Origin: Phallusia mammillata | Taxonomy: Eukaryota | DNA: 64,000 nt | Direction: 5' to 3' | Assembly (NCBI GenBank): GCA_965637545.1 | Contig: OZ281494.1 | Coordinates: 7,874,001 to 7,938,000, forward strand | Shown here: piece by piece, positions 1 through 64,000 of the stretch | Position numbering within the stretch: position 1 is the first letter of the stretch | How the letters are laid out: every line of letters starts with the position of its first letter | The notes under the pieces: model-generated | What the model saw: the letters and a program-made list of their open reading frames with translations, nothing else | What the model was told of the DNA's origin: nothing | Database searches by the model: none | Translations under genes and position numbers: made by a program

Positions 1-2356
1 TATTTGTGAAGGTATCTCAAATAGTGTTACTTCCGAATTGTTGCAGTAGTCTTGTCAGTCAGGCCTGAAGTTTGGAGATGTTGGCAAGCAACATGATTGT
101 GGATTGTGTGGTAACACTCAGCAGAGGGTTAGGTATGAAAGTTCAGTTGGTTTGGGCGGAAAAATATTTGCCATTCCAAATTTTAAAATGTTACGAATAG
201 CCAAGAATGAAATAGTAATATTTTGGTCCAGAGTCTTTTTAAAACATGATTGTACTAATTTAACCAGCAGTGTAAACAAGCACGATTCACAAAGGTACCT
301 TCACGCTTCTTGTGTATACTACATGGCATTTAAATTCGCGAACAATAGGCCTGAATGACTTGAATAGGCCGTTTTCATTTTCACGGTTTTTCGCGTTTGC
401 TGTCATCAAATTTTTATGTGACGATAAAAAATATTTTTAAATCTTAAGTAAACGTAATTTAATAAACAGACATGTATATTAGGCAGTTATAAGTGTTTTC
501 GAATATGAAATGCGACTATCGTATTTTAAAGCTTTTGCCGGGTTAAGCACTAATAATACTGATTATAATCAGTCTAACGCTAAGCTAATTTCTGGTCAGT
601 TTCCCGGCCAGAAGGCCTAAACACGTGCAGCATGCAGGTCAGCGGATTTAATAACTTCCTGGATTTAGTAACAACGCCGCAGCGATATAAGGAGCGGCCA
701 ACTGGTTTGAACTGGTCGAAGGCTGGATCGGCGGCAGGCGCGCCAAGATTTGGTAACAATAATGTTTCGCAATCAGCGACATGGCAGACAAGACGTGACT
801 CGATAAGCAAACAAGTAAATCATGTGTTGTTTGCCGAAATACGCGAGCGGTTTATTACCCGGTTTGAGGTTGTTGTTCGTGCACAAGAGTTTGTGAATTA
901 TGTTTATTTGGCGCTTAACTTACATTAAAGGTTGGATTTTCTACATTTGCGAAAATTACGTATTAATTAATGTTTAACCGGTTCGTTTGTTTTTCAGGTT
1001 TTTCCTTGTTAGCAGTTGCATTAAACCATTTTGTAGGGAAAGTAGCATTAATTTCCACAAAAAATTGCTACTTACATAAGCCTTCTCAGTTCCTAATGCC
1101 TAAACTGAATAAAAAACTATTTTGCTGAATCATTCATGCTGACGTGATCCCACTGGCGGAGTGAAGCTGATACTTGATCTTTTACGTGGGAACTGAAAAC
1201 GTCCGGTGAATCAGCAGAAACCACAAAAAACGACCTTGCGGGCACATGGCATTTTGCAGATTGTTTGTCCTTCTGCTTGTAAAATCAGTAATAGCATCAC
1301 AAAACACAACATAAAATCACCGGACAAAAAACTGAAAATTTACTGCGGGATAAGCATTTAATGTTATTTGAGCTGTCAACAGTATTTTACAAATTAGAGG
1401 TTCCCTAAATGCTAAACAAAATCGCTACGCAAGGTCAAAGTTAACGGTATTAATGGGATTACAGAGTTGAAAGCCAGGGAGACTCCGAAAAGTGTTTTTT
1501 GTCTATGTTGTTTGTAAGTTGTTGGCAACTGTGTGTCTTTGTCGCAAGACTCCCTGTAGCGCTGTTGTTTGTACGGTATTAAGCACTCAATCGCGGCGGG
1601 CGCCCGGCGTGGAAAACATGTTATTTATAGCTGTAAGCGGTCGCGCAGACGACTGGGTGTTATTGCCGCTTAAACCAATATTAGACGGACTTCAAAAACA
1701 AGTTGCGCAAATTCAGATTTCGTCACATTGCCAAGTCATATTTATCAGCCGTGGAAATGGTTGCGTATAAGTAACTGCATGACGCGTATGGTTGGAATAA
1801 AGGGTCATGTTTAATTTTGTAGCAGCGTTTTTGGTAAAAACTTGTGGCAACCTTAAAACCGTGCTGGTTGTTGTTCGTGGGGTCATCGGCATTAAATTAA
1901 CATGCTTTGTCTGCATCAAAACTTGGTTTCTCTTCAGTTGTCGATAATTTTAATTAAGTAGACAAAACATATGAGATGGCTTTGTTAACAAAGGAGAAAT
2001 GTAGAGGGCCCTCAGGTCGAACACCCAGTTTACGAGGAATTCGCCCTGGGAGAGTTGAAGGCTTTTGTGCGCTTTGACTCAAAGGGCAAAAATGCGGAAG
2101 TGACGAAAAGCAAACACGTGGCTTTACACTGTTCCTTTCATTCGGTTACTGCAGGTCAACGCCAGTAAACGTATCTCACGTAACTTTCACGTGTCTGAGT
2201 CGGAGGTTACTTTAGGACGCGTGAGTAAATAGCGCGTAACAATTGGCATGAAGTTACCTATTAGATTTTTTCTTAACCAATGTGCCGTGTTTTACAGATT
2301 TGGTAATGTAAAATTGACTTTAAACTGACATTTTGTTGATAAAGCTATACATAGCA

Positions 2357-5300
2357 ATGTCTAGATCTTGCATCAACAATCTTCGTCGAACTGCTATTCT
2401 TCTTTTTGGTCTTTTTTTCCTAAAGGTAAGCAGACTAAACCTTCATTTAACAAAGGTTACTGTGCACAAGTACACGTTAAAAATAGTTTCGTCTTGTTAA
2501 TGCTTAACCCTAGCATTAGGTTTTTCGTATACTATATGATCATACAGAAACTGGTCTATTAATGTGTCTATTAAACTATTGACTTAGCCTAATTCTATTC
2601 GCACATACTGCAACTAAGTTTTGCGTCTTAAGGTTAATTCGTTAAGTAAACTATTTATTCTTTCCAGGTTACTGCAGCTGATCACAACTCTGCGGTGAAA
2701 AATCACTTCACCAATCCCTGTTCCCATCTGGGTGACGAACTGACACGATATTTAGCTGAAGATGATGATGGGATTTTGTGTTGTTTATGTCCTGAGAACT
2801 TTTACTATCATTCAGCCTGCAAGTAAGGATATTAAACCATACGAAACTCGATACCCTTGTTGCATTTTAAAGACGTAATTGCCCGTTGGTTGCAGAAATC
2901 GTGAGTTCAACACCACGGTTTGTTTGCCGTGCCCTGAAGGAACCGAAAGGAAATTTTCCACTGAAGTTCAAGGGTTAGAAATGTGCAAGCCGATTCCTAC
3001 CACAATACCCAAATCGACCACTCCACAGCCACAAAAAATGTAAGCGGTGGCAATTCAAACTCCCTTTAACGCATTTTAGGACAATTATGTTTCCTTTTCT
3101 TTGGGGACACATATTGCTTTTGTCCGTATATTTTTTTCTTTTTTCCATCTAACGCTGGGTTGTTTCACGCGTTTGGTCAGGGGATTGCTTTAACGTATTA
3201 AAATTTACACACATGTTAGGTATTATCCAAATTTGATCCTCCTAAAGTTTGACCATGACTGAACCAGCGGTTCACCCACTAACCCCCAATACTTATTTAA
3301 AAAAAACGCCTGTACTGACTAAAGTACATAATCTAGCAGTTTTATGTTTTGTTGGTTGGTGCAGTATAAGTAGTCTAAAGTATTTTGTAACCAGGGAGTC
3401 GAACCGGAACTGAACCCAAAACCGCGAACCGGTTTGAGCGGTTAATTTCATTAAACCCGAACCGAACCCGAACCGCCAATTACGATTTTCTAAAAACCCG
3501 AACCGGAGTTGAACCCTATTTTTTGTTTGGCGTTGGACCCGAACCGGAACCAGTAAAAATGCAGTCTGTTATATAATTTATACGAGAGATGACACTTATA
3601 GGGCGTGTCAAAAATAACAGTGCGCAGTCAATATTATTTTGGAGTTTGGTAAGGCCAAGTAGATAATGGGTAGAATTAAATTGAAACGAATGAAAATTTG
3701 AACTGGTTTAAAAACCGCTAACCGGTTCGAACCGGATAATTTGCCGAAACCGGAACAAAACTCAAATATACATTTTTAAAGACCTGAACAGAACCCGAAC
3801 CCTTAAAAACAAAACCAAGTAAACGCGAACCAAACCTGAACCCATTTGACAAGCGGTTCGACTCCCTGGTTGTAACTTTTAGTTAGATTCACCCATTTTT
3901 ACCCCTTACCCAGAAATATTCGTTTTTAGGTTTGCCAAGACCTTATGTGCAAAAATGCAAGACCTAATGTGCTGAAATTGTAAACAATTGTTTGTAGTGT
4001 GTTTTTAGTTTAGTATTTAAAAATTTAGCCTGATCGGTCTCGTAGTTACCTTTACAGCCCCGAATATGTAAACCTTCAGGTACTGCAGTACAGAAATCCC
4101 ACGGTAGTGAATCAACGGCGTCCGATTGCGGCGGTTTAATTTAGAATGGGAGGTTTCTGTTTGCTTCACGAATGGTCAGAGGTTTTAATAGGCTTGTTCC
4201 GGTAATTAGAAATCAGGTGTTTAGCGCAGCAATGCTATATGGTTCATTTGGTTAGCATGCGCAACTTTAGTGTAGCGAAGGTTTCATACTCGATAAACGG
4301 AACTTCGCTTTGTAACTTATGTTTCTTAACATAAAAGTCAAAAAAATAACTGGAAGAAAGCCACGGTAAACGGTCATTGTCAGCTTGACCGCTGCATGAC
4401 GAGAAGTCACAAGGTCGATTTGTTGGTGTGGCAAAACCCTGCAGAAACGATTTTTTGTCACAATGTAACTATTATAACTAAATGTAACTGTTTTAGACAA
4501 ATAAATTCGAGAAACAATACGTGTTTTGTATAAAATAGGCAAAATGTTATTGCTGAACACCAAGGACTGCCTGTATGGAAACATGTGTCAAAAGGTCGTT
4601 AAAGGTCAAAAATATCGCACCATTTTTATAGCGTAACCAATTCCCATTAACGTGTCTGTTGGGACCCATTCGTCTTTGCCTGCAAATACAATTATGTGTG
4701 CAGTTCAAACGGTGCGTAGTAAATCGGTAAATAGGATATAGAATATATAAAACGGAAAAATATAGAAAAGCCACTTTTTTAGTTTTATCCTAAAAAAGCC
4801 AACCGGGTATATTTTGCGCTATTGATAACTCCAAATGTACAGTTTTTCCGTTTTTTTGTTTAATTACATTATTAGATCCTTTAAGAAATATTAGCAAAGA
4901 CCGAAAGTTGCCAACAGTAATCAACATTCCTAATAATACTTTTTGGTTACAGAATTTCAACTGACGAACAAGATGGAAAAGACGAAACCGGAGAAAGTAA
5001 ACAACCAGAAAACAGCGTTCCAGGTATAGCTTCAATCCGTCTCGGGAACCAGCAAATGCTTTGTTTGTTATTAGTCTGACTTTAAAAATCCTTGTATTTC
5101 TTACAGGATTGATAATTGGGTTGTTGGTTGCGGTAGTAGGGATGTTGGTGATGTTTGGGTTGGTGGTTTGGTGTGTCACACAAAAACCGAATGTTGTTTC
5201 CTGCTCTGGGGTGAAGGTACAGGATAATTTGTTTTTAAGTAATAAATCACCAAACTGATTTTAAACTCGCTTTGCTAACAGAAAACCATTCCGGATGTCG

Positions 5301-6855
5301 AAGCGGGAGTTGATATGTCCAGCTCATCAGTTACAACTGGGTAAGAAGCTTAAACTAAGCGCAAGTTCTACAACATACTGTTATCATCGCTTTATTTCTT
5401 TTCCAGACACTCATCACAAACTCCAGTGAGCAACAGGCGTGATTCGATTGCGTCAACCACAAGGTTTGTAACCTTATAAGATTTTTTGTCTTAAAGCTTT
5501 GTTGATTTTAAATTTTTTGTTTTTTTAGTGCACCCCAGGAGAACCCAACAAGGAAATACGAGGTAAGGTTTTATCTTTCGTTTGACCTTTGACATACATT
5601 TTTGCAATCAGCCACCATTCCGCTATGATTAAAAAAAATCAGATTAAAAAAATAATAATAACCGCTGTCATCTTGGCGTTGTCGTTTCTCAAAGTATTTA
5701 CAGAGGGTGAAAGCTCACGTTTCTTCAGAACATTTGAGGCTTATGTTATTTAGGTTGAATTATTAAACTATGCGTCACTTTTTGCAGCAAAAACGTTTCA
5801 TAAAGTTCGATCTATTTTGCAGGTGCAATACACGCAATGTCCCACAAACGACCCTGACGTCGTCATAACCGAAAAGGGGGTTACTAACGACGGTCAAGCA
5901 ACACCAGAAAAAGTTAAAGCCATTCCACTAAGAACCGACTACCGAGAATCGAGAACAATTAGCGAAAATCCTACGGCTCCCCGGGTACAACAACCTGTCT
6001 ATAATACAGACGACAGGTTAGGAACACTACCTGAAACGAGCACAGGTCTTCCAGTAATCCGTGGTTACAACATCAACCGAAATGCGAACAGTAAGTAACT
6101 CGATTCGGTCGTATTTTGTCTCTTATAGTAAGTGTATGATCCATGTGTCTCTTGTTTATATAACTAGATCGAAGATCTCTGTAAATAGACTGGTGTAGCA
6201 TAAACTATAAAAACGTAAAATGGCCGCGTTGGCTCCAAAAATACAACATTTATGGTTTGAAAATCGTAATCAAAATTGATAATAATGCAACAAAATTTTT
6301 AGAATTCTCTGTTTTAGTTTCTTATCTGCATCTATTTTTTTTTTTACTTTTTAGTTCAAACGATTTTAAACGTATTCTTTTCCATTGGGACAACCCTTGA
6401 TGTTCCAATTACTGCATTTCAAGTCGAAGGTTTTGGCTATCGTTTCGGTCTGGTCGATGATCAAATTTGTACAGCGAAAAAAAATTCCGGTAAGTGTCAA
6501 AACAACCATTCATGATTTTATAAAACATTTAAGTGAAGTCTTCTGCCTATCGTTGTAAGGATGAGCCATATATAACTCAAGTTAACAATGTTGCTGCAAA
6601 CCTAGCATAAACCAACCAATGGGTATTGAATTATAGTCTAGTAAAGTAATTACTAAACACTACCCAACGCCGGGACTGACTTTTAATTCCTATTTTTTGT
6701 TAGTTACAGAGGGCAATGCCGCGTTTTTGTGCAAAGTTTTCAAACAAATAGTGAGCAAGAAGGGCATCCATCTTGATCTGAACGAAGTGGTAAACTTCTT
6801 CGAAGACAGTGGAATGGGACTGATTTACGATCATCTCGTCCAACAATTGGGGTGA
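2357..6855 (+). CDS. g1: TNF-receptor-like type I membrane protein with C-terminal death-domain-like region (~415 aa, 11 coding exons)
   Basis: Exons 2357-2425, 2668-2822, 2896-3039, 4953-5023, 5107-5216, 5282-5340, 5407-5463, 5529-5562, 5823-6090, 6355-6489, 6710-6855. All introns GT-AG, phases chain, total 1248 nt. Signal MSRSCINNLRRTAILLFGLFFLK; CRD NPCSHL..CCLCPENFYYHSAC|..FNTTVCLPCPEGT..C; TM GLIIGLLVAVVGMLVMFGLVVWCV; DD-like tail ..FLCKVFKQIVSKKGIHLDLNEVVNFFEDSGMGLIYDHL. Confidence 0.85.
3392..3868. mobile_element. hAT-type MITE in g1 intron 3
   Basis: 15-bp TIR CAGGGAGTCGAACCG / CGGTTCGACTCCCTG; 7/8 TSD TTTGTAAC / GTTGTAAC; many subterminal GAACCG/GAACCC motifs. Confidence 0.85.
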
Positions 6856-7819
6856 ACTGGACTGAACACCCACGGGGTATTATTACTCCAAAGTGTTACA
6901 CCTGTGGGGTCATAATATAACTCAATGATGGCAACAAACTCCACAACTGAAGGCGAAACATGGAGGCGCAAAGGTGGCAGAAAAGGTCCACGCGAACGCT
7001 TCGAGCCTTAGAGATCAAAATCTCCTATCTTGTTCAATCCCCAAAAACGAACAAGATTCAGCATCTCGTTCAGATTCAGCTGCTTCCGGGACAAAATGCT
7101 TATTCTGGCCAGGAGCTCTACAAATATTGCTTGATTCTCAATGCGTTTTCTCGTTGAGATGTGTTACTAACGCTATTTGAAAATATCGTTCCTATGTCAT
7201 CTCGTGGCCTGATTTGAATCCAAGAGCAAGTTGGACTCAAAATATCGTTTTTGTTGACGTACATGGCAATCCATCGTGATTTCAAAAACGAAATGTGCTT
7301 CTAGGCCAGCTAACTATACACAATGTGCCTTACGAAATTGCTGTATGTTTATCGCATTTACAATTTTCGTGTGTGTAGAGTGATGTTGTAAACCACTGGT
7401 AGACAAACTTTTCGCACTGCGGACCGACTTTCATATAAGTAGGGATTATGTTTTGAGTTGTAGTTTGTTGGGGCCATGAGAGTTCTACTACCGCATAAAG
7501 GTGCTGCTGTCTAGAGATGTTAGTATAGTCAATTTCATCGGCATCGTGCTTTCTATGTCCACCCCCATATATGGTATTGTTTCCGTATATTCGTCAAACA
7601 AAATCCCCGCCGCCCCTCAATTCTCACTTATCACAACTTTACTGTATTTACATGTGAGGAGTTGTTTTGAGTATTCAAACCGCTGGGCGAGTCTCAAATC
7701 CATGACCGAACCTGGACGGTGTTGGTGCAACACTGGTGCGAATTTTCATGTTTTTGAGGAATAGCTGAAAAATCTTCTGTGAAAGATTTTAGGCATGAAT
7801 TTTTGCTTTTATTCATTGT

Positions 7820-8175
7820 CCTTATTGTTTCTCCTTTTTTCTATTTATTACACAGAAAAATACATTCTTGTGTACGGATTTGCTGAAACCATTAAACTTG
7901 TGAGTGACCGTTTGTTGGGGATTTTTGGAATAAGCTAAGAAATAGAAACAAACAGTGATGCAAACAAATAATGCCCATTTTTCCATGTCAAATACGAAAC
8001 TTGCCAACAATTGCCAAGCACGTTTCCGGGTCAGGTTTACTTTAAGCAACATCAATGTTCGAACCTGTTTTTACGCAGCAAAAACTGATAAAATGGTTAC
8101 TTAACTGGGTTTCGAACTCGCGTTACCCGAGTACGAATGTCTATCAGTACTTCACAACTGCGGGCCACGCGCCTC
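7820..8175 (-). mobile_element. Probable tRNA-derived SINE
   Basis: Minus strand starts GAGGCGCGTGGCCCGCAGTTG (A-box-like) followed by GAGTTCGAAAC (B-box, plus-strand 8109-8117), then an unrelated body and an A-rich end. No full cloverleaf. Confidence 0.5.
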
Positions 8176-8861
8176 AGACATTTTGATCCAAAATTTAACA
8201 GAATCATTTAATGTTACTCGAGCGACCTCTGGCGGACCATGAGCAAATAAAAACCACCAAAACCATAAAAATTACGAAAAAATATATAAACCACCACGAA
8301 TCGACACACAGAATTTTCATTTCAAAACATTCTATTAGTGTTTTGATAAATTAATTAAGCACAGTCTTTATATGATGGCGGAAATATAAAATTATCTCAT
8401 TGGATGATGAAAAAAAGAAGGAAACAAAGAACTGACTGTAGTTCCGCTTTAGCATAATGTTGCGCAACTTTGTACAGCTCGTAACTTCTTCTAAGGTATT
8501 GGTACAACAGATATAGAGGCTAATAGAGAAGTTTTATTATAAAAAGAGAATCTTCATGCAATCAGCATATGATGAACTTGAGGAGTTAAACGATGATAGC
8601 TTTAAAATGCAAAACTTGAGCCCTGTTACGAGGAAAACATATCATGACATTAAATTATAAATTTATTGGAGTGTCTAAAATGCTTGGGTTGAAATATACA
8701 AGCGATTGTGCCTATACGCAAGTTCAGTTGTGTTGCTAAATTATATTTAAAATTCAACCATTGTTTTGCAGCAAGTTTACAATTTGGGAAAATATTTCTT
8801 GCGTGTTCAAGTTATAAGCGTTTGCAGCAGTTTCATTGAAACTGCTTCGAACCTGAGTGGC

Positions 8862-11463
8862 ATGATGTCCATTTCCCACTTCAGAGTTCAACATTGGTGG
8901 CTGCTAATTTTCCTCATGTGTATGGTAAAGGTAAGATTTTGCTATCATGAACAAATTTGTAAAACCTGATTTGTAAGGAACTTTTGGAAACTGAAATTAA
9001 TCAACTGCGATAAATTATCTCGGATAATTTTTTTTACTGGAAACAATGGTTCCTGGTAAAAGAACTAGGTTTAAAAGTTAACAAAAAAAATTAATAGCGG
9101 TATTAGAAGCAAAAAGTAAGTCACAGCCTTATTGGGGAAAGGGGATCAATATATTATTTAAAACACCCAAAAGCAACAAAAAAACAGAAATCCAAAATAA
9201 GCGGAACAAGTTCCCCTTAAGAAAGGTAGCTGTTACACAAAGCCCATAAGGACAGTTACACAAAGCCCATTGCCCCTTTTTCTTGTTTCTTCATTACCTC
9301 GCGATATACTGAACTTCACCTGAGCATGGAAATTTTGACTCGTTCGATTGATTTTCTTTAGTCGTCTTGCAATGCTGTCGAAGATGAACAGACGGTTGTG
9401 CCAACTAAGCCTCCTGGCTTCTCAACTGGCAGTGAAAAGAAACAAGACGCGCCTGATATTTCGACAACACAACAACCAACTCAATCACCCATCCATTGTG
9501 GTCAGCTTTTTTGGACTAATAATAAATCTGCTGTTATCGTTATAGTGGTGACTCTGAATATATGTTGTTCAGTATCACAGAAAAGGCAAGATGACAAAAT
9601 AAAACTGGAGCTCATACCAATTGGTTTCCTAGTTGCAATCATTATCTGTGCACTAGCGTTTATCATTGACACAAAATCTCAAAAGATTGAACCGGTAAGG
9701 AATTATTTTTATGTTCTCAAAGCCAGAATCGTAACCTCATGTCTAAAACGATTTTTTTCAAAGACATTTTGTTGTGATAATTCAATCAGTGTCGATCTGT
9801 AAATGAACTTCCTTTGATGTATAGGCCAACATCACACCGAACATTCCAGTACTGGACAATTCAACACTGAGCACATCGTTTCAGGGGTAAGTAAATGATA
9901 TCGCGAAGAAAAACCTTGCTTCAAACTAGTCAAACCACAATCAATGGCATTGCCAACCACAAATTGTAAAAGTTGGATTATCACTACTTGCTGAAGATAG
10001 TTCCATTTTATACAGTCAAAAACTGTTGGTTTTGCACAATGTTTCTTATGTTAATGGAGCCTAAAAAGTTTCTTATATTAAACAAGCCGCATTTCATAAT
10101 ATCCAAAAAGGATGAGTATCCAACCGAGTGAGATAATTTGCTGAACAATGATTCAAAATTGCTGACAAAAAAGTGAATTTCTTTACTAGACTTAAGTGTA
10201 GAGACCCTTTAATGCGTTTGGAAAGCTTCCCGCAGAACGCTCACCAGCACCCAGGGTGAAAGCCCATGGGTCTTGCAGGAGTTTTTCTAAGCGCTCAATA
10301 ATATATCGAATAGCAACATAACTTCTGATTTTATATTGCTTTGTTATACAGACCAAAACTTCAACCAGAAAGCGATGTTGACTATATATCAGCGGCACAG
10401 GACAATTTCACATCGGAGAATCCCATCAACGAAGAAGCAAGGACCAAACAAAGCCCAGTGGCAACAGTAACAGAAGGGCTGGGTTTCGACAAAGTTGAAG
10501 CCATTGGTGATGCAGAGTTTCCGGCAACAATTCGAGAACCAGGCCCACCAGAAAAAGTTATAGTTAAACAAAGTCGTGCAGAGGCAACAAACAATGGCCA
10601 GGCACCAGAGAGTGACACAGAGAGAAATCGAAAACGTAAGATTTTGATATTTTTTTTAGTGGATGTAAAATACATAGCTGTGGGTATTAAGCATAAAGTG
10701 AACTTCGTTCGGTTTGGCAAAATAAATTCGACCGGTTTTGACCACCGAGCCTTGCAACAGACTTTAAAATACCTTTCAATCCAAAAACAACAGAATGGGA
10801 GTAGTAATGTGTGGATGTATTTGAATCATGATGTTTTTTGCATGGTTTGCAATACAAAGTAGGATCTATTGTACAGTGTGCTAGGGTTGTTTTTTTCCAG
10901 GCAACTAATGTTAAAAACTTTGTTTAACAGTTGACAAAGCGGAAGGTATTTTGCTTCATCTAATGAGCATATCTGTGACGCCCATTAATGTAATGCAGCT
11001 GGCAGCTCACTTCCAAGTTTCGCTGATAAATCGCCAAAAATTGGAAAGAATCTTCGAAAAAGGTATTCTAACAGTTGTCAAACAAAACAAATGCCTATCG
11101 CGTAGTGAACAAACTGCCAATGCACCATGTACATTTCAACAAACCGTAAGCTTGAATATCCGATACGTTAAGCATAAGAAAAACATCGCCGTAACTATCT
11201 TTTATACCTTTACAATTTACATAGTGGTGCGTATATCAAAGCCTTAAGAATGTATGCAAATGCTTTATAAAGCAAGTAAAATACATAAAGGTTACATTTT
11301 ACGTACAGATCCAAATAGTGACATTCTAGTGTACCTTACGAAAGTCCTGAGGGCAATCCGTTCATCGCATGAGGACTTCAATGTTGAAATGCTGATTGAA
11401 TATTGGAAATCCAACAATATGCGTCCACTTGCGTCGCATTTGGAAGAACAAATGGGATGTTAA
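8862..11463 (+). CDS. g2: CRD-less paralog (signal, short mucin-like ectodomain, TM, death-domain-like; ~320 aa, 7 exons)
   Basis: Exons 8862-8930, 9362-9500, 9573-9694, 9825-9886, 10352-10635, 10931-11062 (132 nt), 11309-11463; 963 nt in frame. Signal MMSISHFRVQHWWLLIFLMCMVK; TM LIPIGFLVAIIICALAFII; DD-like VMQLAAHFQVS..FNVEMLIEYWKSNNMRPLASHLEEQMGC. No CRD exon seen in intron 8931-9361. Confidence 0.85.
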
Positions 11464-11921
11464 AGAGTCCCTTCGGCGCTTGGCAACGACTTAAAGCTTG
11501 AAACATGAATATGTTTGTGTTAAACCATTATATTAGAAAAAAATACTAAATTTCAAGTCATTCGATAATATTGTAACGTGACAATGCATGTGTATTAGTC
11601 TGGTAATTTACGGACAATCGGAAGTTTTAGTTAAACCATACGCCAATTTTAGTTAAAAAGATTCTGTTTAAAAAAATATTAAACTAACTACAACCATAAA
11701 GTTATTTTCGCCACATAAAAAATACCATAACTAATTATGTCTTGTACCTTAAATTGCAAATCATGGTTTGTCGGAATCAACAATTGGTTACATGCATTGC
11801 GACGTTATAGTGTGATCGAATGACCATCACCATTTTTTAGTTCCAAACATATTCTTTCGAGCTTTATGTTCGCCAAGCATATTTATATCAAGTCCAAGTT
11901 TTCAAGTGCCGAAGGGACTCT
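11464..11921. mobile_element. MITE with ~19-bp TIR, starting directly after the g2 stop codon
   Basis: AGAGTCCCTTCGGCGCTTG ... CAAGTGCCGAAGGGACTCT (1 mismatch); no clear TSD, superfamily unassigned. Confidence 0.75.
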
Positions 11922-12996
11922 ATTTTTTGACGAGATTAAGATTTAGGGTTTGTTTTGGTTTCAAAGCTTGGATTCCTCGACGTTATTGTTGAGGCATATT
12001 TATCTAACGAGGTTCCCTATTTCTCAAGACTTGCGTTGTAGCAAATAGGGACCAGGTTAGGTTGAATTGCTATATGCTTTTTATCATTGTGTAATGACAT
12101 ATTATCTTTATTTGCAAGGGCAAATAATATTTGCCAAGTCAAATAATATACTACAAAAGTGAAATACTTTTACTGCGCTTAAACGTTTGATTTTTTTCTT
12201 TAAAACTTTCATTTGTTCTAGTGCAGCTACATTAAACAGGGCAAGTAACACAAGGCCAAGATATTGAAAAACTTGGCACTAGTGTGAAACCCATACTATT
12301 ATTATGAATTTTTCTACATATTCAGCTGCTGAAACTTTTTGTCTCGTCATTAGGTTTAGCAGATTGAAAATGTTTTGAATTTCACCTTGTTTTGTACGTT
12401 GATTTGAAAAACGTCACTCGAGGTTATTTCTCCCACTTGTAAAGTCGCTGAGTGAAAAATCTCAAACGCGGCATTTTCCCGAAAGGGACACGTATTGTTA
12501 TCATACGTTTCAACGTATTGTTTTCATACGTGCTTTATGCGGAAGTGTCCAATCTGGGGTTAAGAAATCGTGGTTGAAACTGGTTTATGTTTTGTTGCAT
12601 ACATTGTATATATACATTAAAAGTTTTGTAAATTTTTGACCTGGTAAACCACAGCCCCTAAGCCTCACCATTTCCAAAGTACAATCACTGTTACCGAGTA
12701 AACAGTTTAACTGACTTTTAAGAAAGCCACCTATAACATTTGAGCTAATGTTAAACCAATTGAGGTTGTGCTGCAAGCCTGCAACATATACAATAGTAGG
12801 CTGTTTTGAAAGAAACAGGTGCTATTTGCAAATGTTCGCATGTCAGAAATACATGGTGCAGAAATGCAATTCCCTTGTATATTACTCGACTAAATCGTAT
12901 AAATATCTTTGTATTGCCCTATTGTACTGATTGTGTAGCGATAATGAAGAACACGTATGGATAAATAAAATTTACGACACCGTGTATGGATTATAC

Positions 12997-13776
12997 CAGT
13001 GGTTCTCAAACTGTGCGTCGCGACGCCCTGGTGCGTCGTTTCAATTTTCCAAGGGCGTCGCAGAATATTTCCGTTTCGTGGCTGAACTCAGTTTATCTCA
13101 TAAAAATGAGGTTTCAGTGCGGTTGACGTATATCTACGTCCAAATACTTTTTGCGTAGAGTGCGGATTGACGTAAATTTACCTCAAAAGTTTTTGATCAA
13201 AAATGCGGCTGTCCGTTAATGTACGTCGAGACCAAACAGTACAAGCAGCAAGTGCGTGATAGGCGCGTGTATGGGGCGACGCTTGGCGGGCATTAAACTT
13301 GATTATGTGAACGGAGTCTCGCTTCTTAACAAAGACGACTTTTGTAGCAAAGGCTTGAGGTAGTTATAACGTATAATTGTTAGCAAAGTTTGAAGTAATT
13401 ATTGTACATGAGTTGCAGCAGTAAATTTTTGTGCATCAGTTTATATTGTGTGTAAGTTGAAACATTACTTTCATTGTAATTCGTTATTGATGCTGTTAAG
13501 GCCTTGCAGCAGACGAGACAATGCAATTGTGCGCAATAATTGAAACAATTAACAAAAGCCCGCACGTGATTGCCGGGTGCACTAAAAGTGTTGAGTGCAG
13601 TTTTATAACTTTGTCGAAAAACAATTAGGCTAAAATTGTTCTCCAAGTGCTGTTTAATAGATTTAAATTAACTGTTTGTTGATAAGTTTCCTCATTAACT
13701 TTTGTTTGATGGTGCGTCGCAAGTCCAGAAAACTTTTCCAGAGGCGTCGCAACAAAAAAAAGTTTGAGAACCACTG
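12997..13776. mobile_element. hAT (Charlie/Buster-type) MITE
   Basis: TIR CAGTGGTTCTCAAAC / GTTTGAGAACCACTG; perfect 8-bp TSD GATTATAC. Confidence 0.93.
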
Positions 13777-16295
13777 GATTATACAGTTATGCAAGTTTAT
13801 TTGCAAAGGGAAGCTCTATGAAAACTTAAACCAGGGTTCACCAACCTTTATAATGCCGAGAGTAAAATCATATTTAAAAAAAAAATATAAAGCATACACA
13901 AAACTGACAAGTATTTGCAAACAAATGCCAAAATTTTGTAAAAGTTAACGAAGATTTGTAGAAGTTTAGAACATTAGACAAAAATGCTGCATTACTTTCA
14001 ACAAAATCAACATAAGGCGCAGCATCTTTTTGCAAACCACAAAGGCATTTTGCTATTTTCGAACTAGTCGAACTTAAAAGTGGCCAACGGCCGACAGTTT
14101 GTTCGCGGGCATAGGATTGGTGACCCATGTGTTTAATCACAAATCTGCAGTAAAATCAAAAGGCGTTGTTAAGTGCTCGATGATAAGCTTGTAACTTATG
14201 TTTTAAGGTTACTATAAAATTGAATGCATAGCCATTTAGAACTAAAGACACACATCTGCATTATACGTTAACTTTGTTGAATGGTAAGAACTTTTTATTT
14301 CTACGCACATCTATATCACCCGTTTATATTTCCACCAAACTGTGGAACATTATAGAATTAACACAAAAAAGCACCCAAGCACATGACAAACCCAACCATT
14401 ACAACGTTTTACAAGTAAAGCGAATTTTAGCTTCGTTAACAGAGAAACAAAATTTCATCAGAGGAGCCCAAAGTGGAACAGAATGACTACATTAAGACAA
14501 AAACAAGGTACTATAGCACTTAGAACAGCAATTAACTGTCCACAACAATCAGCAATACAGGATTGTGACAGCAACCGCATAACAACCAACAGTAAAATAC
14601 GATTTTTGTATTTATATTTTTTGGGTTTTTGTGTAAAGAACAAACGCGGAGTGAAAAACGTATACTTTTTAATTTGTTTCCTTCGTCCAAGGTATAGGAC
14701 AGGCTTAGGTAGTATGAAACAAGGAGAAATGAACTTGAAGCAGTGAAGCGCTTTGTTCGTTAGCTCTCTGTTACATCTAGCGGCCAAAAAAACAAACAAA
14801 CAACATTAAACCTTTAATTGATTTTCAAACCGATTTAAACATGAACCAAAAAACAAAATTATTTTTTAATTACCTGTTTTTGTTTGTGGTGGAGCAAAGT
14901 AATTGAAACAATACAAAACCAGGTTCTCAATTAATCCGACTAGATTCCCCAGGGAAACCACCACAAATTTTTCGAGTTTCGAGAACCTTCTTGTACGTCG
15001 TAGATAAGAGAAAGGCGCACTCGTTTGGAGGTAAATCTCAGGTTTGCGTACTGGCAGTCTAGTTTTAGCCTTACTGAAGTAACAAAGCGAAACAGTTGAC
15101 TTGTATACTGCTGGAGTTTATTTGGATCATTTTGAAGTTTTATACGTGGTAATGTTAGTTCGTTTAAAGTAGATTTCTGTTATTGAAGACTGAGTAGGCT
15201 TGTTTTGTTTAAAGATTAGCAGTATTTTTGCGTATTGACGTTAAAAATCGATTTTATGTTATGGGTTGCTAATAAAATAATTTCAACCACTTTTGTTTGA
15301 AAACCTTTTGCTTGCACGAGAAAGCAAAATTCCTTGTTAAGGTTGAATGCAGACGGTGAAAAGAGTTGTACTGTTTACTTGGTACAATGGTTCTTAAAAG
15401 ATTTTGATCAGTTGCTCAAACGGTTGTTTAAATCCACTGTGTGAACCATGGTCGCGTGGATCAAAGCGTTTACAGTTATTTTCGACTGTATAGTCGTCAC
15501 AGGCCCTTTTTACCACTATTACTACAAATTGTTTTGGGTAAAAAAGGTAGAATCTCTACGAACAACTTTTTAAAAACGCCTTTGTGATCCATTCCACGCC
15601 CAATAGTGACAGAATCAACGAGAAAGTCTTTCAAGGTGTTGGAGAATAAATCAAAAGATGAAATGAATAAACAACTGTTTAAAAGTGTAGCTTCCACAGG
15701 AACAACTAACTCGAAAACTTGAAACAACACTAGACCCCTGCAGACTAAAAAGAAAAAAAGGGATACGAAAAACAACCTGAAAGCCGTGTTGTCCTTTACG
15801 CCACCGTCTCGTGAATCGAACAGAGATTCCTTGACAAACAAAAAGTATCGTTTAGTACTGTTGACGGTATTGAGTTTATGACACGTGGTATTACTTACCA
15901 GCACCATCATATAATACATCGAATTTATGATCGCGACTGAAGAAATCCGTTTATTTCAGACAAGTCAAGGTTTAGCGTTATTTCATGAAGCAGAAATCAG
16001 TTCCTGTTTCAGCTTGGCAAGTACACTGATACCAGCAAAGGTGCAGGTGCTGTTTAGTTGTAGCTACTTCGGACAAGTGGAGCCGAAGATGAGCAAATAT
16101 CTTTAAAGCACAAATACCTGTAGGCTAATTCTGCCAAAATAAATTAAATTTATCAGTTCACAGATTATCAGATTACCACAAACTTTCCACATATGTACGC
16201 TTGTATTGGTTGCCAATTTTTGTTCGTATTTTTAAAAGTCCTTGTATGCAGTCTTTTACAGGTTTTTTAGGATTTTTAAGTGATTTCGTTGAGAT

Positions 16296-19200
16296 ATGCT
16301 TTTTGCAAGATTGTTATTAGTCTTGCTTTTACTATCCTGCTTTGCACAGGTAAGAAAACAATTCTAAAGTTTTTTTATGAAACGTTTCGAAACTGCATTA
16401 TCTACATACACAAAAACAAGATTCTAATTCAGTAAACCACATTTGTATGTTTATCTAAATAAAACATAGTAATGCTCTGTACTGTGTTGTTTCACAACAT
16501 TTTTTTTCTAAACCGCCCAATATTGTAAAAACTTAACAACAGGGGCAGTTGGGACAGTTTGTTTACACTTGAATTAAATTGTATGTGGTCATTGAGTCGA
16601 CCATTTTTTTCTGTTCACATGATCGATAAAGATTGAACAGTTGGTTAATTCGATGTTCTTATTACTTTAGGGTACGTTGGGGGTCAATAAAGATGTGAAA
16701 AATGCAGCCATAACCGACCCTTGTCCCCATCTTCTCACCAGTGGGGTGCGGCCATTATTGGAATTTTTTGACAAAACAGGACAATCTATGAAATGTTGTG
16801 GATGTCCCAAGGATCATTTTGTTCTAAAGCCATGCAGGTAGGTTTGCTACCAACATTGGAACATTTTTCTAATGAAATAATCAAAACAGTTAGTGTGAAG
16901 TGACAAAACGGATTTAATGTCATTTTCGTAATCCTACTACCGTACCAGCTAGTCTTAATTTGACATAGCATACACTAGAGTTCACGTTTGTTATTCCTAA
17001 GGATGATAAATAAAAACCATGCTGTTTTCAGTGACGGATTCATTTCTGAATGCCGGTCATGTCCTCCTGGAACGGAGTTGAATAAAACTGTACATGGCAG
17101 TGGACTAGAAGGATGTACACAAATCCCAACAACAGTGCCACCGGAAGAAATTTCCGATGATCAAAGGTAAGTTTCGCAATCGTCGAAGTAGCGCACAACC
17201 TTTTTGTTATTGTCCATGTTCACTGAGTTCAAACAAAAGGTCTACTGGCATGTATGTTGAGCCCCTGGCAGCATGTAATAACTCCGGTACCTTGTTGAAA
17301 CAAACGGCCTTCATAAACCGTTTTGCCCGCCGATAATGAAACATAATCAAACAAACGTTTTACCTTCTATCACCAACATGACAACGTAGCTTATCGAAAT
17401 AGTTGCATTCACTATTGCACCTGACAATAACAGTTATAAGTAACAAATAAGTAACAAACATCGCATCTATATGATACAGAAACAATGATCTAGAAAAAGA
17501 TGATGACAGAACTCAACCACCACAAACAGGTCAGGTCGATTCCAAACCTCCAGGTAAGTTATTTGTTTTTGTTAACCATAACCATATATCACCTATTTCA
17601 TCATGGCTAAAACTTATCCGTTTTTACAGAGAAAGACAAAATCACTAAAGAAAGTTTCACACACCCCGGATATTACTTTTTGGCTGGAGTCTTGCTAAGC
17701 AGTGTTGCTCTTGTTGCTGTTATTTACAAGCGAAATGTCCGGTCAGGTCCCATACAGGTAGTGCATGGCGATACAACTCAAAATGTTTATAGAATAAGCA
17801 CTAAATCTGCTGTATTACAGAAAGATGAAACTGAGATTTGGTCACCAAACCAAACACGCTTAATGTAAGTTAAAAAACAAACAAACACTTGTGTGCGACG
17901 GAGTTGCGACTTACTTAGCTATAAGTCCTTATAAACCGTTGGTTTTTCTCTCGTTTTATGTTAAAATCTGTTAAACCTGCGACTACGTGAGCTAAATTTA
18001 ACTGACGTGCTTTCCAAAACTAATCTCTACGCTGTGTTTAATATAATTTACACGCAAAGGAACTGGAGAGAAGACAACACTGTCAGCGTTGGATCTGAAG
18101 CGGACGGTCAAAATTTCGAACTACAGCTCGAAGACGAAACAACCCCAGCTTTGGGGTAAGTAATCGTCACGCGATACATAATAGGTCATGTAGAACGACG
18201 ACAGTTTTTTATGAAAATAAAACTCTGCACAACTCCGTCTAGTTTCGTGGTGAGCCAGACACCCATAAAAGTTAAAAGAAAAACAAAAGCTCGGGTGTTA
18301 AACCAAATGGTGTGGTTAAAGTTGCGATGTTCTTTTAGCCCAGACCAACCGTTTTCCCCCTATTTTTCATATATCATATTTTTTTCATATAGGGAAATAC
18401 ACGAGCTTAACTTAACTTCCGTGCTTTTCAAAACCGACTTATTTACAATCATATTAACTACGTTCAATTCATTTGCAGAGCAAGGAGCTCGAGAGAAGGC
18501 GTTAATGGTAGCGTTGGGTTCGAAGCGGACGCTATAAATTCAGATGAGGCGGTCCTAGATATGAGGTATAAAGCGTAGTAAACGCCATGCGATACTTACT
18601 ACGTCATGCCTTTCCATATACCATAGTTTTGACTTTAAAGCACGTTTAAAACAGTTTCAACATAGGCACAAACTTGCATAACCATTCACTTACTATCCAG
18701 TAAAAGTGGTCTAACACTACAACAGTAATGAAACCGTGCAAATTTTTAAATATTAATCCTAATTATACAATGTTAAATTTTATTTTCAAATATAAAACAG
18801 CGAAGACGAGGAACCTGAAGCAACCAAAGAGAAACTTCACACAAAAAATGTGAAGAATGATGATGAAGATGCAACCGTTCTATCTACAACACACGAAGAG
18901 CCGGAAAACCCTAAAGATAAAGCTACTCCCGATGGGGACCCATCGGCTGTTATCCGCGAACCACCAGTAAGACCATCAGTGAGCAATTCCGATGATCTGG
19001 CTGAAGACGGGCCTACGGTTGAAGGACAGGTGCCACAGCCGATACAACAAAGGGGTGTTGCATCTGCTAGTAACATGGTAGGAAGTGCAAGCCGGATTGA
19101 GCATGGTGGTGGTGGTGCTAATACCGGCCCACCCATTCAAAACATGACTCGAAACGCAAGAGGAGTGGAAATTGAAAGACGTAAGTTTAATTTTTTGCCT

Positions 19201-19978
19201 ATTGTTTCCACTGAAAAGAAACCAATTTAATGATGGAGTAAAAGAATAAATTATTTTGTCTGCTGCAAATTATCTTCTAAAAATGGACAGTTTTTACGTA
19301 CAATCAAAACAACACAGCGATAACCAAAATTTTTGTCACTCCAAAAAAAAAATGGAAGTGTACAAACGTTTCAATACGAAAAAACAGATTCCAAATTTTG
19401 GGAGCTGCTAACACTGATAACTGCATATAGTTATTTGTAGCAAATGATATTTTATATGCTCGAACTATAATGTTCAGAAACAGCAACAAAGAAAACTTGT
19501 CAACGGCTTTTATATTATTGGCACCATAAATTTAAAAACTTGTGCCTAACAGGTAACTGTTTGACAGAAACATATTTCATGAACCATATGTTTTTAGTTA
19601 TGCAACTCGAGGACCTCGTGATACATTCAAAAACGACTCCGGTATCCCAAAATGACTCGGTTAAGGTCCTAAGTCATTTTCAAGTGCCAGAAAACATCAA
19701 GAAGACGTTGGCAAATGAGTACAAAAATGGTACGTGGTTTGTCCGTAGATCGATTTTTTTACTTACTTGAATGAAGGTTGAAAATGAATGTCGAAGACTG
19801 ACAGCAGATCTTTCATACAGACAACGATCCCTTGACGTACCTCTACAAGGCTCTAAAAGAAATTCGCAAAAACTCGTCCGACATTACAGTCGAAATACTC
19901 ATCTCATACTGGATGAAGAACGGAATGAGAGAGATGGCCACATATGTGGCTGGCGAGATGGGTATCACTGCCATTTAA
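16296..19978 (+). CDS. g3: TNFR-like death-domain receptor (~484 aa, 11 exons)
   Basis: Exons 16296-16349, 16671-16837, 17032-17166, 17480-17553, 17630-17757, 17821-17864, 18060-18155, 18479-18565, 18801-19180, 19598-19729 (132 nt), 19821-19978; 1455 nt in frame. Signal MLFARLLLVLLLLSCFAQ; CRD DPCPHL..KCCGCPKDHFVLKPC|..ECRSCPPGT..H..C; DD-like ..ITVEILISYWMKNGMREMATYVAGEMG. Confidence 0.88.
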
Positions 19979-22900
19979 ACGTCGGGGGTCGGGTCAACTC
20001 CTCCGGGTGTTGACTTTGGCAAGGCTTGTGCTTTTTTAAATGTAAGCAAAACACTAGGGTTTAAACCGGTTTCTTTCAAACTCAGCGAATCCGGCCGAAT
20101 TTTGGTAGCACTTCGAATTTCAACTTTAATACACCACATTTCGGCATTTTAAAATTTTTCGATTAAAAACTTCGGTTCGAAAATCGCTGAGTTTTTGCTG
20201 AATCTGTTTAAACGGAGGGTTCAATAGGTTTCAGGCGTGTAATTTACGTTTCAAAACCGTTTTACGTTAAACTCATTATTTGGTAGTTGGTGTAACTAAA
20301 TTTCTTGTCTGAAATCCATTGAACCTGTTCACAAGTTGAGTTGAAGCACAAATACGGAAAGTAGAACTAGTCACACTTGATTACCCTTGCGTAAACTTTG
20401 CAAAGCAAACACGAAGAAAAAAGCAAGTGTGTATTTGCAATGTGGAGACTATGTATACTTTAAACTGTTTGTGCTTCAACTGTGCTAATGCAAAATCTAC
20501 ATGTATAACATCCACAATCACAGCCGGGTAAATCGCCTAAAATAGTTCTTTAACACGGCTAAATATGTACGGTTTAGTAGTTTATCTTTTTGGAAAGTTG
20601 TGTTGCCTTTTATGCATGTGGATTTTGGCATTTATACAAGCACAAGCGAAAGCCTGTTTGTTATTGTTGTTGTTTTTTTGCAATGTAAATGTTAAACTGT
20701 TCTTAAAACAATCATGCTAAAAAGAACATGCTAAACACGGAATTTCGCAAAACTAACACGAATTTTAAACTGGAATAAAAATATTTTTAATTTTAAACTG
20801 AAATGCTTAGCGCTCCAACGCAAAATCGTAATGTAATGCCCGAAATGGCGATCTTTATTTTGTTCTTGTTCTAGTTTTTTTTTATCAGGGTGCACTGACA
20901 CCTCCCAGAGCATGGGGTCAGAGAATAATGACCCATTGAAAGGGCCCTTTGTGGCCAGTGTGCCTGGCGGCAAACCTATATACTTACAATGAATTATCAT
21001 GAAACTACTTACTTACTTAGCCCTCAGTGCTACTGCTTACATAAGTTGAAACCAAGAGGCTTGTTGCCCTTGGTTGTGGCGGCGGAGGTGAAAAGCCGCG
21101 ATACTTTTTCACAAGATGTTTTACTTTGCTGTTATACGACATAAAAGAGTCACCTAGTGTAGACGCCGTATAAGATATCAGCAAAAAGATGGAATTATAC
21201 AATAAGAAGTGATAACATCTTGATTGCTACGCGAATATGCGCATTCTCCCGTTTTGTAAATATGTACATTTGCATTGTGTGTTATGCCTATATATCAGTA
21301 ATCAACGTAGCTTCGACTTGCCTTAATACTATAAGCATGGCTATTGTGCAAAATTAAATGCGTTTTCTCATGTTTGCGTAACGCAGGTTGTGATCGACTG
21401 TATGGTGTAAAAAGCGCTTTACCAGTTATTGTTGTGACTTGTGATTAAACTTAATCAATAGGTTAGAACGTAGACTTATGCATGCCCCTCTAAAAAAAAT
21501 TGACCACGTTGTATTTTTGGATGGTTGTGTTGCTTCATTTAATTTTTTATGTGGTGCCTAAACGTTTCAAATCAGTAAGTTGCATTTAATTTCATTGTTG
21601 CTTTCACAATCAGCTGTTTGCGCGTGTACGTATTTGTGAAATAAATTGATACGTGGTCATAAGTGGTATTTTTAGTTTCTTCCAATGAAAAGGTGTTTAA
21701 ACCCAAAAGCATTTCAAAACAAAGTCATAGTTCCTCTCTAGTATTGCTATAGCCAGGCATTGCGCAACTTTCGAACAGTCTGGTGAAAGCCACCTCCGAA
21801 AGCATCATACACAGGTCTGCCGTCAGGCTTGAACTAGACTGTACATAACCTAAATAGAAACAACACATTGAAGGAAATACACAATGGGAGTCATTCGAAT
21901 TTTAACAACCAGTTTTTAAGCATAGCGTGACCACAATTATGAGATAATCAGAATGCAGTCAAATCAAAAGAAACAACAACAGTTCCCAGCATTTGCCATA
22001 AACCACAACTTGTTGAAAAAACAAGTGTGTGCTTTTATAAAAGATAAAAGTATTTCAAGGTAAACCTATGTATGTATATGTACATGGCCATGTAGCCAGA
22101 TAGGTTTCAGTAATCAGAAAACGATAAGTAATAGTTATAGATGCACGAAAAGAGGAACTACTGCTACATAACAAAGGGGCTCAGGGAATGACTAAACATT
22201 TTTCTGTTACGGTCTGTTTGCGTTGCAACATTATATGGAGTTAAAGAGACTGTAACCTTTTAAACAAAAAGCTTTGAATAACCAAATTTATTTAATCATT
22301 GTTGCAATAACATATTACCTTATAGTCTATTGTTGTTCGGGAACGAAATCAACTCATGTGTCGATTTTGTACCTATTACAAACAAGCTTATGTTTGTTCA
22401 TGTCGCTTTTACGGGACTTGTAAGTCTTTGCCGTCGGCAAGTCCTGGCAATGCCCACAGAAGAATTACAAGGGTGAAACCTTCTCTGCCACAGTGAAACA
22501 GTTTATTGAATTTGATACATACATTTTGTAGGGGGCACAGGTCTTACGCGGGTTACTTATAGGGGTCAGGAGACCCGAAAGTTACTTTTAGGCACTGTGC
22601 ATGAAAGGTTAAGAACCACCGTTGTAAATTGACCGATAAATACTGTCACGCGATATCAGTACTTTGATTTTTTTGAATACAAAACAAACAAACTGTATTG
22701 ATGTCCAAACAGTTTTAAGTGGATTGTAAGATTTCATAGTTTTTTTAAGAATTTAGGTGAGCTACAACAGACACCATTGACAAACATTTGTAAATGCCGT
22801 TAGGTAGCGTAAAGAGCACAGGTTTTTAGTTAGCAGTGAAATAGAGATATAGGGTTAAGAAGTAAGGTTTAAGAAACTTTAAGGTTATAAACTAAGTTGT

Positions 22901-25487
22901 AAAGTTTTTTTGGCAGTATTTTTATTGCCTTATACTAACTCCAATAACTTTAATTTTACAGAACTTTTCTTTCAGATACGCAACGGTGGCTTTCACGCCA
23001 CCTACCGTGATTTACAAATTTTGTCACATGACAAGTCGAAGCGTTCTGGCGGACGTCATAAGAAAAAAAGGGTTGAATTACCTTGTGGAATCGTTCGTAT
23101 GTCAGTTTGCAGTCAGACTCAGCCTGCGTTGAAGTTACAAAACAGATTATTTAGAGGTGCATTACAACGTTAAACGTTTTTGTACTGTTTGCAAAAAAAG
23201 ATAGCCTGGGTCGTTTTTCATACTGCATATCACTGCAGACTAGGATTTAAATCAATATTAATTTTTGAACGTGTGCCATCCGTAGATTGTACTTCTGTAT
23301 GTTGGTCTGACAAGTCTAACCCATTATCAGCTGTTTTTAATATGCGGGGTAGGTGGCTGTTTAAAATACAGTTTATATATAATTAGTACCCAGGCGTAAC
23401 GTTCAGACCCCAACAAAATAGAAAAAGGAGGACGTGGGTATAGGAGAAATGTACCTCAAAGTCGACGTTGTGTTGATTTTACGTCTCATGATCAGTACAA
23501 GTCACTATGGAAACAAAAGGGGGCTTTCCGCATTGAGATTACATACAGCTCCGTTTTTGTAAGTGATTGTAAGTGCAAGTAGATGTTGGAAATGCGAAAC
23601 ATCATGGTCTTAGTGTAGCAGTATTTAATGAAACAGAAATAAAACAAAATTCAGCGACGTTGCTGAATCGTGTAATATGCACTAGGTAGGCCTATAACCA
23701 AGTGTGACTAAACGACGGCAATGCCTTAAAATGTACAAACTGCAGATAACATTTTCGTTTATACTAAACGGATAACGTTCTTTTAATTATCGTGGCAAAA
23801 ATGCCATTCTACTTCACACGTATTGTAGTTTGCGATTGTTAAATTGCGCCAAGTAAGCTATGAAAAAGTATTTTGACCTGTGCAAAAACCAGTTGGTGAG
23901 TTGCCTAATGGAAACAATGTGTTTCTATGAGGTAAATGGTAACGAAGGATTTTATGTACCCATGTTGGAATAAGACCGATACAAATTGTCACGGGCGCAA
24001 CAACGTAACTAATAGGCTAAGTATAAAGATGTACCAATCGTCCTGATCCACGAATGCTTAACAGACGATTTCAGTTACATATATTGACATTATAATATAT
24101 AGCCTACTTGGGTGACAAATTCAGCACACTCAAATCAGTCTGTGCATTTCCTATAACAAACCTAAGTAATGAAGGGTTTAGTTTAGAACGTATCTGCTGT
24201 GAATTTAATTTTATTCGAAATATGCACCTCTTAGAAGTCTTAGAAGACAAGAAGAAATTACATTTGAACTGTTTTAGTAAGATGAAGAGATACCAGCACC
24301 ATTCACAACCTTTGTAAATGTAAATACTGACAGGTAACGTAAAAGGCACGGACATTTCATTACGAGGTACAGAGATCCAGAACTGAGATTTGAAACTAAG
24401 GTTTACACTTAGGTTAATATTGTTTTTATTGCAAAACCAACCTTAACACAAACAAATTCAGCATTTCTACAGAATTTTCCTTTTAAATCCGGAACAGTGG
24501 TTTTTAGGCACCTATTGGGGTTTACAAAGTGTTGTTTGATATGTTTTATGGTGTTGGTAGAAGTTAACAGGCCAAAGTTGAGAACGTTCCCGCAGCTGTC
24601 ATGGAAGAAGAAAGAAAAAGGGTTGAATGACCTTACACAAAGTCGGTTTGTTAGTTCAGAGTCAGGCTCGGCTGCGCTGAGGTAACAAAACGGATCTGTT
24701 AGACTTGGTTATTATGACGCATTTCAGACCTTGTGTAGTCGTGGTAATACTGTTGGTTATGGGTTGTACATTTGTTGTTTTTTCAAGTTTAAGATTGTAT
24801 TGACGTTACGTCATAAACGTCTCGTGATTTGTAAAAAAGTCCCCCCCGTAACAAAAGACGGTTTTTGTTGACTTTGGTATGTGGTTACCTTTAAAAACAG
24901 TGTCTCAAAAGCTTGTGTAAGTGCATAATGGTACAAAGAAGCCGAAGTTAAACCTTTTGTTAGTAATGTCAGACATAGAAGTCTTGTTTTTCGCGGTCTT
25001 TAATAAAACTAAAATAAAATCTTGTTTTAGCTTGATGTATGGTGCTACCAGCAAAGTGATTATACTGTTCATTTGTAGCATATTATGTACACATGAGAGA
25101 TTTTTTTTAGGGAGTGCTTTTCAACCGAGTAGATCGTACACCCGAGGGTGTACTATAATTTTAAAGGGTGTACCACTTTGTTGAGGGTGTACAAGATACA
25201 ATAATACAAAGTACCCGTGACCAGATATTTAAGACCACACGTACTAGAGTGTATATAATCATGTAAGCTCAAGCGTACGTAGCTTGTGTTAGTTACTGTA
25301 TTCTTTTGTACGTATAGTATTGTAATTTGTAAATTACTGTATTTGTGACATAATAATTTAGCATTTCTTCAGATAATCCTGGGTTAGGTTTTTTGCAGTA
25401 CAAAGTGAATTTTAGATTACAGTTTTCACTGAGTTGTTTGCACTAAACTAAATGACAATGGATTTACATTGTGCTCAGTCTTATACC

Positions 25488-25871
25488 CAGGGTTGCCACA
25501 CAGTCCTTATTTCTAAGATTTGTCTTTATTTTGAAGGGTCATGTCTTAGAAAAATGTATTGGCCTTATTTCTAAGAAATGTCCTTGTTTTTGACTTGAAT
25601 CCTTATTTTGTCTTGTTTTTAACAATTACAAGTAATATCCCTGCTACAAGAAATAGCAAACTTAGACATGAGCTGTCGTAAGATGCATGAAAGGTTTCCT
25701 ACGTACAAGGAGTTGCTAGAACATATTATTTCTGCCAAAAAATATAGCATATGATATATTATGGCTTGTATAAGTGCAAAGATTAGTTCTGAAACGGTTG
25801 TTTTGATCCGTAGGAAAATTTAGGTTGTTTCGGTTGTCCTCATTTTTGGGTCATGGTCGATGGCAACCCTG
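25488..25871. mobile_element. hAT-type MITE (partial related copy at ~52030-52240)
   Basis: TIR CAGGGTTGCCA / TGGCAACCCTG; degenerate TSD CTTATACC / CTTATTAC; its right half aligns by eye with 52030-52240. Confidence 0.75.
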
Positions 25872-26162
25872 CTTATTACTGATAGGACCACAGATTCAGT
25901 GTATTACATGGGTGAATAAATTTTCGTCTGGGGTGTAGAAATTTTGAGTAAACGTTAAAAGGGTGTACCGTTTTAAGAAAGGTTAACAAGCACTGTTTTA
26001 TGGTGTAAATAAAACTTAATAAACTTATGGCCTTGATTGATTTGTTTGTGGGCCGATATTTCAGCATATATGTGGTGGTATATTGCATTTATGAATAAAA
26101 CTTGCTGTTTGAAGTTCCAGCACTAGTTTGTTTTATATATTATTAACTGACTTTGGGGAACA

Positions 26163-29100
26163 ATGGTAGGAATGTATTGCTTGGCAAAGGCGGCGTTGTG
26201 TTTCTTTCTCATGTTACTACTCAGAAGTGAAGAGGTGAGAAAATATTTTAAACGAAAAATATGCCAGTCAAAACTACATTCTTCACCTGCATATATGAAA
26301 TGCATCAAAAAAAACTAAACCAATCTTTAGGTGTTCGCGGTAAATCCGGACGTAAAGAAAAGCGCTACAACCAACCCTTGTCCTCATCTCCACGTTAGTG
26401 GGATGGTTCTTTTCCAGTTCTTTGACAAAAAAGGAAAGTCGAAGCAATGTTGTGGGTGTCTCAGAGACCAGTATGTTGCAGTGCCATGCAGGTAAAATAA
26501 TTGGTTTGACGTAAATCACACGTCAGAAATTGCAAGTGCTTGCTTAAAATGAGAAACTTTTAGCGAAACTCTACATTGCGGGTTGGGTTTGATGACAATG
26601 TTTTTTTTTAACTTTTTTTAATTCGAGGTTTGAATTATGCCCGTTTTGGAAAACGTTTTGTTCTCAGCAACGAACACATTTCTACTTGTATGCCATGTTT
26701 GTCGGGAACAGAACTAAATGCAAACGTTCATGGCAATGGAATGGAAGCTTGCACACAAATCCCGATTACATCGCCACCTGCAGTTATTCTGGATAATCAA
26801 AAGTGAGTTTAGCAAAAGTACTAGTAATAAACTAACAACTAACACTTTAACGTTTAACTATTGTATGTTCCGATCCTAAAACACATATATATTTGAGTTT
26901 CACTTTACTTTTTTTTTGCTTTTTCTCTTTCCCTGCAGCCTATCCATCCGCTTTTGGCATGCAAAGTTAGGTAATTTGGATGAAACTTTTCAGATAGTAA
27001 ATATAGAGCCATAGATGGGCGATCAGTTTTGTTTACATTTCCATGCTGTTTATTATCCACAACCAAAGGTGTCTGACCATAGGTGAACTTATTTCGTTGG
27101 AAATATGATAGCTGTGAAGGCGGTGAACTGTTTGTTTTATGTATAGGTAAACCATCATGAAGTAGTTTCATACGTCACACGCAACAAATTTTTTTTAACA
27201 GAACAGTAAAACCTCTATTCGACCCAGCAACACAAGCATGTGCCTTCCTGTAAATCAGTAGTTCTCAATCTTATACGGATCGCGTACCACCTGACTACCT
27301 TTTCTATCGATGCGTACCACCTAAACCAGTGCTTCTCAACCATTTTGTAGTCACGGACCCCTTTTATAGATTATATAGGTCTGCGGCCACCAACGTAATT
27401 TACCGCAGGTCTTTTATGTTTTACGTTTCCTGCATTAGCAATTTAATTGACCTTCACAGTCCTTTAATTTCAACGTATTGGAGCGGTCATCACACAAAAA
27501 TGATCAATTTTCTGGTTTATATAACTTGACACAACACTTTTGTGTGTGTTATGATGTCATAATGGGGAAAACAATCACAAAAAGTAATTGCCCTTGGTCC
27601 AATTAATGTGTGATAAACAATTTCCACTTGTATGCAGGATTGTAAAAAGGTTTAGGAAACTTAAAAATATTTTTCTGTTGGAAATAATACTAAAGATATT
27701 TGCCTCCATGGATCCCCTGAAACTATCTCACGGACCCCTTGGGGGTCCGCGAAGAGCGAGTCCCTGTTGGGAACCACTGATCTTGTTTGAATGGATAGAC
27801 CAAGAAATAGACCCATTTCCTCGACCTGGCATATTTAGCTATTTCAAAAGAATGTCTAAAACAGGGCTTTTTAAACTGTGGGTCGCGACCCCAATTGGGA
27901 ATATAATTTTGGGGTCGCGAAACATTTTGCGTTATTATGTCAGTCACAATAAATGGTATACGTTTTACATTTGTTGTTTACCAAACCAGCGATGCACAAC
28001 CATGCGGCCGTACAGAAACAAGTCAAACTGCTCTAAACACATTTATCTTAAAGGAGTATTACCATCCAAGTAGCCATATGCACCAGACTTTTTTTAAGTC
28101 TATTGTGTGCAAACAATGCGAAAAAGCAGATAACACAAGCTTCACCATACAGATTATGACGTCATTAAAGCTAAGACAGTCAATTTGTGTGTCAAGTTAG
28201 AAATTAATTTAGGCTTTTTAAGCGCCATTAGATAGTATATGTATATATATATATAAATATATAATATAAGTATTTCTTCACATCAGTAATTTTGAAAAGC
28301 AAGCAGGCAATGCGGCCGCTGTTGAAATAAAAATCTGTGATGCGGCGTCATTGCAAAAAGGTTGTGCACTCCTGGGCTAAACCCATCAAGGGGTCGCGTA
28401 AAAATTTTGTTTTAAAATGGGGTCGCAGAGCACGAAAGTTTGAGTAGCCCTGGTCTAAAACACGAGTTTCGTCCAAACCAGGGCTGATCAGTTGGGTCAG
28501 TTGAGTTGCAATTTTAGTTTGGACTTTTATCAGGTATCACAGAAATCTACTCGCGTACCACCTGAAAGGCCCTGACGTACCACTAGTGGTACGCGTACCA
28601 CAGTTTGAGAACCACTGCTGTAAATGAATAATTGACAAGTTTGCGGAAATGCATTCCCGGGGACCCAAGAGTTATAACGCAATATAGAGGCAATTAAGCG
28701 CACTTCGGACCGCCACAATTAAAACGAAACTGACAAACCGTGCTGTGGAGTAAATCGACAACACTGTTCACAATAAAAGCTGTGTTTGTAACTAGAAGGG
28801 TGGCTTAGCACATATTGCCCTTGCATATACACTATAACCTATTTTAAAACATAAATATATGTCCTATTCTTAATTTGTATTGGGTCCCATATTAGTCACC
28901 GTCTTTTATAACCTTAGTCGTTTCTGCAGGCAAAAACTCATGGGTCCCCCACACATGCAAAGTTGAAAATAATGCAATTCAAGAGATAACCATGAGAAAG
29001 TCGGGTGTTGTAAGGTAAAACAAAAACTGACTCGAGCGGGGTAAATAATGGGGTTAACAACAAAAACAAAGTGGGATGCACATCTACATAACTATATCTA

Positions 29101-31566
29101 CCATCTGTGTAAATTTCTGCCAAATCCATCAAACATTTGATGGAAAAACGTGTCGGACAAACTTTGGGGGAAAAATACCCATTTTAGGGGACTAGCGGGG
29201 TAAATACCAAAAACGTGGGATGCACATTTACATAACTATATCCATCATCTGTTTAAATTTCATCAAACATTTGATGGAAAAACGAGTCGGACAAACTTTG
29301 GGAAGAAAAAAAAGAAGAGAAATAACAAACAATTTGAGTAAAATCACTATGTAACCCCTTCAGGGAAGGGGACACATAAAAATAGCTATGTACTTACGCA
29401 ACTAAAAGTCACCGGGTACGCCAATCACTTTTCGCATATTATGCCAACAGAAACCACCACAAACAAACCAGTGAAATTCCTAACACAGACCTTAACACGA
29501 CTCCACCAACACAAACACAACAGCCAGATGCACTACCGCCAGGTTAGTTACGTTATTAAAAGAAAACAAACCAGACTTTTTTTTAACAAACCAGACCAAA
29601 AATTGCCTAAACTGATCTATCTACACAGAGAAAGACAAAACCAAGATTGTTGTCGATTGGGTTACCATCATTTTTATTGTTGCTGTTGCTCTTGCTGTTT
29701 TGGTGACTTTTGTCGTAATTAAGTGGAAGGACAGGTTCTGTCTCAATCAGGTAGAAAACAAATCTCTGAGTAATAATACAGAGCAATAAAATCCCTTTTT
29801 TACACACACAGAATGGTGTCGCAGCGGACAAAGCACCCGAAAGGTAAGCAAAAAGCCTAAATAAATTAAACGAAGTGCGATTATGAATAATGGGTTTACT
29901 TTGTATTAAGGCGTAAGTGCAAACTACTTAAAATTTAAAACCAGTAGAAAAACATAGTATCTTCTGTGTGCTTGATGTTCTCATAATTTCTCACGTTGAA
30001 AATGTTGAACATTCTTTTTCAGAGTTGAAGGTTCAAGAGAAGACATAGAAACCAGTTTTAGTCTGAAACCTGACGAAGCTAAACCTCCAAACCAGGTCGG
30101 ATGCGCCAGTTTCAACACACAAGACGAAACCACACCCGCTTTGAGGTAAGGTAAACAACAGGCCCCATTGAATGTGGAGTCTCAGTTCCTCTTGCAATGT
30201 GCATAACAGTTTACCTTGTTTGACTTGTTTCCTTACCTGAAATCTTATGCGACAAATTAGTTTTAAACAACAGGGTTTAATACTTATCTAAGTAACAGAT
30301 TTGTTTTTATTTATATACGTGCTTATCTTTTAAATTAACTTAAAAGCTTGAGAAAATTTATTTATATACGTGCTTATCTTTTAAATTAACTTAAAAGCTT
30401 GTAGCATATTTGTTTCTGCACCGAAACACAATGTTGAACAAAAGTCGTCTTGTAAATCCACATCCTCTTCTAAGTTTAAAACAACTGCATTTTTTACAGC
30501 AAGAGCAAGGCACCAAAGCCAACCAAAGAAAAGCTTTCCACAAAAGCTGCAGAGGAGGAAAGCGAACAATGTGAGTCTCTGCTTGCCACAACACACGACG
30601 AGCCTGCATCCAAACTCAACGCCATTGGTGATGGGGATTACTCTGCCCTTATCCGCGAACCGGATCCACCAGAAAGACTATCAGTGAGCAATTCCCATGA
30701 TCTGGCTGGAGATGGGCCTACAGCTGAAAGACAGATGCCACTACAGATCGAACAAAGGGATGGTGCATCTCTTGACATACCAGGACATTCAAACATGATA
30801 GATATGGAGCATGGTGGTGCTGGTAATCCTGGACCACCAATTCAAAGAGGTTCTGCACAACTACAGATGGTACAAAACACAAATCAGAACATAAGAGAGC
30901 GGGAAATTAAAAGGCGTAAGTAAAAACCAATTTAATGATTGGGCAATAAATAAATCTTATGTCAATTTTCAAGTATTTTTTCACGTAAAATCTGAAGAAC
31001 AATATACAATGGCCAAACCATGTCAGTTTATTGCAAAACACAAATTGTTAATTTTCAGTTGAACGAGCCGAAAATGACGTGCTACATTCCAAAACCACTC
31101 CGGTTTTTCATTATGACGTGGTAAGACTTCTCAGTCACTTTCAAGTGCCAGAAAACACGAAGGAGAGGTTGGCAAATGAGTACAATAATGGTACGTGATG
31201 ATTTAGTCGTAAATCTATTTACGGAAAATTTTTGATGCAAAACGAAGAAAATATATGCAATGTCACGGTTTGAACTATGAAACGTGTTTTGTATTTAATC
31301 CGTCTTCACTGACAAGAAGTTAAAAAAATCTAAATTCGTGTCAATAAACATAAGTAAAACGCTATACGCTAAAAAAATGCGTTGACTAGTAACAGATTTT
31401 TCATCCAGACAGAAATCCTTTGTTGTACCTCTACAATGCCATGAAAGAAGTTCGCAAGAACTCAGACAACGTTACGGTGGAAATACTCATCGAATACTGG
31501 AGGGAGAATGGATTGACAGAAATGGCAAGATATGTCGCTGACAAAATGGGCATTAATATCGCTTAA
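26163..31566 (+). CDS. g4: TNFR-like death-domain receptor, closest paralog of g3 (~480 aa, 10 exons)
   Basis: Exons 26163-26234, 26331-26491, 26668-26802, 29451-29542, 29629-29750, 29812-29843, 30023-30145, 30500-30915, 31059-31190 (132 nt), 31409-31566; 1443 nt in frame. CRD NPCPHL..QCCGCLRDQYVAVPC|..TCMPCLSGT..H..C; TM WVTIIFIVAVALAVLVTFVVI; DD exons about 62-64% identical to g3 by hand alignment. Confidence 0.87.
27327..27779. mobile_element. Nested Charlie-like MITE
   Basis: TIR-like CAGTGCTTCTCAAC / GTTGGGAACCACTG; flanks do not match, so the TSD is lost. Confidence 0.7.
27862..28452. mobile_element. Nested hAT MITE containing a (TA)n tract
   Basis: TIR CAGGGCT..AAAC / GTTT..AGCCCTG; perfect TSD GTCTAAAA; GGGGTCGCG subterminal repeats; TA microsatellite ~28237-28268. 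Confidence 0.88.
28936..29382 (+). mobile_element. Helentron/HINE (DINE-1-like) non-autonomous element, tentative
   Basis: Two internal copies of a ~130-150-bp core (GCGGGGTAAATA..GGGATGCACAT..AAATTTC..ATCAAACATTTGATGGAAAAACG.GTCGGACAAACTTTGGG) and a perfect 3' hairpin CCCCTTC-AGG-GAAGGGG at 29355-29371. This architecture resembles HINEs; subTIRs were not identified. Confidence 0.5.
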
Positions 31567-32059
31567 ACATCGTGACAATGCTAGTATGTGTTTTTTTAAT
31601 GTAAGCAAAAAAACTAGGGTTTCTTCTAATCTACCTATTCCGGCCGAATACTCGTAGCACTTCAAACTTAAGGTTTAACAAATTAGGTATGCGACTTTTC
31701 ATATTTGGCTTATCTGTTTAAACGACAGTTCAATGGCTTCCAAAATTTCGTGTCTAAAATCCATTGACCTATCCATGTTTGTGCATCAATTGTGTAAATG
31801 CGAAATCCACATGCTCAAAATTTACAACCCAAGCCGGCTGCATTGCCTCTAAAATAGTTACCTAAAGGTATGTTGTTAAATGAGCAGTTGGCTTATCTTC
31901 TTTATACACAACAGTGCTGGATTTTAGGCATGTGAATTTCGACATTTACACAACCACGTATAAATTGTTTGATATTTGTCTTTCGTCATATTTAGAACGC
32001 AAAACAAAACAATTATGCGCATAAAGAAGCATCAAAAAGATGTGTTGAATCACTTCACT

Positions 32060-32545
32060 AATATACATCTGCACCACCTTGATATGGGGTGACAGAAAAA
32101 AAACGAAACAAAAAGGCCACTTATGTAAAAAAATAACAGTTAAACCTGTAAACTTCAGGCGAAACTACGTCGGAAAGCATGTGCCAAATGATGTCACATT
32201 TACTAACATCTGCACCACCAAAGAATGGGGGTGACAAAAAAAAACAAAACAGCCACTTATGTTTAGTGCGCCAAAAATAATTGTTAAACCTCTAAGTTCA
32301 GGTCAAACTTCTTCGAAAAACATGTGTCAAATGATGTCACATTTACAGATACTTCTGCACCACCTAGATAAGGGGTGACAGAAATCTACAAAAAAGCCAC
32401 TTATGTTTAGTGCGCCAAAAATAATTGCAAACCTGTAGAAGGCAGGTGAAGCAAAGAAAAAGTTATGTGTCAAGTTGAGACACGTTTCTACTAACTTACA
32501 TCTGCACCACGTAAAAAGGGGGTGACAGAAATCTACAAAAAAGCG
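32060..32545. repeat. Degenerate tandem repeat, ~3.5 x 141-147 bp, downstream of g4
   Basis: CTGCACCAC...GGGGTGACA motif starting at 32069, 32210, 32355 and 32502. Confidence 0.9.
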
Positions 32546-35500
32546 GTACCTTGAGTGCTACGCTTACATGAGTTAAACCAAGTGGAACTACTACCCTTGG
32601 TTGTGGCGGCCGAAGTTAAAAGCCGCAATACCTAAAAAATGATTTGCTGTTATACGACTTGAAAAAAGTCAGTAAATTATCAGCAGTAAGATACGAAAAG
32701 TATGAAAAGAAGTGATAACATCTTGATTGCTTCGCGAATACGCGCATAATTATGTTTTGTAAACATGTATATATGTCTTGTTTTTGTCTATGTCAGTAAC
32801 CAAAGTTGCTCTGATTTGCCTTATCAACAACATGGCAGTTGTCGCAACATGAATGCATTTCTCCCGTAGACGTAGTAAAAAGCGCTTTACCAGTTAATTG
32901 TGGTAATGTGACTCAATCGTTAGATTTACTATACTTTGCCGACCCAACAGAAAAATTGATCGCGTATATGTTATTTGGTTGATTGTTACTGCATTCGAAT
33001 TATCATGTGTAGCCAAACTGTTTCAAAACAATTTGTGTAGCCCCATTGAAAGTGTACATATTGAGAAATAAACTGATACGTGATCATATATGACATTTTC
33101 TAGTTTCTATCAGCAGGCAGCCAGCGACTTGTAAGAGTCCGCTTAACAACAAAGGCTTGGTTCCTTTCATTGTTGAGATGATGCAACTTTCGTCGCGTGT
33201 GGCGAAAGGCGCCTACGGAAAATCACGAACAAAGCCAGACATCGCTGGCCGCGATTGACTTAAAAAAAGAAAAGAATGTGTGACGTACCCCGTCAGTTGA
33301 CCTTGGGTTCGTTTGGAAAACACCTTGAAGGTCGCTTTCCTTCGTATGTTAAAGTCAGGCAACCTTTACTCGCATGTGTGTTTGAACAAAGGGATAAAGA
33401 ACATATTTGTGAGGTTATCAATACAATGCGTGTTGTTACTATGAAACACATCAAATTGTAACAATTCCAAGATTCAACAAACTCACTTAGCACTTGGCGT
33501 GAACAACAACCCTAAACAATAGCGGGAAATAAATAGGTTTGAAAACATGTAACGTTTAACATCCATAGCGGTTTATATGTGAGCTCTGACTATTTAACAA
33601 CCAAGCTAAAATACGTTAGGATGCACAGGAAGTACAAGCTCCCTTCACATAAACGTCAGCACCAGCATGTAGGCTTGGTAATATGTTATGTTTCAGCTAT
33701 CAGTAAACGATAAGAAACTTCGAAAGTAAAAGAGGAACTACAAGACCTCGTAAGTGGCTTAAACCAACGGGGATGACTCGGCAATTTTCGCTTGAAATTT
33801 GTTTATGTTGCAACCAGTGGCGGTTTGTGGATAAGTATTGTGTAACGGCAGAAACCTATATTTTTACTTGATGTTGATGATGAAATTCAGTATGAGCAGA
33901 GTCTTTTTTATTTCTAGTTTGACAATGTACAATCACTAACTTAATACCAGTATCCACCCTACAGTTCAGACAAGCGTTGCAACTTTGACAGAAAATCTAC
34001 TAACATAGGAACTCGCATCAGTCAAGCTTGGTAAATGCCGATTGATGACGCAAAGAACACTTGTGATTTCTACAACATATTTCTGTGCAAATGCTGACGG
34101 TTAGGGCTATTTGAGTTGGGGTGAGACTTCATAATAAAAATAACATTTATAATAATTTACTAGTGCCAGTGCTCATTACGCCATCTATCGGTATTAGCAA
34201 AACTTTTCTGATGTGAGTTGTTTTTCTACCCCAGATATTTCAATTACCAGCTACACAGGCATATGGTTATGCACTAAATTTCAAGTTTTAGTTTTAATTT
34301 TATTTTATAATAAAACCTTTAGCCCGACCCAAAGCCCCAGCTGTCAACATTTCCAAAGAATTTTGCTCTCATAATTCGCCAATCTTTTAGTGCCATATAT
34401 CAGTAAATCAAACTTTGTTTGATAAGAGCTCTCGCTTGAGTAGGTTTTTCGAGTTCTACAGGCAAACAGCTCGACTTTGATAGTTCCAAACAATGTAAAG
34501 CACCGTCGCTCCGAGAGTAAAAAGAAAGAGCAGCGGAGAATAGTAGACAAAGAGCTCATTTGCTCTGGCGGAAAAAAAGAGTGAGGTAGCACTGTCGATT
34601 TCAAATTACTGAAGGTTTGCACAAAGGTAAACAACAAAAGTAGACTTACTTGAATGACAAGTATCATTTACATTATTTAGAATTTAGATTATAGTGAGTA
34701 AAAATTGTGTAATTTGTATTTTTACGATTTTGTAAGTCTCTTCCGGGTTGTTTTTTCTTTTGACATACAATTAAAACAAAACTATTTTTTCTTTGAAATA
34801 ACCGAGCAGACACTCGTTAACGCGAAAAACGTTATTAAAAGTTGGGATGGCACCTTTAAAACAAAATACCTTTAATGTCCGATTCAAGTGTGTTGCATTA
34901 AAACGAAACAATTACAAATAACTGCAGCAACGCTCGAAACTTAAACCAGCGCATGCGTCAATTTCACAACTGTTAAATAAGCAAACGTTTATTTAGGCTT
35001 TATAAATAACTTTTAGGGCACTTTAACTGCGGCCATTACCAACATTCGCCAACTATTATGTCTAGACTACAAACGTTGACAATGCAGGCAGCGAAGCAGA
35101 GCGAACTAGAAAATCTATTTTAGGACAAATTTCACCAGGGGAATACCCGCATTGTGCCTTCGGTGATTTTAAGGCTCGTGTGGCGCAACGTGATTGGTCG
35201 ATCAAACACGCACCATACTCCGTTACAGTTGGTTGCTGACGAAGACTGAAAATCGAAAAGGGGAAGTCGCACAAATGTCAATGTTGTGTCTAACGCAGAC
35301 AGCTTTTGATTTTCAAATTTTAGACTTAATCTTGTAATTGTGTTGCAATAGTTTTATTGTGTTTTGTGGTTCAGCCGAAAGCAGTTAAAACCAAGAAATG
35401 CTACTGTCGGTTCTGCCATTGCCGCTGAGCAGTCTGAGCTTTTCAAATTTTTAACCAGGAAGCTAGAATTGGCAACTGGTGGAAAATTAGGAATGTGTAT

Positions 35501-35983
35501 TATTGGGGAGAAATACCACAACGGATAACTATTATAAACTATTATTAACATAAATTATTGAACAGTAACATTTGCAGCTGCTTTATTGGGAAAGATGCCT
35601 TCGACAGGCATGTTCAGATAGGACGGAAAATACTAATTGCTATCTTACATTTAAAATTCACTACCAGTTTTTTGAACAAGGAAGCAACTGGTGATAGCAA
35701 AAGTACTGTGGAATCTAAGCCTTACTGCAGGGACAGTTTTGCATTGAATATCGAGCTATAACAAAACCTGAATGTAACAAAGAGTTTAAGTTCCTTATTT
35801 GCTCAAACAACTCGACACACTTTGTTCTCCGCCGCGTTGTTAAACCTTCGAGAACTATTAGAGAGAGACCAGACGACAAAAAGCGTGCAGTCTTTGTGTT
35901 TCAACAACACTAACTTGTCTTGTACATTTACATTTGCTCACTAGGTATAGCAATTTTTGCTTAAGCTATTCACTGCGAAAAAG

Positions 35984-38806
35984 ATGCGTTCTGATATTTG
36001 GTCTAAAATCGTTTTGATGCAGTTGCTTGGAAATGCATTTGCACCATTTCTTGTTAAGGTTTGTTACTGTAAAAAGACGACATTTAATCGGCAAAAACCA
36101 TCGCCTGAGGCAACCAAATGTTACTTGTCTCTTAATGATATGTTAAAAACGGCAAATAAAAACAGCAAATAAAACAAAACTAAAGTTAAACTTGCTACTA
36201 CTTAACCTTTGTCAATACGTTGCAACTTTGACATTTTATTACTACCCGCTACTTAATCATTTTCATTTCAAAGTTCCACAGTGTTTAACATAGCGGACCT
36301 TTTACCTTAAAAAAAGGTTTATTTTTTGTTTACTGCTATATTTGCAGGTCGTCGCTGAAGCAAACCATGTCAGGAAACTCTACGGCAACGAGACAGAAGT
36401 TACATCTGGCGCCACTAGCGGAATTCACTTTCCCGAAACATCGACACTGGGGTTTGACTCTACGCGTTATTTTCACGATTGGCGTGACGAAACTGTTTCT
36501 TTAAAGTAAATCGCCACTATATAGCATTTGCACGCCAGTGATACAGTACATCAGCATTGCACGCCGGTGATGCAGTACAGTATTTCTTGCACCCTGGTGG
36601 CTAGTTAGTCGAGCATGCTTTCGATCAGAGAAAACTTTGCGTTGTCGTGATGCATGTTATATATTTCCTTAGAATGGTTTTACACACACAAACAGTGACG
36701 CAATTAGTGTGAAGATTAAACGACTAACCAAAAAGCGTTGTACTAATGCATGTTCTACAAAGACTAAATGTTTTGATATTGTTAAGTGAGATGCAGAATA
36801 AGATGTCTGTATTATGGACTGGCAACAGAAAAACAGTCTACAACTTAAATGTTTGCTCAAAAATATTCGATGCTTGCGTTAAACATTTCGTCTCTGTCAT
36901 GCACAATCGAGACTCGAAAAACAATAAACCATGTTATTTGTTTTACAGAAATCATGCCGTCCAGTCCATAACCAACAAAGATACAGACCAAACTGATGTG
37001 ACAAGCGCAGCAACAATCACAAACACAGATAACCTGACTACCAACGGAACATGCCTGTGTCTTAATGATGCCAACTTCAGAGAGACTTTGGAATACTTTT
37101 TTCACAGTAAGTATTTTAAACAAAAGTGTTAACGCTTGAACAATAAGTCCGTGTAACGTAATTTCTTAAAGAGTAAAAAATAACTTTCAATTCTTCGCCA
37201 CAATTGTGTTCAGCTTGGCAACAAGTAAAACTGCAAACTTGTCATTGAAATTGCTTTAATACATCATATTGTGGCAACCAACCGTGGTCAAAACCACATA
37301 CTACCAGCGTATAATACCGCGTGTATTTTATTTCCGAAACCGATCGCAAAAAGAAGACTACAAAAAAAGCAAAATATTTTCAGGTTTTGTGCGACCCAAT
37401 TGGGGAAAGATCGCAATCGTGCTTCTCATGGTGGCTATGCTTGTCAGCGGTGTATTTCTCGCCATTTACAAGTTCTGCAAGAAACGCGAATTGAAACGGG
37501 TAGAAATTTTACTTAAAACTTCAACATCAAAATACTAGCACTCTCGCACTTTCTTTTTACATGCAGAATCGAACATTGACAGACTCGAACGGACAATCTG
37601 GGACGCAAAACAAATTTCCCACCCAGAGTTTACACGGGACAGTCCAAGAGGCTCCAACAAAAACGTCAGTTTTTACCGTAATTTACTTGTAAAGCAACAT
37701 TTGACAAAGTCTTCGATGTACACACTTACATGCAAAAAAATAATAATTAAAGCCACATTTCAATTACGGTTTATGTGTTATCAGGCCTATCGAATCATTC
37801 GTCGGGACAAGTTTGCCTGGTGTGAGCAGTCGAGTTTGTAACTCTTCTCAAATACTGGTTGGAACAGAAGTTGATTTCTCAGACACAAGCAAGCTGCTAG
37901 CAGATCCCTTTATGGATCAGGCACCACCTGCTCATCCACAAGATTGGACCAACCAAGAACGTTCAGAGGACGAGAACCGATGTTTTGCTGCGGCCACGTA
38001 CCCACAAACACACGAACCAGTTATGTCTATGCAAAGCTTGATAGGTGCAAGTAGGTTACTTTTATATGAATTTTAGAAGCCTCCGGTTCATTCTAAATGA
38101 CACTTTTTGCTCATCGCATTGCCAACAAAGTTGTTGCACTGCAAAAAAAGACCACTACATTGTGCATTAAGTAAAAAAAAAATAATGTTTGTGTTTTTAA
38201 ATCATAAAGCTAAACGTTTACAAATTTTACGAAGACCCCATTGGTAGTATTTGCAAATTTATTTACAATTTACTTCATCATGATTACTTTCATGTAGTGA
38301 AGGTTTTGGAGACTTGCCTGTGGGACCTTGAAAACTCAACAGTTGTTGTTACTCCTGAAATGACCAAGAAATTTGGACAAGCTTTCGACCTTTCGGGAAA
38401 TCAGATTGCGACTTGTGAAGCCAATGCAAGTAAGTAAAGTCTAAGGGAGAAATATCACATTGAAAAAAGGGTTTGATGTTGTCAACGTAATAGTACTCTT
38501 GGTAGGTCGTACTATGTCGGAAATTTATTTTTAATAGAATAACACATGATTAGTTTTGATATAGAATGAAATATACCTCTAACAAATATCTTGGACTTGA
38601 CAATTACCCAAAACTGCATGTATTCGTTTCTAGAGACCAACACCGAATTCTTGGTCAACGTCTTTAAATTCATTCACAACAAGCGTGGACGAGATTTTAC
38701 TCCAGAAATGATGGTAGATTACTTCAAATCAAACGAGCTACGTTTGCTCAGCCAAGTTTTGGAGGCAGCTCTCAACGATAAAGGATATGTACTGTACAAC
38801 CAGTAG
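35984..38806 (+). CDS. g5: CRD-less paralog (Ser/Thr-rich ectodomain, TM, death-domain-like; ~390 aa, 8 exons)
   Basis: Exons 35984-36058, 36348-36505, 36949-37106, 37384-37499, 37567-37664, 37785-38050 (alternative donor 38044), 38298-38429 (132 nt), 38634-38806; in frame. TM IAIVLLMVAMLVSGVFLAIY; DD-like ..EFLVNVFKFIHNKRGRDFTPEMMVDYFKSNELRLLSQVLEAAL. The signal exon and exon-2 donor are the least certain parts. Confidence 0.78.
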
Positions 38807-39721
38807 CTTGCCGCTTAGCTTGTTTACCACCGGCTCCAGGTGTATCTAAGTACATCAGTTCAACAAACAAATTGGGACAAAACGTTTCATGTCGGATATG
38901 ACATTTGAAAGAAGTGTTTAAGTTTAAACGGCCAAAGCTAAACGCAAAGTAGCTAATGTTGAAAAACCTATTCACAAGCAGTAAAAACTTTAGTTTCCAA
39001 GCCTCGAGAAGTACAAAGCCAAGCACAAAGTGTTTGTACTATCGCACATTTTTTGTCAAACATTTGCACCACATTAAAGAAGCAGTCGCAAAATAATTCA
39101 ATCCAGCTAAAAGCAGCAATCCAGAGTTCAATCCAGCTAAAAGCAAATTCCAAACTTTTAGAAAATTATGCAGCATTGCGCTGATACACCATAATTCCAA
39201 AAGTATAACATCTTGCATCCAACTCTTATCCTGTTTTTATGCAAGCCTACGATTCACATAGTGGATGAAGAATAACAAGTCAAAACCAGTTTGTCAACAT
39301 TCGATTTTAGTGGTTATTTGTGATTTCACAAGTGGTAAACTTTAATATAATGTACTGATGCTGTTTGCTTTTTGTAGTGCTTATTTGTACTTGTAAATAT
39401 TGTTTCATACTCTTTGTTTTTATCGCTTTTCTTTTTGTAACATCCTTTTTTGGAAATGCGTTGTAAAATAAACTTTTATTGTCATTATCAGCTTTGTACG
39501 GTGATTTTTGTGCTTGCAGTGAAACAAAACGTTTTTCCAAACTTGTTTCGAGTGATAGAGTGACAATAGTCGGCGCAAAACATACTGTATCTGCAAGCTT
39601 GTAACAGAAAGGGAAAGTGATAATAAAAAAGCAAATGCTTTCGATTGAAAACCGGTAATTTGCGAAAGTGGTATAAACGAGTCAGGTGTTGTGGCTGTAA
39701 AGGCATCGTCATTCTCTAAAT

Positions 39722-40025
39722 CAAGGGTGGGCAACCTACGGCCCGCGGGCAACTTTGGAGCGGCCCGCGACACGTATTTTATTTTGATCGGCAGGACGGA
39801 ATGTATGTGTCAAAGCCCATTTTTATGCCGAAGTGTTGTTACATTACACGTTAATAGTTATTAGTTTATTACTAATAATAGGAATTGTTACGTACAAAGA
39901 CAAAATCATTGTGTGTTTGACTTTGCCTAGCACTACTATGTTATTGCATGACCATCGTTGCGGCCCGCCTCCGCAATATATCACTACTTTTTGGCCCGCG
40001 CATGCAAAAAGGTTGCCCACCTATG
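39722..40025. mobile_element. hAT/Charlie MITE
   Basis: TIR CAAGGGTGGGCAACC / GGTTGCCCACCTATG; perfect TSD CTCTAAAT; GGCCCGC subterminal repeats. Confidence 0.9.
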
Positions 40026-40729
40026 CTCTAAATCTTATTCTAATAGTGAAAGGCATTTCTGTTTTTCAGAGAAAAAACTGTAGCATTTCTGCACGATTGA
40101 ATTGAGAAAATTAAATAACTTTGTTTAAACCAAATCAACACGTAGGCTAGTTACAGTTTAGATTAATTGGGTTAATTTTGTTTGAGTAATTAACAAATAT
40201 TTAGAAATAATTTGATTGGGCAGAAAATGACTGTGTCTTTTATCAAAGCAGTAAATATTTGATTATGGTTTAAATATGTTAGGGTGAAAAAGTTCTGTGT
40301 TTGTTGATGTCGACCACTATGTAGCTACGTAAAAGTTGGTAACTACGCGAGCAAGGGGAAGAAACAGGGGAAGTACCCGTTGTTGCTTACCCAAATTTTC
40401 TAACTAGACAATGGCGTCCTACAAAGCTTAAATAAAAAATAAAACTGTATACAGATTTAGATTTTAAACAATGTTCAACTAAATAGTGGTAAAAGTAACA
40501 GAATTTATTGAATGAAGATTACATTCCGATCCGTGTACAAGTGGTGTTTGCAGATTTAAATAGTTGTGATTTTGTTGTGTAAAAAAAAAATGTACACAGT
40601 TTTGCAAAAGTATGTGATAAAAAATAAATGGATTTGGTTTTCTGTTTTGCATTTTTAGTAAGTGTTTTTATATTAGGTTTCTTTTTGGTATTTTCAAAAT
40701 TTAGTACATTTGCATTTAACAACTCAAAA

Positions 40730-43700
40730 ATGCTGATCGTCAAAATGTTAGTTACTTTGTCATTGATTATGGTAAGTTTAAACTGCAGTCTTTTATCACT
40801 CAAAATACTATTTTACACTTACACTTTCTTCTTTTAGGCAGCCAACCTCAAAGACATTCCAGATCCTTGTAAGCATTTGGAGGCACGCGAAGGTGGGCGC
40901 AAACTTGTTGAAATGTACAAAAATAATGTTCCGAGGCAATGTTGTGGATGCCCTCCTGGATTTTATCTGCACACTGTCTGCGAGTAAGAAAGTGTTAAAA
41001 AAACGGACCGATTTTGGCAACATCATGAACTGTAGTCCATATCATAAAACATTCAGTTTGTATAGAAATAAAACAATAAAAACCTGTAGTTTTGACCTTT
41101 AATGTTTTTAGGTGTCTATGCATTATAAAAATAATGGCATTATTCTGTAATTTACAACTTGGTACATTTGTTTCAGAAAAGGAAATTTTAATTCAACAGT
41201 GTGTAAAAAATGCAAGAATGGAACTTTTATTGATGAAAAGGCCCATGACAAGAGGAACTGTATCACTCTTCCTAACAAATCAATCACAACACAAGCTCCA
41301 TCCTTTGAAGAAATGTATATTTCTTTCTTGTAACAAGTAGTTTATTTTCTGATAAACCAGGACAAAAGCATTTTGTGATTTAATTCCATGAAAACTACAC
41401 TTTAAAAGTCCTTATTTGTGCAGAAATTCCAATATCAACTCACCAGTGTGTGTGGAAAGTGAAAACGGAAATTTTATTTTTAAAAAACCTCATGACAAAA
41501 GAAGGTGTACCCAGACAACGCAAGCTTCATTCTCAGCAGAAATGTACAACAACTTCTCTATTTTTCAATTTTGAACAGTAGTTAATGCTCAATCAACAAA
41601 ATAGTCATACACTTTTTGACATTGATTGTTTACACACCACAGCAAAACCTAACACTTATTTTTAATGCAGGATTTCGCAATATGTTACACCAAAAATGAC
41701 CACAGAAAAAATTATTGAGTCTGTCACTGAGTGGAGCTTGGGTATAAGTAAGTTATACCTTATACCAAAAACAGCACACCAAAAATAATGCTATTTTATT
41801 TCTTTAGATGATGGGATTGTGCTATTGCTTGGTGTGGCCTTCGGAAAGTTTTTACTACTAATAATTATACAATTTTCAAAGAAAAAAGAAACCACATGGA
41901 AAGATGTTTTTCATAACATTATTGTTTGCTGCAACAAATGTGACAAGGTTTGGTTAACACATTTAAATGTTAAGAGTTAAGATTTTGTTAATCAATGTGC
42001 ATGAATTTTCAATATTTGCAGTGCTTTGACAGGTTGAAAACTGTTTTAAGTACCAAATGTCACATAGGGAAGAGTCTGTGAAACATTACAGAATTGGCTG
42101 ACAGCTTTATGTCACTTATGGTGTTGATCTAAGTAAGTTATAAAACAAGCTATTAAACACACAGGTTCAAAACAATAAGGAAGACGGTGAACCTGAAGAA
42201 AACATCCGATTAGCTGAAAATCCACCAGACTACAGGTATGTAAAGATGAAGTTTTCAGGCAACCTATCACACAAGTGGTTTAATTGCTTCACATGAATAT
42301 TAACTTACAGACCAGAACCTTTTTTTGAATCACAATCATCATCACTACCAAATGATACTCATAACACAAGCAGCTTATCAACTCTAAAAAATACTAGTGT
42401 TGCTGAAGAAAGACAAGATGCTATTCAACTTGGAGCCCAACCCTCAGATGAAACCATACCAAAACAACCCATAGCTGTTCGTGCAAAAACAAAATCTGAA
42501 ACTACTATCAAAGATGCTGTGCCTGAAAAAGAATGTGAAATTTTGATATGTAAGTGAACGAAAGATATACATAGATATATCTGCAATAGTCTTGGACAAT
42601 CAAATTAACTGTGTTGGACTCTTGCCTGTGTGTATGCTTGGTATAGGCACTGTCTTATAAACTTATCAGTAAGTATTTCCCCATGTGCTCAGACACCGAT
42701 TGGACAGCAATTTTGTTCCTTTTTTAGACAGGCTTTGACTTTTGATTGGCAAAATGTAGTCATATTTCCCCCAATTTAAAAAAGAAGTGTTTTACAAGAA
42801 GAAATCGTACAGCTTTCTGTTCAACTTAAATTTTAAATTTGCAGTTATGTTTTTTGCAAAACGCGCTGCAGTAAATAGGCCTGCTGCACTTTTTATATCA
42901 AAAAAACATGCTATCTTTGTATTTTAGTAAAAAGGGTGCTGGCAAGTATTGCCCACAAACAACCACACATTCTACTTGAACAAAAGGATGCATTTAATCT
43001 TGCAAGAAAATTTGATATTGGAGAAATTACTTGTTCACATCTTTCCACAAAACATGCAGGTACCTTTCCATCAATATTTTACAAAATGTCCAATCTAATT
43101 TAAACACTTCCTTAATACTAACCAGTTTTTGTTTTTTTAAAAAAAAGCATTTTTAATGCTGCATTTATTCGATTGTAAGCCATATCTTATAAAGTTGTTT
43201 TACCCTACAGTTTGTGCGGCTTCGATGGAGGCTTATAATTGAGGGCAGCTTATATTTTATTATCATACCCCTATTATTTCCATGTCCCTGCATTTTAAAT
43301 TAGTTCGCTTTCATTTTTTGCATGTACGCATTACACAATTGTTTGCCTGACTAACAAATGTTGACAAAAAATAACACTAATTAGCAACAAAAGGAAGTGT
43401 TACAAAACAATAGAGAGTAACAAGTGACTTACAGTCGAGGGCGATTGACATTATATTGTTGCAACCTTAAAGTTCGACTTACAATTAAATGCAGCTTACA
43501 ATCGAGTAAATACTTTTTTTCCGTTTTTAATACGAGTTAGCAAAGCTTATTTTCGAATCCAACACAGTAAGGTTGGTGTGGTGTATTACATTCACCACCC
43601 AAATTGAAGTTATAGCATAATCCAATTTAGCAAAATACCAAAAGTTAAAAACACTCACATATTAGGTGAAAGTTTACTGATGTGTGAACTTTTGTGTGTT

Positions 43701-43930
43701 TTTACAAAACTTTATTATCTACAAAAGTTACTATACATGTTAAAACAGGAGATATCATTCAGCATTTTGTGGGCATTGTAACCTCTGTGCACAACCGGGA
43801 TGGAAATCAATTTACAGCCAAAATATTCATTGAAAAGCTGAAGGGTGCAGAGTTGCTTTTGTTAGCAGAAACAATTGAACAAGAAATGGAAAATCATAGT
43901 CCGCCCGACATGTCAGATGGACAGAAATAA
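40730..43930 (+). CDS. g6: TNFR-like death-domain receptor with an extra duplicated half-CRD exon (~386-426 aa)
   Basis: Exons 40730-40771, 40838-40983, 41177-41314, [41424-41543], 41671-41741, 41808-41947, 42165-42235, 42311-42549, 42928-43059 (132 nt), 43749-43930; in frame with or without the bracketed exon. CRD DPCKHL..QCCGCPPGFYLHTVC|..FNSTVCKKCKNGTFIDEKAHDKRNC. Confidence 0.86.
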
Positions 43931-46328
43931 AACACCAACAGTATTTTAACAATTTAAAATACAAACAAACTTGACTGTAACTTTTAAGTTCCGAATCTGC
44001 CAATTGGTGCAATATTGGCCATACTGGCATTTTGCTTTATTTGTTTTTATCTGTTTTGTTTCTGTCCTTACATGTGCCCAATTATGTCTTACCAGCAGTT
44101 TTTATCATAACAAGCCGACATTTTAACATCTCATAGGAGACACCTTCATGAGGGTCATGACATAAATTTAAACACAAAACAACAAAGGCTATAGAGTTAA
44201 TACATTATGCAACAACTTGTTTATGTCTTCCCAGGTTTTACGCATTTTATTCATTTCATGCTTAATAATTCACTTTTCTTCAAACACTTTTAAATCAATC
44301 TGTACCAGTACCAAGTAGTTTGATTCAGGCCCAACACAGCAGTAAATGCCATTGTTATAATTTGTAAAACTAAAATTACACACCTATTATTATCCAATCC
44401 AGGAAACTTTATGTATTTTAAATTGTTTATATTTTGCTAAACTGTGACTGTCAAACACCTATTATTTAATACCTATTAACAGTTTTCCTAAAGCTGTGCT
44501 TCCCTGTGAACAAAATTGCAATAATACTAGTTTTCATACTAGAACAATTGTAAGACTTTGTGTACATTGCATTGTTATTTATATCATGTCTATTGTCAAT
44601 TTTTATTACTTTTAGTAGTATTTGCACGCATTTACCACAAAAACCAATGGGTAAATATGTACGTTTGATAATAATAGATAGTCTTATTTCTGTGAAAACC
44701 CATTAAGGATGCATATAAAAACAAACAGGTGTTTAACATGTTTTATAAATTAACATGAAGCTGTTAATAGCAGAGCCAAACTGCCTTTAACATTTTATTG
44801 CTTCCTAATGGTTGTGTTGAGGAAATCCTTATTATACGCACAAAGTGATTTATAATATTGCCACTTCACTTGTACAAAACTTTAATAAAAAAACTTACGC
44901 AGATTTTGTTTGCAGTTAGATGCTTAAACCAAAAATCAGTTGCATAAGCCAGTAGAGCGAAGTTTTTAAGCAGCTTTTGGCAATTTCATATTTGGCATGT
45001 TTATGGTGAGCAATTTGGTTGGGCATGTTTTTGTATGATGCAGGTAGAAGCAACGATGCTGAATGTGTTAGTAATATAAGCACAAGGAGTGTGTCGCCAA
45101 GCCATCTACCTCGTTTCAAACCCATTTGGTCATATTTAATTTGACTCTTTAGAAAGACAGTTTACTTTAACCTAACACAGGGATCCACCGGTTTCGGTGC
45201 TGAAGCTTCTTGTTCAGAAAAACACAACACGCCAAGAAGGAATTACAACTTGCAACAAAGTGTTTTCAACGCTATTGTGATGACTCGTTGAGTTGAGTGA
45301 AGTTTACTTCCTTTGGTGAAGCGACGCGATAACACTAAAACAATCACCAAGCCGGAAATAGCTGCGCAACGTTAAAACGATATGAAGCACAAAATGGTGG
45401 ATACCACAACAGGTCGATCATGACTAAACGGCGCTGCAGCTACACTGTGTTATGAAGCGTTATGTGGCTGGCGCTCGCAAGAGAGTGAGTTTGGCGCACT
45501 GTGAGTATAACACGACTGGGGGGAACGTTGGTGGGGTTCGACAAAAAAGATATCACTAAAAGAAACCCTGTCGGATAGTTTTAAACGCCGAAAGGAAGAG
45601 CACACGCACAAAGAATGAAACCCTACAGTAACCGTACACTTCAAATTAAAGTGCAGTTTTTTTTTACTTTAAATCAGCGTTTTTGCTGCTAATTAAATCA
45701 TTTGTCCGCGTTGGCTCTTGAAAATAATAGGTATAACATTTTCTGGGTATAAATATTTTTGTACAGGCCATTTGGAACCGTTTCCTGTTAAGGTTTGTTT
45801 ATGTTTTAAAGGCGACGTCCTTCACCTTCACCTTCAATATAAGTCAACTAAAAGCAAAACAGAACTTTGAATTGGTTGTAAAGTACGCGAAGACGCAAAA
45901 TGTTACTGTAATGTTTAATACGTTTTTCTTGAAGGAGATCATAGCAAAACAATGGCAATAAAACAATCACTATGTCGGAAATAGCTGCGTAACGTTGAAA
46001 CGTTATTGAGAAAACAGCAAAGGCCACTGTTGGTGGATCATGGCAAAATGTGCTGCAGCTACACCGAATTATAAAATTAGATGCGAGTGGGGCTCACAAG
46101 AAATTGAGGTTGGGGTATTGGGTTGACACGATTTGCCTGTCTTTTGAAAAATAAACTTAGTGGTGGAATCAATCTGGCAAAAATAAGCATGTGATTTTCA
46201 AATATATTTTTAAAATCGTCAGGCTATATTAGCTTGAGAAAACTGGGCTAAATTTATTACGCTATGCCGACCACTAGGCGACGCAAACACCTATTCGGAA
46301 TTTCGAAAGAACCAGTCGAGATTTAGGG

Positions 46329-47748
46329 AAAGTTTAATTATTCCCACCTTGACCTACAAAGTCAATGTTGTACCTACCGAATTACCAGAAGCTTTCGTCA
46401 AAAACCTTAAAATAATTTTCTTTAAGTTCATTTGGAACTCAAAATGGGAAAAAGTTAAACGAGCAAAGCTCTGTTGTAATATTGAGGATGGGGGAATCAA
46501 TATGTTTGACCTGGACGCATATCTGGTGTCATTAGATATCAAATGGGTCAATCGATTATTTAACAATTCGTATGCATCTCCATGGAAAGATCTCGAAACC
46601 TCGGTCGGGAGCCCCAGCGAATTCAACTCGTGGTTAAACAGCAGTGTGTCTCCCAACTCAAAACTCTTCCTTCAATCAATCCCCTTACGAACATTAAGAA
46701 AGGCAGTCTCGGCCTGCAAAACATTCGCAAAACTTACAAATCTCCCCGCTAATGTTTATAGACCCCTTTGGTTAAATAAAGAAGTCCGATCACGCCTAAA
46801 ACCCTTTTACATGCGACATCTAATTCGCGCTGGTATTTTCAGTCACCTTGATCTACTTAACAATGATGGTGATTACTATACATACGACGAACTTGCCCTC
46901 AAATTTAACTTTCAGCCAACAAATCAAGATTTCACCTATTTTATCAAATTAGTCGCCGCAATCCCAGACAATTGGGATCTAAACGACCGACAAACTAACA
47001 GAGTACCCCCTGAAACTAAACCATCTTGGTTGCATACCATAGCCCTGCGCGGCACAGTTAAAGAAACTTACAACTTCGTAAAAGATCACACATCAGAACC
47101 GCCAACACAAGAACAGAAAAAGTGGGAAACCGACATAGGGGTTAGTACAGAAAAGCCCAACTGGGGGGAGGTGTACAGGAACACGTATAACTGTACCTTA
47201 GAAACAAACTTAAGAGCATTTCAAATCAAATTAAACTTAAGAGCGGTAATAACAAACAATAAACTATACAATTTTGGCATAGTAACTTCAGAAAAGTGCG
47301 TTTTCTGCCAAAGTTTCCCTGAAACCATTTCTCATTTGTTTTACACTTGCAAAGTCGTCGCCCAATATTGGGAAAATGTTACTTCTTGGATCTCCCGCAA
47401 ACTATTATTGAATATTAAACCGAATGTAGCGTTATGTTTATTTGGAACTCATTTGTACAGTTCTGTTACACCATTGTTAAATTGCATTTTTCTATGTGCC
47501 CGGTTTGTAATATACCAATGTAAATGTATGTGCACAAAACAAACCTACTGTGAACAGATTTATTAACGCATTAAAACTAACGAAACAGTCCGAACTAATT
47601 ATTGCTACTAAAAGAAAAAAACGTGCAGAGTGCTTAGTCAAGTGGTCTGGCCTCTAATTGCCGTTAAATACTTAGCGTTTGTCTGTTTGTTCTGTTGTAC
47701 TTTAATGTATCTGTCTTTCTTCGTGTCTTAGTTATCGCAATAAAAAAA
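46329..47748 (+). mobile_element. 5'-truncated non-LTR retrotransposon (L1/Tx1-like), 3' part of ORF2
   Basis: Translation SLIIPTLTY..FIWNSK..GGI..W..L; zinc knuckle CVFC..ETISHLFYTC; one frameshift near 47540, then KPTVNRF..ELIIATKRKK..KWSGL* ending 47657. AATAAA at 47739 plus A-tail; 15-bp TSD AGTCGAGATTTAGGG at 46314-46328 and 47749-47763. Confidence 0.92.
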
Positions 47749-48030
47749 AGTCGAGATTTAGGGGAAGCACCGTTTGTAGTTTTTCCCTTTAGGTTTTTCT
47801 AAAGCAGATTGTGAATGTAATGATCACAATTAAACTTAACGTTTATGCAAAACTGTGGTAATGTTCTGTGGATAATGTTCAAAACTGTGGATGTGATAAT
47901 GTTCTGTTTTAATACTGTGGTGCGTTGATTTGTGTACCCGTTCAAATTTGAGTTTTCCTTTTAGGTACTAAATTGTATCCATTTGCATGTAGTTTTTTGT
48001 ACTATTTGCAGCTGCGTTAAACAATTCAAA

Positions 48031-51000
48031 ATGTTGCTCATACAATTTTTGGTACTTTGGTTATCAATTATGGTAAGTTTAAATGTGATTTATAACTTAC
48101 AACAAGGTTTTCTTACATTTTATTTCATGCAGGATGTCAATCTTGAAGATATTCCAGATCCTTGCATGCATTTGGAGGCTCGTGAAAATGACCGCAAACT
48201 TGTTGAAATGTGTGGGAATGAAGGCCTGAGACACTGCTGTGGATGCCCTCCAGGGTTTTATCTGCAAACTGTCTGCGAGTAAGAAAAAGTTCAAAGCACC
48301 AAGTTTACAGGGATACTTAAAATAAAGCTCTTGGACATTATTGTGTTTTTGACACTTTATATATCTAAGTATGGAGTAAACTAGAAGACCAGTAAAACTC
48401 GGTTGGCCTAAACTTAACGAGCCAGTCAATAAACAAATAAAAGGAAAAAATTCTTCATTCTCAGTTATTTGTGGCCATGCTGTCTGTTGGAGGGTCTGAT
48501 ACCGTTCAAAATAATAACTATCAATAACCTAATAAACAGCCTAAAAACTTTCTGTATGTAATGTGTTGTATAAAACTTAGTACTTTTGCAGGATAGGGGT
48601 TTTTAATTCAACTGTTTGTGTGAAATGTAAAGATGGAACTTATATTGATGAAAAAGCCCATGATAAAAGGGAATGCATCACTCTTCCAAGCAAACCAATC
48701 ACCACACAAGCTCCATCCCCAACAGAAACGTACAGAAGTTTTGGGTGGTTTGTTGTAAAGCAACACAAAATTACAACTAATTTGTTTGATACATTTCTAC
48801 TTGAAAGATATCTCCATGAGGAAAGTAAATATAAAATTGTACTTTTTCTTACAGGTCTTCCCAGCCTTGCAACACAGAAACAATGCATGTTGACAGTAAT
48901 ACTTTATGTGGCACAGATTGGACAACCACCTTTGTGTGTAAGCCTTTTAAATTACAAGTTACAGCAGCACTTAGTTTAGAGCCTGCTCTTGTTCCAGATG
49001 GACTTCTCGCTGGCATTCCACTTGGTATGATACTTGGAATGTCATTACTATTGTTGATTATACAATATGGAAAGAAAAACAATACCAAATGGAAAGACAT
49101 TTTCCCTTGCTCCTGTCAAAAGGTTTGTTCATCCGTTTTTGCATGTTGATTGACAACCATTTTAGAGCGTCTTGGTCATCATGTTTGACAGTAACTTCAG
49201 TTTTTAAAGCCTGTTTTCATCGCCAGTTTAAGTAATTGAATCATTTATTAAAATTGTCCACTTAAGGTGGGACCGTTTAACATGTAACAAGCTATATATA
49301 ACATTCTAATCATTTCACTATGGTTAACTGTGTTTAAGTATCTTAAAGATTTATGACTTTTGATTTTGATGTCAACTATTTATGTGTTAGGATCAAAAAG
49401 TGCAACAACCCAGTGTTCATAAATTGCAAGACATGAACCCCCCAAATAATGAAGATGACAGGTACATTACACAAACAAATTCAGACAACTGGTCAAAGTA
49501 GGTTATGGTACTGTTTTGTGAACTCTTTTAAACAACAGCTAATAAGATTCTATTCTGATAACTAAAGCATGGATTTAATGATTAATTACTTGTAGACAAG
49601 CACCAAGCACACATCAGGTAGATACACAATCATCATCAAAATCACCAAATGGAACTCAAAATTCTAACCTACAAAAAAAGGGAAACACCCAAAATACTGC
49701 AAATAATACTACTGTATCAGTAACAATAGAAAATCATCTTGCCGAGGATAACCTATCACAACCAGGTGATACTCAGCCGAATACTAATGTCCCAACAACA
49801 CAATATGCAAGTGGCTCACAATTGACTGGACATATTGAAAATGAAAGTAGGTTACAAATGATGGAGAATACAGGAGTTGATGAGGAAAATGCACCACTGC
49901 TAAATGGAACTCAACAGAACAGCAATGGATCAACAACGCAGAAAAATACTCAGAATGCAAGTAACTCACAACTGCCCGAACATACTCAAAATGGAAGTAG
50001 TGTGCAAGTGAGAAAAAGTATAGAAGTTAATGAGGAAAATGAACCACTACTAAATGGAACTCAACAGAACAGCAATGGATCAACAACACAGGAAAATACT
50101 CAAAATGCAAGTAGCCCAAATTTGCCCAAACAAGATCAAAATGGAAGTAGCTTACAAATAAGAAAAAATGCAAAAGTCACTGAGGAAAATCTACCCTCAC
50201 CACATGAAACTCAGCAGAATACCAATGGCCTAACAGCAAAGAATGCAAGTGGCTCACAAATGCTGGAACATGCTCAGAACGGAAGTAGCGTACAAATGAG
50301 GCAAAGTACAGAAGTTGATGAGAAAAATGCACCACTTCTAAATGAAACTCAGCAGAATACCAGTGGCTCAACAACACAGGGTGCAAGTGGCTCACAAATG
50401 CCCGAACATGCTCAGAATGGAAGTAGCTTACAAATGAGGGAAAGTACAGAAGTTGATGAGGAAAATGTACCACTACTAGATGAAAGTCAGCAGAATGCTA
50501 ATGGCCCAACAACACAGGAAAATACTCAGAATGCAGGTAGCTCACAACTGCCTGAACAAACTCGAAATGGAAGTAGCTTACAAATGCCCACATATGCTCA
50601 GAATGCAAGTAGCGTACAAGTGAGGGAAAGTACAGAAGTTGATGAGGAAAATGTACCACTTCTAAATGGAAGTCGGCAGAATACTAGTGCCTCAACAACA
50701 CAGGATGCAAGTAGCTCACAATTGCCCGAACATACTCAAAATGTCACTGAGGAAAATGTACCACTACTACATGGAACTCAAAAGAACAGCAATGGATCAA
50801 CAACACAGGAACATACTCAGAATGCCAGTAGCTCACCATTGCCTGAACATGCTCAAAATGGAAGTAGCTTACAAACGAGAGAAAATATGGAAGTCGCTGA
50901 AGAAAATCTACTCTTACCACATGAAACTCAGCAGAATACCAATGCCCTAACAGCACAGAAAACAAGTGGCTCACAAATGCCCGAACATGCTCAGAACAGA

Positions 51001-53314
51001 AGTAGTGGACAAATGAGGCAAAATACAGAAGTTGATGAGAAAAATGTACCACTACTAGATGAAAGTCATCAGAATACCAGTGGCTCAACAACACAGGAAA
51101 ATACCCAGAATGCAGGTAGCTCACAATTGCCCGAACAAACTCAAAATAGAAGTAGCTTACAAATGGGGAAAAGTACACAAGTTGATGAGGAAAATGTACC
51201 ACACGAAATTCAACAGAATACTAATAACTTTACAATGCAAGATTCCCAAAATACAAGTACCTCACAAATAGAGGAAAATACTGTCATTGTTCAAAACATA
51301 TCCCCTACCCAGCTTGAGGTCGCACCTTCAAACGAAACTGTAGCGAAAGAACCTGTTTCCAAAACTATCACCAAGGATGTTTTTTCGACGAAAAATTGTG
51401 AAATTTCTATGGGTAAGTTGACAAAACAGGGTGTACTTTTAAACATCCACTGCAAGGTCAAACTGTGTCTAACTGTGCACAGTCTAAAAAACAATATATT
51501 ATAACACATAGGAAAACTAATGTTTTTTTCGACAAAAGCACACAAGCATATGTGTAAGTCTATTAATTAAAGTATCTTCCTTCATTGTGATTATTGATGT
51601 AATAAACAAAACTGACATTGTTTCATAAAAACAATTGCAAATAAGTAAATTGGGTTAAAAGTTGGCCTAGATTTCAAATTAGAAAACAGCACCAAGGATA
51701 TTTTAAAGAAAAAAAAATTAACAAAATCTCAATTGTGTCCTGTTTTTTTAGTGAAAAACGTTCTGACAAGTATTCCACAAAAACATAAAAGTATTTTCCT
51801 TGAACAAAAGCATGCTGATGCTCTAGCTAGAAATCTGGACATATCAGAGATTGATTGTGCAAATTTACGCAGAAAAAATGAAGGTAAGCATTTTGAGTAC
51901 ATTGTTTCTTTTAAATCTCTACTTCAAATGCATTATTTTGGATTATAAAGCTGATACTTGTTGGTACATTGTAAATACTGTACACTGTGAATAACCTGTA
52001 CAATTATACCCAATTACAATTGGTGAAAAGTAAACCTACACCTGAGCTGTCATGAGATGCACATAGTATTTATACGAACAAAGAGTTGCTAAAACAAATT
52101 GTTTCTGGAAAAAAATAGGGCAGGTGATATGTCATGACTCCTTTAGGTGCAAAAAAGTGTTTAAAAACGTTTGTTTTATTTCGTATGAAAATTTTATTTT
52201 TCCATCATCCTTATTTTGGGGTCCATGTCGATGGCAACCATGATTATAGAACAGGGACATTCAAATACTGCAAATTTTGCTAAGTGTCGCCTGTGAACAT
52301 TTTCTGCATGCGATGTTTGACTCACATTGCATAAACAATGGATTCTGTTTAATAAAGATAAGTTATACATCTTCAAGTGCAGGTCAATAGGTAACCAGTA
52401 AGGGTTAACAATGCCAGTTCATCTTAATTAGTGATGGGACGATACCAGGTTATGAAGCGAGTACCGATACCGAGTACGAGTACCACATGTATATACCTTC
52501 GATACCGAGTACCGAGTACGATTACCGAGTACTTAAGTGTAGTGTTGTACTTAGTTGTATATCACTGGCTAATTTTTTTGCCGTGGTCGGGGTGCAGGCG
52601 TGCACACACACATGCCGAAAAATGTAATCTCCACATGATAGCGAAAATGATATACGTAACCTGGCGGAACCTTTTTCCTGATTTTGTGCTGTCCGAAGCA
52701 AATATAGGCCAAAAGTTGCCCGTATTCTTATGGTGTAAATCGGCCTTCGGTACTCGCACGTTGGTATCGAAAACTGAGACAAAATATTTCGATACCGAGT
52801 ACGAGTATCGATACCACTGAAATCGCTCGATACCATCGATACCGATTACCGAGTACCCGTCCCATCACTAATCTTAATGGCAACATGAATATGCAGAGTT
52901 GCAAAGACTAAAATTTAGTTGTCAGTAACAGAGTGTTTGCAGATGTAAACCTAAGAAACACTATTTTGGTGGCAAAACACTAAATCGTTTAGATTAGTAA
53001 CTGCAGTCTTTAGTAAAGGGATTTCTTCCTTTTTTCACCCTGCCAAGTACTTTTTAAACATCTATTTGACCCTTAATGACGCCAGTTTTTGGGCCACTAT
53101 GTGACACTTCTATACCAGTGTACTAAACATATACAACTTTTATAAAAAAACAGAAAACATCATTCAACATTTTGTGGAGATTGTGACATTTGTTCATAAC
53201 CGAGATGGAAATCAATTTACAGCCAAAATATTCCTTGACAAACTGAAGGATGCAGAGCTGCTTTTGTTATCAGAAACAATTGAAGAAGAATTAAAAAGTC
53301 AGCTGCCTAAGTAA
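48031..53314 (+). CDS. g7: TNFR-like death-domain receptor with ~600-aa repetitive cytoplasmic linker, closest paralog of g6 (~904 aa, 9 exons)
   Basis: Exons 48031-48072, 48133-48278, 48592-48729, 48855-48937, 48998-49122, 49391-49461, 49596-51412, 51752-51883 (132 nt), 53154-53314; 2715 nt in frame. CRD DPCMHL..HCCGCPPGFYLQTVC|..FNSTVCVKCKDGTY..HDKREC; TM LLAGIPLGMILGMSLLLLIIQY. The 560-aa ORF-track hit 49822-51504 is the repeat exon. Confidence 0.86.
49840..51290 (+). repeat. Coding tandem repeat, 10 units of ~45-50 aa (~135-150 bp), in the g7 cytoplasmic exon
   Basis: Recurring EV(D/N/T)E(E/K)N(A/V)PLL..QQN..GSTTQ..QNAS.SQ(L/M)PEH.QNGSS(L/V)Q; indels keep the reading frame. Confidence 0.95.
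52429..52870. mobile_element. hAT MITE (TAGTGATG-type TIR) in the last intron of g7
   Basis: TIR TAGTGATGGGACG / CGTCCCATCACTA; perfect TSD ATCTTAAT; dense GTACCGA/TACCGAG subterminal repeats. Confidence 0.93.
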
Positions 53315-53974
53315 CTGTATTACACACTATATTGTGTTGTACATGAGAGTATGTACATAAAAATGTACTACTGATTGTATGCAAACTATAAAAACAGAGA
53401 ATTCAGCAAATCTCTTTATGTCTGACCTTTTAAAGGCACAATGCTAAATAAATAAACCTTGCAAAAACTTCTTTTAATTAAGTGCCAAAATTGTTTTAGC
53501 CATTGGCATTTCACAGTTCCAGTTTGTTGCACATTTAATGTTTACAGTATTACATGTAATGTCTTCCCGCATTTTTTGTACAGCTTTTTGTAAATGCCCT
53601 TTAAACAGTGCATGCAAAACTGTAAGTACTCAAAGATTTGTTGAAACAAAAAGCAATGTGATTGATTTGTGCCAAAACCTGTTGGATCAACTTTTGTATA
53701 TTATTATCTATGCAAGGTTCATGGGCCAAAAAGATTAAAAAAAATTCTTCAGTTCTATATTAGTTTATTTTGGATATTTGAAAATGCTAATGCATGTGCA
53801 TATGTGGATGTTTTGCAAATTTATTTTATTTTTTATGCTTGGCCAACACTGTGTACAGCAATAAATAATTTACTGTCTAACAGGTAAAATCAAACTAAAA
53901 TTGCATGTCTTTTTTTAAACTCTGTTTAAAAATGTGACAGTAAACTTATTTACAGTTAAATATCTGTTTCAATT

Positions 53975-54255
53975 GTTCACTGGTAATACATTGTAGTGGT
54001 AAACCACATTTTCTGAGGTAACGAATACTGTACATAGTGTTTTATGTGAACATTTAAAACTTAATGAGTTATAATAATTCACATCTGTTTACTGGTAACA
54101 CCCGTAGTAGTAAATCACCTATTTTGAGTTACCAAAACTGTACATAGTATTTTTATGTGAACATAAGTAAATAATTTGCAATATTGCACACCTGTTTGCT
54201 GGTAACACCTTGTAATGGTGAGCCACCTATGATGGGGTACCGAATATTGCAAATG
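53975..54255. repeat. Degenerate tandem repeat, ~2.5 x ~110 bp
   Basis: CTGGTAA(T/C)AC..GTAGT.GTAAA.CAC....ACTGTACATAGT.TTTTATGTGAACAT recurs. Confidence 0.75.
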
Positions 54256-54840
54256 TTTTTTTTTTCTGTAAACATCGAGTACATGATGAGTTATGTTTTT
54301 TTTCTTGAAAAAGTTTAAACTACTTTTTTTATTCATTTTTTTTTTGCTTTTATTAATTGCATTATCATTTTTAACCCCACTTAATCACCACTGCTTTAAA
54401 ATTTTGTTGTTGAGTGTTTAAAAAACGCCATCAGCAGAATTATATGTTGTGCTCGGCACACTGTACTAATGTTTAGTAGCATAGCCTTCTTTCCCAATAC
54501 AAAATTAATCATTTCCTTATATGTGATGTGAAGGAAATCCTGATTGCCTACAGTAGGATGGTTATTATGTTTTGATTAGAAGGAACCTCGGACAAAATGT
54601 GTGCATGATAATATTTGTTAGGAAACAATTAAAGCACTTCTTAACAACCTAATTTTAGTTTAACATCGCTACAGTTTTCTTTGAAAGTTATTCATGTCAA
54701 ATATTTAAAGTTATTAAGTAAACTATTGAGTTCAAAGGTTGATTGCCGTATTCAGAAGGTATTTGTGTTTGTGACATATTGAATTGAGTGAGGAATGTGG
54801 AAAACAAAACTTTGCACACAAAAGACTTTCATTCCCTAGG

Positions 54841-54850
54841 GGGACTTTCC
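54841..54850 (+). promoter_or_regulatory. Canonical NF-kB site GGGACTTTCC ~1 kb upstream of the g8 ATG
   Basis: Exact match to the classical kB decamer; function not shown. Confidence 0.35.
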
Positions 54851-54944
54851 CCCAAAATATTTCCCTGTACGCCATGTATCTGCCAATAGTGAGTCAGCGA
54901 GTTAACAGCTTTTTTGTGACAGAAGTTTTAAATTGAATAATTTG

Positions 54945-55105
54945 TTTAGTTGTCTGATCAAGTAAGATTGATTTTTGAGCAATCCCAGACGTGTCACAAA
55001 CATTGTAGATCTACGATGACGACGAGTCTTCTTTGGCAGACAAATGTGGCAAGTCAGAGCAAGTTTACAAATAGATATGGTGTTTGATTTTCAGAACTCG
55101 TTCCG
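54945..55105 (+). repeat. Dispersed repeat, copy 1 (copy 2 at ~58955-59090)
   Basis: Shared CAAGTAAGATTGATTTTTGAGC.ATCCCAGACGTGTCAC...CAGAGCAAGTTTACAAA..AGAT..GGTGTT.GATTTTCAGAACTCG. Confidence 0.85.
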
Positions 55106-55212
55106 TATAACTGGTAATTCTTGAATCCAGTGCATATATCTGAATCTAAATATTACGCTTCGTCAGTAAAACGTTCTACAGTACGTTTTTGGAGCTACTG
55201 CATAGTTTTGCC

Positions 55213-55634
55213 CAGGGGTGTGCAACAGGCGGCCTGCGAGCCACGGTCCGGTCCGCCAAGCTTTTTAGTGTGACCCTCACCAACACCGTGATTCAGAGAA
55301 AAAACTTCATTCTTCTGAGAATTTAGCAAAATTTTCCACTAGTTTTTGGTAAATCTCATAAGTTGCTATACTATACGTAACAAACACAAGCTAAACCACC
55401 GTTTTCCAACCGGTGGGCTATACAGCAGTTCACCGATTGTGTCGTAAAAAATACCCTTGTCTAGTAAACAATTATTTTGTTGTGAAAGTCAATGTTGCGG
55501 CGAAACTCTGTATGTTGTAGAAAATAAATGTAATAATGCAAATTTATTGTGCACATGAAAAAAATTGTGTGGCCCTAGCTTGATGTCCGAAATTGGTTAT
55601 ATGGCCAACCGACGAAAAATGTTGCACACTCGGG
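55213..55634. mobile_element. Degenerate Charlie-like MITE ~200 bp upstream of the g8 ATG
   Basis: CAGGGGTGTGCAAC / GTTGCACACTCGGG; TSD only partly matching. Confidence 0.65.
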
Positions 55635-55839
55635 GTTTAGGTAAACAAGGCGTCTAGTTGCACTGCGGCAAGCTAACTAGTTGCACCATTGGCAAATATT
55701 ACGAGTTAACGGCAGAAATACATCCAGGTTATTATAAGGGGACAACAAACAGGTAGGTCCCCTCTAAGATATATATTTTCAGCATTACTGATGAAAACAA
55801 ACTTCTGGCAGACATATGTTAAGGTACAATTAACGTTTG

Positions 55840-58800
55840 ATGATGTTGATGTTTCTGCTTTTCGGCTTGACATTGGGACATCCTTTAAAGGCAAGTTTAA
55901 ATGTTGTTTGAGTAACTACGGTTGATGTTGTTTGAGTAAATTACGGTTTACAAGGTTTTCCAACGTGTCATGTACAGTCAAACGTAAAACAACCGTTATT
56001 GTAACAAACCTAATTGCTGTTTTAAAGTTATTTTGAACTCTAACGTCAATTGTATTGCAAAAGGTTGTCTTTGCTTCTTCACACGACAGTGTAAAGGTAA
56101 ACGGTTTCCTTTACGTTTGATGCAGACTCACATTGTTGACCCATGTCCCCACTTGGAAGTAAAAGGTTCTGGAAGAAAACTGGTTGAAATGGGTGAGAAT
56201 GGATTTGAACATCACTGCTGCGGTTGTTCGGCCGGGTTTAGGCTGGTCTTAAGTTGCGTGTAAGTTGTACAATGGTAAATATTAACTAGAAGTTTCGTCG
56301 TTAAGGTTAAGCGAGATCAAACCTGTTAGAAAGGCAAACACCTGAAAAGTTTCTGAAGAGTGTTAGTAGGTACTGACGTTAAGTACAAACAAGATGATGC
56401 TGTTTGCGTGAGAAAATCATTTAAAACACAAAACAAAGAACAGCAGCTTTTGTTCATGCTACAAAATGTTGTAATTCGGGTCGAGTCAGGCCAAAATGGC
56501 TTGAAACTTAAACACCATTTGTATCAAGTTTTTCGAAACTTGTCCACTAAAGTAAATTTAAAACAGTGGTTCTTAACCGGCTGAAGAATTCCGTAGGGGT
56601 TCGGCGGTGATAAAAAGGTTAAGAACCGCCGATTTAAAACGATGAAAGTGATTTGGCAGCAAGTTATTTTGTTAAAACTGCGACTAAACGTCAAAGAACA
56701 GAGAATTGTAGTTGTTGTTTCACCTCAAATATCAATTATCATACAGACCGCTAAAGTTTAATACAACGGAATGTGAACCGTGTGCAAAGGGAACGTATAT
56801 CTTCGAGGAATCTCACAATAAAAGAAAATGCGAGGTTGATACACGACCGACGACAACCGAAGAACCCACTTCACCAAAAACCACCAAATATACTGATACC
56901 ACTACCGTTACATCAACCGTGGTGACAACAACCTACCACACAAAACTTTTAAGGTATATGCTAAACATGATTGTGTATTTCTCTTTGCCTAGATCACAGG
57001 TGGGGACCTGCGGCCGAAAGGCCACATGCGGCCTTTAGGTTCACAAGGAGCGATTTCTGTGGGCCTACCAAGAGCTCGTGGCTCTCAAAAACTCTCAACA
57101 ATCTTACTTGTGTAACAAAGAAAACAGTTGTTTGCGCATAATGTAATGTTTAAGACTTGTCTGCAATGTCACAAGCTTCCCTCAGATATGTATAAACAAG
57201 CACATCTACAAGTGAAATAAATGTTGTAGTGAAGGTGGAAATGTAGTGGGAAGTTTATTTACCTTTATTCATCATAGGCCGTAATTACCACGACTGCAAG
57301 AGAAAATTACACAACGGACATTCCGTAAATCAAAAAGTTTAAACACCACTCTCCTAGGCCTGGAAAATAGTCTATGCGGCCTACACGAGTGTCGATTAAA
57401 CGTTGAGTGGCCTTTATGAACAAAAAGGTTCCCCACCCTTGGCCTAGATTATTCTCCCATGAACTTGCTCCGTGCACAATTTTTGGTCCGAAAGTTTGTG
57501 TTCCATCCGGTGATGAATTAGAAACATTGATGGGTTATCAGGTTTTTCAGAGAAAAGGTAGAAAAATAATCATCGTTCTAACATGTTTAACATTGTCTCG
57601 AGCATTCAATAAAATAAATAACAGAATTCAAAAGATTCCAAAACAGTAATTTATGATTTTCTACAATACGATTCGCGCACATGAAGTCCGTACAAATATG
57701 TGACCACGGTGTGTCCTTTGAAATAGGCTATGCGTTTTGTTAAAGACATTTTTTCGGAAAGTGAACTACATTTTAGGTAGAATTTCGGTACAGGCTGGAG
57801 CAACTTGCGACATTTAATTACTTGTTCAACAAATAAGACAGTGAAATCCCTACAGATGATTTGACTATAACATAGTGAAAAAAGCTTTACCGAAATAAAA
57901 AGATAACTCGAGCACAAACTTTGTCTTAGGCCAACAAAACAACCTAGAGTCCAACACAGGGGAGTACAACCACTCACATTTGCGACGCCACAAAGCACGT
58001 CCAAGGAAGGTAAGGGAACATAAACAAACAAACAATAATGGTACAGAGAGCTTTTTACACGTTTTTTTAAGATTAAAGTAGGACAAAAGTGAATTTAACT
58101 TGATTGCATGTCTGTGATTTGTTGGTCGTATTTCTGACAACTGTTTATCACGTACAGGTGACCCATACGCAGTAGTTGTTGCGATGATCTCCTTGGTATC
58201 CATAATATGTTTAGCCCTAATGGTTCTCGTCATCCTGCTGTACAAACGAAACAAAGAGTTACAGGTATCTCAAAAACGTTTTTCCGTTCTCGCAAATGTA
58301 GCAAATCGAGCCTGTACCTTTTTACTGTATGGTGATGCATTGTGTGTAATCTTGGACACCAAGCATTCACATATATGACAAGGCATAGGCTAGAAAAAAT
58401 CTAGCCTACGGTGGAATTCGTACCCAGCACGACAGGATCCTATCCCCGATTTGTGAATTTATGTTCATCTTAACATATTTAAAAGGAAAACGTTTGTAAC
58501 AATGCGTTTTGCTGGCACAGAACAAACGCAACCGGGCTCCTGCCGCCACATACACGGCGGACCAAAATACACCTTTAAAATCACCATTAGCAGCCAGCGA
58601 TGCAGAGATTCAAGAGAGCGAATTTGGTAGCACGGAATCCTCCAAATATCGAGGCAAAACTGTGGTGGAAGACCAAGGGTTAGTTTTGGTATAATTCTAA
58701 AACATTTTTGTCTATTATAGAAAACTATAAAACATGCATACGGTATATGATAGATCATATGATACATTGGGTTTACCATTAACAGCAAAGTGTTCAAAAT

Positions 58801-61536
58801 CAACGACACATGCAATAGGCGTATCGTGATATGCGATACGTGGCAGTATGGTGATTGGCGAACCATTTAAATACGTCATGTTCGAAAGCTACATTTTTTA
58901 CAAGGAACAATAGAAAAAAAATAATTATAACTTCCGTTTTTTTTAAAATAACTCTGTTGCCTGATCATGTCAAGTAAGATTGATTTTTGAGCTATCCCAG
59001 ACGTGTCACTTAAAATATTGTAGCTCTACAACGACAAGCCAGAGCAAGTTTACAAAATAGATAAGGTGTTCGATTTTCAGAACTCGCCCCATGTTAATGG
59101 TAATATCAGTGCATTTTTTTACATTTGTATTTGCCTCAACACCGTATTTGTGAAAATCATTTTCGGTAAATGAGAAAATGTTGAATAATCTGCATTTGAT
59201 TTTATCACCCCTATAAATATAAATTGCAGTTTGTTTTATCACATGTATTGCTTTACAGTGCGACTTCGCAGCCTTTACTACATTCTAGGAACAACTCAAA
59301 CGGCTTAAGGTACTTTCGGAGATCATCATCACCGCTTTTTAGACGCCTCTAATATGTTCCTTTGTCTTTCAGAATCGACATAGTAAAGGCACAAAAAGGC
59401 TTTGTAATGGACGAGGTAGGCAATTATTTTAACCAAAATGCTTTGAAAAACCCCAATAGCAAAGAAGACTAAAACTCAACCAAATCTATGACATCCGAAC
59501 CTAGATTTTCCTTCAAAAGTTAACCTTACTTATAAAATACTACGAATGTGACTGAGTATAGTAACCAAATCACATGGTAGAGTGTTCAATATTTGACAAA
59601 ACTTTAAAAGTATTGGTCGGCGCTGCACAAACGCAAATCATTAAAAAAATGTCCAAAATTGAATATTTATCGACAAAAAAGTATCTCAGTAACTAGCGAG
59701 TGTAACCACTACCATCCAAAATATTGATAAATCAACTGCAAACTCCACCACTGCTATTTTTCGAAGAGTGGTTACTGCCTTACAAAACAATGTACAACAT
59801 CCGTCCCAAATATCGAACGAAAATAGTTGTTACCGCTAATGGTGGAAATATATCACCATATCAAAATAACGTGAACTTGCATACAGCTTATGTAGTTTAA
59901 ATGAAACACGATTTCTTTACAGCAACAAGAGAGTACTGCAAAGTTTTTAAGTCCTGGAGAAGAGGAACACACAACCGAGCCCGTGTCACCGGTTAGTGAA
60001 CAAGAAGAACCTACTGAGTCCGATGAAACAAAGACCAAACGTGAAATTCACATCGATGCAGAACCGCGATGTTCAAGCCACTACTATGCCGACAGTACGG
60101 ACATCCACCAAACCAACGAACAAGAATACTCAGCGCAGAGTAAGTAGAGCAAAAAAGAAGCAATAATTCCACTAAAAAGTTTGCCGGATCATGGGAAACA
60201 GCGCTGGCGTTCCAGTTTTCAGCGAGTTTCAAGTTTTGACCAGCAGAACCTGCGGGTTCAACAACCGTTTCAAGCAACTGGCCGCACCCCGTTAGATTTG
60301 AGCGGTCGGTTGCGAACCTAAATTTAAATACCAGGGCACTTAGGTCAATAACCCATGTCTTTTGGGGTCCTTGCTGTTGAACGAAATTGTTAAAAATGAC
60401 AAATTTGATGCAGAGGCATTACAAACAAATTGACTTGATTTGAGTTCCAGCAACTAACCAATGTTCTAGTTAATTCATCGGGTTAAAAATCAATTTGGGT
60501 TCGTACGATGCCGAAAAAATAACAGTAAACACGTAAAAAACGTCGTTCAGCGATGTAAACAAAAAAGCAATAATAGTACCGGATTTGATGTAGACATCCT
60601 ATACTATAGTTTAGAATACAAAGGTGAACGATCTTATGTTTAGGAAAATTACAAGTTAAACCGTATACTAATACAAACGCACACTTACTAGTAGAACTTG
60701 ATTTTGTGCAGTGGCGATTATAAAAGACTTCTTTTCCAATCTTACAATTCTACAACCTGATGTGGTTTTTAACGACGACATGGTGATGCAATTTGGCCGC
60801 AACTTTAATGTGGGAGAATATATGTTGACGCAGCTGAGGAATAATAAAAGTAAGTCATGAAAAAATCATGTCATAAATAGTACTAACAGATATGCTATAT
60901 GTTGGTTTGTAAACAATGTTTAAAGTAGGTATATTCAACCAGAGTTGTAAGTCGAGCTGGGTTCGAGCTCAGTTTTTTTAAGAAACGGGCTTGATTCGGA
61001 CCTGACTTCAAATTCTGTGTCCGTACTTTTTCAGACAAACTTACCCAGCTAAGTAGCTAGTTGGTAGACTTAATCAAATGCCCAACAGTGCTCAAACGCC
61101 GTGTTTATTTATATGCTATACATTAGTGGCCCTTTTTTGAGCTTAAATGTACAGGCAGGTTAATCAAACTTTCGGGCCTGAACGGCCGTCTCAAAAACGA
61201 TTCGCTTTGGACCGACCTTGTATTTTAAGGTTAGGGCGTGGTTTAGACTTCGAGCAGCTTATAACTCTGTGTTAAACAGAACTATTCATTAAATGTTAGG
61301 ATCAGATTAAAAAATATATCACCCATAAAGGAGAATGAAACTTTGTTCTGTTTTTTTTGTAAGGTTCAACAGGCGAATTTCTTATTCAAACATTTCTTCA
61401 AATTCGCAACATAAAAGGAAGTGCTTTGAAGTCAACCGACATCGTATCTTATTTCAAACAAAATCACCACGTCCTGCTTGCCCAGGAGTTGGAAACTAAA
61501 CTGTCAGAAACACAGAAAATAAAAACAAACAACTAA
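55840..61536 (+). CDS. g8: TNFR-like death-domain receptor (~452-463 aa); first intron GC-AG
   Basis: Exons 55840-55890, [56064-56096], 56126-56259, 56747-56953, 57930-58009, 58158-58264, 58521-58678, 59259-59309, 59373-59415, 59923-60139, 60712-60849, 61364-61536; phases chain. Signal MMLMFLLFGLTLGHPLK; CRD DPCPHL..HCCGCSAGFRLVLSC|..FNTTECEPCAKGTY..H..C; TM YAVVVAMISLVSIICLALMVLVILLY. The two small linker exons near 59.3 kb are less certain. Confidence 0.8.
56564..56631. mobile_element. 68-bp minimal hAT element
   Basis: CAGTGGTTCTTAACC / GGTTAAGAACCGCCG; perfect TSD ATTTAAAA. Confidence 0.85.
56995..57441. mobile_element. hAT/Charlie MITE in a g8 intron
   Basis: CACAGGTGGGGACCT / AGGTTCCCCACCCTTG; perfect TSD GCCTAGAT. 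Confidence 0.88.
60940..61269. mobile_element. hAT-type MITE in the last intron of g8
   Basis: TIR CAGAGTTGTAAG / CTTATAACTCTG; 6/8 TSD TATTCAAC / TGTTAAAC. Confidence 0.7.
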
Positions 61537-61924
61537 ATGGCAAATACACGTAGAAGTGCGTGTTGCGTTGTACATTCGAGATTGCTGGGTGCAAAGGGAA
61601 GTTTCTTGTAATATGATTTGTCGCATTTATTCAGAACAGTGCACTTTTTGTTTTGATTTTTGTGTTTTTGTTTATAGTTGTATTTACATTTGGGTCCGGG
61701 CTTGCGAATTTGTAGTGAATGGTCCAGTGAAAATGTGCCAAATACAAATAAATAACGCATTCATATTTACATGTTTGGGTTTTTGAAGAGAATCGTGTGT
61801 AGTTTGTCGTTGTGACTTCTAACAGTCCCGAAACCAACTAAAGATATATGATAGGCGTTTGGTCTACATGGCGGTAAACTTTCTTTCGACATTACTGAGA
61901 CATAGTTAGTGGGTAGAGCTACAA

Positions 61925-62196
61925 ACACCATACCTCACGGCAGACCCACATCTAGCTAAATTTCGATAGGTGGCGCAAAGAGCTGAATTATTTATTTAGC
62001 AGCCATGGAGGGGTAAGGTTAGAAAAAGAATTCATAAATTTAGGTTAAAACCTTTTTTTATTTAAATGAAAGTACCCAACCCAAATTCCTTAACCGTCCG
62101 CCTGTTTAGAGATGTATCGTTTTAATTTGGTGTTAGTGCTCTTAGCGCCACCTATCGAAAATTAGCTTAATGTGGAGTTGCCGTGGGCTATGGTGT
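61925..62196. mobile_element. Foldback MITE with ~59-bp imperfect TIRs
   Basis: ACACCATACCTCACGGCAG..TTTCGATAGGTGGCGCAAAGAGC is the near reverse complement of GCTCTTAGCGCCACCTATCGAAA..TGCCGTGGGCTATGGTGT. Confidence 0.8.
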
Positions 62197-62523
62197 AGAT
62201 TTTCTTACTTTCTGAGTGTAAAACATAGTACATGATATAAAAGCTGTTGCTGCCAGGCAAAATATCAACCTTATAGAGTTTTTCTGGGAAATATATTTTT
62301 GTACTAACGTTTCGACGTGCGTCGGATACAGGTCGCCTTTATCAGAGTAAAGAAAAAAGTTACTTAAAGACAAAAACACCTGTACCACGCGAAGTATTAA
62401 GGCGGGTAAAACCGTGAAAGAAGTTACAATCACAACATGTTTTGAACGACTCACACAACTCACATTGCGGAACAAACTGAAAGTGATAGATTACCGTATA
62501 GCTGTTGAACACAGGTGTTAAAC

Positions 62524-62945
62524 CAGCGGTTCTCAAACGTTTCCACTCGCGAGTTTTCGTATAGTGTTGGCGTACAACCTATATTTGGAAAATCTGTTCG
62601 GGTACTATACATCCAGAAAACAAGCTACGCTGTGAAATCTACCAACCATTCTCTATGTTCCGTCATAAACGCGTGAAATGCGAAACAAGGTATTTATGCA
62701 CAGGGAATGCCCATTGTATCATCTGAAAGTCTTCGCAAATATTATGATTTTGTCTCGCCTATTAATGAGCCTTCCGTACCACCTAAAAGAGCTTCAGGTA
62801 CACAGTTTGGGAATCACTTTGCTAGGAAAATGCGACAGTGCATACAAAAGGGGTGAATGGAATATTTTGTGAAAAAGTTCCACGCGTGCTACCTACAGGG
62901 CCTTTCACGCACCACTAGGTCCGTACCACAGGTAAAGAACCACTT
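62524..62945. mobile_element. Degenerate Charlie-like MITE related to 27256-28617
   Basis: CAGCGGTTCTCAAAC left end; right end CACCACTAGGTCCGTACCACAGGTAAAGAACCACTT resembles 28575-28617. Confidence 0.65.
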
Positions 62946-64000
62946 TACCTAACGGAAACAAACAGTAGCGTAAACCCAACAACCCATCAGCAACGTCTTA
63001 AGTGCCTTTATAAGCTTTGTGGTGTCATCCAAAAAACTCGGTGCTTAGGTTTTGTGTGGGCAAAGTAATGTACAGTCATATGAAAGCGGTTAGGCCCAGA
63101 TAATTGCCTACCTTGTTGCGAAACATTATAATTGAGAGTTTATTGTTTTGGAGCTGACCAAAAAGTCCAAGCTACAATGCTAGCTACAACAATATCATTC
63201 GAAACGCCAAAAATGTCCAAATTTACGTCAGGTGGAACTGCTAGCTTGAAACATATAATACCGAAGAATAACTTGGCTTTAAAATTGCAATCCCAGTTTA
63301 TGTGGTAACACGGTAATTGATCAAGTCTAATCACAATTCAATGGGGACAAATTGTTACGATTGCATCGTCACTCGGGTTCATCCCTCTCGCGTTAATAAT
63401 GAACTAGTGGGTTGCGCAAAACGTTCTCAGAAAAGTAAAGCCTATTGTGTCAAGAGAATTTCAACACTTTGAAATGTCGACGAGACGATGAAGTTTAAAT
63501 TCCAATTTGTGACTCACAACGACTCGAAATTCTTTTCAGGCGTGACCAAGAGTACACAAAACCGTGAAGTTTAATTATTTTCATTGGAAGCACCTTTATT
63601 TTTTTCAACATTCTCACACTCAAGCATTACACAGCAAATCTTCGCTCGTTCGACCAGTCGAGTCGTAATTAGAATGAATCAGAACAAAGATTTGGAAAGC
63701 ACCTGAGAAGTTACCTCTGACGCGTTAGACGAAAACCGGGTGAATCCCCGCGTGGTACTGCGGAAGATTTGATCAGTAAGCCTGCTGCGGCACTAGCCAG
63801 TTAGGAGAGAAAGCTTGTAGTGTTAGGACTGTACTTTGCAGCTAATCAACTGTGTATAATACCTACACCACAAGAAGTCTACAGCTGGATTTGGAAATAA
63901 TCTACAAAGGTAAGCACTGTTTAAACGTTTTATTTAAAATAAGTTGTGAACCTATTGAGCACGCTTGTTTTCAGTATTTCATTAGCAACAAGCCTATTAA

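Follow-up and report, generated by a model that had tools for sequence, protein, structure and literature searches.

The window, i.e. the whole 64,000-nucleotide stretch of Phallusia mammillata DNA analysed here, contains eight co-oriented paralogous genes (g1 to g8) on the + strand, extending from the ATG of g1 at position 2357 to the stop codon of g8 at 61536. Probably, these are type I membrane receptor genes, expressed or expressible, of one divergent tunicate-lineage family that resembles the vertebrate death receptors. The tight tandem clustering and the single exon-phase skeleton put forward in a preliminary description of this DNA are borne out by exon HMMs and by the gene models. Self-comparison of stop-to-stop segments revealed repeated + strand exon families in the window, and the exon HMMs match eight DD2, six CRD-a and seven CRD-b exons (two of the last in g6). 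Seed copies score at E-values of 1e-13 to 1e-43, with weaker values for the g1 DD2 exon and the second CRD-b of g6; in the rest of the window, on both strands, there is nothing comparable beyond the array's own exons. In order, the shared exons with their phases are: signal 0, CRD-a 0-2, CRD-b 2-2, stalk 2-1, TM 1-0, linker, DD1 1-1 and DD2. All eight models start with ATG, have GT-AG introns only and no internal stops, and, as had been claimed, reach the terminal stop in frame. The earlier DD1 lengths also proved exact (Table 1); these exons have AG/GT borders and phase 1-1 in every gene.

Table 1. Gene models and exons of the array (positions in the window; CRD, cysteine-rich; TM, transmembrane; DD, death domain)
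Gene	Span	Strand	Model	Signal	CRD-a	CRD-b	Other exons	TM	DD1	DD2
g1	2357-6855	+	11 exons, 417 aa	2357-2425	2668-2822	2896-3039		5107-5216	6355-6489 (135 nt)	6704-6855
g2	8862-11463	+	7-exon model, 320 aa; ab initio chain, TM and DD1 forced	8862-8930			Thr/Pro/Gln-rich stalk 9362-9500	9573-9694	10931-11062 (132 nt)	11309-11463
g3	16296-19978	+	11 exons, 484 aa	16296-16349	16671-16837	17032-17166		17630-17757	19598-19729 (132 nt)	19821-19978
g4	26163-31566	+	10-exon model, 473 aa; P0001-guided spliced alignment and ab initio chain		26331-26491	26668-26802		29629-29750	31059-31190 (132 nt)	31409-31566
g5	35984-38806	+	8-exon model, 373 aa; ab initio chain, TM and DD1 forced	35984-36058			two Cys-poor ectodomain exons	37384-37499	38298-38429 (132 nt)	38634-38806
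g6	40730-43930	+	10 exons, 428 aa		40838-40983	41177-41314	duplicated CRD-b' 41424-41543, without one Cys of the CxxC pair	41808-41947	42928-43059 (132 nt)	43749-43930
g7	48031-53314	+	8-exon model, 928 aa; P0002-guided alignment, splice-site listing	48031-48072	48133-48278	48592-48729	71-nt exon 49391-49461; giant repeat exon 49596-51412	48855-49134 (fused stalk and TM)	51752-51883 (132 nt)	53154-53314
g8	55840-61536	+	9-exon model, 415 aa; linker exons ab initio only	55840-55902 (tentative)	56126-56259	56747-56953 (with Thr-rich extension)	stalk 57930-58009	58158-58264	60712-60849 (138 nt)	61364-61536

How well are the models supported? Independent public protein records are collinear with g1, g3 and g6 exon by exon, with GT-AG junctions. 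By spliced alignment, g1 is 95.9% identical to the nr/UniRef record P0010 (418 aa, P. mammillata), the g3 model equals the nr record CAB3262824.1 (P0001) apart from a single mismatch, and g6 is 99.8% identical to CAB3262864.1 (P0002) with a 5-aa indel. Confirmation of the junctions, called for in the preliminary description, comes from such records for three genes; the other five (g2, g4, g5, g7 and g8) are open, phase-compatible models without transcript support. Searches of a word-indexed protein database with P0001, P0004 and a four-protein profile returned the queries themselves and P0010 only, and no record matching any of the five. In these five, the linker exons were placed ab initio or with a paralogue as guide. 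Where linkers are diverged, a low intron penalty in spliced alignment produced spurious micro-exons, and a higher penalty together with the ab initio exon chain was used; with g3 left out of training, this chain missed just one of the 11 exons known for g3 and regained the other 10.

The topology predicted from sequence is that of type I membrane proteins (signal, single TM, cytoplasmic tail). In every gene, the TM exon (phase 1-0) is intact and encodes one strong TM segment with basic residues after it, and the DD1 and DD2 exons are stop-free and have good splice sites. The records of g1, g3 and g6 show TM segments followed by Lys/Arg, and g2, g4, g5 and g8 each have one strong TM candidate. 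First exons are signal-like in all genes, as judged by their hydrophobicity; that of g8 is weakly supported, as the sole hydrophobic start-codon candidate found has poor phase-0 donors. The linkers between TM and death domain are long, disordered, and acidic or Ser/Thr-rich. Among the variants is g7, whose giant exon is an open frame of 1.8 kb with about 10 tandem repeats of 138-150 nt; a repeat-built tether of about 600 aa may have been added here.

The evidence for the death domain is structural. The g3 C-terminus was modelled by AF2 as six helices with a pLDDT of 92.6, which is the six-helix death fold anticipated in the preliminary description; g3 is the sole member folded, and for the other seven the assignment comes from alignment. 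When the g3 models were compared with 48,161 chains by VIA-align, nearly all of the best 50 matches to this domain were death-fold proteins. The FADD death domain ranked highest (Z 11.7 and 11.6), followed by the death domains of ankyrin-G (9.8), p84 (9.6) and RIPK1 (8.9), the TNFR1-DD complex (8.7) and the Fas death domain (8.6), with the best CARD at 8.8. The antiparallel bundle of the g3 model is nearer to death domains than to CARD, DED or PYD folds. In Foldseek, the death domains of FADD, Fas, DR4 and IRAK2 are matched at TM 0.62-0.69, every E-value being above 0.1, and further matches are AFDB clusters that bear the name ‘Death domain-containing protein’. At the sequence level, the family profile finds the Fas (E 0.27) and TRADD (E 0.7-0.9) death domains weakly among PDB sequences, and the DD2-exon profile finds no match there. 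The Pfam comparison proposed earlier failed to recover the domain: PF00531 (Death) has no match at E <= 1 in P0001, P0002 or P0004. In each of the eight genes, the same phase-1 intron divides the domain.

The cysteine-rich part is small, with eight conserved Cys or about 1.5 CRDs, and is of TNFR type in six of the eight genes. The CRD-TM-DD layout claimed for the whole array holds by fold in g3 and by alignment in the remaining genes, except that g2 and g5 have no CRD. In g2, no exon matches the CRD HMM and no CRD remnant is seen upstream by eye; in g5, where the 5' exons are predicted, the CRD HMM is likewise without a match. Are the cysteine-rich exons of TNFR descent? They might instead represent a small disulfide module of the ephrin-receptor-like, ELAPOR or GCC2_GCC3 type, either convergent or brought in by shuffling, and joined to death-domain membrane proteins that would bind partners outside the TNF family, e.g. 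microbial or self surface molecules. Pfam leans this way: PF00020 (TNFR_c6) reaches only E 0.41 in P0001 (11.5 bits, below the gathering score of 29.4) and does not match P0002 or P0004, whereas the weak matches to Ephrin_rec_like (E 0.042) and TNFR_ELAPOR1_6th (E 0.0013-0.03) score above it; on single exons nothing is significant. The shortness of the ectodomain, the moderate confidence of its g3 model (mean pLDDT 59.7, core about 70-78) and the presence of ELAPOR1 and taste-receptor cysteine-rich regions among the VIA-align matches favour the same alternative. Fold comparison of this model, however, points to TNFR descent and makes a foreign module unlikely. The best 50 Foldseek matches in the PDB are all TNFRSF-type ectodomains, including one viral homologue (UL144), with E-values starting at 5e-3 and a probability of 1.0; about 60 columns align, at 28-32% identity. 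By VIA-align, only 24 of the 48,161 chains reach Z >= 2, and the best 17 are TNFR-type ectodomains (Z 3.6-6.2, DR6 first at 6.2), the viral UL144 and CrmE among them, whereas non-TNFR matches stay at Z 2.4-2.9. The closest folds are DR6, DcR3 and HVEM, CD27 also being matched, and the ectodomain sequence profile also ranks DcR3 (E 0.016) and HVEM (E 0.1) first. By these matches, the moderate-confidence g3 model is of the TNFR CRD fold, an elongated disulfide ladder of beta-hairpins.

It could also be argued that some copies, such as the CRD-less g2 and g5, g7 or g8, are decaying or non-functional, and that their open frames are artefacts of a favourable choice of splice chain. The five models without a public record, their ab initio linkers, the poor donors of the g8 signal candidate and the runaway repeat of g7 would fit such a view. 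Yet the TM, DD1 and DD2 exons are intact throughout, the ab initio method performed well on g3, the giant g7 exon has stayed open, and the domains of g4 and g7 have dN/dS values under 0.5; decay is very unlikely, more so than a foreign cysteine-rich module. For the two young pairs, g3/g4 and g6/g7, average NG86 dN/dS values are 0.30 and 0.22 in the CRD exons and 0.37 and 0.40 in the death domain, at a dS of 0.5-1.2 that is near saturation. Both domains are on average under purifying selection in these pairs, which argues that the copies are functional. In neither pair did NG86 reveal a surplus of non-synonymous changes in the recognition domain, and the earlier proposal of selection for different specificities is not supported.

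Repeated tandem duplication may have enlarged the array, and its old members would by now be so diverged as to be barely recognisable by sequence. The closest paralogue of g4 is g3, and the flanks downstream of both are also homologous. Between subgroups, death-domain identity is 8-33%, in agreement with the strong divergence noted before. Pseudogenes were said to be absent, and no relics are detectable in the window with the exon HMMs; a DD2 relic candidate at 21838-21927 was rejected as a 17-aa low-complexity match. Of the birth-and-death evolution proposed, it is the birth of tandem copies that is seen, with no dead copies found in the window. The immune or self/non-self roles suggested for the array are a matter of pure inference.

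What relatives does the family have? It is all but missing from representative proteins: an exhaustive HMMER search of 1.84 billion of these with the DD2 profile gave only five credible relatives; four other matches were discarded as repetitive HTH- or kinase-like proteins. A metagenome contig (L001) carries DD1-like and DD2-like exons, with no recognisable CRD or TM upstream of them. Family records in public databases are all labelled ‘uncharacterized’, in keeping with receptors not already described. The P. mammillata records of g1, g3 and P0004 are named after Ciona intestinalis LOC100183792, while that of g6 bears the name of LOC100184291, both uncharacterized; a literature search for the two by name found nothing. 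Ciona homologues are implied by these record names, and the presence of several Phallusia genes under one Ciona name suggests that the family expanded in the lineage of Phallusia.

FADD-like and caspase-8/10-like genes are present in ascidians, whose tail regression involves apoptosis of the extrinsic type. A trimeric TNF-superfamily ligand would cluster the Phallusia receptors, and the clustered death domains would recruit a death-domain adaptor, e.g. the ascidian FADD-like protein, which in turn would feed signalling of the caspase-8/10-like or NF-kB type. Lacking CRDs, g2 and g5 could act through TM and death domain as ligand-independent partners or modulators, as NRADD does for p75NTR. Could the family and its Ciona homologues be the missing ascidian death-domain-bearing TNF receptors? 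It is possible, if somewhat doubtful, that they form the entry point of a FADD/caspase-8-type extrinsic pathway, and that in Phallusia they have given rise to receptors with CRDs, modulators without them (g2 and g5) and one protein on a long tether of repeats (g7), perhaps in step with tandemly expanding tunicate TNFSF ligands, of which there are up to 14 per species (PMC12843592). If true, the entry receptors of this pathway would be identified in the sister group of vertebrates, where surveys record no death-domain-containing TNFR.

Three TNFRs are listed for Ciona, none with a death domain (PMC4979521, Table 1); the same number is cited, and a FADD-like gene reported, in PMC10923776. At least nine receptors with TNFR and death folds hidden from Pfam would change this ascidian inventory of three TNFRs and no death-domain receptor (PMC4979521, PMC10923776). 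The family members would be concrete candidates for the upstream receptors of ascidian extrinsic-type apoptosis, and they illustrate that fast-evolving tunicate proteins can hide known architectures from sequence models. The CRD-less members, the duplicated CRD exon and the giant repeat linker should be useful in studies of ectodomain and linker effects on death-domain signalling.

With the vertebrate death receptors (TNFR1, Fas, DR4/DR5, DR3, DR6, EDAR and p75NTR), the array shares type I topology, a single TM, a TNFR-type cysteine-rich ectodomain and a C-terminal death domain. The vertebrate proteins have 2-4 CRDs, whereas the Phallusia ectodomain has about 1.5; unlike them, the Phallusia sequences are too diverged for Pfam TNFR_c6 or Death, have long disordered linkers between TM and death domain, and lie in one tight array of at least eight copies. 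NRADD is a p75NTR-like death-domain protein without CRDs, and g2 and g5 have the same reduced layout (signal-like start, short Cys-poor ectodomain, TM and death domain), a likeness of architecture; both genes have 5' exons that are predicted models, and both adjoin CRD-bearing paralogues. The TNFR expansions of amphioxus and cnidarians, with 36 TNFRSF genes in Branchiostoma floridae and 40 in Acropora (PMC12843592; Table 1 of PMC4979521), are likewise large lineage-specific multiplications in invertebrates, some with death domains. The Phallusia case differs in that the animal is a tunicate, that the members are missed by standard domain models, and that six to eight of them lie within one 60-kb array.

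The DNA is AT-rich (GC 33-39%), its exons are short and long open reading frames are absent, a pattern typical of animal genomes. An all-against-all comparison of stop-to-stop translations reveals exon families that recur every 5-10 kb on the + strand, and HMMs of these families recover eight DD2 (second death-domain), six CRD-a and seven CRD-b (cysteine-rich ectodomain) exons, two of the last in gene g6; the same search finds no comparable exons elsewhere in the window on either strand. The observation of an array of eight genes, g1 to g8, made in the preliminary description, is confirmed. The first death-domain exon, DD1, has the lengths given there (135 nt in g1, 132 nt in g2-g7 and 138 nt in g8), its AG/GT borders and phase 1-1 hold in all eight genes, and the proposed phase skeleton is common to all eight final models.

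Two purpose-written programs produced the gene models: a spliced aligner and a chain finder that predicts exons ab initio. Three public P. mammillata protein records map almost perfectly onto the window, which identifies it as ascidian DNA. The spliced aligner places CAB3262824.1 on g3 in 11 GT-AG exons with a single amino-acid mismatch, CAB3262864.1 on g6 in 10 exons (99.8% identity and a 5-aa indel) and a third record, P0010, on g1 in 11 exons (95.9% identity). Because substitutions and indels separate them from the assembly, these records are independent of it and support the junctions of g1, g3 and g6. With g3 left out of training, the chain finder still found 10 of that gene's 11 exons; run with the conserved exons and each gene's single strong transmembrane (TM) exon forced, it gave open models for g2, g4, g5, g7 and g8. 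All eight final models have an ATG start, GT-AG introns only and no internal stops. Linker exons are uncertain in the five predicted models, and in g8 the first exon is too, its sole hydrophobic candidate having poor donors.

What kind of protein do these exons encode? Pfam recognises neither domain: Death finds no match in the full-length records, and TNFR_c6 reaches only E 0.41. The folds speak far more clearly. AlphaFold2 folds the last 107 residues of g3, from a 15-row family alignment, into six helices (pLDDT 92.6). A Foldseek-independent scan of 48,161 PDB chains with this model places the FADD death domain at the top (Z 11.7 and 11.6), followed by the death domains of ankyrin-G, p84, RIPK1, TNFR1 and Fas; death-fold proteins make up nearly all of the best 50, and the best CARD has Z 8.8. 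Foldseek searches of PDB, Swiss-Prot models and AFDB clusters return FADD, Fas, DR4, IRAK2 and 'Death domain-containing protein' entries at TM 0.6-0.7, all with E-values above 0.1, and the family sequence profile of the tail weakly matches the Fas and TRADD death domains (E 0.3-0.9).

At pLDDT 59.7 (core 70-78), the model of the g3 ectodomain has only moderate confidence, yet it is remarkably selective in what it matches. Its best 50 Foldseek matches are all TNFR-type, including DR6, DcR3, HVEM, CD40 and TNFR1, with E from 5e-3 and identity of 28-32%. By VIA-align only 24 of 48,161 chains reach Z 2, and the first 17 are all TNFR-type, DR6 leading at Z 6.2. The sequence profile adds weak matches to DcR3 (E 0.016) and HVEM (E 0.1). 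Eight cysteines are invariant across four full-length records, and their pattern, CC-x-C-P...C...C-x-x-C-x-x-G-T...C, resembles a single canonical TNFR CRD with an additional cysteine pair in front. Since fold matches, profiles and cysteine pattern agree, the CRD-TM-DD layout proposed earlier is supported at the fold level, by the g3 models of both the death domain (DD) and the ectodomain.

Not all members conform to this layout. In the predicted models of g2 and g5 a signal-like exon, TM and DD are present, but cysteine-rich exons were not found; the array thus consists of six TNFR-like receptors and two CRD-less DD proteins. The second CRD-b exon of g6, also present in its protein record, is an internal exon duplication. 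In g7, the giant exon codes for repeats rich in Asn, Gln, Ser and Thr; in each of them Pro-Leu-Leu follows an acidic stretch, an arrangement similar to an acidic dileucine sorting signal. The spacer between g6 and g7 contains an open reading frame that matches zf-RVT, a zinc-binding region found in reverse transcriptases; a non-LTR retrotransposon probably inserted here, with this frame as its 3' part.

Features of the array and of a related metagenome contig (window positions unless the contig is named)
Feature	Position	Strand	Description
Downstream of g3	20340-21323	+	several translated similarity blocks shared with the stretch downstream of g4
Downstream of g4	31758-32796	+	several translated similarity blocks shared with the stretch downstream of g3
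g6 second CRD-b	41424-41543	+	diverged; lacks second Cys of CxxC pair
ORF between g6 and g7	46349-47566	+	405 aa; Pfam zf-RVT, E 3.5e-8
g7 giant exon	49596-51412	+	1,817 nt; about 10 tandem units of 138-150 nt (alternative reading, 288 nt x 5)
L001 (contig k141_431470)	9098-10159		eukaryote-like, GC 38%
L001 DD1-like exon	9098-9241		
L001 DD2-like exon	9992-10159		

DD identity is 62% in the young pairs g3/g4 and g6/g7, 31-33% between g2 and g3/g4, and otherwise 8-28%. Homology between g3 and g4 continues into their flanks, consistent with a tandem segmental duplication; judging by the blocks shared 3' of the two genes, the duplicated unit reached at least 1 kb past the stop codon. In g3/g4 and g6/g7, NG86 dN/dS is 0.30 and 0.22 for the CRD exons, 0.37 and 0.40 for the DD, rising to 0.5-0.6 across stalk/TM and linker, with dS of 0.5-1.2 limiting the test. 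These values argue for functional copies, and the selection for diversification suggested earlier is, as a gene-wide effect, unsupported by them. Birth-and-death evolution, also suggested, is undemonstrated, because pseudogene relics were looked for in the window and none was found. Compared with its record, g1 differs by 17 residues and one indel (4%), concentrated in the stalk and TM exons; for g3 and g6 the figure is 0.2%. The g1 value hints at high polymorphism, and the contrast suggests that allelic polymorphism is unequal along the array.

How widespread is the family? When the DD2 profile is run exhaustively with HMMER against 1.84 billion representative proteins, credible matches are limited to three proteins of P. 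mammillata and two short fragments from metagenome contigs. One of the three, CAB3262825.1, has the same architecture as g1 and is only 59% identical to it over the whole length; it is therefore a ninth family member outside the window, its gene lying elsewhere or just past the left edge. The contig L001 (also L002-L004) occurs in four assemblies of metagenomes or sequencing runs; its DD1-like and DD2-like exons are separated by an intron whose position matches that in the array. The named records are all titled 'uncharacterized protein LOC100183792' or 'LOC100184291', and as these are Ciona gene names, Ciona homologues probably exist.

The evidence shows a receptor architecture and its folds; as to mechanism, a ligand would induce clustering of the CRD ectodomains, the DD would recruit a FADD-like or other DD adaptor, and the CRD-less g2 and g5 might act as modulators. 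Tunicate TNFSF ligands number up to 14 and are tandemly duplicated, according to a 2026 study whose scope does not extend to receptors or Phallusia (PMC12843592). On the reading adopted here, the locus holds a divergent variant of death receptors belonging to the tunicate lineage, which standard annotation misses. Its moderate interest lies in the report that ascidians lack DD-bearing TNFRs: for Ciona, one source cites three TNFr, four TNF and a FADD-like gene (PMC10923776), and another lists 3 TNFRs, none of them with a death domain (PMC4979521 Table 1).

What the first reader, a model, noticed from the sequence alone, without database searches (positions are those of the whole stretch)
8862..11463. 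g2: death receptor with no cysteine-rich ectodomain
Seen: the signal exon splices to one 139-nt Ser/Thr/Pro-rich exon and then the TM exon, so the mature ectodomain is only ~55 aa. Its DD (HFQV, VEMLIEYW..N.M..(L/M)A....MG) is clearly of the g3/g4 type, and the TM contains LIPIG. Known: mammalian NRADD/NRH2 is a p75NTR relative lacking CRDs that modulates its partner, and Fas TM trimerisation uses a proline-containing motif. Inferred: g2 may be a ligand-independent helper, inhibitor or constitutive signaller for g3/g4.
Basis: partly seen in the sequence, partly recalled or inferred. Interest (0 to 1): 0.72.

Follow-up and report, generated by a model that had tools for sequence, protein, structure and literature searches.

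The report
Sea-squirt death-receptor paralog lacking ligand-binding domain
One gene in a sea-squirt cluster of eight TNF-receptor-like genes keeps its membrane anchor and its death domain but has lost the outer cysteine-rich, ligand-binding part. This resembles vertebrate NRADD/p45, but no transcript of it was found and its role is untested.

Summary
A 7-exon, all GT-AG gene at 8862-11463 (+) gives an uninterrupted 320-aa type I membrane protein. It has a signal-like exon, one 139-nt stalk exon, a TM exon with LIPIG, a cytoplasmic linker and a two-exon C-terminal domain. No cysteine-rich-domain (CRD) exon or relic lies between the end of g1 (6852) and the TM exon.

The C-terminal domain groups with g3/g4 (support 95/99). 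Pfam does not see it. The g3 copy folds confidently into six helices whose best solved matches are FADD and Fas death domains (Z 12). I could not fold g2 itself.

Intron positions and phases match g3, whose protein is on public record. Exon 2 replaces three g3 exons in frame, 79 codons shorter. The g2 death domain changes no faster than g3/g4, and a cytoplasmic motif is shared by all three. This argues against long neutral decay.

No RNA run holds g2, and it is absent from the protein databases. The helper, inhibitor or constitutive-signaller idea therefore stays untested.

The genome appears to be Phallusia mammillata. The family is lineage-restricted. The scan had already noted g5 and g7 of this cluster in the same window.

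Verdict: a real, probably maintained CRD-less variant, analogous to NRADD/p45 but not a member of that family. Interest is moderate.

The parts
8862..8930 (+). exon 1: start codon and signal-like peptide (23 codons, phase 0 end)
   Evidence: ATG, hydrophobic core WWLLIFLMCMV and GTAAGA donor. Like the g1 first exon it ends in Lys and is spliced in phase 0. The other haplotype carries S3Y and H11L plus two silent changes and no stop.
9362..9500 (+). exon 2: 139-nt stalk exon, 39% Ser/Thr/Pro, two Cys, no CRD pattern (phase 0 to 1)
   Evidence: It replaces the g3 exons of 167+135+74 nt, which have the same net phase; the difference is 237 nt, or 79 codons. No Pfam hit.
9573..9694 (+). exon 3: juxtamembrane segment and TM helix (LELIPIGFLVAIIICALAFII), phase 1 to 0
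   Evidence: Hydrophobicity peak. The phases match the g3 TM exon (128 nt, 1 to 0), and the juxtamembrane (Q/E)(D/K)DK(I/T)(K/T) segment is similar.
9825..9886 (+). exon 4: short cytoplasmic exon, phase 0 to 2
   Evidence: GT-AG borders. The phases match the g3 exon that follows its TM exon (44 nt, 0 to 2).
10352..10635 (+). exon 5: cytoplasmic linker
   Evidence: Similar to g3 18796-19227 and g4 30480-30920.
10500..10553 (+). conserved cytoplasmic motif AIGDAEFPATIREPGPPE inside exon 5
   Evidence: Aligned with the g4 motif AIGDGDYSALIREPDPPE and the g3 motif PDGDPSAVIREPPVRP. Function unknown.
10931..11062 (+). exon 6: first half of the death domain (helices 1-3, contains HFQV)
   Evidence: Homologous to g3 19597-19728 and g4 31058-31195. 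In g2 the exon starts in phase 1 (x|TT Leu codon) and ends on a split G|AT Asp codon; tblastn shows g3's exon bordered at the same protein residues, Leu389 and Asp433.
11309..11463 (+). exon 7: second half of the death domain (helices 4-6) and the stop codon
   Evidence: 44% identical to g3 and 31% to g4 over this half. The own-genome profile search scores it at E 6e-21. The other haplotype has 5 replacement and 3 silent changes here and no stop.

Best explanation
g2 is an intact paralog within a lineage-restricted sea-squirt cluster of eight TNF-receptor-like genes, and it appears to be maintained by selection. Its CRD exons have been replaced in frame by a single short stalk exon.

The product is a type I membrane protein. 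It has an ectodomain of about 55 aa that is probably O-glycosylated, one TM helix, a cytoplasmic motif shared with g3/g4, and a death domain of the g3/g4 type.

Without CRDs it cannot bind a TNF-type ligand in the canonical way. Its most likely mode of action is therefore ligand-independent. It would enter or cap death-domain assemblies (and perhaps TM assemblies) formed by its closest relatives g3/g4 or by their adaptors, and so tune their signalling. This is how vertebrate p45/NRADD tunes p75NTR.

Shown: the anatomy, the absence of CRDs, the affinity of the domain with g3/g4, and the death-domain fold of the g3 copy.

Inferred: the splicing, expression, folding of the g2 copy, any partner, and the direction of the effect.
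For: - All seven exons have GT-AG borders and the 320-codon frame is open.
- In g2 versus g3 the TM and post-TM exons have matching phases, and the two death-domain exons are bordered at the same protein residues. The g3 protein P0001 is on public record and is 96-100% identical to the window in its well-aligned exons.
- Exon 2 replaces three g3 exons with the same net phase, exactly 79 codons shorter.
- No CRD relic lies upstream or in introns 1-2.
- In the death-domain tree, g2+(g3,g4) has support 95/99 and g2 has a terminal branch near zero.
- g2 has fewer lineage-specific changes than g3 or g4 in 11 of 12 relative-rate comparisons. It also matches the outgroup consensus more often: 19 columns against 13 and 12.
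- The motif AIGD..IREP.PPE is kept in g2, g3 and g4.
- The g3 domain folds with mean pLDDT 92 into six helices. Its top solved matches are FADD, Ankyrin-G, RIPK1, TNFR1 and Fas death domains, at Z 12.0 to 8.9 and Foldseek probability 0.99. Atlas neighbours are Death-domain clusters.
- The g3 ectodomain resembles TNFR_c6 clusters.
- Both haplotypes keep an open frame at all listed variants.
- Precedent: p45/NRADD binds p75 through its TM domain and death domain (PMC4122344).
Against: - No RNA evidence. No RNA-type run holds g2 words, and no contig from the two RNA-type runs I laid touches g2. One of them does cover a g1 exon.
- g2 is absent from a 1.84-billion-representative protein library that contains g3 and g1- and g6-like products of the same species.
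- The listed haplotype differences in coding sequence are 7 replacement to 5 silent, a high ratio.
- Pfam Death and TNFR_c6 are not met by any exon or by the full-length paralogs.
- The g2 domain itself was not folded, and no binding test was possible.
- Relative-rate differences are individually not significant (p 0.04 to 1).
- g3 and g4 have no TM cysteine or proline to mirror those in g2.
Confidence: 0.42

Rival explanations
1. g2 is a silent, truncated duplicate on its way to becoming a pseudogene. Birth-and-death turnover in the tandem array removed its CRD exons, and the still-open frame reflects recent loss of function rather than selection.
For: - No transcript in any indexed RNA run or in the two laid RNA-type runs.
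- No protein record.
- 7 replacement against 5 silent differences between haplotypes, 5 against 3 in the last exon alone.
- A second gene of the cluster (g5) also seems CRD-less, so such truncations arise easily here.
Against: - g2 is old. Its death domain is only 29-33% identical to g3/g4, and no intron or flank similarity is left. Even so, all 12 splice sites and 320 codons are intact.
- Its death domain is the slowest-changing member of its clade.
- The cytoplasmic motif is conserved.
- The replacement of the CRD exons is exactly in frame.
- The available RNA runs are few and small, and their tissues are unknown.
Confidence: 0.27
2. g2 is functional but acts on its own. With an ectodomain of only about 55 aa it would be a direct gamma-secretase substrate or a constitutive oligomer. 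It would release or cluster a death-domain tail without any ligand (a constitutive signaller) rather than modulate g3/g4.
For: - Short ectodomain, single TM helix and intact death domain.
- The TM helix carries Pro and Cys residues that the TM segments of g1, g3 and g4, the paralogs I read, do not show.
- From my own knowledge: type I proteins with very short ectodomains, such as BCMA, can be cut by gamma-secretase without prior shedding.
- Gamma-secretase susceptibility of NRADD is debated in the literature (PMC8686249 abstract).
Against: Nothing here tests cleavage or self-association. The shared g2/g3/g4 cytoplasmic motif and the sister relation of the death domains fit joint action at least as well.
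Confidence: 0.15
3. The gene model is incomplete. The real transcripts start elsewhere and bring in CRD exons, for example through distant 5' exons or g1-g2 read-through, so the protein is an ordinary CRD-bearing receptor.
For: Splicing of exon 1 to exon 2 is unverified by RNA. CRD exons of g1 lie 6 kb upstream on the same strand.
Against: - g1 has its own TM, cytoplasmic and death-domain exons and a stop at 6852.
- The 2-kb spacer and introns 1-2 hold no CRD-like frame.
- Exon 1 looks like the first exons of g1 and g3: signal-like, with a phase 0 donor.
- Exon 2 starts in phase 0, as the first exon requires, whereas the g3 exon before its TM exon starts in phase 2.
Confidence: 0.08

Closest known systems
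NRADD / NRH2 / p45 / PLAIDD (vertebrate p75NTR paralog)
   Same: Type I membrane protein derived from a TNFR-superfamily death receptor. It has a short ectodomain without ligand-binding CRDs and retains a TM helix and a death domain. p45 acts by heterodimerising with its CRD-bearing relative through the TM domain and the death domain (PMC4122344). The absence of CRDs in p45 is from my own knowledge.
   Different: - There is no sequence membership. No TNFR_16_TM or Death Pfam hit was found on g2 exons or on full-length paralogs.
- The best solved matches of the family's domain are FADD and Fas death domains, not p75.
- The loss is independent and lies inside an ascidian-specific tandem cluster.
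- g3/g4 have no TM cysteine to pair with the g2 Cys95.
- Expression and binding are unknown.
TNFR-superfamily death receptors (Fas, TNFR1, DR4/5, DR6, EDAR, p75NTR)
   Same: The paralogs g1, g3, g4 and g6-g8 share the overall plan: signal peptide, CRD-like ectodomain, one TM helix and a C-terminal death-domain fold. g2 shares everything except the CRDs.
   Different: - g2 has no CRD.
- The family's CRDs and death domain fall below Pfam thresholds.
- The family is confined to this one cluster in the genome.
- It has five true relatives among 1.84 billion representatives: three products of the same species and two short metagenome fragments.
- A published census counts 3 TNFRs and none with a death domain in Ciona (PMC4979521).
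g5 of the same cluster (35984-38806)
   Same: A second gene of the array that seems to have a cysteine-free ectodomain followed by a TM helix and a death domain.
   Different: Its death domain is not sister to that of g2, so its CRD loss would be independent. I did not model it fully.

Membership tests
TNFR-superfamily death receptor | Extracellular TNFR-type cysteine-rich domains that bind a TNF-family ligand | tested here: not met
   The g2 ectodomain is one 46-codon exon with 2 Cys and no CRD pattern. It has no Pfam hit. There is no PF00020 hit in the window and no CRD-like frame in 6853-9700. The paralog g3 resembles TNFR_c6 only weakly (Pfam E 0.41; Atlas 0.80 and TM about 0.5).
TNFR-superfamily death receptor | Type I single-pass membrane topology | tested here: met
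   Signal-like N-terminus and one strong hydrophobic segment at residues 83-101. This is from sequence only; I ran no dedicated signal-peptide predictor.
TNFR-superfamily death receptor | Cytoplasmic death domain (six-helix death fold, DD subclass) | tested here: inconclusive
   - Pfam Death is not met on g2 exons or on full-length paralogs.
- The homologous g3 domain folds at pLDDT 92 into six helices. Its best matches are FADD at Z 12.0 (rmsd 2.6, 91 residues aligned) and other death domains; the nine top rows are all death domains.
- g2 aligns to g3 at 33% identity, and its only gap against g3 falls between helices 3 and 4 of the g3 model.
- The g2 domain itself could not be folded, because a spliced sequence has no reference.
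NRADD/p45 (p75NTR-related, CRD-less) | Sequence relationship to the p75NTR TM, juxtamembrane region and death domain | tested here: not met
   No TNFR_16_TM or Death hit in the Pfam scans. A p75-like cluster is only one of three equally good structural neighbours of the g3 domain (TM 0.65-0.68). The PDB searches put FADD and Fas first.
NRADD/p45 (p75NTR-related, CRD-less) | Heteromerises with its CRD-bearing relative through the TM domain and the death domain | not testable with these tools
I sent no complex prediction.

The most novel reading that the evidence does not exclude
Sea squirts, which domain censuses report as having no death-domain TNF receptors, carry a private, fast-diversifying cluster of TNFR-like receptors. 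The death domain of these receptors is invisible to Pfam. Within this cluster, CRD-less members (g2 and, independently, g5) have evolved repeatedly as ligand-independent regulatory subunits that co-assemble with their CRD-bearing sisters. This would be a convergent reinvention of the vertebrate p45/NRADD-p75NTR arrangement.
Probability: 0.2. Interest if true: 0.62.

Novelty: new variant of a known kind. Interest (0 to 1): 0.4.

Why it matters
If g2 is expressed and binds g3/g4, it would be an invertebrate-chordate example of death-receptor signalling tuned by a truncated paralog. It would have arisen independently of vertebrate NRADD/p45. It would also be a handle on how ascidian TNFR-like receptors signal at all.

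The wider point may matter more. This family's death domain escapes Pfam, although structure prediction recovers it clearly. Published counts of zero death-domain TNFRs in Ciona may therefore undercount. Repeated CRD loss in one small array could tell whether such truncations are selected regulators or by-products of gene turnover.

Tried and rejected
- **Pfam scans.** I scanned every g2 exon and the CRD and death-domain exons of g3/g4. Nothing was significant.
- **Six-frame genome searches.** Whole-genome searches with PF00531 and PF00020 gave no hit inside the window.
- **Half-domain profile against PDB sequences.** Only noise.
- **RNA evidence.** Two run searches (whole locus and exon 5 alone) found only two DNA-type holders. 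Laying X1, X2, X3 and X8 on 5700-11650 gave no joints and no RNA contig on g2.
- **g1 CRD exons belonging to g2.** Rejected, because g1 has its own TM and death-domain exons and its own stop.
- **Relic CRDs in the spacer and introns.** Protein and DNA alignments are indistinguishable from shuffles.
- **Origin of exon 2.** It might be a CRD-a 5' end fused to a stalk exon, or a stalk exon extended past a lost donor (TKPPG followed by GGC instead of GGT). The similarity is low-complexity only, so I make no claim.
- **Orthologs in other species.** The exhaustive profile search gave only products of the same species and two short metagenome fragments. Their contigs L001-L004 hold a g5/g8-like last exon only.
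- **Genomic context of P0004.** Not on record.
- **Left out.** I did not run Pfam, AlphaFold or a complex prediction on the contiguous g2 death domain or on the whole g2 protein. The spliced sequence has no reference and I did not type it into those tools.

Full report
**What is there**

Reading 8400-11900 and assembling the exons gives a seven-exon gene on the + strand.

| Exon | Coordinates | Length | Content |
|---|---|---|---|
| 1 | 8862-8930 | 69 nt | signal-like peptide |
| 2 | 9362-9500 | 139 nt | stalk |
| 3 | 9573-9694 | 122 nt | TM helix |
| 4 | 9825-9886 | 62 nt | short cytoplasmic exon |
| 5 | 10352-10635 | 284 nt | cytoplasmic linker |
| 6 | 10931-11062 | 132 nt | death domain, first half |
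| 7 | 11309-11463 | 155 nt | death domain, second half, and stop |

- Every intron is GT-AG, and the 963-nt CDS has no internal stop (320 aa).
- The protein starts with a signal-like hydrophobic core.
- It continues with a 46-codon segment that is 39% Ser/Thr/Pro and holds two cysteines.
- One strong hydrophobic segment follows at residues 83-101 and contains LIPIG.
- Next comes a linker of about 125 residues.
- The mature ectodomain is about 55-58 residues.

**Is the lack of CRDs real?**

The window holds eight paralogous genes on the same strand.

- g1, directly upstream, is complete. Its CRD exons are at 2650-2823 and 2879-3040, its TM exon at about 5001-5255, and its cytoplasmic exon at 5754-6095. 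Its two C-terminal-domain exons end in a stop at 6852. The g1 CRDs therefore do not belong to g2.
- The 2-kb spacer and g2 introns 1 (431 nt) and 2 (72 nt) contain no CRD-like frame. tblastn with the CRD exons of six paralogs gives only noise.
- Local DNA alignments of 8931-9572 against the corresponding parts of g1, g3 and g4 score no better than shuffled sequence.
- The whole-genome PF00020 search has no hit in the window.

**Support for the splicing model without RNA**

- The protein of g3 is on public record (P0001, named from Phallusia mammillata). It is 96-100% identical to the window in the well-aligned exons.
- Mapping it gives these g3 exons, with start and end phase: 54 (0-0), 167 (0-2), 135 (2-2), 74 (2-1), 128 (TM, 1-0), 44 (0-2), and so on.
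- g2 has 69 (0-0), 139 (0-1), 122 (TM, 1-0), 62 (0-2), and so on.
- The TM exon and the exon after it agree in phase.
- In g2, the first domain exon starts with a Leu codon split x|TT, and an Asp codon split G|AT spans the junction between the two domain exons. tblastn places g3's exon borders at the same protein residues, Leu389 and Asp433.
- The single g2 exon 2 replaces three g3 exons (376 nt) with the same net phase. It is exactly 79 codons shorter.
- I could not establish where exon 2 came from. Its resemblances to stalk segments of g1 and g3 are low-complexity only.

**What the C-terminal domain is**

Pfam does not recognise it. There is no hit on single exons, on the full-length products of g3 or of g1- and g6-like genes, or in a six-frame genome search.

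Structure-based evidence points the other way.

- Atlas neighbours of g3 residues 392-484 are all Death-domain clusters. Structural TM scores of 0.65-0.68 go to an IRAK-like kinase cluster, a Death-domain protein cluster and a p75-like TNFR cluster, all of which carry Pfam Death.
- An AlphaFold2 model of g3 385-484, built with a 16-row family alignment, has mean pLDDT 92 and six helices.
- Foldseek puts FADD and Fas death domains first, with probability 0.99 and TM 0.67-0.74.
- An exhaustive structural search gives FADD at Z 12.0 (rmsd 2.6, 91 residues aligned), and the top nine rows are all death domains. They include Ankyrin-G, RIPK1, Pelle/Tube, TNFR1 and Fas; CARDs follow.
- The g3 ectodomain resembles TNFR CRD clusters weakly but consistently.

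The family is therefore reasonably called TNFR-like death receptors with a cryptic death domain. g2 aligns to g3 at 33% identity over the domain, and its only gap against g3 falls between helices 3 and 4 of the g3 model. I could not fold g2 itself, because its domain is split by an intron and a spliced sequence has no reference.

**Does the g2 domain group with g3/g4?**

Yes. A maximum-likelihood tree of the two-exon domain from the eight genes plus one allelic product places g2 with (g3, g4). Support is 95/99, so no further test was needed.

**Function or decay?**

In favour of maintenance:

- g2 is old. It is only 29-33% identical to g3/g4 in its best-conserved domain, and no flanking or intron similarity is left. 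Yet it keeps 320 open codons and all twelve splice sites.
- Its terminal branch in the tree is near zero.
- In 11 of 12 three-way relative-rate comparisons it has fewer private changes than g3 or g4. These differences are individually weak (p 0.04 to 1).
- It matches the outgroup consensus in 19 columns, against 13 and 12 for g3 and g4.
- A cytoplasmic motif, AIGD..(F/Y)..A.IREP.PPE, is shared by g2, g3 and g4.

Against:

- No RNA-type run holds g2 words, for the whole locus or for exon 5 alone.
- When four runs were laid on 5700-11650, the two holders behaved as DNA: continuous contigs and no joints. One RNA-type run covered only a g1 exon (5821-5991), and nothing covered g2.
- g2 is absent from a library of 1.84 billion representatives that contains g3 and g1- and g6-like products.
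- The second haplotype of the sequenced animal shows 7 replacement and 5 silent changes among the listed coding variants. None is a stop.
- Over much of the locus only haploid depth was laid, so the other haplotype is either more than 10% different there or lacks that part.

**Scope of the family**

- A profile of the last exon finds only the eight window genes and two weak extra hits in this 240-Mb genome. One lies 8.5 kb past the window.
- Only five true relatives appear in the representative library. Three are from the same species and two are short fragments on marine metagenome contigs.
- A published census lists 3 TNFRs, none with a death domain, for Ciona intestinalis (PMC4979521). The Pfam blindness seen here may explain such counts, but I did not test Ciona.

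**Comparison with the known**

The closest functional analogue is vertebrate p45/NRH2/NRADD. It binds p75NTR through a TM cysteine and through its death domain and so blocks p75 dimers (PMC4122344).

g2 is not a member of that family.

- It has no sequence signature of p75-type TM or death domains.
- The domain's best structural matches are FADD and Fas.
- g3 and g4 have no TM cysteine or proline to mirror the g2 Cys95 and Pro85.

Another gene of the cluster, g5, also appears CRD-less and is not sister to g2. Such losses therefore recur here.

**Verdict**

The functional reading cannot be decided.

My best account is a maintained, ligand-independent, death-domain-bearing subunit that modulates g3/g4-type signalling (confidence about 0.4). 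The rivals are a silent decaying duplicate (about 0.27), an autonomous or gamma-secretase-released signaller (about 0.15), and an incomplete gene model (about 0.08).

This is a new variant of a known kind, of moderate interest. Earlier notes of this scan on the same window (g5, g7) describe the same cluster.

Noticed in passing
window 2650-6852 (g1) and 40730-43927 (g6): The public Phallusia mammillata proteins nearest to g1 (P0004) and g6 (P0002) are only 41-75% and 74-100% identical per exon to this genome. The g3 protein (P0001) is nearly identical. No better-matching locus exists in the assembly. This suggests very deep allelic divergence or presence/absence variation in the cluster.
   Followed up: partly
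window 5700-11650: In the two DNA runs most of this stretch is covered at haploid depth only. A second haplotype is laid only in patches (8780-8906, 10828-11022, 11373-11470), where it differs by 5-13%. The other haplotype of the g1-g2 interval is either more than 10% divergent or structurally different.
   Followed up: no
window 35984-38806 (g5): g5 also seems to have a cysteine-free ectodomain exon (frame 36294-36506) before its TM exon (frame 37260-37535), together with an intact two-exon death domain. Its domain is not sister to that of g2, so this would be an independent CRD loss.
   Followed up: partly
G000:C1:7946524-7946649 (8.5 kb beyond the window end) and G000:C5:6793999-6794076: These are weak extra matches to the last-exon profile of the family (E 1.8e-4 and 9.3e-4). 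They may be a ninth cluster member or a fragment.
   Followed up: no
L001:10001-10222 (also L002-L004): Marine metagenome contigs carry a g5/g8-like last death-domain exon ending ...LEAYLRC. The gene caller read through a TGA after it. These contigs probably come from another tunicate-like eukaryote. No other family exon was detected on them.
   Followed up: partly
whole family (g1-g8; P0001, P0002, P0004): Pfam Death and TNFR_c6 both miss this family even on full-length proteins. AlphaFold2 plus structural search recovers a clear death domain. Domain censuses of ascidian death receptors may therefore undercount.
   Followed up: partly
G000:C1:8545407-8581928: A run of weak TNFR_c6-like six-frame hits lies about 0.6 Mb downstream of the window. 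It may be another CRD-bearing gene cluster.
   Followed up: no

What the first reader, a model, noticed from the sequence alone, without database searches (positions are those of the whole stretch)
35984..38806. g5: second, apparently independent CRD loss, with the CRD-a exon remodelled into a cysteine-free segment
Seen: g5 exon 2 (36348-36505) keeps the position, phase (0-2) and length (158 nt versus 146-167) of the CRD-a exon. It starts VVAEANHVRK (compare VTAADHNSAVK in g1 and VFAVNPDVKK in g4) but has no Cys. The 2-2 CRD-b exon is absent, and the next exon is a Thr-rich stalk with a lone CLC. The g5 DD (EFLVNVFKFIHNKRG..YFKSN) resembles g8/g1, not g2. Inferred: CRD loss happened twice by different routes, so each DD subgroup has its own CRD-less member. 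This suggests a paired sensor/helper design.
Basis: partly seen in the sequence, partly recalled or inferred. Interest (0 to 1): 0.72.

Follow-up and report, generated by a model that had tools for sequence, protein, structure and literature searches.

The report
Sea-squirt death receptor without ligand-binding domain
One gene in a sea-squirt cluster of eight TNF-receptor-like death receptors has an intact reading frame and a well-kept death domain but no cysteine-rich ligand-binding module; this loss is separate from the one in a neighbouring gene, but whether the gene is expressed could not be tested.

Summary
The structural observation holds. g5 (35984-38806, + strand) is an eight-exon GT-AG model with an unbroken frame of 389 or 391 codons. 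Its exon phases match the transcript-supported paralogs (Phallusia mammillata g1, g3, g6) exactly, minus the 2-2 CRD-b exon. Exon 2 (36348-36505, 158 nt, phase 0-2) sits where CRD-a sits and has no Cys. CRD-a and CRD-b profiles find every true CRD exon in the window but nothing in or upstream of g5.

Independent loss is supported. In the death-domain tree g2 nests with g3/g4 (97/97), and a g2+g5 clade is rejected (AU p 0.004).

Three points are weaker:
- Exon 2 shows no significant similarity to any CRD-a exon, so "remodelled CRD-a" rests on position and phase alone.
- g5's place among g1, g8 and g6/g7 is unresolved.
- Nothing supports the "one CRD-less helper per clade" or sensor/helper idea.

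g5's death domain is the most consensus-like in the array, while its ectodomain has diverged freely. This favours a working, ligand-independent, NRADD/p45-like modulator over a pseudogene.

No public protein matches g5. The scan had already noted the sister case, g2, on this same window.

The parts
35984..36058 (+). g5 exon 1: start codon and putative signal peptide (25 codons, phase 0-0)
   Evidence: ATG at 35984 and donor AAG|gtttgt with PWM score 7.8, near the training mean of 8.0. The hydrophobic core is weak: 1.62 against 2.5-3.3 in g1, g3 and g6. Its codon-usage score cannot be told from non-coding sequence. This is the least certain exon.
36348..36505 (+). g5 exon 2: Cys-free segment at the position of the CRD-a exon (158 nt, phase 0-2)
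   Evidence: It is the best of 24 frame-keeping candidate exons between exons 1 and 3, and skipping it gives a premature stop. Its codon-usage score is in the top 0.4% of stop-free non-coding windows. It shows no similarity to CRD-a exons.
36949..37106 (+). g5 exon 3: Thr/Asn-rich stalk with two N-glycosylation sequons and a membrane-proximal CLC (158 nt, phase 2-1)
   Evidence: The phase matches the stalk exon of g1, g3 and g6 (2-1, 71-77 nt), but this exon is twice as long. It is not a duplicate of exon 2 (z -0.7).
37384..37499 (+). g5 exon 4: transmembrane segment followed by basic KFCKKRELKR (116 nt, phase 1-0)
   Evidence: The 19-residue hydrophobicity is 2.96. The phase is the same as the TM exons of g1, g3 and g6.
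37567..37664 (+). g5 exon 5: cytoplasmic linker (98 nt, phase 0-2)
   Evidence: The phase is the same as the first post-TM exon of g6.
37785..38050 (+). g5 exon 6: acidic cytoplasmic linker (phase 2-1), with two in-frame donors at 38044 and 38050
   Evidence: The donor after 38050 scores 7.8 and the one after 38044 scores -0.3. Both keep the frame. No public protein shares words with this exon.
38298..38429 (+). g5 exon 7: N-terminal half of the death domain (132 nt, phase 1-1)
   Evidence: Length and phase are as in g2, g3, g4, g6 and g7, all 132 nt. It aligns with the family.
38634..38806 (+). g5 exon 8: C-terminal half of the death domain and stop codon TAG (38804-38806)
   Evidence: The joined death domain scores 80 bits against a family HMM built without it, the highest of ten members.

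Best explanation
g5 is a structurally intact paralog in a tandem array of Phallusia mammillata TNF-receptor-like death receptors, and it has lost its cysteine-rich ligand-binding module.

Predicted product, from the sequence:
- a weak signal peptide;
- an ectodomain of about 106 residues, rich in Thr, Ser and Asn, probably glycosylated and unstructured, with one membrane-proximal CxC;
- one transmembrane helix;
- an acidic linker;
- a C-terminal six-helix death domain.

How the loss most likely happened (inferred). The TNFR-type CRD is encoded across the CRD-a and CRD-b exons. Removing the symmetric 2-2 CRD-b exon kept the frame but broke the fold. The exon left in the CRD-a slot (0-2) was then held only to stay open and keep its length class, and it drifted into a Cys-free spacer. 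This loss is separate from the one in g2.

How it most likely works (inferred, by analogy with vertebrate p45/NRADD). g5 cannot bind a TNF-type ligand through a CRD. It would act through its transmembrane segment and death domain, as a ligand-independent partner or modulator of CRD-bearing receptors or of death-domain adaptors.

Shown here: the anatomy, the absence of CRD sequence, the independence from g2, and a conserved death domain. Inferred: the order of events, expression and function.
For: - The frame is intact over 8 exons, with canonical splice sites that score like transcript-supported introns.
- The exon-phase pattern equals that of g6 minus the 2-2 exons.
- The family ectodomain profile hits only TNFRSF CRDs in the PDB: OPG 2.5e-4, DcR3, DR6, p75. 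The match spans the a/b exon junction.
- CRD profiles find nothing in g5.
- The family C-terminal domain folds as six helices at pLDDT 93.7. Its top 25 Foldseek matches are all death domains, as are most of the next ten (TM mostly 0.55-0.8). The sequence profile's top three PDB hits are Fas death domains.
- g5's death domain is the most consensus-like of ten (80 bits leave-one-out; zero-length terminal branch), while exon 2 has lost all similarity. Constraint is therefore uneven, as expected for a working gene.
- Exon 2 is coding-like in codon usage and is the best frame-keeping exon.
- The g2+g5 clade is rejected.
- p45/NRADD precedent: heterodimerises with p75 through TM and DD (PMC4122344).
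Against: - There is no expression or splicing evidence.
- No g5 protein exists among 1.84 billion representatives, although transcript-derived proteins of g1, g3 and g6 are there. Exon 6 has no word match.
- The signal peptide is weak.
- No ortholog was found that would allow a test of selection.
- Pfam's Death and TNFR_c6 models do not reach threshold on any family member.
- The death-domain fold was tested on g1 with g5 fragments in the alignment, not on g5 itself.
Confidence: 0.55

Rival explanations
1. g5 is a silent or decaying duplicate. The CRD loss was the first step of pseudogenisation, and the open frame is a leftover with no function.
For: No public protein or transcript-derived entry matches g5. 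The signal peptide is weak. Some donors are weak: exons 4 and 5 score 4.1 and 3.4.
Against: All 8 exons are open with conserved phases. The death domain is the least diverged from the family consensus, while exon 2 has diverged completely. Uniform neutral decay does not predict this. g8, which has CRDs, is also missing from the public protein set, so absence there says little.
Confidence: 0.25
2. Exon 2 does not descend from the CRD-a exon. Both CRD exons were deleted or lost, and an unrelated stretch of intron was recruited as a frame-keeping exon.
For: There is no significant similarity to any CRD-a exon at DNA or protein level, in any frame. The two informative phases alone would match by chance about 1 time in 9 (my estimate from the phase tables).
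Against: Slot, phase and length class are the same as CRD-a, and intron 1 is of similar size. There is a borderline DNA match to the start of g4's CRD-a exon, 17/36, uncorrected p 0.003. Drift in place needs fewer events.
Confidence: 0.3
3. There was one CRD loss. g2 and g5 share a CRD-less ancestor, and the death-domain tree is misled by gene conversion or recombination in the array.
For: Tandem arrays are prone to conversion. The tree rests on about 100 columns.
Against: The AU test rejects g2+g5 (p 0.0036 and 0.027). g2 shares a one-residue deletion and cytoplasmic-linker similarity with g3/g4. g2 is only 33% identical to g3, so there was no recent conversion. The 5' exons of g2 and g5 share no similarity and have different structures.
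Confidence: 0.05
4. The 5' part of the model is wrong. The real transcript starts elsewhere or uses other exons, so the 'Cys-free exon' is not part of the protein.
For: Exon 1 has a weak hydrophobic core and no coding signal. There is no transcript evidence.
Against: No better first exon lies within 3 kb upstream. No CRD exon is hidden between g4 and g5. Exon 2 is the top frame-keeping candidate, with normal splice scores and coding-like codon usage.
Confidence: 0.12

Closest known systems
Vertebrate NRADD / NRH2 / p45 (p75NTR homologue)
   Same: Both are single-pass membrane proteins of the TNFR family with a short ectodomain that lacks the ligand-binding CRDs and a retained cytoplasmic death domain. 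p45 heterodimerises with the CRD-bearing p75 through TM and DD and modulates its signalling (PMC4122344). This is the working model proposed for g5.
   Different: g5 arose inside an ascidian-specific tandem array and is not an NRADD ortholog. The family death-domain profile hits Fas and TRADD rather than p75. g5's ectodomain is about 106 residues long and Thr-rich. No interaction or expression data exist.
TNFRSF death receptors (Fas, TNFR1, DR3, DR6, p75NTR, EDAR)
   Same: The paralogs g1, g3, g4, g6, g7 and g8 have a TNFR-type CRD (profile hits to OPG, DcR3, DR6 and p75), a TM segment and a C-terminal death-domain fold. g5 shares the TM, linker and death-domain exons and their phases.
   Different: g5 has no CRD at all. 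The whole family is too diverged for Pfam's TNFR_c6 or Death models to reach threshold.
g2 of the same array (earlier scan note s1-358931)
   Same: It is a second CRD-less, death-domain-bearing gene in the same eight-gene cluster.
   Different: It belongs to a different clade, nested with g3/g4. Its 5' structure also differs: after the signal exon I read one continuous open exon at 9362-9696, with no 0-2 and 2-1 exon pair as in g5 (not transcript-checked).
Paired plant NLR sensor/helper genes
   Same: The only shared feature is that some members of a clustered receptor family lack the recognition module.
   Different: All eight genes are in tandem on one strand, not head-to-head. There is no one-to-one pairing by clade and no evidence of co-expression.

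Membership tests
TNF receptor superfamily death receptor | Extracellular TNFR-type cysteine-rich domain | tested here: not met
   For g5, CRD-a and CRD-b profiles give no hit in any frame, and the ectodomain has 2 Cys. For the paralogs the feature is met: profile A4 hits TNFRSF11B at 2.5e-4, then DcR3, DR6 and p75, although Pfam TNFR_c6 stays below cutoff (E 0.41).
TNF receptor superfamily death receptor | Cytoplasmic death domain (six-helix bundle) | tested here: met
   At family level: an AF2 model of the g1 C-terminus, with g5 exon fragments in the alignment, has pLDDT 93.7 and six helices. Its top 25 Foldseek matches are all death domains, as are most of the next ten. Profile A3's top three PDB hits are Fas DD at E about 0.01. 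g5 itself scores 80 bits against a family HMM built without it. The g5 domain was not folded, because its two exons have no single reference. Pfam's Death model gives no hit.
TNF receptor superfamily death receptor | Type I single-pass topology (signal peptide plus one TM) | tested here: inconclusive
   The TM segment is clear (hydrophobicity 2.96, followed by basic residues). The signal peptide core is weak, 1.62 against 2.5-3.3 in paralogs.
TNF receptor superfamily death receptor | Shared descent with the array's CRD-bearing genes (exon and phase scaffold) | tested here: met
   The phases 0-0, 0-2, 2-1, 1-0, 0-2, 2-1, 1-1, 1-0 equal g6's pattern minus its two 2-2 exons. The DD-N exon is 132 nt, as in five paralogs.
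NRADD / NRH2 / p45 | Architecture: CRD-less short ectodomain, TM and death domain | tested here: met
NRADD / NRH2 / p45 | Orthology to the vertebrate NGFR/NRADD duplicate pair | not tested
   No NRADD sequence was compared here. g5 groups with the genes of this ascidian array, and the family profile's best solved relatives are Fas and TRADD, not p75. Independent origin is therefore inferred.
NRADD / NRH2 / p45 | Heterodimerises with a CRD-bearing paralog through TM and DD | not testable with these tools
   This needs co-immunoprecipitation or a similar assay. The precedent is PMC4122344.
Paired sensor/helper receptor genes | One CRD-less 'helper' per death-domain clade | tested here: not met
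   The clades are (g2,g3,g4), (g6,g7) and (g1,P0005), with g8 alone. g5 has no resolved partner clade (support 55/59; AU p 0.28-0.40 for alternatives).
Paired sensor/helper receptor genes | Physical or regulatory pairing (head-to-head arrangement, co-expression) | tested here: not met
   All eight genes are on the + strand in tandem.

The most novel reading that the evidence does not exclude
Ascidian death-receptor arrays repeatedly produce CRD-less paralogs whose death domains stay under strong constraint. These would serve as dedicated ligand-blind partner subunits that set the signalling threshold of neighbouring CRD-bearing receptors. That would be a convergent, recurrent NRADD-like solution, loosely like sensor/helper pairs. 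g5, with the most consensus-like death domain of the array, would be a general partner for several paralogs.
Probability: 0.07. Interest if true: 0.7.

Novelty: new member of a known kind. Interest (0 to 1): 0.3.

Why it matters
If g5 is expressed, it is a second, independently derived CRD-less death-domain receptor in one small gene cluster of a vertebrate sister group. It would show that the NRADD/p45-type architecture arises repeatedly by loss of a symmetric exon. It would also give a tractable invertebrate chordate system for asking what ligand-blind death-domain receptors do. It illustrates how an exon can persist as a frame-keeping spacer after its fold is destroyed. As it stands it is a sound gene-family observation without functional or expression support, mainly of interest to specialists in TNFR evolution.

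Tried and rejected
- Pfam on single g5 exons and on paralog exons gave nothing useful. Even the full-length transcript-derived proteins do not reach Pfam's Death or TNFR_c6 cutoffs.
- Half-domain profiles against the PDB gave only noise. Whole-domain profiles were needed.
- The look-up of encoding contigs found no record for P0002.
- A word search with g5 exon 6 found nothing, not even itself, so this genome's own ORFs are not in that collection.
- Exons 2 and 3 (both 158 nt) as tandem duplicates: rejected, z -0.7.
- A frame-shifted relic of the PCxHL motif in exon 2 (a 7-nt match seen by eye): not supported by the DNA alignments or by the six-frame profile search.
- The CLC of exon 3 as a relic of the CRD-b CxxC: no profile hit, and the order is wrong relative to the stalk.
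- Repeats or mobile elements in g5's introns that might explain a deletion: none found.
- The AF2 model of the family ectodomain was too poor to search (pLDDT 60).
- The gene carrying g5-like death-domain exons on metagenome contigs L001-L006 could not be traced upstream. There is no CRD hit within 10 kb. The contig's called genes use TGA as a sense codon, so they could not be given by reference to fetch more flank.

Full report
Scope and limits. The joined protein was never sent to any database or fold tool. Joined sequences were built only inside local scripts, from window.fa, for the ORF check, the death-domain tree and the leave-one-out HMM.

What is at the coordinates. Reading 35800-39000 gives an eight-exon GT-AG model on the + strand:

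| Exon | Coordinates | Length (nt) | Phase |
|---|---|---|---|
| e1 | 35984-36058 | 75 | 0-0 |
| e2 | 36348-36505 | 158 | 0-2 |
| e3 | 36949-37106 | 158 | 2-1 |
| e4 | 37384-37499 | 116 | 1-0 |
| e5 | 37567-37664 | 98 | 0-2 |
| e6 | 37785-38044 or -38050 | 260 or 266 | 2-1 |
| e7 | 38298-38429 | 132 | 1-1 |
| e8 | 38634-38806 | 173 | 1-0, ends in TAG |

- The joined frame is open for 389 or 391 codons.
- Exon 2 translates to 52 residues without Cys.
- The mature ectodomain (e2 plus e3) is about 106 residues: 17% Thr, three N-glycosylation sequons, and only two Cys, the CLC.

Organism and family.
- A profile of the eight last exons, run against 1.84 billion representative proteins, returned nine hits. 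Three are Phallusia mammillata proteins, and two are short ORF fragments from metagenome contigs.
- P0001 matches g3 and P0002 matches g6 at about 100% over their exons. P0010 matches g1 apart from a few residue (presumably allelic) differences. P0005 is a g1-like paralog from elsewhere in the genome.
- The window is therefore P. mammillata, and g1, g3 and g6 have protein entries in public databases. The earlier scan notes had already called it a sea squirt.
- Pfam does not recognise the family, even on full-length proteins.
- A profile of the ectodomains hits only TNFRSF cysteine-rich domains in the PDB: OPG 2.5e-4, DcR3, DR6 and p75. The match spans the CRD-a/CRD-b exon junction.
- A profile of the C-terminal domain has Fas death domains as its top three hits, at E about 0.01.
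- An AlphaFold model of that domain has pLDDT 93.7 and six helices. Its top 25 Foldseek matches are all death domains, as are most of the next ten.
- The genes are therefore TNFR-like death receptors, strongly diverged.

Exon scaffold. Mapping the three proteins back to the window gives the family pattern:
- signal exon 0-0;
- CRD-a 0-2;
- CRD-b 2-2 (one copy in g1 and g3, two in g6);
- stalk 2-1 (71-77 nt);
- TM 1-0;
- linker exons;
- DD-N 1-1 (132-135 nt);
- DD-C 1-0.

g5 has this pattern minus the 2-2 exon. Its two-exon linker (0-2, 2-1) is the same as in g6.

Is any CRD sequence left?
- HMMs of the CRD-a and CRD-b exons were run without filters on all six-frame pieces of the window. They recover every true CRD-a exon (E 1e-20 to 1e-28) and every CRD-b exon (E 1e-12 to 1e-26, with g8's at 0.002).
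- They find nothing in g5's exons or introns, nor in the 4.4 kb between g4 and g5.
- Pairwise tests agree. True CRD-a exons recognise each other at z 5-35. Most pairs still do so, more weakly, with Cys masked. g5 exon 2 reaches at most z 2.2 at protein level and 1.6 at DNA level.
At DNA level it is borderline only: 17/36 with g4, p 0.003 before correction for seven comparisons.
- Exons 2 and 3 are not duplicates of each other.
- The claim that the CRD-a exon was remodelled therefore rests on slot, phase and length, not on sequence.

Is exon 2 a plausible exon?
- Skipping it gives a stop after 40 codons.
- Of 24 open, frame-keeping AG...GT candidates between exons 1 and 3, it scores best. Its splice scores (7.5 and 6.6) are close to the means of 29 transcript-supported introns (8.8 and 8.0).
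- Its codon usage, scored with a table trained on the g1, g3 and g6 coding sequence against their introns, is in the top 0.4% of stop-free non-coding windows. This is similar to untrained true exons of g4 and g8.
- Exon 1 is the weak point. It has a poor hydrophobic core and no coding signal.

Independent loss.
- The tree of the joined death domains used the eight genes, P0005 and the metagenome gene. It gives (g2,(g3,g4)) 97/97, (g6,g7) 93/85 and (g1,P0005) 99/99. g5 sits on a zero-length branch, weakly joined to g8, L001x and g1 (55/59).
- Holding g2 and g5 together costs 21.7 log-likelihood units (AU p 0.0036). With the eight window genes only, p is 0.027.
- g2, g3 and g4 also share a one-residue deletion in the DD-C exon and linker similarity.
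- The CRD exons of the other six genes are homologous to each other and to vertebrate TNFRSF CRDs. The CRD is therefore ancestral, and two losses are needed.
- g5's own affinity is unresolved. Joining it to g6/g7 (p 0.28) or placing it next to the g2-g4 clade (p 0.40) is not rejected. It is 26% identical to each of g1, g2 and g8.

Functional or decaying?
- g5's death domain scores 80 bits against a family HMM built without it. This is the highest of the ten members, which range from 54 to 77.
- The death domain has changed least, while exon 2 has changed beyond recognition. Such uneven constraint points to a gene kept for its cytoplasmic part.
- Against this, there is no transcript evidence, no public protein, a weak signal peptide, and no ortholog for a dN/dS test.

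Mechanism.
- The CRD is split across exons a and b. Loss of the symmetric 2-2 exon keeps the frame but breaks the fold.
- The remaining 0-2 exon then only has to stay open and keep its length class, so it is free to drift.
- The product would be a ligand-blind, glycosylated, single-pass protein with a death domain.
- The closest known case is vertebrate p45/NRH2/NRADD, which heterodimerises with p75 through TM and DD and modulates it (PMC4122344).
- g5 works-like that at the level of architecture only. It is not an ortholog, and no interaction was tested.

Sensor/helper idea. It is not supported. The genes lie in tandem on one strand, g5 has no resolved partner clade, (g6,g7) and g8 have no CRD-less member of their own, and expression is unknown.

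Verdict. 'Remodelled CRD-a exon' is plausible but only positional, and the pairing hypothesis is unsupported. This is a new instance of a known architecture, of moderate-to-low interest until expression is shown.

Noticed in passing
window 38044-38051: Exon 6 of g5 has two in-frame donors 6 nt apart: GTGCAA after 38044, scoring -0.3, and GTAGGT after 38050, scoring 7.8. The second is the better site and adds two residues.
   Followed up: partly
window 41424-41543: g6 carries a second, tandem CRD-b exon that is present in the public protein P0002. It has lost one Cys of the CxxC pair (VCVES instead of VCKKC). This is a partial cysteine loss inside an exon that the public protein entry includes, a milder version of what is proposed for g5 exon 2.
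   Followed up: partly
L001:9098-10162 (same locus in L002-L006): Contigs from six metagenome or SRA samples, 99.6-99.9% identical to each other, come from an unidentified eukaryote. They carry DD-N and DD-C exons of this family whose best tblastn matches in the window are to g5. No CRD profile hit lies within 10 kb upstream. The gene caller read TGA as Trp there.
   Followed up: partly
not in window (protein P0005): P. mammillata has a further g1-like death receptor, 57% identical to g1 and with CRDs, encoded outside this window. The family is therefore larger than the eight genes here.
   Followed up: no
window 46349-47566: A 405-codon ORF between g6 and g7 matches the zinc-binding region of reverse transcriptases (zf-RVT, E 3.5e-8). 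It is a retroelement remnant inside the array.
   Followed up: partly
window 32554-33108 vs 21026-21680: The g3/g4 duplication unit extends about 1.5 kb beyond the stop codons, at 70-83% DNA identity. This gives the size of the most recent tandem duplication in the array.
   Followed up: no
window 9362-9696: By my reading, the second exon of g2 is one continuous open stretch of 335 nt (phase 0-2) holding a Pro/Thr/Gln-rich segment and two hydrophobic segments. Removing the apparent 71-nt GT-AG interval inside it would break the frame.
   Followed up: no

What the first reader, a model, noticed from the sequence alone, without database searches (positions are those of the whole stretch)
49596..51412. 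g7: ~600-aa cytoplasmic repeat tether multiplying an acidic dileucine sorting motif
Seen: the 1817-nt exon replaces a 239-nt exon in sister gene g6 and holds 10 units of 45-50 aa; units 2-4 reappear as 7-9, a higher-order duplication. Five units carry an exact [DE]xxxLL with Pro at -1 (EENAPLL, EENEPLL, EENVPLL x3), two have EKNxPLL and one has EENLLL. TTQE occurs 4 times and TEVD 4 times. Known: [DE]xxxL[LI] binds AP-1/2/3 adaptors (tyrosinase and LIMP-II type signals); (P/S/A/T)x(Q/E)E is the TRAF2 major consensus; TEVD is a caspase-6 autoprocessing site, although P1' Glu is unfavourable. Inferred: repeat number could tune internalisation or adaptor avidity and hold the DD far from the membrane. 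I know of no such architecture in death receptors.
Basis: partly seen in the sequence, partly recalled or inferred. Interest (0 to 1): 0.8.

Follow-up and report, generated by a model that had tools for sequence, protein, structure and literature searches.

The report
Expressed repeat linker in ascidian death receptor
One gene in a sea-squirt cluster of TNF-receptor-like death receptors has grown a roughly 600-residue floppy repeat stretch between its membrane anchor and its death domain; it is real and transcribed, but nothing here shows that the repeated "dileucine" sorting motif is under selection.

Summary
Exon 49596-51412 (1817 nt, AG/GT) is open in one frame only. It holds 9 clear units of 35-62 aa plus 2 degenerate ones.

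RNA-derived contigs from four studies join both exon ends to the neighbouring exons and tile its interior. No internal joint was reported. Skipping the exon would frameshift and lose the C-terminal domain.

The gene (904 aa) reads signal peptide, TNFR-like Cys-rich modules, one TM, the repeat linker, then a C-terminal domain. Pfam misses that domain. An AlphaFold model (pLDDT 86.6) matches FADD, RIPK1 and TNFR1 death domains (Z 13.0, 1.9 Å). So the repeats are cytoplasmic.

The genome is Phallusia mammillata (g6 = CAB3262864.1). The repeat occurs nowhere else in this genome, and no relative turned up in the protein searches.

The functional reading is weak. The LL codons are no more constrained than the rest of the unit (ω 0.63 vs 0.60). 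The closest units diverge at ω about 1. TRAF2-type motifs occur at chance frequency, and TEVD is poorly kept.

Best reading: a young, weakly constrained, disordered linker expansion. A functional adaptor-binding array remains possible, at about 0.2.

The parts
48031..48072 (+). g7 exon 1: start codon and hydrophobic signal-peptide-like N-terminus (14 aa)
   Evidence: Joint 48072|48133 (GT..AG) in an RNA-derived contig of X5. Hydropathy peak at aa 1-19.
48133..48278 (+). g7 exon 2: first Cys-rich module (CCGCPPGFY...C)
   Evidence: Joints at both ends in contigs. 75% nt identity to g6. The g6 ectodomain's best PDB sequence hit is TNFRSF11B, but weak (E 0.24).
48592..48729 (+). g7 exon 3: second Cys-rich module
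   Evidence: Joints 48278|48592 and 48729|48855. Weak Pfam Ephrin_rec_like hit, E 0.034, below cut-off.
48855..48937 (+). g7 exon 3b: short two-Cys module. I missed it in my first model; it was found only from RNA joints.
   Evidence: Joint 48729|48855 in all four runs. Joint 48937|48998 in X5 and X6.
48998..49122 (+). g7 exon 4: the single transmembrane segment (about aa 137-158), followed by GKKNNTKWKD (positive-inside)
   Evidence: Top Kyte-Doolittle window 2.45 at aa 140-158. Joints at both ends.
49391..49461 (+). g7 exon 5: 71-nt juxtamembrane exon, the same length as in g6
   Evidence: Joints 49122|49391 (X5) and 49461|49596 (X1, X5, X12). g6 counterpart examined.
49596..51412 (+). g7 exon 6: the 1817-nt repeat exon (aa 202-808 of a 904-aa protein). 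Composition is Q/N/S/T/E-rich, net charge -42, predicted disordered.
   Evidence: Both ends are joined to neighbouring exons and the interior is tiled by contigs from 4 studies, with no internal joint. Composition and charge-hydropathy. No Pfam hit.
49729..51318 (+). The repeat array proper. Unit start coordinates: u0 49729, u1 49864, u2 50014, u3 50164, u4 50302, u5 50440, u6 50626, u7 50731, u8 50881, u9 51019, u10 51169 (ends 51318).
   Evidence: Unit table and alignment. TRF. Pairwise identities of 58-91%.
49885..49902 (+). Strict [DE]xxxL[LI] match in u1 (EENAPLL). Further strict matches lie at 50035-50052 (u2), 50461-50478 (u5), 50647-50664 (u6), 50752-50769 (u7) and 50899-50916 (u8, EENLLL).
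   Evidence: Regex positions 97, 147, 289, 351, 386 and 435 of the exon translation.
51752..51883 (+). g7 exon 7: first half of the death domain (helices 1-3)
   Evidence: Joint 51412|51752 (X12) and joint 51883|53154 (X1). AF2 model and fold matches.
53154..53314 (+). g7 exon 8: second half of the death domain, plus the stop codon
   Evidence: Joint 51883|53154. 85% nt identity to g6. Fold matches.
42311..42549 (+). Sister gene g6: the homologous 239-nt linker exon in the same phase. It holds one proto-unit-like stretch and the shared C-terminal part.
   Evidence: Sequence and splice sites. tblastn alignment to the end of g7 exon 6. g6 equals cDNA-derived protein P0001 / CAB3262864.1.

Best explanation
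g7 is one of nine tandem, lineage-specific type-I receptors of the ascidian Phallusia mammillata. These receptors carry TNFR-like Cys-rich modules, one TM, a disordered acidic linker, and a C-terminal death domain.

After the g6/g7 duplication, the linker exon of g7 grew from about 80 to 605 codons. It grew by repeated in-frame tandem duplication of a 46-50-codon unit; unequal crossing-over or replication slippage is the inferred mechanism. The youngest copies are very recent.

The product is an expressed, intrinsically disordered, Q/N/S/T/E-rich cytoplasmic spacer with an estimated Rg of about 9 nm. It puts the death domain on a long leash. It also passively carries six strict and two near copies of one ancestral EENxPLL motif.

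The array evolves under weak constraint. Open frame and composition are kept, but individual residues are largely free. The multiplicity of motifs therefore comes from descent, not from demonstrated selection.

Shown: the exon, its splicing, its topology, the death-domain fold, the repeat anatomy, and relaxed omega. Inferred: disorder, the duplication mechanism, and the leash effect on death-domain clustering.
For: Splicing and expression:
- GT..AG joints for all eight introns, including both ends of the exon, appear in contigs of runs from four studies. The interior is tiled without any internal joint.
- Skipping the exon frameshifts to a stop at aa 214.

Topology:
- The only hydrophobic segments are the N-terminus and aa 137-158. 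A KK-rich flank follows the TM.

Death domain:
- hhalign of the 8-gene family against Pfam-Death-positive ORFs of the same genome scores 27.4. Column shuffles give 8.1 +/- 1.5, with 0 of 100 reaching the real score.
- The AF2 model has pLDDT 86.6 and six helices.
- The top 27 Foldseek hits are all death domains, with TM up to 0.83.
- VIA-align gives Z 13.0, rmsd 1.9 A over 92/92 residues of the FADD DD. The top 14 hits are all DDs.

Repeat evolution:
- All indels are multiples of 3.
- Pooled omega among units is 0.59. The closest pairs sit near or above 1: u2-u7 1.03, u3-u8 1.01, u4-u9 1.22, u4-u6 3.0 at dS 0.04.
- For comparison, omega is 0.29 and dS 0.62 for g6 vs g7 over 176 structured codons.
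- LL columns are not specially constrained.

Lineage restriction:
- The repeat occurs only in this exon of the 240-Mb genome.
- The word search and the Atlas found no relative.
- The family has 8 genes in the window, 1 just downstream, and one further weak match on another contig (E 9e-4).
- Paralogues have non-repetitive acidic linkers in open frames of about 80-150 aa.

Disorder:
- Mean hydropathy is 0.365, below the Uversky boundary of 0.438. Only 13.7% of residues are order-promoting.
Against: - The frame has stayed open through about 1.6 kb of diverged repeats, and older unit pairs show omega of 0.3-0.5. Some constraint therefore acts, and it could include motif function.
- EENxPLL closely resembles proven AP-binding signals (tyrosinase EEKQPLL, LIMP-II DERAPLI; from my own knowledge). 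It is retained in 6-8 of 11 units, and the first Leu uses four synonymous codons.
- Pairwise omega on 46-codon units that may undergo gene conversion is noisy.
- No full-length transcript was seen, and no orthologue from another species was available.
- Disorder is inferred from composition only.
Confidence: 0.7

Rival explanations
1. The repeats are a selected multivalent array of acidic dileucine signals of the [DE]ExxPL[LI] type (tyrosinase/LIMP-II type). These signals bind AP-1/2/3 sigma hemicomplexes. Copy number would then set internalisation or lysosomal delivery of the receptor.
For: - Six strict [DE]xxxL[LI] matches, five with Pro at -1 and acid at -4/-5, in an accessible disordered cytoplasmic stretch.
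- In u8 the motif survives through a shifted register (EENLLL).
- Leu column 11 keeps Leu through four synonymous codons.
- A single dileucine is needed for DR5 internalisation (PMC11929488). Fas has an LL-like EAYDTLI linked to AP2 (PMC4778973).
Against: - LL codons: omega 0.63 vs 0.60 for the rest. EENxPLL block: 0.54 vs 0.60. Other blocks are more constrained (QNGSSLQM 0.18).
- The motif is lost in u3 and u10, and the acid is moved to -5 in u4 and u9.
- The motif is absent from the g6 linker and is not a family feature.
- One ancestral chance occurrence (my estimate: about 3% per 48-aa unit of this composition), copied by duplication, explains the count.
- No binding test was possible.
Confidence: 0.2
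2. g7 is drifting towards loss of function. The repeat expansion would be a tolerated, mildly deleterious accident in a redundant paralogue. Some alleles may already be truncated before the death domain, giving decoy-like or null products.
For: - One X12 contig that bridges exon 6 to exon 7 carries G>T at 51349. This changes GAA to TAA, 22 codons before the exon end.
- Omega is about 1 for the youngest units.
- Eight similar paralogues lie nearby.
Against: - The variant rests on one contig at depth 4.9, and X1 shows the reference base.
- The reference allele is fully open over 904 codons.
- The structured exons show omega 0.29 against g6.
- The gene is transcribed and correctly spliced in four studies.
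Confidence: 0.07
3. The Q/N-rich repeats form a prion-like or RHIM-like self-assembly module. This module would nucleate higher-order signalling together with the death domain.
For: - 25% Q+N.
- The best-conserved block of the unit, NGSS[VL]Q[VIM]R, loosely recalls the RHIM core region.
Against: - No unit matches the [IV]Q[IVLC]G tetrad. Position 4 is Arg in seven of the nine copies of the block, and the only Gly copy (u9) reads LQMG.
- 17% of residues are charged, net charge is -42, and aromatic and hydrophobic content is very low. This argues against amyloid cores.
- Two earlier follow-ups in this genome found RHIM likenesses no better than chance.
Confidence: 0.03

Closest known systems
Vertebrate death receptors (TNFR1, Fas, DR4/DR5, p75NTR, DR6, EDAR)
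   Same: Type-I layout: Cys-rich ectodomain modules, one TM, a flexible cytoplasmic linker, and a death domain. The g7 domain model superposes on FADD, RIPK1, TRADD and TNFR1 DDs. Single dileucine-type signals are described in DR5 (PMC11929488) and Fas (PMC4778973).
   Different: Neither Pfam TNFR_c6 nor Pfam Death recognises the family. From my own knowledge, the vertebrate linkers are on the order of 100 residues and not repetitive. Here the linker is a 605-residue tandem array.
g6, the sister gene (Phallusia mammillata CAB3262864.1 / A0A6F9DHC2, 'uncharacterized protein LOC100184291', 433 aa)
   Same: Same exon structure and phases. 75-85% nt identity in structured exons, and 60% aa identity over the death domain. 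The homologous linker exon shares its start and end with g7 exon 6.
   Different: Its linker exon is 239 nt, with no repeats and no EENxPLL. It has a PPDY (PPxY) in exon 5 that g7 lacks, and an extra Cys-rich module.
Acidic dileucine sorting signals of tyrosinase and LIMP-II ([DE]ExxPL[LI])
   Same: Sequence pattern: acid at -4/-5, Pro at -1, then LL. Cytosolic and unstructured context. The comparison sequences come from my own knowledge.
   Different: Those signals are single copies in short tails of lysosomal or melanosomal proteins with proven AP binding. Here there are six to eight copies, 140-580 residues from the membrane, untested, and without a selective signature.
Receptor tails with tandemly multiplied short motifs (CD3-zeta ITAM x3, LRP5/6 PPPSPxS x5)
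   Same: A short linear motif is multiplied within a disordered cytoplasmic tail. In this array the multiplication is by internal duplication.
   Different: In those cases each copy is conserved across species and functionally additive (my own knowledge). Here the copies are young, species-restricted as far as could be searched, and weakly constrained.
Coding minisatellites / VNTR exons (for example the mucin and PSGL-1 repeat exons)
   Same: One large exon with head-to-tail in-frame units of about 140-150 nt, higher-order periods, low-complexity S/T-rich product, and an indel-prone region. The g6 linker also differs from its cDNA by a 15-nt in-frame indel.
   Different: Those examples are extracellular and O-glycosylated. 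This array lies on the cytoplasmic side.

Membership tests
Death domain (death-fold superfamily, DD subfamily) | Sequence match to Pfam PF00531 | tested here: not met
   No hit on the spliced 114-aa C-terminus at E<=10. No exon of the window appears among the 22 genome-wide matches. No hit on full-length g6.
Death domain (death-fold superfamily, DD subfamily) | Profile-level homology to bona fide death domains | tested here: met
   hhalign of the family alignment against 9 Pfam-Death-positive ORFs of the same genome: score 27.4 over 69 columns, probability 52%. Column shuffles give 8.1 +/- 1.5 (maximum 13.3; 0 of 100 reach the real score). The reversed alignment scores 15.5.
Death domain (death-fold superfamily, DD subfamily) | Six-helix antiparallel bundle superposable on solved DDs, ranking above CARD, PYD and DED | tested here: met
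   AF2 model with pLDDT 86.6, pTM 0.79 and six helices. Foldseek ranks 1-27 are all DDs. VIA-align gives Z 13.0 and 1.9 A over 92 residues against the FADD DD. Ranks 1-14 are DDs, and the first CARD scores Z 8.8. This rests on a predicted model, not a solved structure.
TNF receptor superfamily | Cys-rich domains matching TNFR_c6 or a solved TNFR CRD | tested here: inconclusive
   No Pfam TNFR_c6 hit on g6 or on the g7 exons. The best PDB sequence hit of the g6 ectodomain is TNFRSF11B, on the C..CPPG.Y...C...TVC..C..G.F pattern, but only at E 0.24. Ephrin_rec_like hit at E 0.034, below cut-off.
TNF receptor superfamily | Type-I topology: signal peptide, single TM, cytoplasmic tail | tested here: met
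   Hydropathy shows only an N-terminal peak and aa 137-158. A Lys-rich flank lies on the C-terminal side of the TM. No dedicated signal-peptide or TM predictor was available.
Acidic dileucine sorting signal [DE]xxxL[LI] | Consensus present in a cytosolic, unstructured segment | tested here: met
   Six strict matches, lying between the TM and the DD in a segment predicted disordered from composition.
Acidic dileucine sorting signal [DE]xxxL[LI] | Motif residues conserved above their flanks | tested here: not met
   LL omega 0.63 vs 0.60 for the rest. EENxPLL block 0.54 vs 0.60. The LL columns rank 10-24 of 46. The motif is lost or shifted in 4 of 11 units. Only a within-gene comparison was possible.
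Acidic dileucine sorting signal [DE]xxxL[LI] | Binding to AP sigma-large-subunit hemicomplexes, and LL-dependent trafficking | not testable with these tools
No complex prediction was sent.
TRAF2-binding motif (P/S/A/T)x(Q/E)E | Occurrence above chance and conserved | tested here: not met
   4 observed against 4.4 +/- 2.0 in composition shuffles. All four are the same TTQE inherited by duplication.
Caspase cleavage site (TEVD) | P4-P1 tetrapeptide with conserved P1 Asp | tested here: inconclusive
   TEVD x4. The P1 column is Asp in 5 of the 9 core units. P1' is Glu in all of them. Cleavage itself is not testable here.

The most novel reading that the evidence does not exclude
The repeat array is a selected, copy-number-tunable avidity module. 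Six to eight tyrosinase/LIMP-II-type dileucine signals would make g7 a constitutively internalised or lysosome-routed death receptor, or a decoy for its paralogues. This would give a rapidly evolving ascidian receptor cluster a trafficking-based way to diversify signalling.
Probability: 0.15. Interest if true: 0.6.

Novelty: new variant of a known kind. Interest (0 to 1): 0.35.

Why it matters
The finding documents a lineage-specific cluster of nine TNFR-like, death-domain receptors in Phallusia mammillata. Ciona is reported to have only three TNFR members (PMC10923776). Standard domain models miss this cluster.

One member of the cluster shows how fast a receptor's cytoplasmic linker can be remodelled by in-frame tandem duplication while the gene stays expressed. 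If the motif array were functional, it would be a natural experiment on motif valency and on linker length in death-receptor signalling.

As the evidence stands, it is mainly a clean example of a young coding repeat expansion in a disordered linker. It also cautions against reading repeated motifs as independent evidence of function.

Tried and rejected
- **First gene model.** My first model used a wrong acceptor for the TM exon and missed exon 3b. The RNA joints corrected it.
- **Pfam on exons and domains.** Single exons, the spliced C-terminus and full-length g6 gave no significant family.
- **PDB by sequence.** Exon 8 alone, the spliced C-terminus and an 8-gene exon-8 profile found no death domain.
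- **Single-sequence AF2.** The model was poor (pLDDT 53) and its Foldseek list meaningless. Only the model built with an 8-row alignment was usable.
- **Alignment A2.** It included exon-7 fragments, which were misaligned onto exon 8. I discarded it.
- **Big HMMER search.** With the g7 C-terminus it found only g6, plus two ankyrin-repeat proteins whose scores come from 5-7 summed weak stretches. I judge those spurious.
- **Word searches.** The repeat exon found nothing, and g6 found only itself.
- **Atlas.** Searches with exon 8 and with the repeat exon gave nothing usable.
- **RHIM reading of NGSS[VL]Q[VIM]R.** Rejected by inspection, since no unit matches the [IV]Q[IVLC]G core.
- **GGA-type DxxLL.** Rejected, because position -3 is Asn.
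- **YxxPhi and NPxY.** None in the exon.
- **Dense NxS/T sequons and S/T-Q motifs.** Sequons number 33 vs 17.6 expected; S/T-Q motifs 40 vs 18.7. I take both as by-products of composition and copying. The cytoplasmic side rules out N-glycosylation.
- **Complex prediction.** Not used. I make no binding claim, and the AP subunits had no sequence reference.
- **Spliced proteins.** The full 904-aa spliced protein has no reference, so it was never sent to any tool. Only the 114-aa C-terminus was typed in.

Full report
**1. What is in the sequence**

The stretch 49596-51412 is bounded by an acceptor (ttgtag|A) and a donor (ATGG|gtaagt). Its length is 1817 nt. One frame is open for 605 codons, while the other five frames carry 15-55 stops each.

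Tandem Repeats Finder reports periods of 150, 138 and 288 nt, about 10 copies, 66-68% matches. I cut the translation at the E[EK]N anchors. This gives nine clear units, u1-u9, of 50, 50, 46, 46, 62, 35, 50, 46 and 50 aa. Two degenerate units, u0 and u10, flank them. Every length difference is a multiple of three.

- EENAPLL, EENEPLL and EENVPLL x3
- EKNxPLL x2
- EENLLL x1
- TTQE x4 and TEVD x4

The sister gene g6 has its homologous exon at 42311-42549. It is 239 nt, in the same phase, and shares the beginning and end of the g7 exon.

The claimed higher-order duplication (units 2-4 reappearing as 7-9) is only partly borne out. u3 and u8 are clear partners (87% nt). But u2-u7 (83%) is no closer than u2 is to u1, u5 or u9. 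And u9 is closest to u5 (91%), so it looks like a u4/u5 hybrid.

**2. Is the exon used?**

I laid Logan contigs of four runs from four studies on 48000-53400. They show GT..AG joints for every intron of the gene:
- 48072|48133
- 48278|48592
- 48729|48855
- 48937|48998
- 49122|49391
- 49461|49596 (three runs)
- 51412|51752
- 51883|53154

The intron skipping shows these contigs derive from RNA. They revealed one exon (48855-48937) that I had missed, and they corrected the TM-exon acceptor.

Overlapping contigs tile the interior of the repeat exon, from 49594-50038 through to 50967-51412. No internal joint was reported. No single contig spans the whole exon, as expected for short-read assembly of repeats.

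The spliced CDS is 2715 nt, giving 904 aa, with one terminal stop. Skipping the exon would shift the frame and terminate at aa 214.

**3. What the gene is**

The protein has these parts:
- a short hydrophobic N-terminus
- Cys-rich modules with the C..CPPG.Y...C...C..C..G.Y pattern
- one strong TM segment (aa 137-158) followed by GKKNNTKWKD
- a 71-nt juxtamembrane exon
- the repeat exon (aa 202-808)
- a 97-aa C-terminal domain split over two exons

Sequence tools do not recognise the C-terminal domain. Pfam Death finds no exon of the window genome-wide. It finds nothing on the spliced domain or on full-length g6.

Three further tests identify it as a death domain:
- I aligned the spliced domains of the eight paralogues. 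All share the same phase-1 intron. hhalign against nine Pfam-Death-positive ORFs of the same genome scores 27.4 over 69 columns, in the expected register. Column shuffles give 8.1 +/- 1.5, with a maximum of 13.3 in 100.
- AlphaFold2 with an 8-row alignment gives pLDDT 86.6, pTM 0.79 and six helices.
- Foldseek's first 27 hits are all death domains: FADD, Fas, TNFR1, ankyrin, RAIDD, TRADD and RIPK1. VIA-align gives Z 13.0 and 1.9 A over 92/92 residues of the FADD DD. The top 14 are all DDs, and the first CARD scores Z 8.8.

The TNFR nature of the ectodomain is only weakly supported. The best PDB sequence hit is osteoprotegerin at E 0.24. Ephrin_rec_like scores E 0.034, below cut-off.

Since the repeats lie between the only TM and a death domain, they are cytoplasmic.

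**4. Whose gene it is, and how widespread**

The exhaustive HMMER search with the g7 C-terminus found one true relative. It is a 433-aa protein that is g6 itself. It is recorded as Phallusia mammillata CAB3262864.1, 'uncharacterized protein LOC100184291'. So the window comes from this ascidian.

The family comprises the eight genes of the window and a ninth just downstream. There is also one weak match on another contig.

The repeat unit occurs only in this exon of the 240-Mb genome. No protein of comparable length in the 5.8-billion-sequence word index resembles the repeat exon, and the Atlas gave nothing. Other paralogues have non-repetitive acidic linker exons, in open frames of about 80-150 aa.

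Ciona is reported to have three TNFR members (PMC10923776).

**5. How the repeat evolves**

g6 and g7 differ by dS 0.62 with omega 0.29 over 176 structured codons. Between repeat units, dS ranges from 0.04 to 0.88. The array therefore began growing around or after the g6/g7 split and was still growing recently.

Pooled omega among units is 0.59. For the closest pairs it is about 1 or higher (u2-u7 1.03, u3-u8 1.01, u4-u9 1.22, u4-u6 3.0). Constraint is thus weaker than in the folded domains. It seems to act on keeping the frame open and on composition.

- The two Leu columns have omega 0.63 against 0.60 for the rest. They rank 10th-24th of 46 columns.
- The EENxPLL block scores 0.54 against 0.60.
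- The most constrained block is QNGSSLQM (0.18).

The motif is lost in u3 and u10. Its acid is displaced in u4 and u9. It is not present in the g6 linker and is not a family trait. These are small, non-independent samples and may be blurred by gene conversion. Still, they give no sign that LL is specially protected.

**6. The other motifs**

- (P/S/A/T)x(Q/E)E occurs 4 times against 4.4 expected from composition.
- TEVD's P1 Asp column is Asp in 5 of the 9 core units.
- There is no YxxPhi or NPxY in the exon.
- S/T-Q motifs (40 vs 18.7) and NxS/T sequons (33 vs 17.6) exceed shuffles. But every such excess comes from eleven copies of one unit, so it is not independent evidence.

**7. Physical nature (inferred)**

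The exon product has this composition:
- 50% S+Q+N+T
- 12% acidic and 5% basic residues (net charge -42)
- 13.7% order-promoting residues

Mean hydropathy is 0.365, below the charge-hydropathy boundary of 0.438. There is no hydrophobic window. This predicts an extended disordered chain. Denatured-state scaling gives an Rg of about 9 nm (the scaling law is from my own knowledge).

Such a leash would lower the local concentration of death domains under a clustered receptor. It would also enlarge their reach. This is an inference, not a result.

**8. Verdict**

The best explanation is a young, lineage-specific, weakly constrained tandem expansion of a disordered linker exon in one paralogue of an ascidian death-receptor cluster. 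A functional AP-binding array remains a live minority hypothesis. EENxPLL is a very good look-alike of tyrosinase/LIMP-II signals, and single dileucines matter in DR5 (PMC11929488) and possibly Fas (PMC4778973).

One low-depth contig carries a premature stop at 51349. This should be checked before assuming every allele encodes the death domain.

**Limits**

- There is no full-length transcript, no orthologue and no population data.
- The fold evidence rests on a predicted model built from eight paralogous rows.
- The TNFR assignment of the ectodomain is unproven.
A follow-up on an overlapping stretch exists but was withheld.

Noticed in passing
window 51349: In run X12, the contig that bridges exon 6 to exon 7 reads T instead of G. 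This turns GAA into TAA, 22 codons before the end of the repeat exon. It would truncate the protein before the death domain. It rests on one contig at depth 4.9, and X1 shows the reference base.
   Followed up: partly
window 52344-52886 (intron 7 of g7): An interspersed repeat with very high summed depth in all four runs (up to about 1000). It shows many variants and a back-joint 52810->52498. It is flanked by CGATACCGAGTAC-type short repeats and a 22-nt inverted repeat. There is no Rfam match. It is probably a multicopy mobile element transcribed elsewhere in the genome.
   Followed up: partly
window 42222-42233 (g6 exon 5) versus 49391-49461 (g7 exon 5): g6 carries PPDY, a PPxY-type motif (Nedd4-family WW-domain ligand, from my own knowledge), next to EPEENIRLAE. 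g7 has NPPNNEDD at the same place, with no Tyr. The sister genes may therefore differ in their endocytic or ubiquitin signals.
   Followed up: no
window 10329-10859, 18796-19227 and 30480-30920 (linker exons of g2, g3, g4): These three paralogues share a short conserved linker motif, [TVL]IREPxPPE (the second Pro is Val in g3). It is absent from g6 and g7. In g4 the residues just before it read DYSALI, which matches both [DE]xxxL[LI] and YxxPhi.
   Followed up: no
window 42311-42330 (start of the g6 linker exon) versus P0001: The cDNA-derived g6 protein (CAB3262864.1) has five extra residues (PEQQGAQPFFES against genomic PEPFFES) and an R/Q difference. This is an in-frame 15-nt indel or an alternative acceptor. 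Either way, the linker exon is indel-tolerant in g6 too.
   Followed up: partly
G000:C1:7946524-7946649 (L015), about 8.5 kb beyond the window end: A ninth family member's death-domain exon (E 1.8e-4 against the exon-8 profile). The array extends past the window. A further weak match lies on C5:6793999-6794076.
   Followed up: partly
window 48633: An alternative acceptor, 41 nt inside exon 3 (joint 48278->48633), appears in one X5 contig. It would shift the frame.
   Followed up: no
window 46238-47563: A 442-codon open frame lies between g6 and g7 on the + strand and is unrelated to the receptor family. By eye it looks like the tail of a retrotransposon ORF. It was not tested.
   Followed up: no
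window 49596-51412: The exon holds 40 S/T-Q dipeptides (18.7 expected). This formally meets the density of an SQ/TQ cluster domain. It is most simply a by-product of composition and unit copying.
   Followed up: partly
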